Origin: Bispira polyomma | Lineage: Eukaryota | NCBI GenBank assembly: GCA_965649765.1 | Contig: OZ287752.1 | Coordinates: 42,160,001-42,224,000, forward strand | DNA length: 64,000 nt | Direction of reading: 5' to 3' | Part shown: piece by piece, positions 1 through 64,000 of the stretch | Position numbering within the stretch: the first letter of the stretch is position 1 | How the letters are laid out: each line of letters starts with the position of its first letter | Translations under genes and position numbers: made by a program | Notes under the pieces: generated by a model | What the model was told of the DNA's origin: nothing | The model's database searches: none | What the model saw: the letters and a program-made list of their open reading frames with translations, nothing else

Positions 1-3000
1 ACTCCAGTTATAAAATGTGACTTTTTGTCCAAATGGATTAAACGACATGAATTTGTAAGTGATTCTCTACATGCCAGTGAGGTAAATTTTCTTTGAATAA
101 TATCTAGTCCAGCAATTCAACATTAATTATGGAAGTAAAGAAGGTTCATTTGCTTGCTTAATAATATATTATCTAACTTGCTAGAATAATATTAGAATAG
201 AATAGGGTAGAAGAAAGTGATTGACAATATTTTAGTTGAATGATTTTACTGACTTCAATGCCCAAAGAATGGATCATTTTCATGGGTTTGTATATTGAAT
301 ATAATTATCAGCTTTGACATGTTCCCCAAGGTCAAACTTTAGTTTTAATATCAAGATTTACAGTATTTATTGTTCAACTTTTACAGCAGCAATAGCACTA
401 CACATTCTACAATCAATGTCAAGAAAGTCCAACATTTAAAGCTACATTTATGTAATATTTCATAGTCACGGGTTTTTTTCGAAAATGTCTTTCCAATAAA
501 GTACCAAGAAACTTACAAAAATAATCTTACTTAAAAGAAGAAGACAAGACAGCCTTGAAACTAAGTCTGAACCAGCTAGATATATTTTGTCAACTAAGTT
601 ATAGAAATGTATAAAATGTCTCCTATGACCTTGTATTCAATATCAGGGTTATAAAGATGATATTGGAGACTTTCACCAAAGTTTCTGTAAAGCCAGGTAA
701 CACTTGGACAATTATTTGTTGGTGACCGCAACAAGAGAGAGCTTGAAAAAACTACCAGAAAAAATGTTGTTGAAATGTTTTCTTTTTCAGCGACATTGAA
801 CGAACAGTAAGAAAGCACCTTTTTTAACAGTCTTAAGACATATTAACAACCATAAAAGACTATTGAGAACTTCCTTAAATTGAGACGACTCTGCCTCATT
901 GACACATCATCAGTGATACTGATGCATCAATTATAGGACTCTGCTGGGACCAAGTTAAGACCGTTGTAAGACTGTAACCAGACACAGATAAGACTTCAAG
1001 TACGATGATATAAAGCTGTGTCCACAACAACAGTCATTTTCAACCTAGGTGACGATAAGAAACACAGTAATATAACACACTTATGAATATGGAGAATGCA
1101 TTACGACAATTTAATGACAATTACATTGATGTCGTGGACTGCTGGTGTTGCAACACAGAATGTTCATGCTAATTATGGACTTAAGCGACTAAATTAGAAT
1201 GCAATACAAACCTGAAATGACAAAGATAATAGGAGACAGTTGAATATTCATCATGAATTAAATGCGTCGGATTTCAATTTTAAGTATTACTTTGTACATG
1301 TAATTTTTTCATAAACTATTTTATTTCACATTATAGCATATTAAACATCTACAGTACATAAGAACCACAACAGTTTTATTATTTATTGTTCATAAAACAA
1401 CCTGGGGCAAATACAACTAAATTAAAGATTAAATTCTAAAATTCACTGGACAGGGCATAGCTATATTGCAAGTAGTCCTTCCTTCTAGCAAGGCATTACC
1501 ATTTACATGCCAAAATCCAACACGGATGCTCTTTGTTCAGTAAATTCTACAATTATTTGGACTTTCTTTGAAATATTACATTTGTTAAATATATAAAATT
1601 TATGTAAAAGTTAATACTGTTAGTAAGATAGAACATTATTCATTTAGAAACACTTAAATTTTAGCTACCTTTAAAACTTGTAATTACCTTGTGACAATTA
1701 AAAAATTCACATTGTTTACTGTGTAAAACACGGGTATTTTGATTAGTCTGTGTTTAAAAGTGACAACCTAAATAATAATATTTTTAAAAACCAACAACAC
1801 AGAGTATTTTGTGAACTCTACCAATTCTTGTCCAATTGTTTAGATAATAGGCCAGCATTTAAAGTTGTCCTTTTTCAAAGAACTTTCTTAAACAGTTCTC
1901 ATACACCCTTTACTACAGATCTCAGGCAGAATATTATCCAAAATTCTTAACTCAAGCTAGACTATAATGTTGTCATATCACTGGTTAGAGTAAATTTAAG
2001 TAAAATCGAGATGCAGATTTGAATTCAGTACAGGAAGCTATTTTAAATGAATGGTTACAAGTATAGGCTATTTCCACATACAGGAGTCAAAATAATGCCC
2101 TCACTTGAGTAAAATCGAGTTTGAGCTTGAGTTTTTTTGAAGAAGATGAGCCTTGTGCTTATATGGGTAAAGACAGGGTATGTATGACATGCACTTTGTC
2201 AAATGTTTATCTCAAACATCAGTTTAATTGATGAACACATATCCTTGAACCTGATATGTGAAATCAAAGAAGTAAGGGATGTGTTTTAGGAAAACATGTC
2301 AACTATTGTTCTGTGGGTGTATTTCAATAAATGGCCCTGTTCAGTTGTTAACTGAACATAACACATATGTCACCTGTGTGTTATAGCAAGCTTTGAAGCT
2401 TGAATATATAAATACCCACATATAATATGTTGGTCATGTATACCGGTAGTAGGGTAAAATGAACACACTTTTATAACCACCATAAAAATATATTTAGTTG
2501 TTTAAACAGGATACATACCACATTTTTTGCAATAGTGTAGAATTTGAAAACACATGGAACATTAATCTGTCCAAACTCACAAAGAAAATGGCCCACAAAA
2601 CACGTCATTAAGAGCATTATTTGAAAACATCTAAAGTGGTGGCATGTCCCAAACTGAACTTAAGCTGACCCCAGATATTGCAAGCGCGTCTAGTTTAGCC
2701 TTTAAGAGCTCCACACACACCTATTATTTGTGCATTTCAAGATACTCGTGCTTTTCTCAGGTCTATATGTCCGCCCAAACTTATGGGACATTAGGCTCAC
2801 AATATTTTTTTTTTTTTTAATTTGCTAAATGTTTGTTTCCCTATTCATGAAGTATTATTTATTTATTTTTTCATTTTGTATAACAATTTATTTTTTTTTT
2901 TTTTATTTTGTATAACAATTTATTTATTTTGTGAGGTAACATTTTGACCGATTCGAATAGAGTAGTCTAATATAATAATTAAATGGCTAATTTCAACTAC

Positions 3001-3456
3001 TAATTCAGTTTAAGTGCTGGCCTTTGTGGCTGTAAAACATAATTTGACTTTTTGCCCAACTCTGGTCAGTGATCCCAAAGGATGGTGACATTTTTCTTCA
3101 CATGATACAATCTATTAATAAAAGTCAGTTTTGTGAATGGTTTACCTTCCTATTCCGTTATACTATAGCCTTGTTTACAAAAAGAGTGCATAAATCTATA
3201 ATATGATATTCTACATATATTCTAAAGTGATATCAACATACCCTTAACTAGAGATGTTCAATAGCTTCTTGCAATGGCTCAAATGCCATTTAAACTTTTG
3301 ATTTGTTTAACTTAAGGTAATATAGAACTTACACCTTTAAATTAGACCACTTAAACTGTAGTAACAGATTATATCCGTAGGCGGGTAGGAGGTGGGGGTC
3401 CAGGGGTGACCCTCGCTTTAAAATTATTTTTAGAGCTTGAACAAACATTTGTCTAA

Positions 3457-4154
3457 GCCTACTCTTCTTTCAGCACATTCCGACGTCATTCCGATTTAAT
3501 GGTGTCCGATCCGATCTGACGTCAGCCGACGTCGTGCTTCCTTTCATCTGATATATACTCAAAATTCGTCGGATGGTGACTTTGAAAATGACATGAGAGA
3601 AGCCATTGTGATTACTGTGCTTTTTTCACCAAAATTCGTTGAGGAACGACTAAGTTATTTACAAGTTAATAAGGGTACCCATTTTTACTTCCTGACGTGT
3701 AAGCTGTATCGTAGATACAAAACTGACATCATTATGACGTTGCTGTGACGTAATATTCACAGCAAAAGGCAAAGTTAAATGGGGCATGCATCTATAAACC
3801 TAAATATCTGGGCCGTTTATTAACGGATTTTGGAGGGGAAAAAGCACAGTAATCCCAATAAAATAAGCTTTCTTATGCCATTTTCAACTTTAACTCCGAC
3901 AAAAATTGAGTATATATCGGATGAAACCTACACATATGATAGTCTATTTGTCTAGTTTTGTTCTAAAATCGGACCGACCATCCGATTTGTCTCCTCCCTT
4001 ACAGATAAAATATGTTGGCCCAACAGACGTCTTATGACGTCTGATCTGATCTGTTGCAAATATGCTGAAAGAAAGCACTTGGTAGTATTGTGTAATAAGG
4101 GAAAAAAATCAGCAGATGTCGGCCGAGAAAAACATGCTGAACGGAAACGTAGGC
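3457..4154. mobile_element. PIF/Harbinger-like MITE, fold-back type (copy 1)
   Basis: Imperfect TIRs gcctactcttctttcagca ... tgctgaacggaaacgtaggc. TAA target-site duplication at 3454-3456 and 4155-4157. Long internal inverted arms (~3545-3690 vs ~3790-3930). A second copy lies in the opposite orientation at 30080-30743. Confidence 0.8.
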
Positions 4155-4820
4155 TAACAAGTTTTAACATCTTTGTTCACACTATATTGTGGGAGTCCAT
4201 ACTTCTGTAAGCAATCGACTCGTCCAAACTGAGGGGTGTCGTACATGCCTGAGTACATCGTCCCATCTTAGAAATAATATTAAAGCCTTTATGGGTTAGG
4301 TTGGAAGTAATTGACCCATCCAAACTAAGGGGTTACGCTTTTCCTGCGTATATAGTGGCCATATCAACGTTAGTGTATTTCACACTGTGCACTTGTGTCG
4401 TTTTTAAAAGACAAGTCTTGTTCTCCGTTAAAAGATGCCAAACATGTGTCAGTAAAACAAAATGAAGCAGTTGCAGTTGACAAAGTAAAACCATATAATA
4501 GACTGTGTGAACTAAACAGATTATATTAGGTTAACATGGTCAGTATAACATGTTACAAGGTGTTGACTATTTAAACTATAGTCTGGTCCCTTTGAATCAG
4601 AGAATATACAGTGATAAAAGAGACTTAAGGTCACCTTACTAAAAGTTATATAAAACTGTAATCAATAACAACCTGGTGCCCAAGTTAATGTGACCTTAAG
4701 AGCTTGACATTAACTTCGTGTGTATATAACAGTATTTAAACTGGTGTTGTATATAAATTCTGTAGTAGTAAAAATTTTAAGATAAAATTATTTACCCACA
4801 AGAACTAGCTTTGCTCACCA

Positions 4821-4836
4821 AGGTCAAACAAGGTCA
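4821..4836 (+). promoter_or_regulatory. Perfect DR4 nuclear-receptor-type motif
   Basis: AGGTCA-aaca-AGGTCA, 2.2 kb upstream of the gene A ATG. Function is not shown. Confidence 0.3.
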
Positions 4837-7030
4837 GAGACAGAGACTGGGAAGGCAAAATATTACCCCTACAATTTTCCAGTCGTTACTTACTCCATTT
4901 TGCTTAAATAAACAAAACAAACAGCAACACATACTTTCCATTGTGTGTGGGAGATATCAAAGTAGTAGGTAGTTTGAACTTAATCTATCGTCTTTTGTGG
5001 GAACTTGATATATGTCAGTATTTCAAGGGACATTGAGTCTGTGTGTCCCATTAAAACACAACCTCCCATCAAACCTCATGCTGCATACACATCTCCACAA
5101 ACATGTGTGTAATTTATACCCTACCTCCACCTCTTACAAAGAATTGGCCAAGCTTGGAAATAGGACAGAGTCAACACTGACAAACAATAGACCAGGGAGA
5201 TCGTAAGAAAAGATGTAGATAATGATAAATACCAGCTTTCACAAAAGATTGATAGCTTATATAGAGGAGACTTCAACTCTCTATTCATAAACAAATTCTC
5301 TTAGACCACTGGTGATGATGGTTTGTCCAAAGGCTACCCTAGCATGAAGTAAACAGGTGAGTGAACATTCAGCTTTGAAGAAAATACTGTAGAAGTAGGA
5401 ACTTTTATTAGGAATTAGATTTAACTACTTTAGATATAATTATAATGGATAATAAATATAAACTACGAGTGAAATTCAAATTTATACTAATATTTTATAA
5501 AAAAAATGGCAAAAAGTGAAAATTGCTTTGCAGTTGCTTGCAGTGAATTTTTTAAAATTGTTATTGACTTATATTTTTCGGTGCTACTGTAATTTATGCA
5601 GTGTGGTATTGTGATTTGCATGAAGTTTCAGGGCATGTAAATTGTTTACTTAGTAAGCAGAGATTTTAAGGTAGCAGACTCTTTTTATAATCTAATGGAT
5701 AGACAGTTGGTGACCCCTGAATTGTTGCAGCATGCGAGTTATTTATATACCAATATACTATCTCATTTAAATGGAATAATCTGAGTTATGTGTTCCTTCT
5801 ATATCTATATCTGTAATATAATTTTAGTAGGGGAAAGACTATAGAGTATCATCAGGATTAGGTGACCTTATACTTGTCAGGTAAGACTGGTTTTATATGT
5901 ATAACTATAAATCATATGTATAAAGTTATATGTTACCAGGAAACAGAAAATAAATACAATGTGTTTGTGTTTCACCTGAATTTGTTAATATATCACATAC
6001 ATATGATAGGATACTTTAATGTTATATAAATCACCTTTTCTCACTGTAGACTATGGTACCTTAACTTCACACGTAGTTACTGCACATCTCTAATTTACAC
6101 AACATATGATAATCCCTTGAAGGCACTAAACTGCCTCTTGTTTGTTTTGAAGAAATTCAATTAACGTGTAAAAACTCACGTTCTAAAACTTTGGCACAGA
6201 ATTGCCCGTTAACATTTTTTGGCAATTTATAATCCGAACTATCTCAACATCCAATAACTTATCTTATCTCATGTGGTAATTATAACTTATACAATACCTT
6301 CAAGAAGGTTAAAGAGTATATATCATATATTTTTATTTTTAAATTATTTTGTCATCAAGACTTTATATGAGACGCACAGTAACCAGTAATGTGGTTTCAG
6401 TAAAAGTCTGATGTAGAGTGGTTTGTCATGAAATCCTGATTGTTAACGGCTTGGTGTGTAGTCACAGTCCAGTGTGATGTATTACCAACAAATACCCCCA
6501 TGTTACCATGGTAATAGCTATCAATTATGTAAGCAGTAGATGTGAGATCCTGAACACGTGGGACATTAAGCTGATAATCAATACTGAATCGCCAACCGTG
6601 ACTTCCAAGGGCTTCGTTATACTCATTCTCATAACCTTGCACATTAGATTCTATTTTAATCCAAGTAATTGTCACAAAATGAAATGGGAATATTTTTACT
6701 GGTAGAGATCAGATTTTTTGGACATATTAATAATACAGAAAGTAAGGATAAATTATGTCGTGTTTTTATCGAGGTATAAATGGTTGTGTTTATAATTTTG
6801 ATAATGTATTTGTAGGTCATAGAATTTAATTATGTTGCATGACTGTATCACCATTTACACCCATGTGATATGCACAAATCCACTATAGAGATATAATTGG
6901 CTCGCACCTTGCACAAGACATTCCTGCTGCACCTTGAACTACAACCTCACCAAAGAATCAACTGCACCTGACATTTACTATTAGCTTATTAGCAAGAGGG
7001 AGTTGTTGAGGAATTCTGTGCGGCAACAGG

Positions 7031-10000
7031 ATGAAGCTGCTGATATTGTTGGAGTTATTTGTTATACAGAATGTCTTACCTCAAACATTTGGTAAGTCAT
7101 TTCAATCTGAACACAAATAAACTAAGTAAAAAGAAGAAAACCCCTTTTTCCAGCTACTTTTCTCCATCATTCTATTCAACCATTTCTGAAAGGCGTACAT
7201 TTTCACAAAACTTAAATATTTAGCAGTATCAGTAATTTAGATAAATAACTGAACTAATTCATAAATATTCCAAATACATATATAGGTAGTTTATGTATTT
7301 GATGTCGTTTCTCTCTTCAGTGTCACAGTATTTTAGCTCCAATGTAGTTACTATTGCCTAATGGTTAGGGTTAGGTTTGATCTTGTGACCAGAAATTCCC
7401 CACTTTGATTTCCGGGTGGGGAAGTTGCCCCAAGTTCCACTCCCGCTAATGCCGCTAGGAGGTGGATATTATCCTTGGCCAAGAATGTTATAGACGCCTA
7501 TATAGACATATATTTCTCCACATGAAATACATCTACAATTTAACTTTTAATAAGATGAATAACGTCAATTATTCTGTAATGTGATTTACAAATATTATAG
7601 AGTCACCGATTTTATTAGAAAAGTTATATTACTAAAACTAAATGAAAGAATCAAACGTTTATCTTGTAAAACTTTAGATTCAGAGGAATTGTAGAAATAT
7701 AGATAGATATTTATATATATTTATTTATATATAACACCCTGTCTGACATGCAGGTAACTGTGAACCACTCTATAACTTGCAGATTACTGCTCCACCAGTT
7801 GGGACACTGCTGGCAGGGCTGTAATAGATAAGAACAATATGGTAAGTCCTGGGCTGGTCAGGGCAGTGGCGGTGTACTTCTGTCAGGCTCAGCAGGTGGA
7901 GCTACAGCTGTGGCAGCCAATACAGGGTCTGGAGTACAGAGTGGTGTGGAAGAGGGCAGTACAGCCACCCACTGAGTTGCCTGGCAGGTCTCTGGTATGT
8001 GTAGTTTATTAGTTTATAATGTGTGGGTTACTTTAAAGTGGTCTTCAGATGTAGGCTTCAGGAAACTGCTCATATCACATCTGTATCAACTCGTTATTCC
8101 GCCTAAACATTTGTCTGCTTGTCATGACTGAACTCTGATCACAAACCTTTTTCTCCTATCAGACCTTTACTTTTACATATTGACTGGTTTGTATGTCACA
8201 GAGGATGCTTGGTCGTCGATTGTGGTGCAATAGAAGTAAAACATTTACATTATGGGTACATCATAAAACATCAAAGTTTGATCATTCTTTCAGCATTGCT
8301 ACATACACCGAACAAAACATAAAGGTTTTAAGTTTATTCTTGCATATTTATTATGCACAGGTAAATCTGGACACAGAGGATCAGATTGAATTAAGCAGTG
8401 AAACTCGAATAGGCCTGTATGCCATGTCCAGTGGTACAATCCCTGTAGGCACTGTCTTCTACGCCGATGGATCCAGGAAGGTCAATCCAGCTGTTACTGG
8501 TCGAACAAACTACCAAGTGGGAGAGACCTACCTATTTGATGATATTCAGTATCCCTATGAATTCTATGCCCAGGTCTGCCCAGAATATGGTAATTTTATT
8601 TACAGTTATACATTAGGCCAATGATCAATATATTTGGCTTACACGTCTGTATGTTTTGGGTTTAACATTGCTTTTAACACGTTTTGTTATATCACAATCG
8701 GCAGTTCACTAGTGGTGATGGAATACCATGGATAGGTGGTCTGCATAACCACTGTTCTTCAGAGAGTCATCTGCCACAATTCAGTCCGGGCCTAGATTAA
8801 AACCCATGACTGCAGAGGTGGGAAGCGAGTGTGTTACCACTACACTTTCAGGCCCCCTGCATTCCTATATGACAAACGCATGAAGTTTGCTTTCTGCAGT
8901 TAGTGTTATACGACTAACTTATTAAATTGGTTCACTGATCCGTCAAAAAGTGCCACAATTTGCTATTGACCAAACCCAGTAATTGAGGGGCTCTTCATTG
9001 GCTTAAACATAGCTAAGTCTGTAGCTTAACTTGGCCTGAGTTAGATAGTTTGTCTCTCTTTTGTCTTTTTAGGAGAGTACACATCCATTCATCAACGCAG
9101 TTCTTTAATAAGCAAATAAAATAATTGTTCAGGCCCATGTGTAACCTTTTCCCCAATGTCTAGTAGGTGCCATGATTGTTTGACACAATATTGATACAAT
9201 ATATTTCAATACAATGAATGGCTATTAAGATTATGCTGACATTTTGATATGATTGCGTAACATAAAAAAAGACACCAATATATCTATTTAGCATAATTGC
9301 CCATTACCATCTTAATACTGCTGTTGTGACTAAAGAGTCAAGTATGTAGAAGTTAGATCAACATTGTTTGTGTATAATGTAACTTCCATTAAAGTCTATG
9401 TAATGAGATGAAGCTCTATCTATTTCAGATTGTCAGGAGAGGGTAGATCCAGTTTTACCACAGATACTTCCTGGTCTTATACCAAGTGAATTCTGTAAGT
9501 ACAACCTGCACTAGCTTTTATGATATAATATTGTAACTTTTTACTTAGTCTAAAAGTCCATGCAGGCAAGCCCAAATGTGTAATAATAGAAGTAGAACCA
9601 ATATTATCCGAACACGTTGAGAGGGCTAGCTTTAGTTTGATAATAAATCAAAATAGGCTTTTCTGTAGGAAGTTTACAACGCGAAGACAAAAATTGTGAA
9701 TGTGGAAATGAGTTAAAAAAAATCACATACTCTGTAAAACAGAAGTTAATACAATAGAGGTTCTACTGTATTATCCCCTCATAATCGTTTCAACGATTGT
9801 AACAATGACTAAAAGACTTGTAATTTCTACCACTTTTGGACACTGTACAATGTGGGTATTATACTATATAAAGCCACAAATAATACAGAATATATTCCTT
9901 CACAAATATTATTAGTTAGTAATTCCCCATACATATTGGGGTATGTTTCATGTAAGCAAGTGCATGTAAGTGTTTGTCACATTCATAATGCACTCTATCA

Positions 10001-13000
10001 GGGACTTTAAAAAATGACATCTTAACATGCACTCCATCTTCAGCATCCTGATTTCACCATACGTTTACAACATATTTGGTATAATTTAATTGCAGGAAAT
10101 AATCATTACATACAAGTTATAATAACTTGGTTGAGGTATGTTGAGGTATTAAGATGACATAATATACTTTCTGATTTCTATATAGGAAACTCTTGTTGTG
10201 TAGTTCAAAATAGGTTAGACAGAAGGTTTTATATCCTTCTGTGCACCTTTTTTTCAGTGGACTGTAGTGATAGGTTAATTGAAACTACTGGAAAGTCGGT
10301 GATTGAGTCAGAAAGGCTATTGCCCACTGGAAGATTCAGGGCAATAATAACTTACTTCTGCATTCAGGTGAGGTCAATAGTATTTTATAGTACTTTATTT
10401 AAAATAGAGTGATCAGTTGTCAGAACTTTCATATTCAGTTACATGTGGTGATTAAACAGTACATCAAATAAATGCCAGATTTTGTATTGTATAAGAGTTC
10501 ATCTTTCATACTCCAATCACTTATATTTTGCTACTTTGGACTAAAACTTTTAATAGTGTTCAATATCATATTTGGTTTAATGAATCAGTAGACAGTAGTC
10601 ATGTAATAATAGCCAGTTAAGATTGAAATTAACTAAATACTTGTAAAGATCAACCACTAACTTCATCTTCTTGACTAGACATGACAACCAAGAGCCTCTA
10701 CATGCTATAAAGCAATGCCCAAAGTCAGATGATGTAGATTGTACTAGTTTGCTGTCTTTCCATTCCCCTGTCTCCCCTCTAAATGCTATTATACAAGCCA
10801 ATGTCAGAGGATGTTGATTGTACTAGTTTGCTGTCTTTCCAGTCCCCCTGTCACCCCTCTAAATGCCATTATACAAGCCAATGTCAGAGGATATAGATTG
10901 TACTAGTTTGTTGTCTTTCCAGTCCCCCTGTCACCCCTCTAAATGCCATAATGCAATGCCCAATGTCAGAGGATGTAGATTGTACTAGTTTGTTGTCTTT
11001 CCAGTCCCCGGTCACAGTCCAAATCTGGGAGCCTTCACAAACTGACCACTATGTGTTGAAGTGGACAAGGACCTTACAGCCATCAAGAGAGCTGGGTAGA
11101 AGAACTGTGGTGAGTGAGTCTATATACTGTCCCCAAATAATTGCTATTTACCCTGACAATATTAGGAAAGAAGAAAACAAAACAAATCTTACAGTTTAGC
11201 TATCTAGAATACTTCAGACAGCCAGTGCTATGTATCCAAAATCTACGAATACATGCCATCTTTGTGCAGACATTTTATCACATGGCCAGAATTTAAGTTC
11301 AAGGTTATCTGATATTTTAATTTCTAAATAATAACCAATTCATGTCATTGAGTGTAATAAACTTCCTCTTTGAATGTCAATATTTATCAGTTGTAATGTA
11401 ATTTTTAGGAGAGTATGTATCCATTCATCCAAGAAATATACTTCATGAATAGAAATTTGACAGGAATACAATTAAATTAACTTTCAATTTCCAATGACTT
11501 TTCTGAGATTTATTTTCACTGTGTGGTATTTCTATAATCACTAAATTAACTTTCAGTCAACACAGGCAATTATTATTCAGTATCCATGCTCCTTTGCCAA
11601 AATAGCTTATACTTTTAAACAATAGCCCTGGTACTTAAAATGAGATGTCTATGTGTATCAGAGCTAAGGCATGTCAATGATGTGTTTTAAGTTTTATTCG
11701 GAAGCCTGTAATCCTTGTCTCTGTATGAAGACTAGCAGGGAAACTAGTGTATTCAGCAACTGCAATGTATTGACTCTAACATATCAAGTTGTTATACTTT
11801 CAGTTTCCTATTGAAGACTCTGACTCTTTCTCCCTCTCCTCAAACCACAGACTGGGTCTGACATCTAGCGACCCTATCACCCCAATCCCTACCATGTTTA
11901 TCATAGACCGGGCAGATGTCATCATATCTGAGCTATCAGGGGACTTCATCAAAGACACTATGTATCAGTTTGATAGCCTGGATTTTCCATTTGAGTTCAG
12001 AATAGCATTTTGTGGGACAACAGGTAAGCTAATTATGTATGCGAAACAATTTTCTTCATTACAGAAAGAAGAATCGAGTTCTCACACATTCTGAAAATGT
12101 GTGAGAACTTTAACAAACGTCTGAGAACTGGCCAAAAACAGGGGTAAAACTGGGGTAAATTTGGGCAAACGGCAAGAACAGGAGCTACAGCTGGAAATTT
12201 TGAACATGTTTAAAACTTCTGTGGTGGACAGCTCTGAAAGAACATCTTGAGAGAACTTGAGGAAACAGCAATGCAGGGGCGATGTCAGGCGTAAACGAGA
12301 ATTGAACTGCTTAGAATTTGTGTAAAACTGCTTAAAACTTGTGTGATCTGGCCAGAACTGGAGAGAACTTAAGAAAACGTAACATAACCTTGGCATAAAC
12401 TGGGGTAAATGGGGCTAAAACGGGTCAAAAACGGGGGATGCAAATATATGCAAATGCAAATGAGCATTTTCCTGCCTTTTCTCTTTCTTTTACTTGAGTA
12501 AACGACAATGCCGGGGCGATGCCGGGGCGATGCCGGGGCGATGCCGGGGGCGATGCCGGGGGCGATGCCGGGGCGTGAACTTGGACAATGTGAATGCACC
12601 ATAAAAATAAAAGGGCCCTGTAAAATAATGCACTTTTGTACGGTAGATATACAGCAGGAACTCTGCATGATAAGTCACTTAAGTGCTGAAATAATAGTTT
12701 GGAATATCTTTCTATTTACTGACAGATTGTTCAGCTGAACTGACAGATCCTACAACAACTTCTACCTTTCCTACATCTACATTACCTGACACTACAGTGA
12801 CCACTACGGGAACAACGACTACTCAGACTACTACATACACTACTACTACACCAAGCACTACAGCATCTACAACAGCTGAAACCACCACATCCACTAGTTC
12901 TACCACTACTGCTACTACACCCAGTCCTACAATTACCACAACACAAAAAGTAAGTGGCAATACCAGGCTCTCTATTGGCTTTGGCTGGGATAGATTGTCA

Positions 13001-14510
13001 GTATGGGAGATTTTTACAATGTTCTTTGGCATCATTTCGAATGTAATTCCAAATGTATCAGTAAATATGTAAATATAGTTTCTCATGTTACTAATTCACA
13101 ATTTTTGAGAAGTTGAACTTGAAATAATTTTTACTATTGGTAATTTTTAGGCAATATATCAAGTTTATATTTCGTAGGACTTTTCACCATCCCAGCTTAT
13201 TATCTAAACTTAACTCCTGGTGAGAATTTCCTTTTAACAAAGCAAAATTAACTGAAACCACTACTAATATTATAAGCTGCTGGTGTTACCACTGCAATGT
13301 GTATAACATCTGCTGAATGTCATTCTAACAGACAGAGCCAGGACCAGTAGGAGACACAGGACCACCTGGATCTAAAGGTACAGTGGGAAATACAGGTGTC
13401 AGAGGACCACCTGGTAACAATGGTCTAAAGGGTGAGTCTGGTAGTCCTGGAGATACCGGTAACCAAGGCAACAGAGGACTGAAGGGACTGGCAGGGGATA
13501 CCGGACCAAATGGACATCAAGGTGGTATTGGTGATCCAGGTTCACCCGGATTACTTGGCCAATCTGGTGCTCCATTTCTAGGTGTGTGTTCTTGTGTATA
13601 TCTACACCCCTTGTCATTAAGGTGTTTACTCTTTAGGAGATTCTTAAATGCCAGCAAAAGTTTATAATCCTTGGTACTTTTAAGTAAATACTGTTTCAAG
13701 TGAAGTAAATCTGTCTTCTGATGATAATTTATTAGTAGCAGCTTATTAAAGATAAATGTTTTTTCCAAGTTTATAATTAAAGATACAAGTTTTTACAAGT
13801 TTAGGACATCAGACAAGATTATGACAACCTGTGTAAGGGTACTAATGTGTAAAAAGAAATTAAGATACCAGTGGACATATATATAATACATACACTAATC
13901 ATGACTGCAATTTAATTACACCTGGAAATTCTCACATTGCAAAAAGTATATAAGATTGTATATAAGAGTATAGAGTTACTCTTTGGATGTAATTTAAGTA
14001 GTATGGTTCTTCAAAAAGTGAACATTAATGTGGAATCTTACCTATACATAACTTGTAAAACACCCAATGGTATACATTCTACTCAATACGCGTGCATATG
14101 CCAAAGATGTATGCTTGCCTTTTCCTATAGTTCCTGTAGTGACTCTTCAACTATGAAGGATAGTTCAGTATGATCATTTTATCTAATATATAATACCACA
14201 CACCTTTTCTATCAGAAGCATGGACATTTTTTATCCATTAATACCCTTAAATGCTACAGATCTTGCTATTAGTCGTTTATCAAGGAACATCTTGAACTAT
14301 GGTATGTGATTTTTCATATAAATGCTGTACCCTGCTTTTTACTTGTATGTCATTGTTTCAGCTGCTCTAAAGGAAGATTGCGCCTGCCACACGTTTCAGA
14401 ACAAATACCTGATCCTGGGTCTGATTATCTGGGCCGTGGTTCTGACATTGTTGATTGTTATTGTCACGTGTATAGCTGCTAAAGACTCATTGGAGATGAA
14501 AAACAGATGA
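7031..14510 (+). CDS. Gene A: predicted type I membrane protein with signal peptide, 2 uncharacterised QIW domains, Thr-rich stalk, collagen (Gly-X-Y)26 and C-terminal TM (541 aa)
   Basis: Exons 7031-7091, 7783-7994, 8361-8589, 9429-9494, 10258-10367, 11005-11109, 11804-12023, 12726-12949, 13332-13581, 14362-14510. All junctions are GT-AG with consistent phases; total 1626 nt with no internal stop. N-terminus MKLLILLELFVIQNVLPQTF is signal-like. TM is YLILGLIIWAVVLTLLIVIVTCIA. Confidence 0.85.
8040..8250 (+). mobile_element. L2-clade LINE 3' end fragment
   Basis: Matches the reverse complement of the 3' end of the LINE at 58220-58440 (cacatctgtatca.ctcg ... cacagaggatgc.tggtc..cgattgtgg.gc.atagaagtaaaa). 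Confidence 0.6.
8655..8857 (-). mobile_element. tRNA-derived SINE
   Basis: The minus strand has a tRNA-like head (gtgtagtggtaacacactcgcttcccacctctg) and the tail type seen in the window's other SINEs. Similar to 44146-44372. Confidence 0.6.
9590..9768. mobile_element. pogo/Tigger-like MITE (degenerate)
   Basis: Ends agtagaacc ... ggttctactg followed by TA. The left TA is not intact. Confidence 0.45.
10701..11015. repeat. ~80-bp tandem repeat (~4 copies) overlapping the gene A exon 6 splice acceptor
   Basis: The core gtactagtttg(c/t)tgtctttcca recurs at 10741, 10820, 10900 and 10982. Confidence 0.9.
12040..12601. mobile_element. Probable Harbinger-like non-autonomous remnant with G-rich 11-12 bp repeats
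   Basis: The right end tgtgaatgcacca is followed by TAA. Six units of (cg)atgccgggg(g) lie at ~12508-12575. The left TIR is not recognisable, so the left boundary is approximate. Confidence 0.4.
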
Positions 14511-15039
14511 AGACAGAGGCTGACTGTTTTAGTGCTATATATCTAACTATCGAACTACAATTAACATCTATTATATGTGTGACATGTTATTGGACTGTTT
14601 CATTATTTTTGATTTACTTCTTGTTTGGTGTACACTTACTGTTGTAATATATGGACCAGTGTTCTAATTACATGTGAAGAGTATGTTGTCTATATTTAAA
14701 CATCCTAAATACACTTCTGTAAAATAACTTGAAATTACTGTTCACTAACTTGTTTACATTCACTGAAATTTATACATTCAGTCTGAATTAGTGACGCCAT
14801 TGGTTACCAATATTTGGACTTTACCATCAAAAGAGATTTCATGTAATTGGCCCTCATTCAAACCTAGATGTAATTCTGGACCTCTATACTTATACGGTAC
14901 ATTGTGTTTTTGGAGTTAATTTGAAACGTCTTAGATTGTATTGCGATGGCCACATTTATTAGTATAGGAAACGAATAGTATGGGATTAAGAACTACAATG
15001 CAAATGACGTGGTAATCACTGTGGTCTTTTACCACCGAG

Positions 15040-15540
15040 CCACTGCAGTCAGTTTAATACTAGTCTCACTCTTTCAGAATTTAGTTTGGTTTTACATTGT
15101 TTTCAACAGTTTTGTTCATATCATAAGACTCCTTTTCTTAAAAGGTTTCGTTGGTTACCTGTCAAGTACCACACCATTTTTAAGACCAATGTTGTTACTA
15201 CATACAAAGCTGTAAACCTATGTCAGCCCCCATACCTTGCCTCACTGTTGTCTTTCAGCAGGCTTGTCAGGGGAAACAGAATTTCAGTCTCTGACACTAG
15301 AACTAGTAAACAGATTGGATCCTATGCCTTCTCTGTCGCAGCACCTACTCTATGGAATAATTTATCAACCAATGTACGATCCAAGGAAACCTCTCTGGCT
15401 TTAGAAGTAACCCAATCATGAATTTGCTTTGGAAATGCACTACGATTTTTACAACTTTGTCAATGATGTTGTGCTTTAGAAGATGCCAGGCATCAATTAG
15501 GCGGGTTAAAACTCTATCATATCAAATATTGTATTATTAT
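15040..15540 (+). mobile_element. L2/CR1-group LINE 3' fragment (decayed)
   Basis: Translation RWLPVKY..IFKT..TTYKAV...PPYLASLL...GSYAFSVAAPTLWNNL is typical of the C-terminus of L2-type ORF2. The tail gtgctttagaagatgccaggcatcaat is shared with the copies at 25305 and 31074. Confidence 0.75.
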
Positions 15541-15716
15541 GACCGCCAGATTCTATGGTGGAAGAAACCAGTGTTAAAGAACTGTAAACCACCGACCTGT
15601 GGCAAGTCCCTAACAAACTTTATCACATAAAGAAACAAACAGGATTCAAACCCACATTGGTAAGAGGCCAGTGATTTGAAGCAGGTGCTTGTAACTACTA
15701 ACTCACCATGGCCCCC
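15541..15716 (-). mobile_element. tRNA-derived SINE (MetaSINE-like body)
   Basis: Homologous to 40970-41140 and 43279-43476 (ttacaagcacctgcttcaaatcactggcctct...gggtttgaatcc). Confidence 0.7.
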
Positions 15717-16624
15717 ACAATGACAAGTTAGGTTAAAAAATCATGTCCGCTCCTGATAGACTGAAGAAAATGTTGACAAAATTTATTAGGAACCAGAAGC
15801 TCATGATAGACATCTTGATGACTCTTGGATAATCTACACGACTTGTCACAAGTCAGCTTGCAGCAGGTTAAAAAAACTTAAACAAACGTTTTGGGACATT
15901 TGTAAGAACTCTTGCATGTACTTGCATTAGTCATGAGTCACACAGAGTTCAACTAGAGCTATCCAGAGTTGACATGAGGATTTTCACCGAGCTGCCTGGA
16001 GTCAGTCCGAGCTAAGCACGACCTACAGAGTTTATCAAGAACTGCCCGAGTAAGGTGTCCCTTTTTAGTATATGACTTGTCAAGGAAGCAGAATTAACCA
16101 AGAGTTAGGACTCAGTCTTAGTCTGCCTTTTCCGGCATAACTTGGCGAAACTTTGCTTTGTGTGTGAGGGTAGCTTAACTGTATATATTTGAGGTATTAT
16201 CTCACATGAAGTTAACTACAAGAGTACCAGCCCAGGTATTCAGGGTGTGATATCAACGAATTTGATTTTTATAAGATTCACTGGTCTTTTGTGGCCTAAT
16301 GGTCATGGGTTTGACCTTGTGCTGTGATGGTCTCTGGTTCAACTTCTGGTAATATCACATTGAATGTCGGTTGATAACTTGCCTAATTCAAAATGTGAAC
16401 ACATAACTGCCTATTGATAATGACCGATGATGTGGTGTAGGATCCAACCCCTTCATGGAGAGCATAGAGTTATATATCAGCACTTTATTTTATCTAGTTA
16501 TATATTTAAAACAATGATCAAGAGTTTCTTGTTCCTTGGACACAGAATCCTTTGACAAGCCTAGATTTTCTTCAAACCCAACGCAATATGCATAGTTATT
16601 GTAATGCCATGATACAATTTGAAT

Positions 16625-16820
16625 TTAGTAGGGTTTTATGTCGCTTTCAACAGCTTAGGTTATACCTCAATGGTCAGATTTTAACGTGGCAGAAACCAGT
16701 GTTAATGTGCTGTGGACCATGGCAAGTACCTGACAAACCTTCCCACTTTCCGGCAGTTCGAACCTACGATGGTGAGAGGCCAGTGATTGTGAAGCAGGTG
16801 CTTGGAACTACTGAGCCACT
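16625..16820 (-). mobile_element. tRNA-derived SINE, same family
   Basis: The minus strand has gtggctcagtagttccaagcacctgcttcacaatcactggcctctcacc...ggttcgaac and the tail cctaagctgttgaaagcgacataaaac. Confidence 0.7.
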
Positions 16821-18696
16821 ACCATGATACAAAGACCAGGATATATTTACATATAGTATTTATCACAAGGTCATCAACGCCTTAAAGTACAAAAATCTCT
16901 ACTTCCTGTAGTTGTAAACTGCACTGTAAATACTTTTAATCCTTTATTTTCACAAATAGGGTTATCGTGTGAAGGTCACTGCAGAGGTCACAAACCTCCT
17001 CAGAATCTGCAAGGTTACTGTAAATCTTTACCCTGCTATAACTGTAAGCTGTATGCTACACATGTTATATATACTGGACTATATAGTTAAAGGAGGCCAA
17101 CACAGGAGAAGTGAGTAACCGCATAGCAAAACCATCTGTAAAAACCCTTTTTGCCTTGAAACATTCTTCTGGAGTGACAAAGTAGTATGGAAAAGACCCA
17201 GATACTAATAAATCTCTCTATGTGAGTACAACTTTATACCATGGACCATATTCATTAAAGGGCTAGGTTTTAAGTTTAACATTTTTGGTCTTTGATTTTG
17301 GCTGAAAAGTCTTAGATTTTGGTCCTGGTGACTCTGTGTTAACTTTGCCTAAATATTTTAGACATTTTTGTTGACCTTTGTAATTATGGCCCCTGGATTT
17401 TACTCAATCAAATGCATTTTCACAGGACTTTTTATCCACGTTATTTAACATATAATAAAATACACCAATAGTATACAGTACCCTGGATACATAATTTTAA
17501 AAAGACTTTCACACAAAGTACTGCATATACCAACAGTTTTCGCTTCTTTGAATGCATACAAATTAATGTAATGACTCGGGGTTTCAGTCAGCCGTTCTTA
17601 ACAGTTGTATTTATTATATTTATGTTCTTCAATTTTATGGGTGTTTTTATGTTGCAGAACTTTACATTACATCTTTATGAAGAAATATCAATAACCATTA
17701 TCATTTTTGCGTTTTATTTTCTCTTTTCTTTCGATTGTCTGTCATTCTTTATGTGGCCTAAAGTCAGCTGTATACTTTTTATGGCCACCTTTCACCCGTT
17801 GTTGCGTCAATAGTAGAATTCACCTTGTGTGTGATTTATTTTGCCTTTCAACAGAAGGTAAATTGTAGTGTGTATTAAAATGGACTGTCAATTACACACA
17901 CCTATATACATATGTGTGTTGGTAGAGAATAGATTTATAGAAATACATTGTACTGTAATGTGTATAACTGACATGCCAATTTGGGCAAACACTAAATATT
18001 AAATTGACCTTGTAATTCTAATTAAGGTCTGATAACATTATTCTTCGTGAAGAATTTTACTGAAGTATACAACTGATATTTGTGTGGTTATATGTTTTCT
18101 TCCATCTAGGATAAAACATTATTTTAAGAATTTGGACCCTATAAAAGATATAAAGCCGCCCATAAAAATAGTGATTTATATGCAAGTCATGACCAAGTCC
18201 TCGTTTAAGACACACAAAATGCAGTAATAAAAGTTATTCAAAACACAAGTTTATGAATGTCGAATTTTCTTAGTCCAAAACATTATCCTTTATTACTTTA
18301 CTACTAGTCTTGTTATTTATTGATGTATAATGATTTCTTGAAAGTGATTTATTTTTGTAACAAAGTTTCTTACTCTTGTGTGTGAATTGTTAAATGAATG
18401 TCTGGCTAAACTAGGTTATTGGAGATTGCAACCCCATTGCAATCTGATATAGCAATTGCAAATTCGTATAAGGTGTCATTATACATTCTTGTAAATAACT
18501 ACATCTAGTACAATTTCCAACTACTTTTTGTGTGTTGCCAATGTTTTAGTCTTTGTCTGAATGGCATACTTTTAGCTAAACACAAACCAAAGTTAGAACC
18601 CAGGTCTTCAGCACTTGTAATATGCCGGGCATAGACTATGGTGTCACAAAAAAAATACATTTTGCATTTTCTTTATTTTAGCCTTTATCTGAATCA

Positions 18697-19564
18697 GCTG
18701 CAGTATAAGGGCCATAGAGGTACCTAAGTGAGAAACATATCTACTATTTTTTGAGCCATGTAAGTACCTGGGTGAGAAACCTCCTGTAGTATGTGGGCCA
18801 TGTAGGTACCTGGGTGAGAAACCTGCTGTAGTATGTGGGTCATGTAAGTACCTGAGTGAACAACCTCGTATAGTATGTGGGTCATGTAAGTACCTGAGTG
18901 AGAAACCTGCTGTAGTATAAGGGCCATGTAGGTACCTGAGTGAGAAACCTCGTGTAGTATGTTGGCCATGTAAGTACCTAAGTGAGAAACCTCCTGTAGT
19001 ATGTGGGTCATGTAAGTACTTGAGTGAGAAACCTCCTGTAGTATGTGGGTCATGGAGGTACTTGAGTGAAAAACCTCCTGTAGTATGTGGGCCATGTAGG
19101 TACTTGAGTTAAAAACCTCCTGTAGTATGTGGGTCATGGAGGTACCTGAGTGAGAGACCTCCTGTAGTATGTGGGTCATGGAGGTACTTGAGTGAAAAAC
19201 CTCCTGTAGTATGTGGGTCATGGAGGTACCTGATTGAGAAACCTCCTGTAGTATGTGGGTCATAGAGGTACCTGAGTGAGAAACCTCCTGTAGTATGTCG
19301 GTCATGGAGGTACCTGAGTAAACAACCTGATTAAGTATCTGGGCCATGTAGGTACCTGAGTGAAATACCTGTTGTAGTATGTGGGCCATGGAGGTACCTG
19401 AGTGAACAACCTCCTGTAGTATGTGGGTCATGTAGGTACCTGAATGAGAAACCTCCTGTAGAATGTGGGCCATGGAGGTACCTGAGTGAGAAACATGATG
19501 TAGTATGTGGGCCATGTAAGTACCTCAGTGAGAAACCTGCTGCAATATATTGGTTATGTAAGTA
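18697..19564. repeat. 42-bp minisatellite, ~20 copies
   Basis: Consensus cctgagtgagaaacctcctgtagtatgtgggtcatggaggta. It produces the 263-aa minus-strand ORF of 14-aa repeats. Confidence 0.95.
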
Positions 19565-21137
19565 TTAATGTCTGATGCATTCGTGAAATGTGAGATCTGA
19601 GATCACGCCATTACAAAAAAAAAATGCTTTTCGTATTTTCCAAATTATTTGTCTTAGCTTGAATTTTAAGTAACATGTGAGCTGTACACGTACATGAATA
19701 CACTGTCATAGTGAACACTGATTTAAACATATTTATGTTACTTTGGCAAAGCATTTTTGATCATCATAACCAAGCTTTAGGTATAGCCTACTGGTTCACT
19801 CAGGTTCATGCATGACCCAGCAATGTAGTTAGACAATCACAAAAATACATTTCTGCAAACCTAGATAATATATTTTATGGCATGATGGGACGCATAAACA
19901 GATGTATTATTAAAGATATCCATTAGCTTATCTTATCTTTAGTGTCGGTCCTAAAGTAATTACCTTTTTGCACACATAGTAAAAAATAGCAGCGCTTTGA
20001 CTTATTCATTGTTGTTAAAAGGGTAATATTACGTGGTTTCATTACTTTCAAATTTCTTATTTCTTGGGTCCTGCATAAAAGACTATATGCATTATATATT
20101 TAGTTTAGGATTTTGGACTGATTCCATTATGTTATTTATATGTGTGCTTTGATCCACCTTATGTAAATGAAGATGCTTTTAGAGGTTGTCATAATTTAAA
20201 CACGCAGTCACCTTTCCTGAGATAAACAAAAATTCCACACAGTGTAAAGTTCCAGTAAGTTTATAGGCAAGCCTTAAACAAGGCTTAAAAGGTCAAAGTA
20301 GGAAAACAAGAAATTGAAAATCAATTCAATGGCACATATAATATATGTAAGAGATATGTATCAATATTCTTACTATTGATTGTTGATGTATTGAGGTATT
20401 TGTTTTAATGGATAATTTTTCTCAATGACAATTTGATTTCTCATCTTGGGTATCTGTTTCAACGTCACTAAAACTGTGCATAGTATACTATTATCGACAC
20501 TAGAGAATTGTTCAGGTAAAAGATATACAGATGAATAACTTGTGTGAGTGTAATCTAATCTAACTCACCAGCATACAGTATGTGGATAACTAAGATTCAC
20601 AATAAACATTTGGAGGCTTAGAAGACATTTATTAAACAGCATCTATATATTGTTGCTTATTTTTTGTTAAGATAAAAATTAATATTCTGTGATACACAAC
20701 TAGGATATACCGCTGATAGATGTTGGAATCCTCTAGGCTTTGCTATACCAGGTATTATTTATGCGATATCACTTTATTTTAAATTGTAAAGTTATACAGT
20801 GTCCAACTTGCTTATGAAGAAACAATCTGGTTCAATAAAAGCTGGCAGAGTTTAAGGTATCTCTTATTTTACAGACGGAGGTGAAAAATCGCCTAAATTT
20901 AGGCAATTTTGTGGGAGTTTATATTTTATGGTTTAAAATCGTTACTATTTGACAGATTATTTCACAAATGAAACATCAATAAAACCCTTATAATGTAACT
21001 AATTTATTTATGTATTCATTTTAATAATTTTTATTTACAATTTCACAAAGCAATCAAAATAAAAAGCTATGCGATTACAAGGTGATGATATATTTTTTAA
21101 AAAGAGCTTATTTGGACCTTTAAATATCAAATTACTA

Positions 21138-21291
21138 CAGTCAAACCCCTTTAAGTAGAACTCTGATAAGTGGATTTGCATGTTAAGTAGAAGTTATTTT
21201 CAGGTACCATTTCTATATTTATAATTAACATTTACCCTGTTAAGTAGAATGTTTATGGTCCCTTTAGATTCGACTCAACATGGTTTCACTG
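21138..21291. mobile_element. pogo/Tigger-like (Tc1-mariner superfamily) MITE
   Basis: TA-cagtcaaacc ... ggtttcactg-TA, with a repeated internal taagtagaa motif. Confidence 0.75.
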
Positions 21292-21555
21292 TACATTTAT
21301 TTATGTGACTTTATACTGTATAACAGCAATATATATTTATGTTTTCAAAAGTCTAACTAATTAAGAATGACATGCATTTTAAATGCCAATTTTTATATTG
21401 CCTACAAAACCATCAAATGTCATACCATTATAGACACATTTATGTAATCTATGTATTTAAGCAATTTCAAATCAGTTTATAAATGAGGATTTAACAGTGA
21501 AATAAAGTTAGTGGTTGACTTTTGCGATTTTTAAGTGATTCTCTGTATCGCCTTA

Positions 21556-21998
21556 GTGAACGTTTCCATGCAGGCAACTTTCTGAGGCGACCAGCCGACG
21601 TATAACAGGCAATTTTCAATTTTTATGTTTCTATACAATATTTGAGAAAAATCGATACCTGTATTTAAACCTGAATATCTTAGCCATTTCTCAACCGATT
21701 TTGATGCAACAAAAAGCACAATATACCCGATAAAATAAGCTTTCTGACCATATTTTCATTAAATTTATACCTTTAGTAATTTTTGAGTTATTTAATAAAA
21801 CGGCAATGTTTACAAGGCGACGGGCAATGCCAGGCGATTTTTTTTCACTCCTAGTACCGAAAAAATCGCCTGGCATTGCCTGTCACCTATCGGCATTGCT
21901 CACATGGAAACACTTGGTTATAAATCAATGAAATTGGTAGAATCGCCGTCGGCCGTCGCCTGATCGCCTCAGAAAGTTGCCTGCATGGAAACGCACAC
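21556..21998. mobile_element. PIF/Harbinger-like MITE
   Basis: ~35-bp near-perfect TIR gtg(aa/tg)cgtttccatgcaggcaactttctgaggcga. TTA TSD at 21553-21555 and 21999-22001. Confidence 0.85.
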
Positions 21999-22840
21999 TT
22001 ATGGAGGTTGGCGACAACCTCTGTAAAATAAATGGTACCCAGAGTTTGCACATTCATGTATGTCAACGTCAGACTGTCAGTGTTTATAGAAAATGGGATT
22101 TTAAAAGGGTTCTATTATTTGAGGGTGTAAATTCTGAAGTCAGTTAAGACTCATTATGGTTGCAGAACTATACTATAAACCTACACTTTTACATTTACTT
22201 TGTTTCAGATACTTTTTCAGTGATTTTGCAATGTTCCTGAAAATGAGCCCATATATTCAGGTCATACATACGGGTACTTCACAGAAGACTAAACAAACAA
22301 AAACTGTCTTTGAAACTTCCTTTTGACACCCGTAAACAACCAAAAGACTGATCAACAAAGCAGAATGAATGATACCCTCCATTTCTGAAATCTCTATAAT
22401 TATTTAAACTCTTAGCTCTCCCCCCCCCCCGCCCCCCCCCCCCCTTTCCCCCAACACAAAGCGACCTGACAGACAATAGGGGTCTATTTTCTAAACAACA
22501 GATCATGTTCCTTTTGTTACACATTGTTTTGAAGAGATCTTGGTGGAGTGGCTTTTTGACCAGTTGGTGTCACTTACCTGGAGAGTAAATAACCTTTCAT
22601 TGGCAACGTGACTTTTCCCCCTTGTCAGTTTGTAAAATAAATATGTTTTTCTCAGGCTTAGTTTTTCATGTGTTTAGATGGTAAATAACCACTCGATGGC
22701 ATGATTTGCTTTGTTATATAGCCTCTCAAAGATTCATATTTAGAAAACTAAACACTAGTTTTACAACTGACTTTTTATATTATATATTTAGCACCAAATT
22801 TGTGACAATATATGCCAAGATATATTGATATGTTGATACT

Positions 22841-24248
22841 TGTTTTATTGTGTGTTTACGTAATGGGCAGAATATGGGATGTCATTGTACACAGGTCCTT
22901 AGTATAAACCTTTCACCGAAAATCTGTAATATTTGAAGACCCCCTCCGGTTTTTGTTTTTCATTTGGTGTTCTCCAAAAGGGTTTGTTTTAAAGCATCTG
23001 CTTTTATAGCACTAGCGTCTCACCTCTAAGGCCAGTGGATTTAAAACCTACTCTTCGATCATATTTTATCCCAGGAATTTATCAATCCAGAGACCATATG
23101 CATCAATATTCTCAAAAGACAATATTTACAATTTTCCAGCCCTGATAGCACTCTGTCTGATCCTACCCAACTAGGCCGATGAAGATCATAGACTACCTCC
23201 TGACCACTAGACTCAAGGAGACATAAATACTGAGCCTGGATAAGGCTATATATTAGTAGATAAAAAAAACCCTTAAAGATAGTAATTTAGGGCCGACAAA
23301 AACCCCTCTAGATCTCAAAGTGGAGTGGCATCAAACACCAATGGATGTATGGAGAGCCTGTTACACGTGTCTCTGGGAACGAGATAAACACCTCTTCTTT
23401 TGTTTTGTAACATTTCATTTACATTTCACATTGTTCTATAATTACTCAAAAAGTTGTCGATAGGAGAGGGATGATATATATGATACTGCGACAAAAACGT
23501 ATTGGATTATGATAAGGTGTCACTTTGATCCTTTCTAGTATGACTTCAAGTTGACTAGCTGCCAATTTAAATGTAAGTGACCTTAAAGTCAACTCAATGC
23601 ATTTTGGAGAGTAGATGAATTGCAAGAGAATGGACCTAGGTTCTATCCCCGAGTCTACCATAAAAAACTGTTGGTTATGAGCTGCCTATGTGACTACATC
23701 CCATTAACCTTGGGGACACTGATATATAGTAATCCCCAAGGCTGTATGTTAAACTTAATGAGGGCAAAAGAAGGCACCAAACAAACAGGATAGTATACTA
23801 ATAGAAAAGTGTTGATATATCAGTGATATAGTGTGCAACTGTGTATTGGATGTAACAAATGGGCATCAGTGCCACCTAAAAGTTACCTTCTAAATCCATA
23901 AAAAGTGGTGAGATAATAAATGAGCTATTATATTATTTTTATTCCCTCACATGTGTCATTTTCATGGATTTTAGTCAGGTTTTAATACCATATAATCACA
24001 CATGGTTGGGGGACGTATTTTAGTTTCAACTCAACTTACACTGCCAGATAAATCTGGAAGTTAATGGTTAGCCTTAGTCCTTCAAACCATTGTGTCGGAT
24101 GTGATCTATATCTGTTTTATTGTGTGTTTATGTAATGGGCAGAATATGGGTTGTTATTGTGTACAGGGGCTTGAAATGGCTATTTATGACTGAAATATAC
24201 CACAGGTCCCTGGTATAAACCTTTCACCGAAAATCTGTAATATTTGAA
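22841..24248. repeat. Pair of ~100-135 bp direct repeats (22841-22938 and 24113-24248)
   Basis: Both copies read tgttttattgtgtgttta(c/t)gtaatgggcagaatatggg...tataaacctttcaccgaaaatctgtaatatttgaag. The second has an extra ~38 bp. Confidence 0.85.
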
Positions 24249-24581
24249 GGTCTCCATTTGTGAGAGCTGACTTGTTGGATCTTTGCATATTGCATTGTGT
24301 TAGAAGAGAAACTGCATGTCTATAAATTTGGAACAAAATTGTACATAAACTGATCACAAAAAAATCTAAGGGAATAAAATATAATATTCAAAAATTTAAA
24401 AAATTATTATTATTTTTTTCAATATTTTAGATTACAACTGGGTCAGGCAATTGGATATATATAACCTAGATACACTTAGTCAATGCAAACTGTCACGTTA
24501 TCCTTGACCTCGATTGGGCCTGTACTTTGAAACTACATTGTTAATGGATGTGTAGACAGTAACCATAGTGACGTCACAAAG

Positions 24582-27500
24582 ATGTGGTGTTATTCCGTGT
24601 CATGGATTATCTTCGTTCTCAACATAGGATTTGTTTCCACTGAAGGTAAGTCTACGATAAAATGTAATATCAAAACAAAATGACCAGTCAAAGTGTCACA
24701 GTGCCAAAAAAAGTGAAATTAAAAATTTATCATACTCGCTTAAAAAGTTACTGGATCCATATTTAACCAAACTCAGTCCCTACAACGAATTCGATGTTGT
24801 TTCTGGTTTTGTGCTATGCTGGTGACAAATAAGCAAACATACATAGAATAAAATATGACCTCCATGGTTGATATAATTAGTGTAGTTCTATTACAAGTGT
24901 ACTTTTGTTCTTTTTGATATATATTGTGCAAAACATGTGTGTATTTTCCACTTATGGGGGTTTTCAGTGAGACTATGGAATGTTGCAAAACAGTAAAACT
25001 AGTACTATACTTGAGTATATATGGAAAAATATATATGACATTTTCTTAAATTATCAAATTGTGATCCTGGAACAATTCCTTATAAACCATAATACAATGT
25101 ACAGAGATTTTACAGTAAAGTACATTGTATTTACATTAAACTCGGTTTATTTAACTACCTTTATCTGGACAGTGGTCATCTAATCCACTATGTATTATCT
25201 GGCAGTACCTGGGAGCCCAGGTTGTGATCGAACCAAGGTCCTCTGTGTTTCAAGGGAGTGTATTACCCGTAGTGGCAGTATGGGATATGTGACTAAAATA
25301 ATTTTATTATTATTATGTATTTTTAACATGCTTTATTGATGCTAGGCATCTTCTAAAGCGCAACAGCAGAATCATTGATCCAATCATAGAGCCCATGGGC
25401 ATAGCAAAGTTGTAAGGGTACGGGGGTTAACAGCTGGTTGATCAGCAAGCAACCACACCGAGTGTTAACTCACCCCGTAGCATCCGGCAGCAAGAGGCGC
25501 AACTCCCTTTCACGCTTCACATGGTGAAGGGTGCCGTAGCCTAATATTCTTAGTCATACTACCAATTTGTTCAAGTAAAATGACAAAATACTAAAAACAG
25601 TGTCAGTACTACAAGGTCAAAGTCAAACCATACTCAAGTAATGCTTTTGCAAAAGTCCCAGATGACAGATAAAGAGGGCTACCACACGGCTATCATTACT
25701 TGGTGTGTTTGTCATCCGGTTGTAGGTATCCTAGGACAAATAGGGGAAGCTTTCCAGTCAGAAAAATTCAAAGATACAGAAGTCAGGGGAATCTTCCTCT
25801 CCACACATGCTGTATACAACCTCCTAGTTGATGCTGCCATCTATCGGTTCCGGGCCTATGTGTTGTTGGTGCATCCTGTACGGTTCCAAATCTGGAGACC
25901 AGTAAGAAATGGTCTCCAGGAATACAGCTTGGTGGGCCAAGTGAGGCTTCAGCCCAGATATACAGACAAATTTTATAATGTTAGTATAACCTCTGCATTA
26001 ACAAAAAATTTCAAAAATCTTATTTGTAAATTGGCAGAGATTGCATGAATCAGTTTACTTTTCGCCAATATTCTCATTCGGCTTTGAAAAGTTGAGCTTA
26101 CATTGTCAAACCAAATCTGAACATTTTTTAAAATTATTATTACTGTAACTTCTTTATTACTGGCAGCTTTGGAGATTCAGTGAATGCTAAAATTCCATAG
26201 AAGGACCTAAAAAACAGACTTAAGTTTTGTCCTTCAAATATAACTTAAAATACATACCTTGTTAAAACTTACATTGACTATTATTTACTTTTAATGTACA
26301 TGTATAACTAGGTGTCGGTGCCCAGACAAAGTCCAATAATAGTCAAACAAGGGGACATACTGGGCGTATTTAATGAGGAAGAGGGGTGTGCTTTGGCTTA
26401 CCAGTTCCAGCCATCTGGGAAATCTGGATCATGGCATTCAGACAGAGAAGAGGGGGTTACCATTGCAACAGGAGAGAGACGAATGTTTGACTCGATGCTG
26501 CTTCCTTACACGTTTTCTGTAGAAGCCTTTTATGACACTGGTATGGTATTTTTACAGCTATGATGCCTCTATTAAGACAAATATAACAAAAAATGTAAAG
26601 CAAGTTCAATTATTGTGTAAAGTCTAAGTATTTGTTAGTATTCTCCTTACAGAAAAGAATGTATATTTTTGTTTCTATGTATATTCCTCCAAACACATTA
26701 CCGTCCATAATACCAGATGGATCACTATTCATTGAGTTATTTTATTACAAAACAATGGAATGCCAGTTTGGGGATATTAAAGTATATAATTATTTAATTC
26801 ATAATTTGAAGATATCTATGTTAGTTAGATATGTCTGATATTATGAATCCGCACAATGATCGCCATAGTCAAATCAATGTATAATAAACAATCCAGACTG
26901 ATTCACTTTTGCATTCATTCACTTTTCATATGATGCACTGTTTGTTTTTAACTGCCACACACAGTTCTCTCTTGTTAACTTAAAGTCGATATTGTCATAT
27001 ACATCCTTTTTCAGATACATTGAAATATTTGGGACCATTTGAATCAGAATCCACAACAGAGGAGAATGAACTGGAAGGCCAAACAGAGGAAATTCCTGTG
27101 GTATCGGGGAACCTTAACTACACGGGCAACTCTCTGGCTAACAGAGATCAAATTATGTTGAAAGATGCTAGGGCCATGTACCTCTTCCCCGGCATTCGGT
27201 TCACTGATGGTGTGGTGGTGGAATTCCATGCATTCTTCGGAAAGAAACAGCAAGTAGTGTTCCAGATCTGGCGGCAATACAGTGCTGATTCCTATGCACT
27301 TGTAGGCTCATATGTTCATTTGCCTCAGAATGTGCCAGCATATGAAAGGGTGGGTACAAGCAACCTGACTGGTTGTTACATCTTAACTTTAGGGCTTAGT
27401 ACAGTTTTTTTACAAAAATGCCAAAAAGGTACTATCAAATTAACTGAAACCATGAGCCTGTCTGGGATGTATCACTATTATGTTTTCATATTAGCCGAAT

Positions 27501-30500
27501 TTCTAATAATATCCTTAATTTTTGTGTCATATGCATATTCATTTGCAAACACGGCTGTTTGCAACATTTTAATCCTGTTTGTATAGTGCATAATGTTCAG
27601 ACAGAACCTATGTAGTTATACATACATATAGTATAATAACAAGTTATAAAACATGGACAGTATGCATAAATGTGGAATACGGCTAATATCATTGGCCATA
27701 CTTTTTGCTCTTTGTTAGTACTTCTTTGTACAGAACTTTTTCACTTAGAGCCAAACAGTATTTGGCTGCATCAAACTGAATAACAAAATGCTTCCACCCC
27801 TTTTCAAATAACATGACACTAATTTATATTTAATTCAACAGAACTAGAAGCCAATATATCTAAAGTATGTTTTACCCATTTAGATTTTGACAAACACCAT
27901 CAATATACATTCTAATTTGAGATGATTTCTATAACTTCCAGGTTACTCTTTCCCTTGGAAGCTTCATATTTGTCCAGGATAGAGACATTCTTGGAGTAGC
28001 TTTCTTGAGTAATGTGGGTCCCATAGCCTACAGAATGACAGGATTCGAAGGGGACAGTGGGCCACACGTATCCAGCATTGTAAACAACAGACTACCAAGT
28101 ACTGGCGAAATTGTCAAATTTGGGACAACTCATCTCCCTTATGACTTTGCAGTTGGAGCCATTTATGACACTGGTACAGACCTGTACAACTTAACTCTAT
28201 ATATGATCTCAAGTTCACATATCTTTGTACTGAATTAACACTAGCTGTACACCTCGTTTGGAGTCACACATCAATTATATTGTAAACGTTTACCATTACT
28301 CTGCATACTTCAATTTGAAACAAAACAGATTTTGCTTCATGAATGTAGACAATGATAATCAGTACACTTGATCAATATATTACACCTTACCAAAAAATAT
28401 CTGTAGTTTAGCATACATAGTAATAAGTGTGTTACTAAATGCATATATGATCATTTACTTGCAGACACAGATCCTACAAAGTATGGTGAGCCACCTTCAA
28501 GTGTTGTACCCGAATATCCTTCGTCACCCACAGCGGCACCATTCACACCCTTTTCTATTGAGTTACCAAGTGATCATCTCCTGCTGGGTGATACATACCT
28601 GTACAGAGCCCCATCTGTTATGTCAAAAGATGCCCAGAGATCCTTCATTCTATCAGACATAACATTCCCATCTCCTGGACTGGTTGTAGCCTTCCATGCC
28701 TATGTTGTCCAACCAGGAAGGCTCTACTTCCAAATATGGCGTCAGTATAAGAACAGTGGTAAACACTTTGAATTGATTGGCCAGAAAGGAATTAACTTTG
28801 AGGTTTCTGGTGTTGATAACTTTGAGCCAAGGCTGGTGGAAATTATTCTGGAAGACGATGAACAAATTCATGTACTACAAGACGACTTAATAGGTTTTGC
28901 CAATGGTCAGAATACTAGTGTAATTGGCTACCAGTTTACGTCTACATCAACTTTTTCTTCCCCTGTGGGAATCAATGCAGCCATTGGTGAAGTCATTACT
29001 TTTGATGACTTACCACTTCCTTATAAATTTTCACTTGCTGTAACATTTAAAAGAGGTAGGTTTTCTGTGGTGACTTTATTTTGTTATTGGCTCTCATTGA
29101 TACTATTTAATAGTTTTAGGTTTTTTAGTTTATTTGGGTAGTTGGTCTGGTGATCAAAAGATACAGGATTCGACTCCTAGTAGGGCCACAACGGTCCTTC
29201 ATTGATAAGATCCTTAGACAGATGTGAACACACTTTTGCCCACTGGCCCTGATCAATTTGCTATGTACTAAACTAATGACTAATTTCTTTAATGTTAATA
29301 ACATTGCGCATCTATAGGGCATGATAAAATGTAATATACACAAACACAATATATAATCATAGTTGTAAGAACTCATACACTTTTAAATTAACCAAATTTT
29401 TCAAATTATCAAAATCCAGCTAGCATGTAATAAATATAAAAAGGAAAATGTAAAATAAACACAAGCAAATGAAGCAGATTGAGGTTTAAATTTGTATTGA
29501 TTGACTATTTTAAATATTTGAAAGATGAGGTGACAACTCAGTTAAATGGCCTTGAGAGCAGCTCCATTGATGATGTCACTGAGGGCCGCAGTTCCATTGA
29601 TGACGTCACTGAGGGCCCACTTGTAGGGAAACTGGTGGATACAACTGGTAAGTTCACAAGGCAGGCATCTTAAAAGTTATCCAAGGCAGTGGTGTGGTTT
29701 TTAAGCCTCTCACTAGGTGAATCTCAAGACAAGACTGACAGATTCTTGTATTTTGGGATGCCTTGTGCATATTTAGTTATGTATTTATACTACTTAATTA
29801 CGTTTTAATTATATTTTTTATCCTTTCACTTATCCCTTCCTCGTGGTTTAGAAAACAAAAAATATGTACAGTAAACACAATTTTGGTCTCAATGGCCTCA
29901 CGGTTAAAGTGTTCAACTGTGAATCAGGGGGTCCTAGGTTCGATCCTCGCTGCAGGCCTGGAGAATGTACCATTGGGCAAATACTTCAAATAAAGTAGTC
30001 TCTCGCCTCCCAGATGTTGGCTGTTGCTGGGTCTTAGTCTCTGTGTCATATGTGGCAGCATGGCTAGTACGCTCCCTTAGCCTAAGCTTCCTTTCAGCAT
30101 GTTTTCCCTCATTACGCAATACTATTGAGTGCTTCCTTTCAGCATATTTGCATCAGATCCGATCAAACGTCGGTCGACATCTGTTTGGCCAACATATTTT
30201 ATCTGCCAGGGAGAGGAAAAATCGGAAGGACTGTCTGATTTTGACACAAAAATGGCTGCAAAAACACTGTCATGGGTATAGTTTTTATCCTATATATACT
30301 CGATATTCGTTAGATGTTAACTTTAAAAAATGACATGAGAAAGCTTATTTTATTGTGATTACTGTGCTTTTTGCCAACAAAATCCGTTGAGAAACGGCTC
30401 AGACATTTAAGTTTATAGACGGGTACCTCTTTTAACTTCCGCTTCTGCTGTAAAGAATACATGACAGCAATGTCATAATGACGTCAGTTTTGTAGCTACG

Positions 30501-31875
30501 TCGGAAGTAAAAATGGGTACGCTTGTTTAACTCTATATATCTCGGCTGTTTCTTAACGAATTTTGTTGGATAAATCACAGTAATCACAATGAAGTAAGCT
30601 TTCTCATGCCATTTTTAAAGTCAACATCCAACGAGTTGTGAGTGTATATCGGATGAAAGAAAGCACAATGTCGGCCGATGTGAGATAGGATCGGATACCT
30701 TCAAATCGACCGACGTCAAAATGTGCTGAAAGGAAGCGTAGGCTTTGAAAGCTGAGATTCTCAGCCTGAGAGTGAACAATTCGTTGAAAAGTAAAAGTGA
30801 CTTGTCTGGGGGTGTAAACTGTGTACATCGCTTTGAGCTACCAGGAGAAAGCGCTATATAAATTGAAATTTGCATTTAAATTTACATAGATAATTTTTGA
30901 CATCTTGACAAGAAACTTTCACAACTTTACAAATAAACCTATTGTATGAAAATATGGACATCAAAATTATCATTCTAAATTAATGTGTAAATTAAAGCAT
31001 CAACTCAAATAAAAATCATTGTTGCAACTTTAACTGTCTGACATATGTAATTTAAACAGAGTAATCTAAACCATTATTATTATTATGAATTTTTAACACG
31101 CTTTATTGATGCTTGGCATCTTCTAAAGCACAACAGCAGAATCATTGATCCAATGACAACCAGTACTGACATCATCACGTTTTTTAGATATAGCAACTGA
31201 AATCTGATTTGTTTTAACAAGTAAATGTTTCATAAGGTAAGAAGTAAACTAAAAATTATACAATAGAAAATCTATTGTTATAGAAGAATTTATAAAGTGC
31301 CACGTAGATTATCCACCAGAAGCTCTCGGATCATCCCTTGCACAGAGAATAATAAAGACAATGATTTAGGCTACATCTGAAAAATACAAAAACATTTCTT
31401 TGTTCTTTCAGAATCATTTTCGTGGATTATGGATGCCAAGATACTATTTGGTCTGCTGATCTGGTTGATTATACTGACTGTTCTGTTCTTCATGTTGCTG
31501 GCCTGTTTCCTCTGTGGTATCCATAGAAAACCCTCTGTTCAAGATGAAAACAAAAGACCCAGCTTCTTGTATGACTACCAGTCTAAAAACAGTGTGGCCA
31601 GAACTCCCTCGGATTACCTAACCCATAGCCCAAATAAGGAAAATGACGTGTTGAGCTATTTTAATCCTAAGACCGGAAGTCGAAGTGGGCCCGTCATGCG
31701 CAATGACTCGATGAGAGAGCAACTGATAGGAAGTGACGACACAGATGACAACAAGTATGGGGCTTCTGGGAATGTAAACAATAACAACAAGAGGCCTGAG
31801 AGTGTGTACAGTGATTACAGTGACGGCACTGTGACAGTAATCACTCACCATGGGGACCTCCATACCCACATGTAA
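24582..31875 (+). CDS. Gene B: predicted type I membrane receptor-like protein with signal peptide, 3 uncharacterised QIWR domains, acidic stalk, TM and ~118-aa cytoplasmic tail (763 aa)
   Basis: Exons 24582-24645, 25726-25979, 26312-26540, 27015-27349, 27942-28173, 28465-29055, 29525-29647, 31412-31875. Junctions are GT-AG with consistent phases; total 2292 nt open. N-terminus MWCYSVSWIIFVLNIGFVSTEG is signal-like. TM is ILFGLLIWLIILTVLFFMLLACFLC. Confidence 0.85.
25305..25545 (-). mobile_element. 5'-truncated L2-type 3' end with structured UTR and (TAA)n tail
   Basis: The tail matches 15460-15540 and 31074-31154 and ends in aataataataa on the minus strand. Confidence 0.6.
29885..30863 (+). 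mobile_element. tRNA-derived SINE with L2-like tail, split by a MITE insertion
   Basis: A-box tggcctcacgg at 29893 and B-box ggttcgatcc at 29937. The body is interrupted at 30080-30743. Tail cgctttgagc...aaagcgctatataaat. Confidence 0.6.
30080..30743. mobile_element. PIF/Harbinger-like MITE (copy 2, inverted relative to 3457-4154)
   Basis: TIR gcctaagcttcctttcagca ... tgctgaaaggaagcgtaggc, with flanks TTA / TTT. Colinear with the reverse complement of copy 1. Confidence 0.8.
31074..31154 (-). mobile_element. Short L2-type 3' tail insertion
   Basis: Near-identical to 25305-25385. Confidence 0.65.
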
Positions 31876-34800
31876 ACACCAGGAAGGCTGAAACAGTTGG
31901 CTCGGTTTAGTGGTTGGCTAACCTATTGCACTAACCACCATGCAAGTAATCGGTAACACATCGGGGGAAAAGATATCAAACACCAATTTATATGAGCAAT
32001 AACAGCAAACAGCAATACTGGTACACTTGTTTCAGAAACAAATTTTATTGATATTTGAACAAACCAATCAAATAAGTACATGTCATCTGTACTGGTTCCC
32101 CTATCAATCTAACAGTTTACTTCATTCAAAAACATGTTTTGTAATATCTTTATAATATTCATATATTATCTTTCGAAACGTAATTATAAAAAGGGGCCAT
32201 TTTTAAGGTGTTTTTTATTTCAAGTGTGGATAAATTAATTCATTTTGTACTCCATTATATGTACTAGAATGGTTAGCTGATTAACAAAATTTTAAGCTGG
32301 GTAGCGCTTCATTAACATAGTAACCGGTTACTATGCTTAACCGTTTCATCCTTAAAGACTGTGCTGGAAGCAAACCTGCATATCTGAAGGTAGTAATACT
32401 CAATATGGAATATATATATATCAACTCTACTGTATAATGTGGACAAAATTTGTGTAATGTTGATTTTATATGGCAAAAGATGTGACATAAAACAGCAATA
32501 GTCAAGGTGGAATATGCATCTATTACTAATTATATGGCATGGCATAAGAAGAATAGGGTAATGGTTAAATGTATCTGTTGCAAGGATTGCACAAAAGTTT
32601 TGACAAAAGATAGCAATAATCAATGTGGAATACCTATATCTATTTTGTGACTTATGACATCAAAACCACAGTGACAAATGACCAGTTCATTCTATATAAC
32701 ATATGTACATTTATGTATAATCTATAATTCTGGTGTCATTTGAGGACCAGAAATATGACTATTCAGCAGTGTGAGAAGATTTGTGGAGATTGTTAGATCT
32801 TTGATTTGTAACACTGATGGTCTGGGTTCTGAGACCTAACTTTAACTGTTAGATATATTGCCATTCCCGAGCTTTACTTACATATGTGTAACTAACACTG
32901 TATTCTTTGGCAGTACTGAGTTACAATATTTAACAATATGCAAGATTAATATTTTTTTTTAATTTGACAGTGGTTATGAGCAAGCTACCATTTATTGCAC
33001 AATGGAGCTACAATGAAATGTGCTACTTTGTAGTTAGTGTACGGTAATGTCATCTAATAATTTATGTAATTAGCTATAAACGAGAGTGTCATTGTTTAGA
33101 ATTAGCATTCTGTATCTTTACATATTAAATAGTATAAAACATGTGTTCATTCTTTCTCTGTCGATATTACTTATCTCATTTATATCCTATAGATAATTTA
33201 AACACCCGATTTGTTCATTTATTGTGATTTTCAGGCGTCTAATTACTTATAATTCATTTAATAGATTTTGACTTTTCTATGTACAGTTGTAGGGTTAAAA
33301 TGTAAAAGTTTTTAAATGTTTTTAGATATTTTAAAATACCCAACACATAATCAGATAAGTTTGCAAACGTAATATATATTATATACCATATATACCCAAT
33401 AACGTACGCATACGGACTAGCCTGTATGAATTAACCACAAACACATTTTAAGCAAGACAGAAGTAATACTCCAGTGACTGAAAAGAGGTTTAAACTCTAA
33501 GTCAATTAAATATGACCTTGTAAGGTCAAATTGAGCATGCAATGGCACTAAAGAGCTTATAAAGCCACAATCATCCAACATGACAGTGTAAACCAGTGCC
33601 ACATCATTCAACATAAAAACTTTATCAACGAATGGGTAATACCCATAGTAATTCTAAACTCCAAAATTGACCTTCTAAGGCCAAAGTTTAAACATTTTTG
33701 TGTCGCTGAGGTGCAGGAGGTCGAGATCTGCGGCACCTAGTTGCCTAGCAGAGTGTACTGTCTTCCAGGGCTCCTATTCGACCTTGATCCCCTTAATGTA
33801 AACTCAGGAGGTGGGGGTGGGAGACAGGATTTTCCACACAGTGTCTGAGCTCCGGCTATCCATAGCAGACCCAAAAGACCAACTAGCTTAATGGACCATG
33901 TCGTATTTCTTCCTTGTCCTTTAATACATAAGGTCGACTATGGCTTAAAGTTTGAATGTGGATGAAAAGCTTGCAGGTTTACCAAAAATGATTGATGCAG
34001 AAGCAGTTTAGGCACAGCATAACTACATGGCCTATCTTTGGTAATGCAGTATGGTAGAATAAGGATACAGAGGAGTGTTTGAGTACAAAAAGGCTTCTGA
34101 GGAGACCTGTTTATGGGCCTGTTTATGAGACATTGATGGTTGAGATGGAGTTGGAGGACATGGCAGCTTGCATGTACCTTGTACAATTAAACAAGGATGA
34201 GATACCCTGCAACCCACGAAGGACTTATAGATGGCGATGATCAGGATAATTGTATCATTCTAGATGCCGTAATGACAAAAACCTGCAGATGCAGGGTCCG
34301 ATCAGAGCAATGGTTGCCACCAAGCTGCAGCGCGAGTACCTCAAGCAATATTACAATTTGGCGGTGGGATCAGTTCTATTGCAGGCTCAGATGATCAGGT
34401 GATCTGATCACATATCAAACACAACGCTGCCCTTTTCAGGGTCACCCATATATTACAAAAGCATTTATCTGAGCTATTTGTTTGTGAGACCATTCCGATT
34501 ATTGCAACCTAATTTTGACCTATGAAATCGATTCAACATGACCTTGAATAAAATATTTCCACTTCTTTAAAAAGAAAAACCAAATCAAATATTTAATTTT
34601 TTCCCAATTTTTTTTATTTATTTTTTCAACCCTCTTTTTTTAATTATTTTCTTTTTTCAATTCATGCTTTTTTCTTGTAAGTCTTTTATTAGAATTCCTT
34701 TAAAGTTTCATATTTTCTATTCCTATAATTAATTTTCATTTATCAATTCCTTAAAGTTTTTTGTTTTCAACTTTGTCAAAGTTTATGTTCCATGTTTTCG

Positions 34801-36796
34801 GGCACTGGGGGACATTTGAAGGTAAATGTATGGTTAAGATTTTTTTCTTTTTTTTTCTACGTATTTTTAAAATTTCTGTTATATTTCAGTATGTTCCAAA
34901 CATAGGACGTTTTAAGGTCAAGATCAACAACACATATATGACATTTAATTGTGTATTCTTGTAATTTACAGTTGTTTACAATCAATTAATATTTAGCATT
35001 GTTAATAATAACAAAAGAGCAGTCAGTTCATAGGTTTCCAACAGGTAATTACATAAAACAGTCTAAACTAATACAACAGTTCATCAATACTTAAAATGTC
35101 CTAAAATGTTAATAATACGATTAATGCCATTCACCTCTGTTCTGCCTCTGCTGCTGCTGTGGCTGTGTAAACTGTTCGAGCTGTTGGAGGATGAGTCGCA
35201 GTGGTCCTGGCCATCAGTCTCAGTGACAAGCTGTAAATAAATGTTTGTCCTCTGTCACTCAAAGTGATTCCACATGCTGGGATGGATTTCTTTGGTGCCA
35301 GCAGTCGGCTATTGCCCTAAGAGTGCAGAGCAGTCTTGAGGTTCGGGACTGGCAACAGTCGAGTAAGTTGCCAATCTGTTACTGAATCTCCCGGCAATCA
35401 GCAGTCCTTCTCTCTGCTACTATCCTGATCATGGATCCTGCTTCTGAAAGCCCAGGGTTGCTCAGGGAAGTCAGGGGTTGCGGTAGCCACAGCCTGTGGG
35501 GTCGGAGCATGAAAGCATTGGTCACATTCTCAAGTATCCTCCTTCTGACCTTTGAACATTATTTTTTTTTTAGGCATGTTGATAAATGCTGATAAAAATA
35601 TAGTTGAATAGTTTAATATAAAATAAAAAGTGATATGTTAACTCTTCAACAGCCTGCACTTAAATAATGAGAAACTAAAATAATGGCAAACATTTACATC
35701 CAACATGAAGTCGGATTCCCATTGCACAGAGGAAGTAAGGACAACCAATCAGCATAACAACGATCAGTTGGGGATGCTTATAACAATGCAAGCCCCAAGC
35801 AAACATGGCTCGATCAAAGAGATCCCAATGTGAGCACCGCTGCTGTGTAAGATGTATTGTGACAATTTCGTTTAAAATTAAATTGTCACCCTGGCTTATA
35901 TAGAACAATAGTGGCTGCTGCATCCTGAAAAGGAACCCTGTGGAAATCTGAGCGATCCTGCGGAGACCCCTAGCTTACATGTGCATAAATGTAATTATGT
36001 AGCATCGTACCAAGTTCTCATTTCAAAATCCCTGAAGTGGGACCTAGTAGTCACCTTTGATGAACACGATTCAAGTTGGAAATTTAGCCAAGATCAAATT
36101 ATAATATTTAAATCTGGATCTAAGCCTTAAATGTAGGTCTAAAACTATAACATTTCATCAATACCGCTCTGACCAACATCGAAAATGGTCATTCTATCCC
36201 ACATCCTATTGTGTTTTATATTATAAAGCACATTATCAAAGTTATATATGGTTTAACAGATTACATTTGGTCCAGATTGACTTTTGTGGGATATTGCCAT
36301 TTTGTGGTACATTTATCTAGATATGTAGTACATTTAGATGTGTTCAAGGGATTTAAAATTTGATTATTCATATCAGGTACTGCATAAAATATATACATGA
36401 AATATGTACCTATATACATGTAACATCAAATGAATCTTCAATTCCTGCGTCAACCAGACAAAGTATTCCAGGTAATGGTATATAGCAGTATTGAATTTCA
36501 AACATGCAGCACATACAGTGTTGAAGTACCAATCAAACCCATACACAGGTGTTATACCTACAGGAGTTATACAGTTTGATAACAGGCTGTACTTTGAATC
36601 TTGCTTTACAATCAGTAATCCAATAAAGTGGAATTTTTTCCTTGTACATTTTACGTATTATTCATAGACAATGTATAGACAATTATCCACCATACTGACT
36701 ACATATATCCAACACGAAGGACTAGATTTATACATATGCCATTATATGTAATGTGAGCCATTGTGTGACACTTCTACTACCAAAGATATAATCATT

Positions 36797-39700
36797 ATGG
36801 CTGAAGTAGACAAACCTGTGATTGGTGTGCCAGAGTTTGAGGATTTGAACCATACCAGTGGACTACCTCTGTTTGTCAAAGAAATGGCCCAGAAAGACTT
36901 CATCCTTGTGAGGGAACAAGAGATTTTGCAGGATAGCAGCCTATATGAGCGCATTGTGGGTGTACTGGCACACCCAGGCTGGAGGTTTATGACTCCAGGT
37001 GGAATGGATCAGCTGAAGGACTTACAGATAGTGTCCACAGTGAGTGCAGGCTATGAGCATCTGGACTTTGACTACTTAAAGAAGAGGAATATAAGGTAAG
37101 CAATGTACTATTTTCTTGCAGCTTGACAATAACTGTTTTATAGTTATATATACTGCTAGCATGTGCAATAGGGACATAGGCGCGCATTATAGGCATAGCA
37201 ACTTTTTTCAGAAAAAATAACTTTGTAATTTTGTCAGAAAATGGTTGCTATCCAGTGGTATGATATTGTAAACATTTATGTAAAGAAAATATGTAAATAT
37301 CTACAAAATTTATACTGGGTAAAACCATACTGTGCCCTTATAGTCATAATGAAAAGGATAGCCGTTTTGTGGTAGCAGACCAGTTTAAGCCCCTGTGTAC
37401 TAATCAAAGCCAGATTGAAACAATAGTTATCTCTTCGTAGGAATCTACATTTTAAACAGATTTTTGGTCATACAAACATGCTACTGTAATACTGAATGTG
37501 ATATAATAATTACTTCTGTTTGCGCCATATTTAAAATAATATTTACAATAATTTACAAGGCGGGTGTCCATTAGTACATAGGCGTTAACTAGTCTGCCAC
37601 CACTATATATATTGTGGTGTTTTGGTAGAAATAAAGACATGTTCTTTCAAACCATGGTAAATATATGGGAGCAGTCACATATTTGTTCTCTAACTAGGTG
37701 AGGAATTTGAATATTATGATTATTTTTGAATATATATATAAGATGTAGATGCATTTTAATATTAGCCACTGAATGGTAATGATGATCTGTGGCGTACTTC
37801 TCTCTATTTCAGAGTTGGTTACACACCCAATGTACTCAATGACTGTGTGGCTGACGTTGCTATGACCTTGATACTTGCTAGTGCCAGAAAACTGAAACGA
37901 GGTAACGATAACCTTAGACTTAATGTTACGTTTTCAGAAATTATTGACATAAACATTACCTGTAAATGTTAACTAGCAAATAACAGTATAATAACAAGGG
38001 GACAGTGACCGCTTGCTGTCACAAAGCTCGAAGACATGTGTCTATCTGTCAACCTGTCTACCAAAAAGTAAAATAAACCAATATTATCTGTCTATCTACC
38101 AACGTATAAGTTACAAAAAAAATATCTGTCTACCTTCAAAACAATTCTCTATCTGTCGACCAATAACTTACCAAAAATATTATCAGTCAATCTCTCTAAA
38201 CGTCTACCTAAAAGTAAAATAAAATTATTTGTCAATCTGTTTACCTATAACTTACAAAAAGGCATTAGCTGTCAATCGGTGGACCTGTCTATTTAAAAGT
38301 AAAATTTAAAAAAATTATTTGTCGATCTGTCAACTTATAAGTTACAAAAAAGAAATTATCTGTCGACCTGTCAACTTATAAAAAGAATTATTATCTGTCT
38401 ACCTTTCGATTTGTCAACCTGTCTACCTAAAAGTCAAATTGAAAAAAATTACCTTTCTATCATTGCTACAGGCTCGTTTTGATGAGAGCAGAATGACCAG
38501 TTCAATGGAAATGTCACCCTTCAACAACAAAGTAAATATTTTTACAAAGAATAAATACTTTTGCCTCTTCTGTCAAAATGTAAGGGCATTATTTAGATTA
38601 TTAACTGCAAAATGAAATATTTCATATCTTTTGGTAGCTCACAGAAGTTGCTTTGTTGACCTACAACTTCATCTTTATTGTTGAGGGTCAATGTCTGTTA
38701 GTATGGAGTGATATCATTGGTTACTGTATCAGTGATTCTGATTAGCTGACCACACACATGTGACACAATAATAAACATGGTATAGTTGGGAAAGCACATG
38801 GACATAAACTAGTACATGGTTTAGGTCGATCGAGTCATTGTTTACAATAAATAAACCGAAAATAGACGGACATATTATAACATCAAAGGTGATATAAGGT
38901 ATTTTAGTTTAAAATATTTACTTGGCATTTAAGGAATTTTAAAACGGATTTTTTAAATGGCCCATTTCAAATATTCTGTAATTTTTTACCGACATATATT
39001 TACCGTGGACAAGAAATTAAAATAACTGAACTATTTGTGACTATGAAGGTTATATATTATTAAGGTTATATATTATTCTAGGAACAACAAATATTCTTCA
39101 CTGTGCAATATAACCCACCTCGTTTTATTTATTTTATGTTAAAGTGTTTTTATTTTTACTTTACAACACAGTATCCTTATATTTCTATATTGTTTGTCGA
39201 GGACGTAAAGCACATGTATATGAGCGAGAATGGAAGAATTTGATGCAAATTAGGCAATCTATCATCGTTAGGAGCACCCCAAAGCACCAACTTCCATATA
39301 AGGATAATAAACTGTTTCTGACCTTTGACTCGGCAGTAATCACTCACATATATTACCTAAAATCCGTGGCGTCTAGTTATATACTCGCAGGCAGTACCTC
39401 AAGTTCCCTGATTGGCGGATTAAAATTTTTTATTGTAAGTAATCTCGCCTAAGTTTTGAAGCGTAGACGTGGTGTATTATGCAACACTACGACCATTCAT
39501 ATATTTGCAAAAGATATAAAACAATCAAATACTTTATATCTCCTTCATATAAAACACTGTAGTTAAATAATATTTCCTTCTATCGTGGATTCAACAGGTG
39601 ATTATTGTTTACAATATACAGACTGTAGTGTGCCGACTTTTCTATTTTTTTTATTTGGATATTTAACGTCCACTCTACTACCTGTTTAGGTTATATTGGG

Positions 39701-42700
39701 ACGGGTAGTTGGAAATGGTGGAGGAAACACTGCATACAGTTAATCAAGGTTCTGCACTGAAACCAGCGGCCCACAGTAAGGAACTACCACCTTTCCCACA
39801 TAGGCATCGACTGGATTCGAACTCACGCCGCCCAGAGGTGAGAGACCAGTGATTGTGAGTAGTGTGCCGACCTCTAGTGGAGCAAGCCCAAACCATTCTA
39901 ATTGAAATCAATTAATCTTATTTGGGAGGTCTGACCTTTGAATTATATTGCTTGACCTACTGCGCACGCACATCAGAAACGGCCCAGATTTTAAGCCAAT
40001 GACTGTCTCGCATGATATAATGAGGTCGGTCGCCATATTTGATCATTGTTTACAACTATTTAATACTACAAATATGGCCGTTATGAAAGCTATCAAAGTC
40101 TCGCAAACTAACGAAATTTTAATGGATTGAAGCAACTGTATGTGCATATAAGGTAATACTTTGTCAAACTTTTAAAAGTATTTTCATTGAATCAAGGCAA
40201 TTTCTTCTCTATTCGCCACTTCTCGTTCATCGTTTTAAAAAATGGAATTCATCTTCCGTTTAATGTTTTTTTTGTTCACAAAAAACACACTGCAGTGTGC
40301 CAACCTCTAGCTGTAAAAACCAAAGTCGAAAGGCATATGTTCTGGCAACTAAGAAATTGCATATATACCGTTGGTATGTTATATAAATCGTATATATATC
40401 CCAAACCCTAGTCTTTGTCACCTATATAAATGCCTTTTAAAACCTACGACCATGATTGGCCCACTAAAAATGGACATAACAAAATATGCGGTAATTGCGA
40501 GGTCAAAGGTAAAATCTTATTTTATAAACAAAATAAAAAAAAAAAAATATTTTAAGGCTTTCCCCTTCGAGATAATAAGATGAAGAGTTATTGATACACA
40601 ACCGTTTCCAACTTTCTGTATCACTAACTAGGTAACCTCCATGAATCAATGGTGAATGTCACATTTTGACAAGCACCCTAAATGTCTGCATGTCAAATCA
40701 AGTATATTGGTTTTGTACATGGTGTCCTCCGGTCAACGTTAGTGTGTAAAATCAGTAAATGTTTTGGAGAGAGTATCCATCATCGCCATTAAGAGTCCAT
40801 AATCATGAGCAATATTTTTGTTAAATGTATTTAAAAAAACTTCAACATTAACATGTTGAGCTTGCATGACCCATAATCAAAATTTGCCAGCATACAGTGT
40901 CCAGTACAACCCAGACGGAAGCAGTAAGCTTAGCTAAGTTAAAATTTAACTTCCAACTTCTAAATGTGTGGGGGCTATGTTGGCCTTATAGTTACAAGCA
41001 CCTGCTTCAAATCACTGGCCTCTCACCAATGTGGGTTTGAATCCTGTTTGTGCCTCATGTGGGAAAATTTGTCAGGTACTTGCCATAGATCGTGATTTCT
41101 TGATGACCTAAGCTGTTGAAAGACGTAAAACTCAACTAAATTTAAATTAAAAATTGAAGCTCAAATCCCCATAGATCCGACTGGGGCAAAGTTAATTAAA
41201 TCTGCATGCATATTTGAATTCATCTTTGAAATTCTCTTATCTAAATAAATGGTTGCAAATTTTGATTATGTCTATGTACAAGGACTTTCAGATAGTCTTC
41301 ATTTGAACAGAGTTTGAGCTTAACTTTCTTTTGAGAATACAGGTCCAGAACTCCATTTAAACTCCCCTGCTACCCGAGGTGTCACTTTTAGGCAGTCTCC
41401 ACCTATTGGGTAGAGTCTGAGGAAGACTTGGTATATTGTATTTGCAGGTCTGACAGAATCCATGGGTAGACAAGAGATCAAAGCCTTCACTAACACACTA
41501 GGGGAGTTTGGACAGAAGGTGACGGGGTCTACCCTGGGCATTGTGGGCATGGGAGGCATTGGCTTGGAAATAGCAAAACGATCCATGGGTTTTAGAATGA
41601 AAGTCGTATATCACAACAGAAACAAGAGGTGGGTTAGAGTCTTTACAACTGTTGACACCTTGAATGGAGTGCATATTAGTGTCCAACAGTTAACCTCTCC
41701 TTCCATAGAGCCGACCACTATTACCCAGGTCAATACTTATTCTATCACTTTGACTAAGGTGACCAATATTTATGCTACCCATGAATGAAAAATGTGGTCA
41801 GCTATTAGCCTTAATACAGACTAGTAAAAGGTATGTGTTTAATGATAGAATATTAATTTTCCACAAAATTGGCCACAAAACATCATACCTCAATACTCTG
41901 GTTAGCTGCTAATTATCAACTGTCTGCTATAATTGGTCAGCTACATGGCAATCAAGGGTTAATTACTACTCAAATGTATCTATTGCCTGAATGTTAAGGT
42001 CTAACCGACGTATTAAAACATCTTCTGCTCTTTCATAGACTATTTAACCCAGTCCAACACTGAAAGTAAATGTTTTCTCCACTAAATGTCACTTTGGATA
42101 ATAGGTACTTTTAATATAGAACTACAAAGTCACAGCTTTTAACTGACCTAATTGTTTCAAGAGTACATGTCTCTCCTGTGTAAGCTTTCACCTTAGAATG
42201 CTGCCACAAGTATGGTTGCAAAACTGGACCTTAGGTAAATATTTTGCCCATTATAAGCAATGATTCAAAGCTACATGCATCATTTTTGACGACAATGCAT
42301 CCTGCAATGAACTTGTTGTCAGATAAAGATAAATTATCCCCCCCTCCCAATTACCATTTGCCAGGAGTTTAACCAGGAAACCTCTGTCACCGGACCAATT
42401 ATCTAACCTACAGGCTACACACCATATTGCCATAATGCTCACAGCAAAAGACCATCATGAACCCTTTTTTGACTAGCAGCAGACAGTATTTGTTCCTCCC
42501 AGAACACATGTCGACAAGCTTGCGACACCCAAAAAAACTTAAGTGAGGCCTTTATTGAATGCCGGAAGTAGTCTATTGTGTGCGTTTTAGTGACTTCAGC
42601 TATCTGCAACATATTAGGCAAAAAGAATTCCCTTCAGATCCTGACGATAGATAGTTTTATCTTGACAGTGAATCATGAATAAAGCTAATTCTTTTACCCA

Positions 42701-43931
42701 GGTCAGATGACAGCGAGGTGAATGCTGAGCATTACCCGTCTCTCCATGCCATGCTGCCCAGGTGTGACTTTGTGGTCATAGCCTGTCCCATGAGTCCAGC
42801 AACTAAGAAACTCTTCAGCACCAAAGAGTTCCAGCTCATGAAGAAAACTGCCATCATTGTGAATATTGCACGCGGTAAGCTGAGAACATATGTGTCAATG
42901 TGTACTCTGTTTGTATCTCTTTGTGTATAGGTTTTTACTTTGATAAAATTTAAGCATTTATTAACATTTTTCAACTAGTGCAGGTAATATGTGTTGCATG
43001 CTATAAAAATTTTCTTAATGCAATATACAACAAAGACTATACTTTATATTGATCAAGTTGAAACTTTAGTACAACTAAAAATTATACTGATTTGGACGTG
43101 TTAATAGTCTTATACAAATGCACATAAAGACTGCTGAAATGTGAAAATCCAGTGTATTGTGCAACAAGGAATAAATAACTGGTCACACAAAATTATAAAC
43201 AATGACCTTGTCGGTGGCCCTTTATTAACGTCCCCAAAGGTCCCTCTCTTCTATTTTCTAAAAAAAAGATACTTGTGTGGGATCACGGTGGTCTAGTGGT
43301 TACAAGTAAGCGTTTGATAATCACTGGTCTTTCATCAATTGTTAGTTTGAATCCCGTTCATTCCTTTATGTGGGCCAGTTTTCAGGTATTTGTCGTAGGT
43401 CAGTGGTTTATAGTGCTTTAGTATTGGTTTCTTCCACCATTAAATCTGGCCGTCGTGATATGACCTAAGATGTTCATAAAATTTAGCCTGCCACTAGAAA
43501 TGAGACCCAATAAAAGAAGACCACCATCTTAAGTTATCATCTGGGCCACTATGTATGTGCCTGTATTTGGTTGTTCCAGGCTGTGATCAAACCCAGGGCC
43601 TTGACATTCCTGAGTGATAATGTTACCCATTAAGCCACAGTGGCATATAAATACTGATACAAACTTCTTACTTCCAGGTGGTATCGTTGATCACCTTGCT
43701 TTGGCCTGTGCCATCAAATCCGGAGAAATCGGTGGTGCAGGACTAGATGTCACAGATCCAGAACCACTGCCGAGGGATCACCCACTACTACAGCTGGACA
43801 ATGTCACCATCTTACCACATGTAGGGTCCAGAACAGTCCAGACCAGGAAGATGATGTTCCAGCTGGGATTGGATAATCTGAAAGCATGCTTGATAGACAA
43901 AGCTCCTCTACCCAGTGAATTAAAGTTATAG
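36797..43931 (+). CDS. D-isomer-specific 2-hydroxyacid dehydrogenase, glyoxylate/hydroxypyruvate reductase-like (331 aa)
   Basis: Exons 36797-37095, 37813-37901, 41448-41628, 42702-42874, 43678-43931 (996 nt). Motifs include SAGYEHLD, VGYTPNVL, Rossmann GIVGMGGIG, YHNR (suggests NADP preference), catalytic NIARG, GLDVTDPEPLP and LPHVGS. Confidence 0.92.
38035..38460. repeat. Degenerate ~35-45 bp tandem repeat in dehydrogenase intron 2
   Basis: Recurring tctgtc(a/t)acctgtctacc...aaaagtaaaat...ttatctgtc units. Confidence 0.65.
39653..39860 (-). mobile_element. tRNA-derived SINE, young subfamily
   Basis: Highly similar to 45171-45413 (gaaaccagcggcccacagtaaggaactaccacctttcccacataggcatc). Confidence 0.8.
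40970..41140 (+). mobile_element. tRNA-derived SINE
   Basis: Head ggggctatgttggcc...gggtttgaatcc and tail gacctaagctgttgaaagacgtaaaac. Confidence 0.7.
43279..43476 (+). mobile_element. tRNA-derived SINE (MetaSINE-like body)
   Basis: A-box ggtggtctagtggtt, B-box-like gtttgaatccc, and body ggtttcttccaccattaaatctggccgtcgtgatatgacctaa. Confidence 0.7.
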
Positions 43932-44145
43932 TCAACATAATACCTTAGGCTTTCATCAGTTTAATATTTGTGTTACATATTTTTATCGGATGTAGACTAC
44001 TATGACTGGTGCTCAACAAAAAAGGTTTATCTTAATAGTTTGTCATAACTTAATGCTAAACATGTCATATACTTATATGTAGATTATTATTAAAAACAAA
44101 ATAGCTCATGGTTTCAGGTTTAAATAATGATTTTGATTTTATTTG

Positions 44146-44372
44146 ATTTTGGGTTTAATGTCGCTTTCAATACATTGTATATGTCACCTCATGATGGGCA
44201 GTTTCAGTGCTGGAGGAAACCAGTGAATAATAGGTGGTCGAGCTTCTACACTGGAAACCAGCGACTATTGACAAGTAACTGCCAATTTTTCCACTCAAAA
44301 ACCAGGCCAAGTATCGCTCCGGGACCATAGAGGTGGGAGGCGAGTTTGTTCACACTACGCCACCAAGGGCCT
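44146..44372 (-). mobile_element. tRNA-derived SINE
   Basis: Minus-strand head ggcccttggtggcgtagtg...ctcgcctcccacctct and tail tgaaagcgacattaaaccc. Confidence 0.65.
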
Positions 44373-45170
44373 GTTTAAAAAATTATCAATACAGTTTCTA
44401 GGGTTCCAATACATATTTTCAGCCAAATGAGACTGATAAATGCATATACTTACACACAAGTTGTTAAAGAGAGTAGCCATAAAATTGACATGGAAAGAGC
44501 CAGTTTAAAAGTAAAGGGCATGTCTTAAAGCTCCAAATCCGGACCAACAAGGATAAACTTTAACATTAAACCAAACTCTTAAGGTTTTTGCCAGACTAAC
44601 CAGGCCTGAATCAGCAGCTTGTGAACTTGTACGAGATACAATATCTTGTAATTGTCCACTGATTACAGGCATGTCCATACATGTACATTTACATATTAAT
44701 ACACAGGGTAAAGGAAACATCACTATTGGAATAGACCACAGAAATTATTATTTTTCCACATGGGATTCTACCATGTATTTTAATAAACTACGAACATAGT
44801 GAAGATCTCTGTCTTGTACTGTTGTATATTACCATGCTTAAACCTCAATCTGCTGTATCTGGAATTCTGGGTTTTGGAACTTACAATTTACAAAAACTAT
44901 AAATAAGAATCTGCCAGTGGCGTAGGCCATTAAAGCCTTCAACCCCTGCCGTTGGCTTTCATCTTTGATATGCATGTACGGAAATTGACAGTTGATTTGC
45001 TGAAGAGTGGTGGTTTGTAGTGCAGAGAACCTTTACTAATTATCCTACACTGCTTTTCCCCACCGATAAACTGCCAATTCTTCCAGTTTAGGCTTTGGTA
45101 ACTTCACATTGAAAAATTATTATCTGCCAATTTTTTCACGCATTTAATAATGTCAAATTTTTTTTTTTTA

Positions 45171-45413
45171 ATTTGGATATTTAACGTCTCTTCTAGTACC
45201 TGTTTAGGTTATATTGGGACGGGTAGTTGAAAATGCTGGAGGACACACTGCAAACAGTTGATCAAGGTTCTACACTGAAACCAGCGGCCCACAGTAAGGA
45301 ACTACCACCTTTCCCACATAGGCATCAACGGGATTCAAATTCACGCCGCCCAGAGGTGAGAGACCAGTGATTGTGAAGCGCAATGCTTGCTTACCACTGG
45401 GCCAACGCGGCCC
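45171..45413 (-). mobile_element. tRNA-derived SINE, near full length
   Basis: Minus-strand head gggccgcgttggcccagtggtaagc. Near-identical to 39653-39860, with an A-rich tail. Confidence 0.8.
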
Positions 45414-48229
45414 TATTTAATAATGTCAAACATGGCCGTTTAAATAAGCTAATGTGAACATAACAGTCACTCAGTATAGGTTAGTATCCATGTTAGTGTT
45501 CACTCTTTAAAAATATAAATATAGTTGGTGAGATCCCGAGTGAACAATTAATGTGGACTCTTAGCAACATAAATTATAGTTTTTTAACGTGCATACAATC
45601 TTATACTCCTATATAGCTCATATGCCATTCATTTTTATGGCTTTTTTTAATGCCATGAATAACTGTACTCTTTAAAAATTGGGTATTCTTTTTCAATGGA
45701 AAAATCCTCAGATGTAATTTAATTTCAACAAGACATTACATCATCAGCATTTAAACTGTGCTTTATTTTATTAAACACTACACACAACTATAAGAGCACT
45801 TTGTAAAGCGCACCACTCAACCAAGCAGCCACAGTGGCCCCAAATTGCATGGATTCTTTCTTGGACCTCATCTCTTCACTAAACTTTATGTCAATCGGTT
45901 CAGTAGTTTATATGTAATCCTGTTGACAAAGACACTAACTGGAAAGGTCCAAGAGTATCCTATTTATCATAGGTAATAATAGGTCGTAAGATGGCAAAAT
46001 ACCGATTGGTTTATCAATATGTGCTCATATATGACATTGTATAAATGATGACATTATAGAACTACTTTCGGCAAAGCAACTTGTTTAGCAACAAGAAAGG
46101 ATCAGCTTTGTTAGTTTTCGAATGTCACTTAACCTATCTTGGGTAAACCTGGAATTCCTATCCCTTTTTGTTTGTCCATAACAAGACATAAATTAAAGTA
46201 AACCACATACGTGGTGTTGCAAACCATATAAAACTTACGACAAATAAAGTATATGATCTCCATATTATTGTATTATTATTTATTTTTATACAATGTGGAT
46301 TTCGCATACGTCTCGTACGCATTTCCACTCAAGTACGAGTTTGTTTGACGCAAGATGTTATAGCAACGGAACGTCACAAAACTGCTAGGTTAAATTATGG
46401 CTGTCCATTTCATGTAACACTACTGCATATATTGTACATAGCTTGGGAATATATATTCTCTATATGAAAATATTCTTAATCATGACTATAAATAACAGAA
46501 TTCTATCTTAAAATAAAAGACTATAAGTATTTGACACCAGTGGAAATAAATCTCTGCCAATTATTTTTCCAAAACCACTTCTCATATGATACATTTCTGA
46601 CTGAATGTTCTTTAAGGATAACTTACAATTTCAAAATGGAAAAATACTCTGTTGCAAAAGACATACATGTATATTCATGGCCATGGTAGATTTAGTTATG
46701 GAAATTCACTTCAGCATATTTCAAGAGATATATAGAGAATGATTTCTATGTGTAAATGAACCGTAGATTCTACTTACAAAGAAAAACCAAAATGGAGGCC
46801 TTCTGTGGAAAAGCCAGTTTTATGTAGAGTACATGTACAGACAGAACGAAAAGAGAGGCTCTCAACAAGCGCTGAGAAGTGGCATAAAACCAGACCGCCA
46901 CCAATAACACATAAAGGAGACCTTATAGTGGCAGGCTATAGAACACACACTGGCTGATAGTGGAAGCTAGCCTTATCCCAAGGCTCTGGTTTACCTCTAG
47001 AAATAGTCTCTTAAATCACTTGGTCGGATAATAGAGGTTCTACTCTCTGTAGTTAGTATATGTATATTACTACAAAATCAGTGCTGAACATATTGGTGTC
47101 CTTAACGAGCTGTTGTTTTGTTAAATGTTTGTTAAAAGAATAAGTAGTACTTAGTGTCATTAGATGTTCCATATCGTAAAGTGTATACTATTCGTACTAC
47201 AGAGATTTTATAGAGGTGTTTGTGTTTCTTAAATTCAAATAAATGTGGAATTTCCTTATTTTAATCGGTATGCAGCATTACTAAATAACTTTTTTGTAAA
47301 ATATCTCATTGCAAAAAGACTTTTTATACTCGTATTTTTGGATTGTTGCGTTATTCTAAATGAAATGTATCTAAACAAAATATTTGAAGAAAATAAATGG
47401 TCTAAACAATTCTTGGTACCCCATCTGAGTGCCTTAATTTAAGAGAACATATACAAACGTAAAGTAAATAAAACTAATTTATATTCCCTCACACAAAGTA
47501 AAGGTGTCTAACTTTATGTAAAGCTTCAGATTATTTTATAAGAAACTATAAATCCTAACCATTCTAGAATTTGTAGGTATAGACCAAGTTTTGTCCACCT
47601 GAAAAGACAAAATAAAGTAATTTATTGAATAAGTCATAATATACGTTCTTTACTTCCACAAAGGGTTTCAATCTTACTTCTGACATTATGAAAAGAATCC
47701 CCTAATAAAAAGTTCCATTGATTGATTTCTTTCCCCCAAAAAATATTCATAAATTAAATTTTTATTAAAAAAAAGGTTCATTTGAGGTGAAATTTGAGAC
47801 TTGTGGTAAGGCTACCTTATGTTGGTGTGTTTAATATTCCAGCACTTAGCCGCTTAAGTTGGCCTTCTGAGGGCCAGAGCCAGCCAAACAAACTAAGTTA
47901 ATATTGTGGTCGTATTGTCTAGGCTTTCAGTGTGAGCGCTTATGGCCACCTTATTGATCGAGTGTGAGGGAGCCTAGGCCTTTTGTGAGAGCAAACACAC
48001 ACATACACACACAGATACTGGCTTTCCACCACAAATGTGTTCTACCACTGCAGATAGTTACGATGTCAATAACTGGCTGGTTTTAAGGTTGCTTCAACTT
48101 TCAGTGTGTGAATATAAGCGGGAGTGAGCGATAAAGTGATTTCTTTCTCTGGCGGAGAGTGGGTTGAGGTGTGCGGATTTTCAAAGATTTTTCGACTCGG
48201 TTTTAAAATACCGGGGCTTTAAACTCGCC

Positions 48230-48860
48230 ATGAACCAGGCAGAAATGGAGGCCATGGAGGAAAACCATGAATTGGAGGAAGAGGACGAAATGCTTCACGA
48301 CGAAGGAATAGAATATGAAGGGGACGAAATGATGGACGAAAATGGAGAATACCCTCAGTTTTCATTTCCCTCGTTTTCGCCGACGAGCAGAAAACGCGTG
48401 CGCTTGAGGAAACCCAATTTTAGTGAACAGTGTTTGGAACTCTTAATTCAACTGGTGAATGAACATCGGGATATACTCTACACCAAGCAGGCTTACACCA
48501 ATGAAGTCCACGAAAAGAAAATTATGGTGTGGACCCACATTACGTCCCAGATCAACGCCATCAGCTCCATTCCGAGGACAATGGAAGAGGTGGGTAAACT
48601 AAGATGGCCGTAGATCGGTTTTTGGTGGGGATATTTTCTCCCCCATTCAAATCATTGCATTACCAAGCTTCAGCCTCGTTTTGAGTCCCGCGAAAAACAA
48701 GGCTTTTCTCTCTTGATACTGAGTGGGAGCTGTTTTTTGTCTCTTAATGTGTGGTCAACATATTGTAAAAAAAATGGCTGCTTTGTGAGTGTTAGCTAGT
48801 ATCACAGGTACTTCTACACCTGTGTATATATACATATGGCTGTATACATATAGCTGGTGG

Positions 48861-48891
<31 letters not shown>

Positions 48892-51800
48892 GTGTACTTT
48901 ACTAAGTAAAGTACTCTAGATTGAATTATATTTAGCTGTGTACACTTTGTGTGAGTGTATATATTTGTGGAATAAGATATAGCAGACGAATATTAATGCA
49001 TTGCAATAGATGTATTTACATATTGATTTGTTAGATTCAGAAAGAACTATGTTTTCTGATAAACATTGCAAATATACTGTTATGGATTTAGTTTATGGTG
49101 TGTTAGTATTTCATAGTTTAAGAATATAACATTGCAAATATACTGTTATGGATTTAGTTTATGGTGTGTTAGTATTTCATAGTTTAAGAATATAATTGCA
49201 TTCAAATATAATTGGGCTTACTTTAGTAAGTAGATTTGTCATATTAAAGTCTACAAATATTTTTCTCTCCTGTATTTTTGAATGAGACTCGGGACTTGTG
49301 CTATATAGGAGTACATTATGTACTGTTACATTTTTTTACAGGTCAGAAAAAAGTGGAATGATTACAGTTATTACGTGAAAAAGAAGAGGGAATTGGCCAG
49401 AAGATCAATAGAGAAGGGCATTCCTTACCACAACCGCCAGGAGTCGGCTAAAATTCGGGACAGAGAGGACAGAGTGAGTACACTTCCATACTACACTGGT
49501 TTATTGGTAAACACTGAACAGTTATCATTATCTGTTACTCTTTTTGTGAAAATAGAATACCTACAGTCAAAGTTAGTGCATAACTGTATAAAAAATGTGA
49601 CTTTTGGGCGGCCTATATTATTTCACATTATATTCATTATTCATTTCTGACAAAAGAACACATTAATTTCTAATTTATGTACATTAAGATGTGTTAGTTA
49701 CTTAGTATTTCATAATTTCCCTTTACAAGTTTTGTGTATTTGGGTGGTGTAATAACCTAACTAGTAACTACCCAGTCAGACTTTGTGATGATATTATTTT
49801 TAGAATAGAAGTTGACACACCAGAATGTTACTTTGATCTAAACTGTCAAAATAATTATACAAAGATTACAATTGTTGTCCATTGTAGCCATATTAGTTTT
49901 GTATTTATAACTTCTTAATTATGAGAGGAAGTATTTGTTATGTTTTCTAAAATTATTGAATGGATAAAAAAAGAGAAAAGTCGCCAAAGTAGCCTTTAAA
50001 AGTTGGCCAGCTTCGTGTCATTCCTCTATTTCACCCGGCGTGTATCATACCTGGAGTTGTATCCGTCTTTAGAAACTACTGGTCTGCATGTTTTGTGCTA
50101 ACTTGAACCCAAGAGCTATGACCTTGTATTTAAAATATTTTGATACATAGGAAGTATTTACAAGAACGGTGTGCACCCTCATAAGTTACACTTTTGGCTT
50201 TGGAATAATGCCTCCATTGAGTATGTCCTGGCTGTGGCTATTTTATATATGTTGTGTTGTTTTTAATTTCTAATATATATGGGAGACCTATCACCTTGAT
50301 CAGTCACTTTCTACTTTTAACCAGTGCATTTAGAATGCAGGGTTCGCGCTTACGGCGTCCCGAGTATCTAAAAGCGTGGAATTTTCGTCAGCGGACGCAA
50401 ATTGAAACATACAATGCGTTCATTGGGACGCAGAATTTTAATTTATTTTAAAGTATGAAATCGCCATTTTCCCCTTTTAAGCCAATGCTTATTGTATATT
50501 TAGAACTTTAATTTCACTTTCTAGTGCACTAGCGGTCTCAGATATGGCAGATATTCATGTTTTGATTTGGTTCTTCCAGTATCTTCTTCCGGTCGTGGCG
50601 TTTCGAATGGATAGTTTCTAAACCTCAGAATACTGTTAGGGCCTGGGTGACACGAAAATTGCCTAACTTTTGTTAAATCACAGTTTAAGTACCTAAACTT
50701 TATTGCATGATTATAATTATGAAACTGAATGGTCAATAAGGCTTTACAATCGACTTGTTCTATCCAATTACACCACTGAGCCACAAATTATTTGGGGGGG
50801 GGGAGGGGGGGGAATTATTTTTTTGTTAAGCTGCAGCTTGTTAGATGTTTGGTCTAATTTCATGGGTAACATTTGTTTGTTTGGTGTTAAATTATATTTT
50901 TGGACATAGAAATATTAAATTTGTAGTGTTTGACTTAAATTTTCACATTCTATGTTATTATATTCTGTTGTTTGATAAGTGTTAAAATACAACATATATA
51001 TATTTTTATATTAAAATTATTGTATTTGTTACAATAATAAAAAAGATCTATCGGATGCATCAAAGCTACTCAAGGACCCCATTTTTTATGAGAGGTGGGG
51101 ACCCGTATACCCCACTTTGAAAACTTCTAGCACTAACCCCGAGAATGGTATTTGCCTGTATTTTTAACCACTTTTACTGATGCAGAAGTTTGAACCTTGT
51201 ACTACTCTGCTGTAACTCTTGTAGCATTCATTATTCCTTCACAGCTATGTACAAGTATTGATTATGTATTGACAGACTAAACGTTGTTTCTATATCAAAC
51301 ACAGTTTGCTGATATCACTTTTCTTTTCAGGTATTGGTTATAGTGGAGAATGCTCAGCTAGAGGCCATTGTTGGTAACATCGTTTGTGGTGACAGCGGCA
51401 ACAACCACGACAATATCAGCTCCCTGTTATTGGACGCAGCACAGCGGGCGAGAAAAGAGGCCAACTACGGTCCTAGTGGCAGCAACCAGAACCATCCTAG
51501 TGGAGGAGGAGGAGGAGGAGGGGGAGGGGGTACAGTGAGTAGCGGAGGTGCTGGTGGAATCGTCGAAGAAGCCAGCGGGTCGGAGGGCCCAACCAGCAGG
51601 ACGAGTAGTCCACCCGTCGAGAAGCCGCCGCAGCCTACACCCACGGGCAAGAAGGTCCGCTACCCCGGTGTAGGCTCGGGCAATTACCCGCGGCACATCA
51701 AGCTACCCCAGCCCATGTCTGACATGTCTGGCTTCTCCAATGGCCCGGCCGGCTATAGCAAGAAGTACGCCCAGCCGCATGATGTGCGCCGCTCAGGCCG

Positions 51801-52341
51801 CATCAAGACCCCTGTCAAAAATATCTACCCTGGTCCCCAGAGCCCCCCAGGCACTGGAAGGGGTCGGGGCAGGGGCCGAGGCCGCCCTAGTTTGAGCAGT
51901 AGCCAGCCCATGATGCATCATGGCTCCGATGAGGACCTGGTGCTCGTTAATAGACAGAGACTAGCCATTGAGAGGCGCCGCTTAAACGTGGAGAAGTCGC
52001 GGCTCCGACTGGAAAAGCGGCGCCTGGAGATCGAGGAGGAGCGGTTCAAGTGGCAGAGGCAGGAGCGCGCCAAGCTCTACCCACCCTCGCCTCAGTATGA
52101 AGACGCCGAGGAGGAAGGTGAAGGTCAGGAACAACGGGAAGAGATTAGCGGCCCGCCCTCCGTCATCCCCCTGGATACCGTGAACCTGAAAGGGGAGATC
52201 GAAGACGTGGACGATGTGTGTATGCCTCCGCCTCCCCAGCCAACACCACAGAGCCCTATTACAGTACAGCCAGACCACACACCAAGTTCTCCACTGGCAC
52301 AAGAGGCCCCATCCTTGACACCAATAGCAGAGACTTTCTGA
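48230..52341 (+). CDS. Myb/SANT-like DNA-binding domain protein with coiled coil (MSANTD4-like, 500 aa)
   Basis: Exons 48230-48589, 49342-49473, 51331-52341 (both introns phase 0). RKPNFSEQCLELLIQLV...W..IT..IN....RTMEEVRKKWND matches the Myb_DNA-bind_5 pattern. It also has an acidic N-terminus, poly-Gly, GRGRGRGRGRP and a heptad E/R/L coiled coil (QRLAIERRRLNVEKSRLRLEKRRLEIEEER). Confidence 0.88.
48861..48888. repeat. (AT)n microsatellite
   Basis: Read directly from the sequence. Confidence 0.95.
49062..49195. repeat. Perfect 66-bp tandem duplication (2 copies)
   Basis: aacattgcaaatatactgttatgg...taagaatat starts at 49062 and again at 49128. Confidence 0.9.
50338..51141. mobile_element. 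hAT-like non-autonomous element in intron 2 of the Myb/SANT gene
   Basis: Imperfect TIR cagggttcgcgct ... agcactaaccccg, flanked by the 6-bp direct repeat agaatg. Subterminal ggacgc/gcgtcc motifs are present. Confidence 0.6.
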
Positions 52342-52599
52342 AACTGTGTCACACCATACAGTAGATGTGGTGGTGTTGTATGTGTAACACTAATACAAAA
52401 ACTGCATCCTTTGTGGACCACATTATTATCAGTCATGCTATATACATACATAAGTGTGGAGGAAATTCAAGATTAGTTTTCACGATTATGCAAGGATTTT
52501 GTTTTTGATTCCAGAGTTAAGATAACTATAATTGACATTGTCATATATATTTTTCACAATGACCTCACAATGTATAGAAATGTGTATATATGTTTTACG

Positions 52600-52602
<3 letters not shown>

Positions 52603-52647
<45 letters not shown>
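52603..52647. repeat. (AT)n microsatellite
   Basis: Read directly; lies in the presumed 3' UTR of the Myb/SANT gene. Confidence 0.95.
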
Positions 52648-52654
<7 letters not shown>

Positions 52655-55600
52655 ATAGGTTTGTGTGTTTATTAAGAGTGAAAAAATAAGATGAGACAGG
52701 TATATTTTTAAAAAGAGAAAATATTCTTAGTTTTGTTGAGCATAAATATTACTTAAAACAAAATGAAGTATATTTTACGTTTCTTGGTGTTCTAATGAAT
52801 GTTAGCTTAAAATCCAGGTTTTGTAGTCAAATTTTGGTTGGTTTTAGAAAAGCATTATTATTATTTTTCAGTGACAAGTTTTTAATTTGACATCAGAATT
52901 ACCCAAATTTGGTACATGTAGTTGTAGTTCTATTCTTGGCAATGTTCATACCATTATGTCAACAAAATTTTGGAATTTAATAGTAAAAATCTGAATTTAT
53001 TTGTCCAGAACTATTTTTACCACATTTCCAGAATGCATTTACTTTTGTATTATTCTTGTTAATTTTACCATATTGGTTTTCTTTGGTGTCTAATTTGTGT
53101 GTGTACACGTATGGTTATTGTTTTTAAAAGGGAATTTAGCAATGTCATACTGTTAAATAGTTAATTTGTCGCTTCAGATTTGATGTAAAAATATGTATTT
53201 TACTGGTAATGGGCAACCAACCCCTTTATTTATAACTACACAACTGGACATTATACACTGGTGTTTTGTGGTCCCTGTGAATACCTTTCCTGGAGACTCT
53301 GAACTGGTATACAGCTTAGGAGTGTATTTACCTCTATCTTCAGAATGATCTGTGTATGTAAAAAATATAGATATTGTATATCTGTGTCTGTTAGTGCTTA
53401 AGTTATAAATCTAGTGCCATAAGATTTACATATTAACAGAATTTAGATGACCTGTGGTTCATATCATTGTAGCTTGATGCTGATAGTGTCAGACAAAAAA
53501 TATTTCACTCCTCCTAGGCTGTCATTTGGCTTCAAATGCTAACAGAATGTTATGCTTAGCTAGCTGTAATATTGTATGTTTTTTTTTCATTGTAAGCATA
53601 TTCATTGAGAACTGAGTTAACATTTGGCTTGATGTTTGCATCAAATTGAGGAGACTCTTTTGTGGTCTCGTAATGAAGTTAAATTATGAAGTCTTTAATT
53701 TTAGATTTTTGCTTTTCCTAGAATATTAAATCCTATTTCAATATATAGTATTTCTTTTTCATAAACTAGAGCAAATGCACTTTGGCGGTACCCATTACTA
53801 TGTTTTTATGTGTTTGTCAACATGGCGGAAATAATGTAGCTTAAAAGTGTCTACTTTGTAGCAAATATTACACAAATAAGATCAAATTAAGCATTAATAG
53901 ATAGTTTATTACAATTACAAAGAAATAGTTCGAAATAGTTTAGCAAAAGATGGGGACAAAGCCCCCAAACCCCTTGTTAAAATTTTGAAGTGGCGTTAAT
54001 AACATTGTATTGGTACCAGCAAACTGCATTATAGCCTATCAGCTAATTAAGTTCTATAGTCTGGTTATGTTGAATGATATTTTGAAGGATACAGGTTTAT
54101 GTTATTATTTATTGGTAGGCGTAGTTTACCTGTAACTGTATTCTTAAAATTATCAAGCTCAATGCAAGAAATCAGAAAAATGTTTTTTTTTACAGTGAAG
54201 CTCCAATCTGCCAAGTATTGTTTGGCTCATTATCTAGTTATGACTGTTATGTCAGGTACTTTCTGTTGGTCAATGGTTTACACTTTACACTACAAATGTA
54301 TAGATTTATACGTAGTTCTGGTTTCTTGAACCAATCCTATCCAGCCATTGTAATACAACATAAGCTCTTACTAGAGAGACAAAAACAAAATAACTCAAAT
54401 CAATGTCCAAACTTTCATTAATTACCATTACTATTGCTGCACATTGTTTCCTGGTGTGTCCAGGTCTTAGATCCTAAACAAAATCCAGTGTTCTCTGAAA
54501 GATTGTGTTTAACTACCTGTTTTCTATCAAACTGTCTCTCTTGTCCAACATGATTAGCTCAGCAGGAATTGCAATTTGATTTGTCCATTCAGCCTGATTG
54601 TAAGGACTACGGTCTGTGGCCACCTGTCACTTTTTAAGTTTCAGACGTTTGCTTATTTCAGGGAAGTTTGTATGGTGCCTAAAGCAAGTGTCTGTTGCAA
54701 ACAAAGTGGTCAAATTGAAGTATTGCTGAATTGTTTACCCATTGCATAGCCAAGTAATGAGTGACTAGGTGTAATCTGTGGATCATGTGCAGTTGTAAAG
54801 CCATATTTTGTATTGGTGAAGCAAAAAGCCTTCATTTGCGTTGGATAAAGGTTCTAATTATATATTGTCAGCACTAAGAGCCGTTTGACTGGTGTGTTTG
54901 TTTTAACTGTACATAGCAGTAATCAAAACCTTGTGTTTGTGTTTATGATCTACAAATAAATCTAGATAGCCTAAAAAAAAACATGTAAATTTCTCTAAAA
55001 CCTGATTGATATTTGGACCATACAGATTAATTACTTTATCCTTTACAATAACCACTTGACGACCTTGTCCTTCAACCAGCAATTGACGGCTGTTTTTTAT
55101 TCGCCAATGCCATCTCAGGCCAACAGTCGACGGTATATATTATTATTACATAGCTCCCTCAGCACACAGGAATACAATATATGGTATATGGCTTTTAACA
55201 AAAAAATTAAATACATGTTGTAATTTGTGAGATAATAAGTAAGTAGTAGCAAGAATGTCATCTGTCTGGTGACGAAAGTAGGTCCAAAGTATTCTCCCTC
55301 AGTATGGTAGAATTACTCTCCATCTGTGGTGAAGGGCTTGATCTGTTGCAAAATAAATAACAGAAGCTTAATCTAAATCAAATAGCTTGTTGCAGCAATT
55401 TAAGATCAAAGTCAAAAGAAATCTCTAAACCATCTGATTGACAAAATGGTTTGAATAGATTTTGTACAATGCCCATCTTTAAAATTGAACCACAATGTCA
55501 TAATTAGGCCTGATCTTGTTGATTTGCACAAATTCTCTGCCTATGCAAACTCTTTCGATCAAGTCATTAAAAACAGTCCTGAAGTCTCGGATGACTGAAA

Positions 55601-55879
55601 TAATGAAAGCATAACTGGGGAATGCTATTTTGTATCAAGTTTATATTTAACAACAAGGAAAAAATTGAGGTTACAGAAGGCCATTGTACATTTCTAAATC
55701 TTGATGCATGTTTGTACCAAACTGACGACTTGCTGTCCTGAGATCTTTAAAATATAGTCTAGAAAAATTCCCATGATCACAATTTGGTCAAAACATTATT
55801 CTAATCTAATTTAGTCGAACTTTTATAATGCTTAATCTTTGTACAACAAATTCTAAGGTGCAACAAACCCAAAACATTA

Positions 55880-56040
55880 TTCGAGAATCAAACATAGTGG
55901 GCGGATGGAAGTCGTAACCAGGAAGACTACCGTAAATGGTGACGGCTAAGGTGGAAAAGCCTCTTCATAAAGGTAGGCCTTCAGCTTACTCCTGAAAGAG
56001 GAGAAAGTTTGAGCCAGGCGAACATAATCAGGTGAACTTT
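55880..56040 (-). mobile_element. L2-type LINE ORF2 C-terminal fragment
   Basis: The minus strand translates VRLAQTFSSFRSKLKAYLYEEAFPP*. Confidence 0.6.
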
Positions 56041-58219
56041 GGATTTGTGGATACGAGGGTCGAAAGTGGGAATGTTAAGGTATAATTTATCAGGAGGTAA
56101 ATTTATTTGAAGGTAAAGGACTCAAACTTAGCCAAGTATGAACTTGTGATGTTTTTCTTTAGATCAAGCATACACAGGAGTTTTAGGTGTGAAGGTTGAA
56201 GTTAGTCAAAACATGATGGCACAAAGTACTTCCCACGATAAAGCATACGCAAGAGTTTTATATACAAGGGTTGACATTTGAACTGCCACAAGATAGTCTT
56301 CGTTTTAATCTTTAAAATTTAAAATATTAGCAATTATCTTTGTTAGCCTTGAGAAAAAATTTCCACATATAAATTTTACCCTTATCAAGGTCACTAGCTC
56401 AAACCAAAAATTAAATTTACACTTGCTTTTCATTACTTTTTTTGCAGAAATATTTAGTGTAGCTTAACCAAAATATGCATACATGCTCCTGGCATTGACA
56501 GCAAGAACTTGGAAGCTCCAGCTGTGGCAGACTTTTTGTGGCAGTGAAGAATAATGTTTACCTTGAATTATGAAGATCTCAAAAAATAAGTTTGTGCTGT
56601 TTTTATATGGCCAGATGTAACCTGGAATTGTTTTAGATAAAGAAAGGAAAAATGATGGCTTGTGATTCATGTTTAAGAGATACTATTTCATACACAGCCA
56701 AGTAACTCAACATATGAACAAATTAAATATGGAATGGTCCCGTTATAAAAATTATGAATAATGTTCATTTTGTGTCGACTTTAAAGTAATCTGGCTGCAG
56801 CGATGACATTTTTGTAAGTTAGATAGGGTTTATAGCCAATATCATTCTGGAAAATATATCAAATCCAGCATATACATCCCTTGTTGGCTTTTGGTATGAG
56901 GGTTTTATGTGATGCATAGGATAGAAAACTTACACAACATATGGAAATATACAACAGGTTATTTAAAAAAAAAAAGATCTTAAATAATGTTATGGGCCTT
57001 TAGAAGTGATGTTCTAATTAAGTCATAGTACATGTGTACCTGTACTTACAGACAACTTTTTAAAACCAAACCGTTGTCAATATCAATATCTATCGGATGT
57101 GTATATCCCATCTCTTAAAAGTGCTGTTCTTATTGATGCTTTGTTTTTGTTTAAACAAAAACTGTTTTTCTAGTTTCATAAGGCTCTATCATGTGATGAA
57201 ATTTTCAACCAAATCTGAAAAAAAGAAGATTGCAATTGCGACTTTTTCAAATAGGTGTGTGGGATATACCATTAAGTTGTGTCTGTACATAACATTTAGC
57301 TAAACTGTTTGACATGTGATGATCATATTTTGTATGGGATTTTATCATCTTGATACAATGCAGGACACAAGTTTTCTAACCAAATCTGAACAACAGGATG
57401 GCCATCATGATGACTTTTTCAAAAATAGTCTGGCCATTTACAGTCGTTCAGCTAGAATCACCTAATTTATTATTGAGGTTGCTACAGCAAACTTTTTATG
57501 ACTTTGTAGTAAAAGATTGGATGTTGAGGTCACAGGTCCAAATCTTTATGATTTTCATAAAATGGTGACTGTCACAAACAAATTCAGCAATTTTGTGTCC
57601 TTATTGGGCTCCCCAGTGTAGAAAGGGTGAATACAGACCAATATTAAAATTTCAAAAATTTTAGCTGCCATCTTGAATAAAGTTTAACGATTTTCATAAA
57701 ATAGCAAATATCTATAACAATTTAAAGCCAATATTTAACTTGTTAGTGTTTTCAGGCCAATATTGACTTTTCCAAATTATTCTTTCCTGCACAAATTCTT
57801 GTATCAAATTTCCACACAATTCCTTGAGCTTCCCCAACATACCACATGTAAACTGTCGTACATGGTTATATTTAATGTATTCACATTTTATCAATTGTAA
57901 GTGCCAAGGAGAGTGAGCAGTGCTGCATTCACTATTAAAATCAATTTTATAAATTTATAGATGTGCAACTCGGTAAATTGTTGTTGCTGATAATAGATGC
58001 CAACAGCATTGGAAAAATTTGTTGTAAACACTTTCGGTAAATGTGACTGAGATGCCATAAGTACTGTGAAATATAATTTTAATGTCTACAATACTTGTGA
58101 AGCAGAAGTACACAGTCATTGAAAAATTGTGTGATGGAACTTCAAAATTTAGCCAAGTAAATCAAAAACTTTTCACATGCCTGGAATAAAGATCAACACA
58201 AACCCAACAATGTTAATGT

Positions 58220-58760
58220 TTTTACTTCTATAGCGCCACAATCGTTGACCAGGCATCCTCTGTGGCACATATTCTAGTAAGTGTGCAAGAGCTTAATCCG
58301 GTAGACGGAAAAAGGTTCCTGATAAGAGATTCAGTGGTGACCGTCGGATGCATGCTAGGGTGGGAAAGCGAGCTGATACAGATGTGTTTTGAGCCTTTTT
58401 CTGAAACCCATGATGCTTGGCTCAGTCCGAAGACTGGTAGGGTGGCTATTCCACTCAGGTGCTGCAACTAAGAATGATTTTGAATCAGCTTGTTTTTTGG
58501 TAGGAAACCAGAGGTGGAGAGACGATTGCCTCTGGTGAGATTGCTGAGAGACAGCATAGATGATAAGCAGGCAGGTTGATATACATGGATTGTCTTAAAA
58601 ATGAGGAAAATTACCTTAAATTTAATACGAAACTCAATAGGTAACCAATGTAATTGTTTCAGCAGGGGAGTAGTGCGAGGGGCAGCATGGCTTACTATTC
58701 TACACAGGTTATTTTGTATTTTCTGTCGTTTGTTTATTTGGCCCTTTCCAATTCCACATA
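58220..58760 (-). mobile_element. L2-type LINE 3' fragment (decayed)
   Basis: QKIQNNLCRIV...TTPLLKQLHWLPIEFRIKFKV...QPACLSSML, followed by a 3' tail shared with 8040-8250. Confidence 0.8.
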
Positions 58761-58899
58761 GTAGCTGTGAAAGCAACTTTAAATCTAATCGAAGTGCTGC
58801 AAGAAGATGCATATAGAGCTGATGAGGGAGAAAGCCAGTGGAATATTCATAACAAGATCTGAATCTCTAAATGGCCATATCGTTCGCTTCCATCTCATC

Positions 58900-59720
58900 G
58901 ATGAACTTCATGAACCCAGTTTGACCTTGAACCTTACCATTAAGATTATGGAGTCCTACAAAAATACCTAGCCAGTTCAATGGCATTACAAGTAATACTT
59001 TTTGAGATATTGCAATATACTGGAAATGGACCTGGATGACCCCAGTTTGACCTTAAACCCAATGTCGGAGATCAAATCTCCTCAATGCATTAGATTGTCT
59101 GACCTAAAGCCTTACAATACATTCCAAGTTGTAAACCTAATACTTCATAGGGACTTTTATAGGGCCGCAAAAGTGACTTTGAAACAATTCTGTACGAGTA
59201 AAAATATTACCAGTAAGAAAAATATACTAGAAAGTTTTGTGGCATTCCAAGTAATAGTTTTTGAGATACTGAACCTTGATGAACCAAGTTTGAACTTAAA
59301 CCAACGGTCCGAGATCAAATCTGACCAGTTCATTGGATTGCCTGACCCTGGTGTGCTACAGCCTTACAATACATTCCAAGTTCTAATCCAAATAGTTAAC
59401 AACAGGAACATGGACTCATTTGGGACCCACAAAGTGACCAGGAACATGGACTCATTTGGGACCCACAAAGTGACCTTGAAACAGATGTTTGGTTATACAA
59501 TTTATGAGTAATGTGTTGAGCACTACAATGATTTACTGGAAAGTTTGATTGCATTCCCAGTAATACTTTTGAGATATGAAACAAAAACTTCTAATTGAAC
59601 TTTTTGACCCATTTAACCTGAAACTCTAGATCGCAGGGCAAATCTGACATCAGCATTACATTGCCTGACACTGGTTTTACATAGGTTCACAATACATTCT
59701 AAGTCTCTAAACCCAAATTT
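58900..59720. repeat. Degenerate ~260-310 bp tandem units with a perfect internal 36-bp duplication (59403-59475)
   Basis: gcatt(a/c)c(a/c)agtaata.ttt(t)gagata recurs at 58984, 59242 and 59551. caatacatt and aaatct...catt..attg.ctgac also recur. Confidence 0.7.
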
Positions 59721-60270
59721 TATGAATCTGAACCAAAAATTGCCATGAACAATTTTAAATATAACTGTGCAAAGGCATATCTATGCAGCTGACCTAAAAT
59801 TGCTTATTTTATTTGAAGCTGAATTGTGTCGCTGACATATGGTCACAAATGGTCAATGTAGAGGTGAAGAAGTTTGAATATACTCAATGTCTAATGGAAG
59901 GAAACTGTATTCTATAATTAAAGCTTTTAAGCTTTCCTTTAATATCTGCATAAAACTTAACAATGTTTATATACTGAATTGCAAAAAATGTAAATATTTC
60001 CAAAAAAATACATATTAAGTTACAGAAAATTGTAATACCATATATATGTACCAGAAACTATGAAAAAAGAAATTTGTTAGGGGCTTTCCTAAGGTAATAC
60101 TTTGTTTCTTTTTGGTATATTTTGAAGTTGGTATTTTATATGCAAAACGTTACAACTGTAACACAATCAATACTCAGGTGATGTACAAAGTTTTTGTACC
60201 GAAAAACAATGTGCTAAAATAAGATGTTTTTTGTTACAGTTTTGTTACTATTGAACTAGAAAATCACAGT

Positions 60271-62286
<2,016 letters not shown>

Positions 62287-63047
62287 TTAGCAAGAGAGTT
62301 ATCTGAAAATACACAAGTGACAGAATGTGAACACTGGGGTGTACAGTGTCATGAGGCAGTTTAGTAATAGATGTATTCGTCCTTGATATGGTGTGAACCT
62401 CTATACATTCCTATCTGTATATGCTGTTATTCTTTGACACTTGCTTGTTTTACTCAGGGTTTAATACAATAAACAAGTTGGCATCTCTACCTGTACAATT
62501 TCTAAAAGAATTTTTTCTAAGACTAATGGTCCATCAAAGTTAGGCCTGGATGATAAAGCTGTCATCTTTATTACTTGCTTGCTTTGATTATATTGGCATT
62601 TAGTGTGTTGGTACTAATCAAAAAGGAGCATCTTATTTGAAGTGAAACATTTTGGGTATAACAAATTAGCATCAACTCAGATGGTCTTTTTGCACGTTGA
62701 CAGGTATACAAACCACTAACAGCATATTTTTAACCTGAAATGTTTACCCTCAATAAATTTACAAAAAAATAATTAGTTTATTCCCTCTTATTTTCATAAG
62801 ATTTCTACCGGACAGACTAACTATATAGTTCATTGTAGCCTAGTAGAAAGGTTTCCTCTTGCAAAACCTATTATTATTAGCCATAGATTTCCAGTCACTG
62901 TGTTCACTAAGATCTACACTGACATTCAAAAAATATAGGGGTAATTTGATTTTGAAGGACCACTAACTGAAGGTAACAGTTAACTGCAAAATTTTTTTTT
63001 CCAAGGGAAACTATTCCATCTGTACAAGTATTTTAAACATTACTTAC

Positions 63048-63118
63048 AAGCTTAAACCTCATCAGTTATGCGAGATTATATAAATACACCTATTCCTGAT
63101 GCAGGCCAAGTATTTATA
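63048..63118 (-). promoter_or_regulatory. Candidate actin TATA box and short non-coding first exon
   Basis: TATAAATA on the minus strand at 63118-63111, and a GTAAGT donor at 63047-63042 that could pair with the acceptor at 62303. Confidence 0.4.
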
Positions 63119-63532
63119 CCAAACTCAAGTTCAGATAGAATTCTTGGGAGTGGTTACCTCAAATAATTCCCTTCTGTCAGAACAGTGACTAAGTCTGTCA
63201 TAGATAACATTATCTCTGCAGTAAGAACACTACTATATTTATGCTATACTTACAAAAATTTGTCCAAATTTGGTAATGTTTGAATTTTTATATTTTATAA
63301 GCACCTTCTTATCTCATACATGCATACTATAAAATAGACAAGTTGTGAACATTTTTTCTATATCTAAAACTTGTGCAATTTATCTCTCTCACTCTCACAC
63401 ACACTTAAGAGAAGCAGTCCATACTTGTCACATTTAGTAAGCCCACTGCAAACAACACTTGATCTGGTCAATATTTGTCCCTATGTTCAGCATTGATGAT
63501 GATATCACCTCAACGGATTTCGCGTTCATTGG

Positions 63533-63609
63533 CCAAATATGGTATACAGCAATTGCTCTCCCAACAGCCCACTATCTAACAACGAGATCACGTGATGCCC
63601 CTTATATGG
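63533..63609. promoter_or_regulatory. Two CArG boxes plus an E-box upstream of actin
   Basis: CCAAATATGG (63533-63542), CACGTG (63589-63594) and CCTTATATGG (63600-63609). CC(A/T)6GG is the SRF site typical of actin genes. Confidence 0.65.
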
Positions 63610-64000
63610 TCATCACCGAACTCGTCCAGCTATCTTCCTGTCCATGCAGACATATTTACTTTGTATCGAGTCTTCAAAAATCTGACATTTGGGGGGCTAG
63701 AGTCCAGTCAAGTAACAACGACTACAGACGTATATGTTGCTGTAGTGTACCTAGATCTATAAACATATTGATTGTGATAAGCTCCATTTTCACCTGGTAT
63801 AAAAATTATCTCTGTTCGCAAAATTTTCGGCTTTTCACCCATCTATGTTTTGTAGATTTTTAAATTATAATGTAAATTTTCTTGATATAACGTGTACAGT
63901 CAAGCCTATAGAAAATGACCACCTTTCAACAAGGACCACTTAATTAAGTCTTCTTCTTTTTTGTCTTAAATTTGCACCTTAATTTCAGTTTAATTTATCT

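Follow-up and report, generated by a model that had tools for sequence, protein, structure and literature searches.

Cwp84's lectin-like domain (PF18560 Lectin_like, PDB 4ci7) is an extracellular beta-sandwich similar in size to the module that is repeated five times in the locus described here, and it shares the module's predicted fold with Z scores of 12.6 and 11.6 for two module models. The Cwp84 report describes a Ca2+ site formed by Leu339, Glu448, Lys460 and Asn487, states that sugar binding was not demonstrated and that the usual sugar site is missing, and lists protein binding (IFT25) and the non-lectins MYCBP2 and XRCC1 among other uses of the fold (PMC4089489). Identity between this domain and the module is 10%, PF18560 gave no match on the window exons or their relatives, and PF18560 is tied to prokaryotic papain proteases whereas the module is free-standing and promiscuous. 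Against a six-sequence PF18560 alignment, hhalign gave the two subfamilies of the module family probabilities of 0.3% (subfamily I) and 39.7% (subfamily II). DUF4082 (PF13313), to which the first-pass annotation had tentatively likened the module, falls in the same fold group (Atlas TM 0.50), so the likeness holds for the fold but not for the sequence, where Pfam gave no match, profile probability was 0.4-0.8% (0.4% in the comparison bearing on that claim) and all 19 DUF4082 domains scored under 5 bits on the module HMMs. The DUF4082 and PF18560 alignments matched each other at 96%. Membership of the module in either family by sequence was rejected on the lack of a Pfam match and these profile probabilities.

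The CBM-like domains of the esterases FjoAcXE and PbeAcXE (7tog, 7tok; 9kqz is similar) matched with Z 9.2-10.3 over about 145-155 residues at 8-10% identity, but unlike the module they pack against a catalytic domain. In PbeAcXE the CBM-like domain binds uronic acid through Arg25, Asn26 and Arg139 (PMC9105624), a site that in its residue types recalls the R-D-R triad of subfamily II. F-type lectins, CBM32 and discoidin (F5/8 type C) may share the galactose-binding-like sandwich, with Z 6-7.5 over about 105-112 residues, and Z values below 8 lie in the range that the tool calls a common arrangement. F5/8 type C is itself a class of extracellular modules and occurs beside this module, but Pfam F5_F8_type_C gave no match on the module regions.

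Collectins, ficolins, C1q, SR-A/MARCO and CL-P1 are collagen-stalked pattern receptors, and their familiar membrane forms are type II. Gene A of this locus resembles them in carrying a globular head on a Gly-X-Y stalk, with an expected trimer and multivalent display, but its head is not a C-lectin, fibrinogen, gC1q or SRCR domain and it is a predicted type I protein with the head N-terminal and the transmembrane (TM) helix C-terminal. Animal mosaic proteins are said to be built from a few dozen types of class 1-1 mobile modules, which are described as mainly beta and extracellular, with phase-1 flanks, many partners and an intron after the signal peptide (PMC8001218). The module shares the phase-1 flanks, the predicted mainly beta structure and extracellular location, the many partners and the post-signal-peptide intron; it differs in not being a catalogued module and in having a single-domain secreted form in bacteria.

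Two predicted receptor genes and their five modules

Coordinates are positions within the window, the whole 64,000-nt stretch of DNA analysed. Joining exons by coordinate gave uninterrupted open reading frames for gene A (541 aa, 10 exons, 7031-14510, plus strand) and gene B (763 aa, 8 exons, 24582-31875, plus strand), with GT-AG at 16/16 introns; all splice junctions of both genes are predictions from consensus sites only. Both products are predicted type I single-pass proteins. Hydropathy, the only criterion used, places a signal peptide at the N-terminus of each (windows of 1.4 and 1.7) and a single TM helix near the C-terminus (windows of 3.3 and 3.0). Gene A encodes in order a signal peptide, A1, A2, a Thr stalk, 26 Gly-X-Y repeats and the TM helix, and gene B a signal peptide, B1-B3, the TM helix and a Tyr-bearing tail. 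Positions 25517-29945 had 0 differing letters compared with contigs of two runs from one study, possibly the assembly's own source; these contigs are DNA-like and carry no splicing information. The parts of the two genes are as follows.

7031..7091, +, gene A exon 1, predicted signal peptide, followed by a phase-1 intron (exon joining, hydropathy)
7783..8589, +, module A1 (exons 7783-7994 and 8361-8589; phases 1-0-1)
9429..9494, +, gene A Cys/Pro linker exon, 22 aa (1-1)
10258..12023, +, module A2 (exons 10258-10367, 11005-11109 and 11804-12023; phases 1-0-0-1)
10719..11009, +, 80-bp tandem repeat, 3.6 copies, in which the middle A2 exon's acceptor is duplicated
12726..12949, +, stalk exon of gene A, rich in Thr/Ser (T+S = 65% over 75 aa)
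13332..13581, +, collagen exon of gene A with 26 Gly-X-Y (PF01391, E 1.2e-18)
14362..14510, +, final coding exon of gene A, encoding a predicted TM helix that contains the conserved Trp and a short cytoplasmic tail
24582..24645, +, gene B exon 1, predicted signal peptide, followed by a phase-1 intron (exon joining, hydropathy)
25726..26540, +, module B1 (exons 25726-25979 and 26312-26540; phases 1-0-1)
27015..28173, +, module B2 preceded by a linker (exons 27015-27349 and 27942-28173; phases 1-0-1)
28465..29055, +, module B3 and its Pro/Ser linker in one 591-nt exon (1-1)
29525..29647, +, acidic Ser/Thr linker exon of gene B (1-1), containing a 30-bp tandem duplication
31412..31875, +, final coding exon of gene B, encoding a predicted TM helix and a cytoplasmic tail of about 120 aa with 7 Tyr

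The first-pass annotation had described five copies of a module bounded by phase-1 introns and marked by Q-[IL]-W and F-x4-5-P-[YF]-x-F motifs, and all five pairs of motifs were found where it had placed them. Phase-1 introns flank each module (5/5 in the window, 8 distinct introns), the mid-domain phase-0 intron is common to A1, A2, B1 and B2 and missing from B3, and the second-half exons measured the 229, 220, 229 and 232 nt previously given. A2 has a second phase-0 intron (10367/11005) that is also found in an upstream paralog. Of the acceptor copies in the 80-bp repeat, the frame is kept by the last alone. An N-terminal linker of about 30-45 aa is part of the exons of B2 and B3.

Likeness among the copies was assessed by Smith-Waterman alignment against 500 shuffles for all 10 pairs, and 8/10 outscored all 500 shuffles. 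Within genes the scores were high (A1-A2 z 36.7, with 44/138 residues identical; B-B z 21-22), and between genes they were lower (A1-B3 z 12.7, A1-B2 9.6, A1-B1 5.9, A2-B1 5.2). A2-B2 (15/500 shuffles) and A2-B3 (59/500) were not significant as pairs in this test. A2 scored 32 bits on a profile made only from named animal proteins.

Predicted fold and range of the module family

The B3 core (28563-29054) was used for folding and the AlphaFold model (pLDDT 94.7) was a galactose-binding-like beta-sandwich. Among the matches listed, the top one was the Cwp84 lectin-like domain (Z 12.6, 139 residues aligned, rmsd 2.6), followed by cyanophage A4 capsid chain 9jwb_Z (Z 11.3), which is likely the CBM-type cement protein gp25 of that phage (PMC12002296). 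Phage tail or baseplate chains (Z 9.9 and 9.4) and the esterase N-terminal CBM-like domains (Z 9.4 and 9.2) came next, with F-lectins and CBM32 below them (Z 7.5-7.0) and PHR, IFT25, neuropilin and DDR domains also among the neighbours (Z 6-7.8). The model of a bacterial relative had the same top seven matches as B3. The model and its matches agree with the beta-sandwich, lectin-like fold proposed at first pass. The C1q/TNF-like alternative fared poorly, as TNF/FasL chains reached only TM 0.27-0.32 with rmsd >10 in Foldseek; C1q and DUF4082 structures were absent from the 50 VIA rows shown, which excludes neither. Foldseek of the B3 model against the PDB gave nothing at E 0.001 or better, and PDB sequence searches with three module alignments gave nothing at E under 0.07.

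No Pfam family covered the module when window exons and relatives were scanned, as the first-pass annotation had reported, and a full HMMER search with a profile yielded 352 relatives. A word-indexed search with B3 found one longer relative and none of near length. The relatives come from annelids, a nemertean, a brachiopod, molluscs, a hemichordate, an echinoderm, sponge clusters and bacterial PEP-CTERM proteins, and also include protist-like sequences. The bacterial relatives are surface proteins consisting of a signal peptide, the domain and PEP-CTERM, and NCBIfam gave notable E-values for PEP-CTERM tails only (24 proteins). Bacterial queries found no relative in viral contigs or GenBank phages, and of 10 proteins compared with PHROGs one matched a tail-fibre family (E 7.6e-7) and one had two weak unknown matches. 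The occurrence of the domain in bacteria and protist-like sequences, and the predicted single-pass receptor form of both genes, were absent from the first-pass annotation.

About 20 Pfam partner types were found across 67 scanned relatives, among them collagen (26/67), EGF, SRCR, C-lectin, astacin, laminin-N and F5/8, with C-lectin, SRCR, F5/8, SUEL and ApeC among those above Pfam cut-offs. In this genome 12 further module copies (12/12) had candidate phase-1 splice sites at both borders of the domain, an acceptor at one and a donor at the other; these are consensus predictions and were selected for that position. Since the copies descend by duplication, their phases do not count as independent observations. 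Copies in this genome follow SRCR exons or precede collagen or EGF-like exons with phase-1 candidate junctions. Four lie directly after SRCR exons, two of these with an F5_F8_type_C_2 exon further upstream. The C-lectin-like and EGF-like exons beside genomic copies are by-eye calls that Pfam did not confirm at E 0.01. The range of partners and the varied neighbours sustain the earlier description of a mobile class 1-1 module, and the family likely spread by phase 1-1 exon shuffling. A search of openly accessible literature, covering listings and abstracts as well as PMC8878817, found no account of the module family, and an undescribed mobile recognition module is our best reading.

The family splits into two subfamilies. 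Subfamily II contains all bacterial rows and keeps the R-D-R triad: near the N-terminus, 85% of occupied rows have the Arg and 90% the Asp, both rising to 100% among bacterial rows, and a further Arg lies near the C-terminus. The window copies belong to subfamily I and do not have the triad: where the C-terminal Arg would stand, all five carry P-[YF]; the N-terminal Arg is present in B2 alone and the Asp in B1 alone. Conservation of the Q-x-W-R and G-D-x-x-G residues, which sit in strands or turns, may be structural. A FastTree tree of 163 of the 191 rows (28 bacterial rows thinned out) placed the bacterial rows beside protist-like sequences, inside subfamily II; because support above this grouping was low (0.37) and the tree is unrooted, no direction of transfer is claimed.

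Candidate functions of the module

We give roughly even chances to the reading that the five repeats represent one Pfam-less, ~150-residue lectin-like beta-sandwich, spread by 1-1 shuffling, that forms receptor heads for multivalent weak glycan binding. The module would form the heads of the two predicted single-pass receptors, which would probably bind surface glycans through several weak sites together. Gly-X-Y repeats trimerise in collagens, and gene A chains would do so through their 26 repeats, with six heads carried over a mucin-like stalk. In gene B, three tandem heads would supply the valency, and the Tyr-bearing tail may signal. The ligand would most likely be a glycan of microbes, mucus or neighbouring cells, as for collectins and scavenger receptors, but in genes A and B the head is at the N-terminus of a type I protein. 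Counted in favour of glycan binding were the CBM-like and phage structural matches, the lectin-type partners, the bacterial surface relatives and the Arg/Asp/Arg of subfamily II; counted against it were that a shared fold shows no function and that the window copies are without the triad.

A less likely reading is that subfamily I of the same mobile beta-sandwich has protein or peptide partners, in adhesion (homophilic or heterophilic) or in recognising a secreted ligand, and that a glycan role is confined to subfamily II. Discoidin, neuropilin b and PHR domains bind proteins or peptides, and the missing triad in subfamily I is consistent with such a role, as are the PHR, IFT25, neuropilin and DDR domains among the structural neighbours. 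The Trp motif of the TM helix, counted with a regex composed after the motif had been seen, is conserved in 26/43 TM-bearing relatives and four genes in this genome, suggesting a fixed receptor assembly, and the resemblance of gene B to Capitella ELU15286 (3 modules and a TM helix) means that it may be a conserved gene and not a fast-changing immune locus. However, the nearest structural matches are CBM-like or phage surface domains, and features such as tandem arrays, collagen stalks and lectin partners typically accompany avidity for repetitive ligands. Arrays reaching 7 copies, and the possibility that the module's most conserved residues are core positions, would also suit a rigid spacer or a scaffold for folding that binds no ligand itself, as with many Ig or FN3 domains or the stabilising role offered for Cwp84 (PMC4089489). 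We consider this unlikely, as in many relatives no other globular domain accompanies the module, which then tips a collagen stalk (21 proteins are classed module+collagen+TM), and it is the whole mature protein in bacteria, leaving nothing there for a spacer to space.

Wrong or dead gene models (mis-spliced or pseudogene), or copies alike by chance, appear highly improbable. The consensus-only junctions, the A2 middle acceptor inside a tandem repeat with three decoy copies and the two non-significant A2 pairs leave some room for this, but neither reading frame is interrupted, every intron has GT-AG, unspliced fragments found in other genomes begin or end at the same mid-domain position, and the family has 352 matches and a confident predicted fold.

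Glycan binding could also be set in a wider and more tentative history, that of an uncatalogued lectin family common to bacteria, protists and invertebrates. A single secreted domain would have become an animal class 1-1 module, and in lophotrochozoans the Arg pocket would have been swapped for an aromatic one, founding type I collagen-stalked pattern-recognition receptors. Bacterial PEP-CTERM proteins would then keep the ancestral form, and the receptors would be a mirror image of vertebrate scavenger receptors.

The module looks like one more class 1-1 type that is widespread in invertebrates and not in Pfam. A profile of it would fill in unannotated regions of hundreds of proteins, astacin, laminin-like and discoidin/VWD mosaics among them. 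In lophotrochozoans it marks out a receptor family that combines a conserved TM helix with a collagen stalk in type I orientation. The single-domain bacterial relatives make structure and ligand easy to approach, and serve as a test case for the passage from a free secreted domain to a shuffled module. If the module binds glycans it would be a new lectin family; if it does not, it would still be a new extracellular domain, and a modest surprise.

Genes A and B and their surroundings

Genes A and B lie on the plus strand, and with exons joined by coordinate and splice sites predicted from the DNA, 16 of 16 introns were GT-AG. Gene A (541 aa) runs from a signal peptide through A1, a short linker, A2, a Thr/Ser stalk (T+S 65%), 26 Gly-X-Y repeats (Pfam PF01391, E 1.2e-18) and a TM helix to a short tail. 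Gene B (763 aa) consists of a signal peptide, B1, B2, B3, a linker, a TM helix and a ~120-aa tail that contains 7 Tyr. The first-pass annotation had described these five copies of a ~135-150-residue QIW(R) module, and the motifs were found at the positions it gave. It had also put phase-1 introns at the borders of every copy and a mid-domain phase-0 intron in four. The predicted splice sites agreed, with phase-1 introns flanking 5 of 5 modules and the mid-domain intron absent only from B3; A2 has one further intron. Pairwise similarity between copies was above all 500 shuffles for 8 of 10 pairs, A2-B2 and A2-B3 being the two that did not beat them. Genes A and B are thus two ORFs that carry a mobile extracellular domain towards the N-terminus and a hydrophobic helix near the C-terminus; the fold and the membrane topology are predicted. 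The other features of the window are:

10719-11009: 80-bp tandem repeat, 3.6 copies, with repeated copies of the acceptor site of the middle A2 exon
15008-15418 and 58471-58866: open frames resembling, by eye, decayed LINE reverse-transcriptase ends
18757-19564: array of a 42-bp tandem repeat (19.2 copies at 86% match), lying between genes A and B
25183-25704 and 29881-31185: gene B intron repeats of very high copy number (by contig depth)
36752-43928, plus strand: D-isomer 2-hydroxyacid dehydrogenase gene exons (PF00389, PF02826)
48140-52338, plus strand: Myb/SANT-like DNA-binding gene with a long low-complexity last exon (PF13873)
60274-62286, minus strand: actin gene (PF00022, E 2e-100)

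Splicing at an upstream acceptor copy of the 80-bp repeat would shift the frame, and the 42-bp array has repeat open frames on both strands. Summed contig depth was 1e4-1e6 in the gene B intron repeats, which are probably SINE- or MITE-like, versus about 10-100 in exons. The LINE-like frames had no Pfam match at E 0.001.

A sequence family with bacterial relatives

The module had been left outside Pfam, and it stayed there: the best match of the window module exons (E 0.04) fell short of the cut-off, and no family passed it on the module region of any of 67 scanned relatives. A profile built from window pieces and one relative was searched among 1.84 billion representatives and matched 352 proteins at E 0.001 or better, 54 of them at 1e-10; the relatives examined further come from 150 listed of these 352. 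All those with names (16 of 30 proteins looked at) were annotated uncharacterised or hypothetical. Their organisms include Owenia, Capitella, Dimorphilus, Paralvinella, Tubulanus, Lingula, Babylonia, Batillaria, Intoshia, Glandiceps and Patiria, and some eukaryotic matches look protist-like (P0066 from EukProt, P0081, P0052). Capitella ELU15286 resembles gene B in layout. Querying the ESM Atlas with the third module of a Capitella protein returned feature matches without a common Pfam 38.1 family in 28 of 30 cases, including Porifera and Annelida clusters at 0.95.

By two C-terminal columns, 166 non-bacterial domains were classed as subfamily I (P-[YF]-x-F; 72, including all five window copies), subfamily II (R-x-[YF]-S; 44) or unclassed (50). 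At N-terminal columns independent of these, Arg occupied 85% of 28 occupied subfamily II rows versus 12% in subfamily I, and Asp 90% of 31, where Val is commonest in subfamily I; both residues were present in 100% of 43 bacterial rows. Collagen occurred in 23 of 53 subfamily I proteins versus 0 of 27 in subfamily II. Subfamily I receptors also have in common a TM helix bearing a conserved Trp, matched in 26 of 43 TM-bearing relatives by a regex written after the motif was seen, and present in 4 genes of the Bispira genome.

Three family matches end in PEP-CTERM-type tails; used as queries, these three retrieved 49 proteins with E no worse than 1e-19. Few carry names, among them Paraglaciecola aquimarina, a gammaproteobacterium, and Ca. 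Brocadiae; one sits in a gene-dense 91-kb Planctomycetota contig. A bacterial profile of 44 of the 49 (five were too short once trimmed), with database size set to 1.84e9, gave B3 an E-value of 2e-7 and picked up 81 of 161 non-bacterial domains below E 0.001. A profile of 41 named-animal domains recovered all 44 bacterial rows with E no higher than 5e-8; reversed controls stayed under 8 bits. Among sampled Planctomycetota genomes 9 of 301 matched at 1e-6, and 6 of 8 matches checked were above 25 bits with a domain-only profile. The family tree yields no direction of transfer.

Predicted fold

The B3 model (82 alignment rows; pLDDT 94.7, pTM 0.90) was nearly all beta. The Cwp84 lectin-like domain ranked first among the matches listed in a wide structural search (Z 12.6, 139 aligned, rmsd 2.6), supporting the beta-sandwich, lectin-like fold proposed earlier. 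Next came cyanophage A4 chain 9jwb_Z (Z 11.3). Tail and baseplate chains of phages scored 9.9 and 9.4, CBM-like domains of esterases 9.4 and 9.2, and a capsid chain of PBCV-1 9.2; PHR, IFT25, F-lectin and CBM32 came after these at Z 7-7.8. The top seven for a bacterial relative were identical. Passages of PMC13433997 and PMC11406892 mention Cwp84-like domains as putative binding sites of phage baseplate proteins. The subfamily II protein P0101 matches the tail-fibre family PHROG 1858 (E 7.6e-7), which may connect the module by sequence to its structural neighbours in phages.

The C1q/TNF-like suggestion found no support, as TNF and FasL align with B3 at TM 0.27-0.32 only. The DUF4082-like suggestion held for the fold group and not for sequence. 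Comparing profiles from our own alignments (DUF4082, 19 sequences; PF18560, 6 sequences), subfamily I matched neither (probability 0.4% and 0.3%), and subfamily II had a weak link to PF18560 (39.7%). Between DUF4082 and PF18560 themselves the match was 96%. On these comparisons the module is a separate family within their fold group.

Mobility and possible binding

Pfam partners were scanned in 67 of the 150 listed matches, the longer ones, with one dropped for size. About 20 partner domain types were found: collagen in 26 of 67, calcium-binding EGF, PAN, EB, laminin N with laminin EGF, and the combinations astacin-ApeC-CUB-kringle-sushi-C-lectin-ShK, F5/8-VWD-C8-TIL-SUEL and LamG-SRCR-TIG. 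Listed relatives carry 1 to 7 modules. In P0048 (Owenia CAH1785885.1), a laminin-N and laminin-EGF protein, the module lies between EGF repeats and a TM helix, at a position reminiscent of the laminin IV domain insertion. P0075 (Patiria XP_038047394.1) has five modules with F5/8 domains in its N-terminal half, before VWD, C8 and SUEL, a layout reminiscent of sea star adhesive proteins.

The Bispira genome (G000) holds at least 12 further copies. Three lie less than 90 kb upstream on the window's contig, which makes a cluster of five genes or more:

G000:C5:42078701-42155900, two minus, one plus: three further module genes, upstream of the window

The plus-strand gene has collagen and TM exons downstream and the extra A2 intron position. 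Two copies, on contigs C1 and C7, are followed by collagen exons, and seven more are on C3, C7, C8 and C9. Four C3 copies directly follow SRCR exons (Pfam-confirmed); ahead of the SRCR exons, two of the four have an F5_F8_type_C_2 exon as well. Downstream of these four come exons that by eye resemble C-lectin, and downstream of the C9 copy come EGF-like repeats and a TM exon, both by eye. One C3 paralog (L048, G000:C3:4487832-4492634) has, by eye, a retrotransposon-like insertion between SRCR and module exons. Phase-1 candidate acceptors and donors stood at the domain ends of 12 of 12 further copies, a count that does not amount to a statistical test, as the copies share descent through duplication and the candidates were chosen at those ends. 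Internal introns vary. Phase-1 ends with varying internal introns fit the class 1-1 shuffling diagnostic in passages of PMC8001218, and with the partner types and varied genomic neighbours they uphold the mobile class 1-1 module of the first-pass annotation.

Gene A chains may trimerise through collagen, and a mucin-like stalk would then raise the six heads of the trimer. Gene B would present three heads in tandem, and its tail may have a signalling role. We consider it an even bet that the module binds glycans, given the fold neighbours, lectin and SRCR partners, multivalent layout and bacterial surface location. The PbeAcXE domain points the same way, binding uronic acid through Arg25, Asn26 and Arg139 (passages of PMC9105624), residues putatively equivalent to the Arg-Asp-Arg (R-D-R) triad of subfamily II. 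Against this, the window's subfamily lacks the triad, and Cwp84, according to passages of PMC4089489, has no demonstrated affinity for sugars and is missing the usual site. Recognition of proteins in place of glycans is the main rival, a tentative and less probable reading; a module serving as a spacer ranks behind it as unlikely, and faulty gene models come last as very improbable.

Type II is the usual orientation of membrane collagens and scavenger receptors. No description of this family was found in the openly accessible literature, covered mostly at abstract level. A class 1-1 beta-sandwich module of galactose-binding-like fold is of a kind already known; the family, its cross-kingdom range and a type I collagen-stalked receptor appear undescribed.

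Follow-up and report, generated by a model that had tools for sequence, protein, structure and literature searches.

Which proteins do two adjacent genes of Bispira polyomma encode whose products share an ectodomain without a name, and do these genes form a functional pair? The locus lies in a window of 64,000 nucleotides (assembly GCA_965649765.1, contig OZ287752.1, positions 42,160,001 to 42,224,000 of the forward strand), which contains no runs of N. A first-pass annotation had described gene A as a collagen-stalked, nearly tail-less protein and its neighbor, gene B, as a collagen-less paralog with a long cytoplasmic tail, together forming a tandem pair.

Gene models of A and B

Genes A and B are separate and intact, reside on the plus strand and possess GT-AG splice sites with consistent phases at every junction (Table 1). 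As described before, each starts with a signal-peptide exon ending in phase 1 and carries a stalk as well as a transmembrane (TM) helix in its last exon; signal peptides and TM helices were called by hydropathy alone. The signal-peptide exon of B was found by scanning for an ATG followed by a hydrophobic core and a phase-1 donor, and an equivalent candidate exon is present in a second species. Three public runs contain the A/B stretch. All of them are DNA unitigs and none is an RNA run; the unitigs are colinear with the introns included, match the exons of gene A with zero differences and break at the 80-bp repeat in gene A.

Table 1. Features of genes A and B (positions within the window).
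Feature	Position	Strand	Details
Gene A, whole	7031-14510	+	9 exons, 519 aa with exon 10258-10367 in the model
A exon 1: ATG and hydrophobic signal-peptide-like segment	7031-7091	+	Direct reading; phase-1 end, donor G/GTAAGT
A head 1, first half	7783-7994	+	Phase 1 to 0; family HMM positions 5-64, E 5.4e-5; splice sites
A head 1, second half	8361-8589	+	Phase 0 to 1; HMM positions 63-135, E 3.2e-7; splice sites
A head 2, first exon	10258-10367	+	Phase 1 to 0; acceptor behind T-rich tract, donor CAG/GTGAGG
80-bp tandem repeat, 3.6 copies, 92% match	10719-11009		TRF; 3' end of gene A intron
A head 2, middle exon	11005-11109	+	Phase 0 to 0; HMM positions 31-69, E 0.86
A head 2, second half	11804-12023	+	Phase 0 to 1; HMM positions 66-135, E 0.19, colinear; splice sites
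A Thr-rich mucin-like stalk exon	12726-12949	+	40 Thr, 9 Ser and 6 Pro in 74 residues
A collagen exon	13332-13581	+	26 uninterrupted G-X-Y triplets
A last exon	14362-14510	+	Juxtamembrane CxC, TM helix with family motif, 11-aa tail, stop
Gene B, whole	24582-31875	+	8 exons, 763 aa
B candidate signal-peptide exon	24582-24645	+	Phase 1, donor AAG/GTAAGT
B head 1, first half	25726-25979	+	HMM E 4.6e-12; 58% aa identity to L001, omega 0.17
B head 1, second half	26312-26540	+	HMM E 9e-13; omega 0.13
B acidic linker and head 2, first half	27015-27349	+	HMM E 7.6e-13; 73% aa identity, omega 0.12
B head 2, second half	27942-28173	+	HMM E 8.8e-10; 81% aa identity, omega 0.17
B Pro/Ser linker and complete head 3	28465-29055	+	Single phase 1-1 exon; HMM E 5e-42; omega 0.24
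B acidic stalk exon	29525-29647	+	Contains 30-bp tandem duplication
B last exon: TM helix with family motif, 120-aa cytoplasmic tail, stop	31412-31875	+	85% aa identity to L001, omega 0.07

The second head of gene A is assembled from three exons. Exon 10258-10367, which by eye resembles the N-terminal part of exon 7783-7994 (a visual match, unscored), has to be part of the model, because otherwise the strong acceptor at 11005 would be out of frame. An acceptor scan revealed that the 80-bp repeat duplicates the acceptor of exon 11005-11109. An alternative start of head 2 inside the repeat, with the residues L-L-S-F-Q forming a strand, was rejected: this stretch is the translated polypyrimidine tract plus the acceptor CAG. 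The same alternative is also ruled out by exon b of paralog Z (see below), which is identical to exon 11005-11109 in start, end and phases, and by exon 10258-10367 closing the frame. In case of the Thr-rich exon, acceptors 12735 and 12747 are likewise in frame.

Gene A indeed has the Thr-rich segment, the collagen stalk and the short tail ascribed to it. The collagen exon matched Pfam Collagen (PF01391) with 39.8 bits (E 3.8e-10; cut-off 27.2), the one family above cut-off in a Pfam scan of all A and B exons. Glam1, Comm, TMEM154 and PRIMA1 appeared below cut-off when each exon was scanned, and were dismissed as noise caused by TM composition. The TM helix of A follows ~17 residues past the collagen run and is succeeded by basic residues, with the stop codon 11 aa on. 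Gene B contains no G-X-Y run anywhere, in agreement with its earlier description as collagen-less and long-tailed.

Comparison of B with locus L001 of the second species, whose contig begins 1.3 kb before B, revealed exon-by-exon conservation, and DNA conservation between the two is limited to the modelled exons. With omega values of 0.07-0.32 per exon against L001, gene B is under purifying selection, and the exon encoding TM helix and tail is its most constrained part.

The head domain and its distribution

The shared head domain comprises ~135 aa, is largely cysteine-free and carries the motifs FQ[VI]WR, LVG, GDxxG and PYxFS, in which W-R and G-D are invariant in the family. All searches were run exon by exon, and B exon 28465-29055 served as query for every domain search and for fold prediction. 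The two head copies claimed for A and the three claimed for B are present, those of A in divergent form. The B heads keep W-R and G-D and were detected in the window by the family HMM with E values of 5e-42 to 9e-10. In both A heads the W is kept, while Q/E replaces the invariant R and T/H the invariant D. Hence B shows the head features of the family in full and A only in part; lacking the invariant R and D, A may not bind the ligand of the other members. Pairwise scores of the second-half exons (17-54 bits) are too low for placing A relative to Z or B.

The first-pass annotation considered the proteins possibly lineage-specific, a suggestion that does not hold. Head-domain matches were obtained in 35 representative proteins at E<=1e-3, many of which contain 2-7 copies, and at least 29 exon-level matches, distributed over eight contigs, were found in the Bispira polyomma genome itself. 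Uncharacterised proteins with the domain exist in the annelids Owenia, Capitella and Dimorphilus, the nemertean Tubulanus, the brachiopod Lingula, the gastropod Babylonia and the hemichordate Glandiceps. The view of an ectodomain without a name stood up: at E<=1, Pfam yielded no family in the B head and none consistently across 39 head copies. A search of PDB sequences with the head profile gave no real match, the sole hit being AbrB at E 0.8, a chance value. A profile word search with the domain alignment returned three short proteins only. In the literature searched, we found no paper naming the head-domain accessions or the two run/assembly identifiers, and nothing relevant concerning transmembrane collagens, heads of lectin-like type, or domains of the PHR and galactose-binding families.

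The AF2 model of B head 3 (pLDDT 88.5, pTM 0.84) found its best structural match in a cyanophage capsid protein (Z 11.0). Next came the lectin-like domain of Clostridioides Cwp84 (4ci7), with Z 10.0 and an rmsd of 2.9 across 128 residues, then modules of phage baseplates and tail tips (Z 9) and CBMs from acetylxylan esterases (7tog, 7toj, 7tok; Z 8-9), with weaker matches to PHR (Z 6-7) and CBM32 or F-lectin (Z 5-6). The top values of 8-11 exceed the background of 7-8 quoted by the tool only modestly, which makes the fold class credible and does not imply lectin homology. Foldseek returned no match for the head model at E<=1e-3. In a feature search, the named families nearest to the head were Lectin_like and PHR. 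A C1q/TNF-like head was rejected, as Foldseek TM-scores to TNF and C1q chains were 0.28-0.33 and BAFF reached Z 5.1. The predicted model thus credibly places the head among lectin/CBM-like beta-sandwiches, at the level of fold only. It can be superposed on lectin, CBM and PHR modules (PF18560, PF08005), yet identity is 6-14% and there is no profile match; a fold class shared in this way by a predicted model establishes neither homology nor sugar binding.

Family architecture and known membrane collagens

The two genes are not simply a tandem pair: a third collagen-stalked paralog, Z, is located about 4-23 kb upstream of the window. It has a ~45-aa tail and, like A, a mucin-like spacer. The TM motif and the CxC of A are intact and close to their counterparts in Z. 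A relationship between the TM helices of A and B had been noted and is borne out by alignment, as the motif GLIIWLxxLTL is present in all three genes, its W being conserved in 12/13 aligned sequences.

Four other loci of the Bispira polyomma genome show the heads-collagen-TM layout, and on contig C7 one member has both collagen and a ~140-aa tail. The same head domain and motifs are present in Owenia fusiformis A0A8J1XLE8 (CAH1777351.1), Capitella teleta R7VG63 (ELU15286.1), Lingula anatina LOC106169885, Tubulanus polymorphus LOC141906210 and LOC141905155 and Dimorphilus gyrociliatus DgyrCDS10614-10617. The Capitella protein has the collagen-less layout of B and, like B, a Y-F-N-P motif in its tail. 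The order in these relatives is as in A and B, i.e. signal peptide, heads, optionally collagen and EGF, TM motif and tail. Annotated Owenia, Tubulanus and Lingula proteins carry collagen plus EGF between the heads and the C-terminal TM helix, whereas A and Z lack EGF modules; collagen is absent from B, P0002 and the Capitella and Dimorphilus proteins. For the relatives from Owenia, Capitella, Lingula, Tubulanus and Dimorphilus we found no name, no Pfam family and no paper in the literature searched. Of the statement that no described family has this architecture, the absence of a name persists, but heads, collagen, optional EGF and TM helix recur in annotated proteins of other phyla.

In the exon models, signal peptide, heads and TM helix follow each other in the order of type I proteins, which supports the reading of A and B as putative type I cell-surface proteins. 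[quoted passage not shown] These membrane collagens and receptors are therefore trimeric, high-avidity surface binders, and several of them likewise have a non-collagenous recognition domain at the distal end. However, a 2021 review (PMC7848082) classes MACITs, as well as the collagen-like group of ectodysplasin A, colmedins and class A scavenger receptors, as type II proteins whose cytoplasmic part is N-terminal, whereas gene A, as judged by its sequence, would have an N-terminal signal peptide and a TM helix C-terminal to the collagen. Further hallmarks of MACITs and the type II collagen-like receptors are several collagenous domains split by NC domains and a furin-type shedding site; gene A has one uninterrupted collagen run. 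The head is N-terminal and represents an unnamed family of its own, distinct from SRCR, CTLD, olfactomedin and TNF-like domains. In C1q/TNF proteins the jelly roll is C-terminal to the collagen, while heads of the A family precede it.

Possible functions of the family

We consider it probable that A, B and Z are part of a multigene family, present in several invertebrate phyla, whose type I glycoproteins cross the membrane once and use lectin-like heads as ligand binders. A member would consist of a cleaved signal peptide, at least one head copy of ~135 aa, in most cases a mucin-like spacer and a collagen stalk, sometimes calcium-binding EGF modules, and finally the GLIIWLxxLTL helix and a variable cytoplasmic tail. 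The heads may bind an extracellular ligand, for which a glycan or some other surface polymer is the likeliest candidate. Owing to their collagen stalks, A and Z are presumably trimers, and the CxC pair, placed between triple helix and membrane, could hold the three chains together. Avidity would come from trimerisation in A and Z and from tandem heads in the collagen-less B, and the common TM helix may promote oligomerisation. The long, strongly conserved tail of B might relay binding to endocytosis or phosphotyrosine signalling through its tyrosine motifs including Y-x-N-P, by analogy with the tail of MUC1 (see below).

Originally, a dedicated heteromer had been envisaged, in which collagen-trimerised A binds with high avidity, B signals and both are joined through their TM helices. 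The genes are adjacent on one strand, about 10 kb apart, their TM helices are related and their tails of 11 and 120 aa appear complementary. However, the TM motif is common to the whole family across phyla, the cluster includes Z as a third, tailed and collagen-stalked gene, and the C7 member unites collagen and a long tail in one protein. The annotated neighbors of the Capitella B-like gene within 10 kb belong to unrelated families (a transporter, DNA polymerase delta subunit 4 and NPRL3), and no collagen or other ECM Pfam domain occurs in annotated genes in this range. Since, in addition, the A heads lack family-invariant residues and no A ortholog was obtained by word search with exon 8361-8588, we regard such a pair as very unlikely. 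That search reaches only proteins of 42-133 aa sharing exact words, and its blank outcome is weak evidence for another explanation, namely that A is a relaxed or decaying paralog with little or no expression, or a non-binding decoy, and the partner of nothing. Decay would also agree with the loss of the invariant R and D from both heads, a head 2 barely seen by the family HMM, the acceptor duplicated by the tandem repeat and the absence of AATAAA/ATTAAA in 2.5 kb past the stop codon, where about 4.9 are expected. But all nine exons (1560 nt) are open, in phase and flanked by canonical splice sites in AT-rich DNA, the collagen run is unbroken, and the TM motif and CxC have been retained. Decay of A appears quite unlikely to us.

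Somewhat unlikely, in our judgement, is a role of the family as structural membrane-to-matrix anchors resembling collagens XIII and XVII, which would attach cells of the epidermis or muscle to the cuticle or the basement membrane by means of collagen stalk and heads, and connect to the cytoskeleton through their tails. Most members have a collagen stalk, some with calcium-binding EGF modules typical for matrix proteins, A and Z contain mucin-like spacers, and known membrane collagens function in adhesion (PMC7848082). On the other hand, the stalks are short (26 triplets), several members have no collagen at all, and the best-conserved part of B is its tail, which looks disordered, is rich in Tyr and Ser motifs and contains no recognisable cytoskeletal linker.

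Beyond the favored reading of a family of type I ligand binders, one may speculate about a new class of type I membrane collagens, whose triple helix would be nucleated from the membrane-proximal C-terminus by the TM helix and CxC. The collagen-stalked chains A and Z would join the collagen-less, long-tailed B through this TM helix in mixed receptor complexes, which would recognise glycans by a hitherto undescribed lectin domain; we rate this proposal as a long shot. The question of helix nucleation and stapling is raised by a putative type I collagen family in several phyla, as its collagen lies on the opposite side of the anchor compared to the type II groups reviewed in PMC7848082. Moreover, the head, which occurs in Spiralia and a hemichordate, adds to the metazoan repertoire an unnamed extracellular domain with a predicted fold of lectin-like type. 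For annelid, brachiopod and nemertean biology, the family provides candidate trimeric surface binders with signalling tails, which could have roles in attachment to the matrix or in the recognition of symbionts or pathogens. Through its members in Capitella, Owenia, Dimorphilus and Lingula, the family is accessible to experiment.

For the tail of B, the C-terminal subunit of MUC1 offers a comparison in terms of working principle only: it is type I, mucin-stalked and has a short disordered tail with tyrosine motifs. Its YTNP site undergoes tyrosine phosphorylation and is required for internalisation (PMC5039420). MUC1 and B differ in that they share no sequence homology and have unrelated ectodomains, B being devoid of a SEA domain and of tandem mucin repeats. 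In feature space, the clusters nearest to the last exon of B were MUC1 tail fragments (score 0.90), a match of low recognition value that serves as a lead only. Y-D-N motifs are present in the Tubulanus and Lingula tails. The SH2 domain of Grb2 prefers pY-x-N. Y-x-N is a short motif and common in Asn-rich tails. In B, the tail motif S-Y-F-N-P aligns with D-Y-F-N-P of the Capitella tail.

Exon models of genes A and B

Genes were recovered by reading all three frames of the + strand together with splice sites, and a script confirmed the junctions. The window consists of AT-rich animal DNA, with a GC content of about 36% and without any run of N. The adjacent gene pair described in the first-pass annotation is real and was well described, but it is not only a pair, as a third paralog upstream (Z) extends it to a cluster of three. 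The exon models also bear out the proposed layouts, i.e. two heads (the shared lectin-like domain), a Thr-rich segment, collagen and a short tail for gene A (9 exons, 1560 nt, 519 codons plus stop), and three heads and a long tail for gene B (8 exons, 2292 nt, 763 codons plus stop). Introns of both genes are in phase 1 between heads and in phase 0 inside heads, which is the pattern expected of shuffled extracellular modules.

Features of the three-gene cluster and its surroundings (window positions unless a contig is named; CxC, juxtamembrane cysteine pair; TM, transmembrane)
Feature	Position	Strand	Remarks
Paralog Z	C5:42137090-42156063 (window -22911 to -3937)	+	loci L014-L016
Gene A, signal-peptide-like exon	7031-7091	+	ends in phase 1
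Gene A, head 1	7783-7994 + 8361-8589	+	two exons
Gene A, head 2	10258-10367 + 11005-11109 + 11804-12023	+	three exons
Gene A, Thr-rich exon	12726-12949	+	40 Thr in 74 residues
Gene A, collagen exon	13332-13581	+	26 uninterrupted G-X-Y triplets; Pfam Collagen, E 3.8e-10
Gene A, last exon	14362-14510	+	CxC, TM helix, 11-aa tail, stop
Gene B, candidate signal-peptide exon	24582-24645	+	
Gene B, head 1	25726-25979 + 26312-26540	+	
Gene B, head 2	27015-27349 + 27942-28173	+	
Gene B, head 3	28465-29055	+	single exon
Gene B, stalk	29525-29647	+	
Gene B, TM helix and tail	31412-31875	+	120-aa tail
D-2-hydroxyacid dehydrogenase exon	36761-37096	+	syntenic with L001 14554-14857
Myb/SANT-like DNA-binding ORF	48164-48610	+	
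Actin exon	60274-61059	-	Pfam Actin, E 2e-100

Gene A contains a tandem repeat of 80-bp units at 10719-11009 (3.6 copies, 92% match), which stops exactly at the strong acceptor 11005 and represents a duplication of the intron 3' end and acceptor of exon 11005-11109. As this acceptor is in phase 0, while exon 8361-8589 ends in phase 1, the two are out of frame. In paralog Z, one exon matches 11005-11109 in limits and phases; it begins with D-P-V-T-F-Q-V-W and ends with R-T-V, and a separate phase 1-to-0 exon precedes it. The gene A counterpart of the latter is 10258-10367, which has a T-rich acceptor and a CAG/GTGAGG donor and encodes a peptide that, judged by eye rather than by alignment score, resembles the start of head 1. 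Once this exon is added, gene A is intact. Of note, the upstream repeat copies offer cryptic acceptors, and short-read unitigs are interrupted at the repeat. L-L-S-F-Q, encoded in the repeat, was considered as a strand and rejected, being only a translated polypyrimidine tract. A gene A intron contains a high-copy repeat at 12100-12700 (unitig depth 100 to 1000x that of the flanks), of which an 11-bp microsatellite (12508-12575) is part.

The reality of gene B was judged by cross-species comparison, in place of RNA. A word search with B head 3 picked up the ORF P0001, located on a 22-kb contig from a second species (L001), and DNA and protein similarity between this contig and the window is restricted to the modelled exons of B and one downstream dehydrogenase exon. 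Constraint on B is reflected by exon-wise omega values (Nei-Gojobori) of 0.17, 0.13, 0.12, 0.17 and 0.24 for the heads in exon order, 0.32 for the stalk and 0.07 for the TM and tail exon, at dS of about 0.8-2.2. Protein identity amounts to 85% in the TM and tail exon and to 56-58% in heads 1 and 3.

Family and predicted fold of the head domain

Head 3 of gene B has no match in Pfam. Among 1.84 billion representative proteins searched, 35 matched the head at E<=1e-3, and the family, which had been suspected to be lineage-specific, is unnamed yet widespread: named matches, all of them uncharacterised proteins, come from the annelids Owenia, Capitella and Dimorphilus, the nemertean Tubulanus, the brachiopod Lingula, the gastropod Babylonia and the hemichordate Glandiceps. 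Local HMM iteration delimited a unit of ~135 residues, present in 1-7 copies per protein. When 39 copies were aligned (A1), the invariant positions proved to be W and R within FQ[VI]WR, an L, and D within GDxxG, and PYxFS lies close to the domain terminus. These 39 copies gave no consistent family match in Pfam at E<=1, and the head profile gave zero matches to PDB sequences. The ESM Atlas neighbours, unnamed sponge and annelid clusters, are a lead only.

The AlphaFold2 model obtained with A1 is all-beta (pLDDT 88.5, pTM 0.84). Foldseek returned zero matches to it at E<=1e-3. An exhaustive structural aligner, including its second look, gave as best matches a cyanophage capsid protein (Z 11.0; 131 residues, rmsd 2.8), the lectin-like domain of Cwp84 (Z 10.0), phage baseplate and tail-tip modules (Z about 9), the CBM of acetylxylan esterases (Z 8-9), PHR domains (Z 6-7), and CBM32 and F-lectins (Z 5-6). 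The model places the predicted head among lectin/CBM-like jelly rolls of surface recognition, which denotes likeness of fold, not homology or sugar binding. Queries for all searches and for the fold were single exons. In Babylonia areolata, three head copies form the C-terminus of a mosaic protein (P0009, 1636 aa) that also carries Astacin, ApeC, CUB, Kringle, Sushi, C-type lectin and ShK domains, which would fit a secreted recognition or defence setting for the domain.

Membrane architecture of the relatives

In full-length relatives from Owenia, Tubulanus (two genes) and Lingula, Pfam assigns Collagen after the heads, followed by cEGF or EGF_CA. By hydropathy, each of these proteins has one TM helix, at the C-terminus, and so do those of Capitella and Dimorphilus and the records P0002, P0032 and P0035. 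This helix is conserved across phyla (consensus GLIIWLxxLTL, W in 12 of 13 sequences), and the motif is present in A, Z and B. The order of collagen and EGF, the C-terminal helix and its conserved motif together argue for a common plan of predicted signal peptide, heads, (mucin), collagen, (EGF), TM helix and tail in type I orientation. Judged by sequence, the collagen-stalked members of this unnamed, widespread family are predicted to be type I membrane collagens, and trimerisation of these members would be expected. In contrast, a review describes as type II both the membrane collagens known as MACITs and a collagen-like group made up of ectodysplasin A, colmedins and class A scavenger receptors (PMC7848082).

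Neither of the two hemichordate proteins has a TM helix or collagen. B and the Capitella protein share the collagen-less layout and the tail motif S/D-Y-F-N-P, followed by G..S.P; P0002 matches this layout and motif in part, and its contig (3.1 kb, intronless) looks like a transcript. Four records of Dimorphilus gyrociliatus (P0011, P0036, P0037, P0038) have roughly their first 413 residues, comprising two heads, in common and diverge solely at the C-terminus, two having a TM helix (526, 582 aa) and two having none (416, 459 aa); one locus seems to give rise to both membrane-bound and secreted forms.

Further members in the genome and the relation of A to B

Six-frame search of the B. polyomma genome with A1 detected at least 29 exon-level head matches on eight contigs. 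Loci on contig C7 combine one head with collagen and the TM motif; a local cluster there (C7:61115001-61175000, L019-L024) contains two or more genes of the family, lying on opposite strands; in the + strand gene, one exon encodes both the collagen end and the TM helix, and the tail is about 140 aa long. A locus on contig C1 combines one head, collagen, two EGF modules and the TM motif. Paralog Z has a putative signal peptide, one canonical head over three exons, exons for Thr-rich and collagen stretches (with 26 triplets inside a single exon) and a C-terminal part with CxC pair, family TM motif and ~45-aa tail. A and Z have the CxC pair in common, and their TM helices start nearly identically. 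An intron of Z carries an inserted non-LTR reverse transcriptase element (Pfam RVT_1).

The first-pass annotation had read A and B as a possible co-receptor pair of binder and signaller. This pairing appears weak, since the TM motif is family-wide and so not particular to A and B, the cluster has three genes, and collagen and a long tail occur together in one protein on C7. Moreover, the annotated neighbours of the Capitella B-like gene (transporter, DNA polymerase, NPRL3) are unrelated, and both gene A heads lack the family-invariant R and D. The latter feature also bears on whether A may be a relaxed or decoy copy. Such a role is possible because AATAAA and ATTAAA are absent from the 2.5 kb past the A stop (14511-17010), where about 4.9 would be expected from their frequency in the window; the sole variants present are AATATA (14646) and AATACA (14708). 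A word search found no ortholog of A. Gene A is supported as a real gene by its nine exons, all open and consistent in phase within AT-rich DNA, and by paralogy to Z, and the three public runs containing the stretch, all DNA unitigs colinear with introns, show no differences in its exons.

Rather than a binder and signaller pairing, we would propose that heads bind an extracellular polymer, with avidity arising from collagen in A and Z and from tandem heads in B, and that the TM helix may promote oligomerisation. The B tail might direct signalling or endocytosis. The Grb2 SH2 domain prefers pY-x-N. A functional analogy for the B tail is provided by the YTNP site of MUC1 (PMC5039420).

Between A and B lies a 42-bp minisatellite of 19 copies (18757-19564), which gives rise to a spurious minus-strand ORF of 263 aa.
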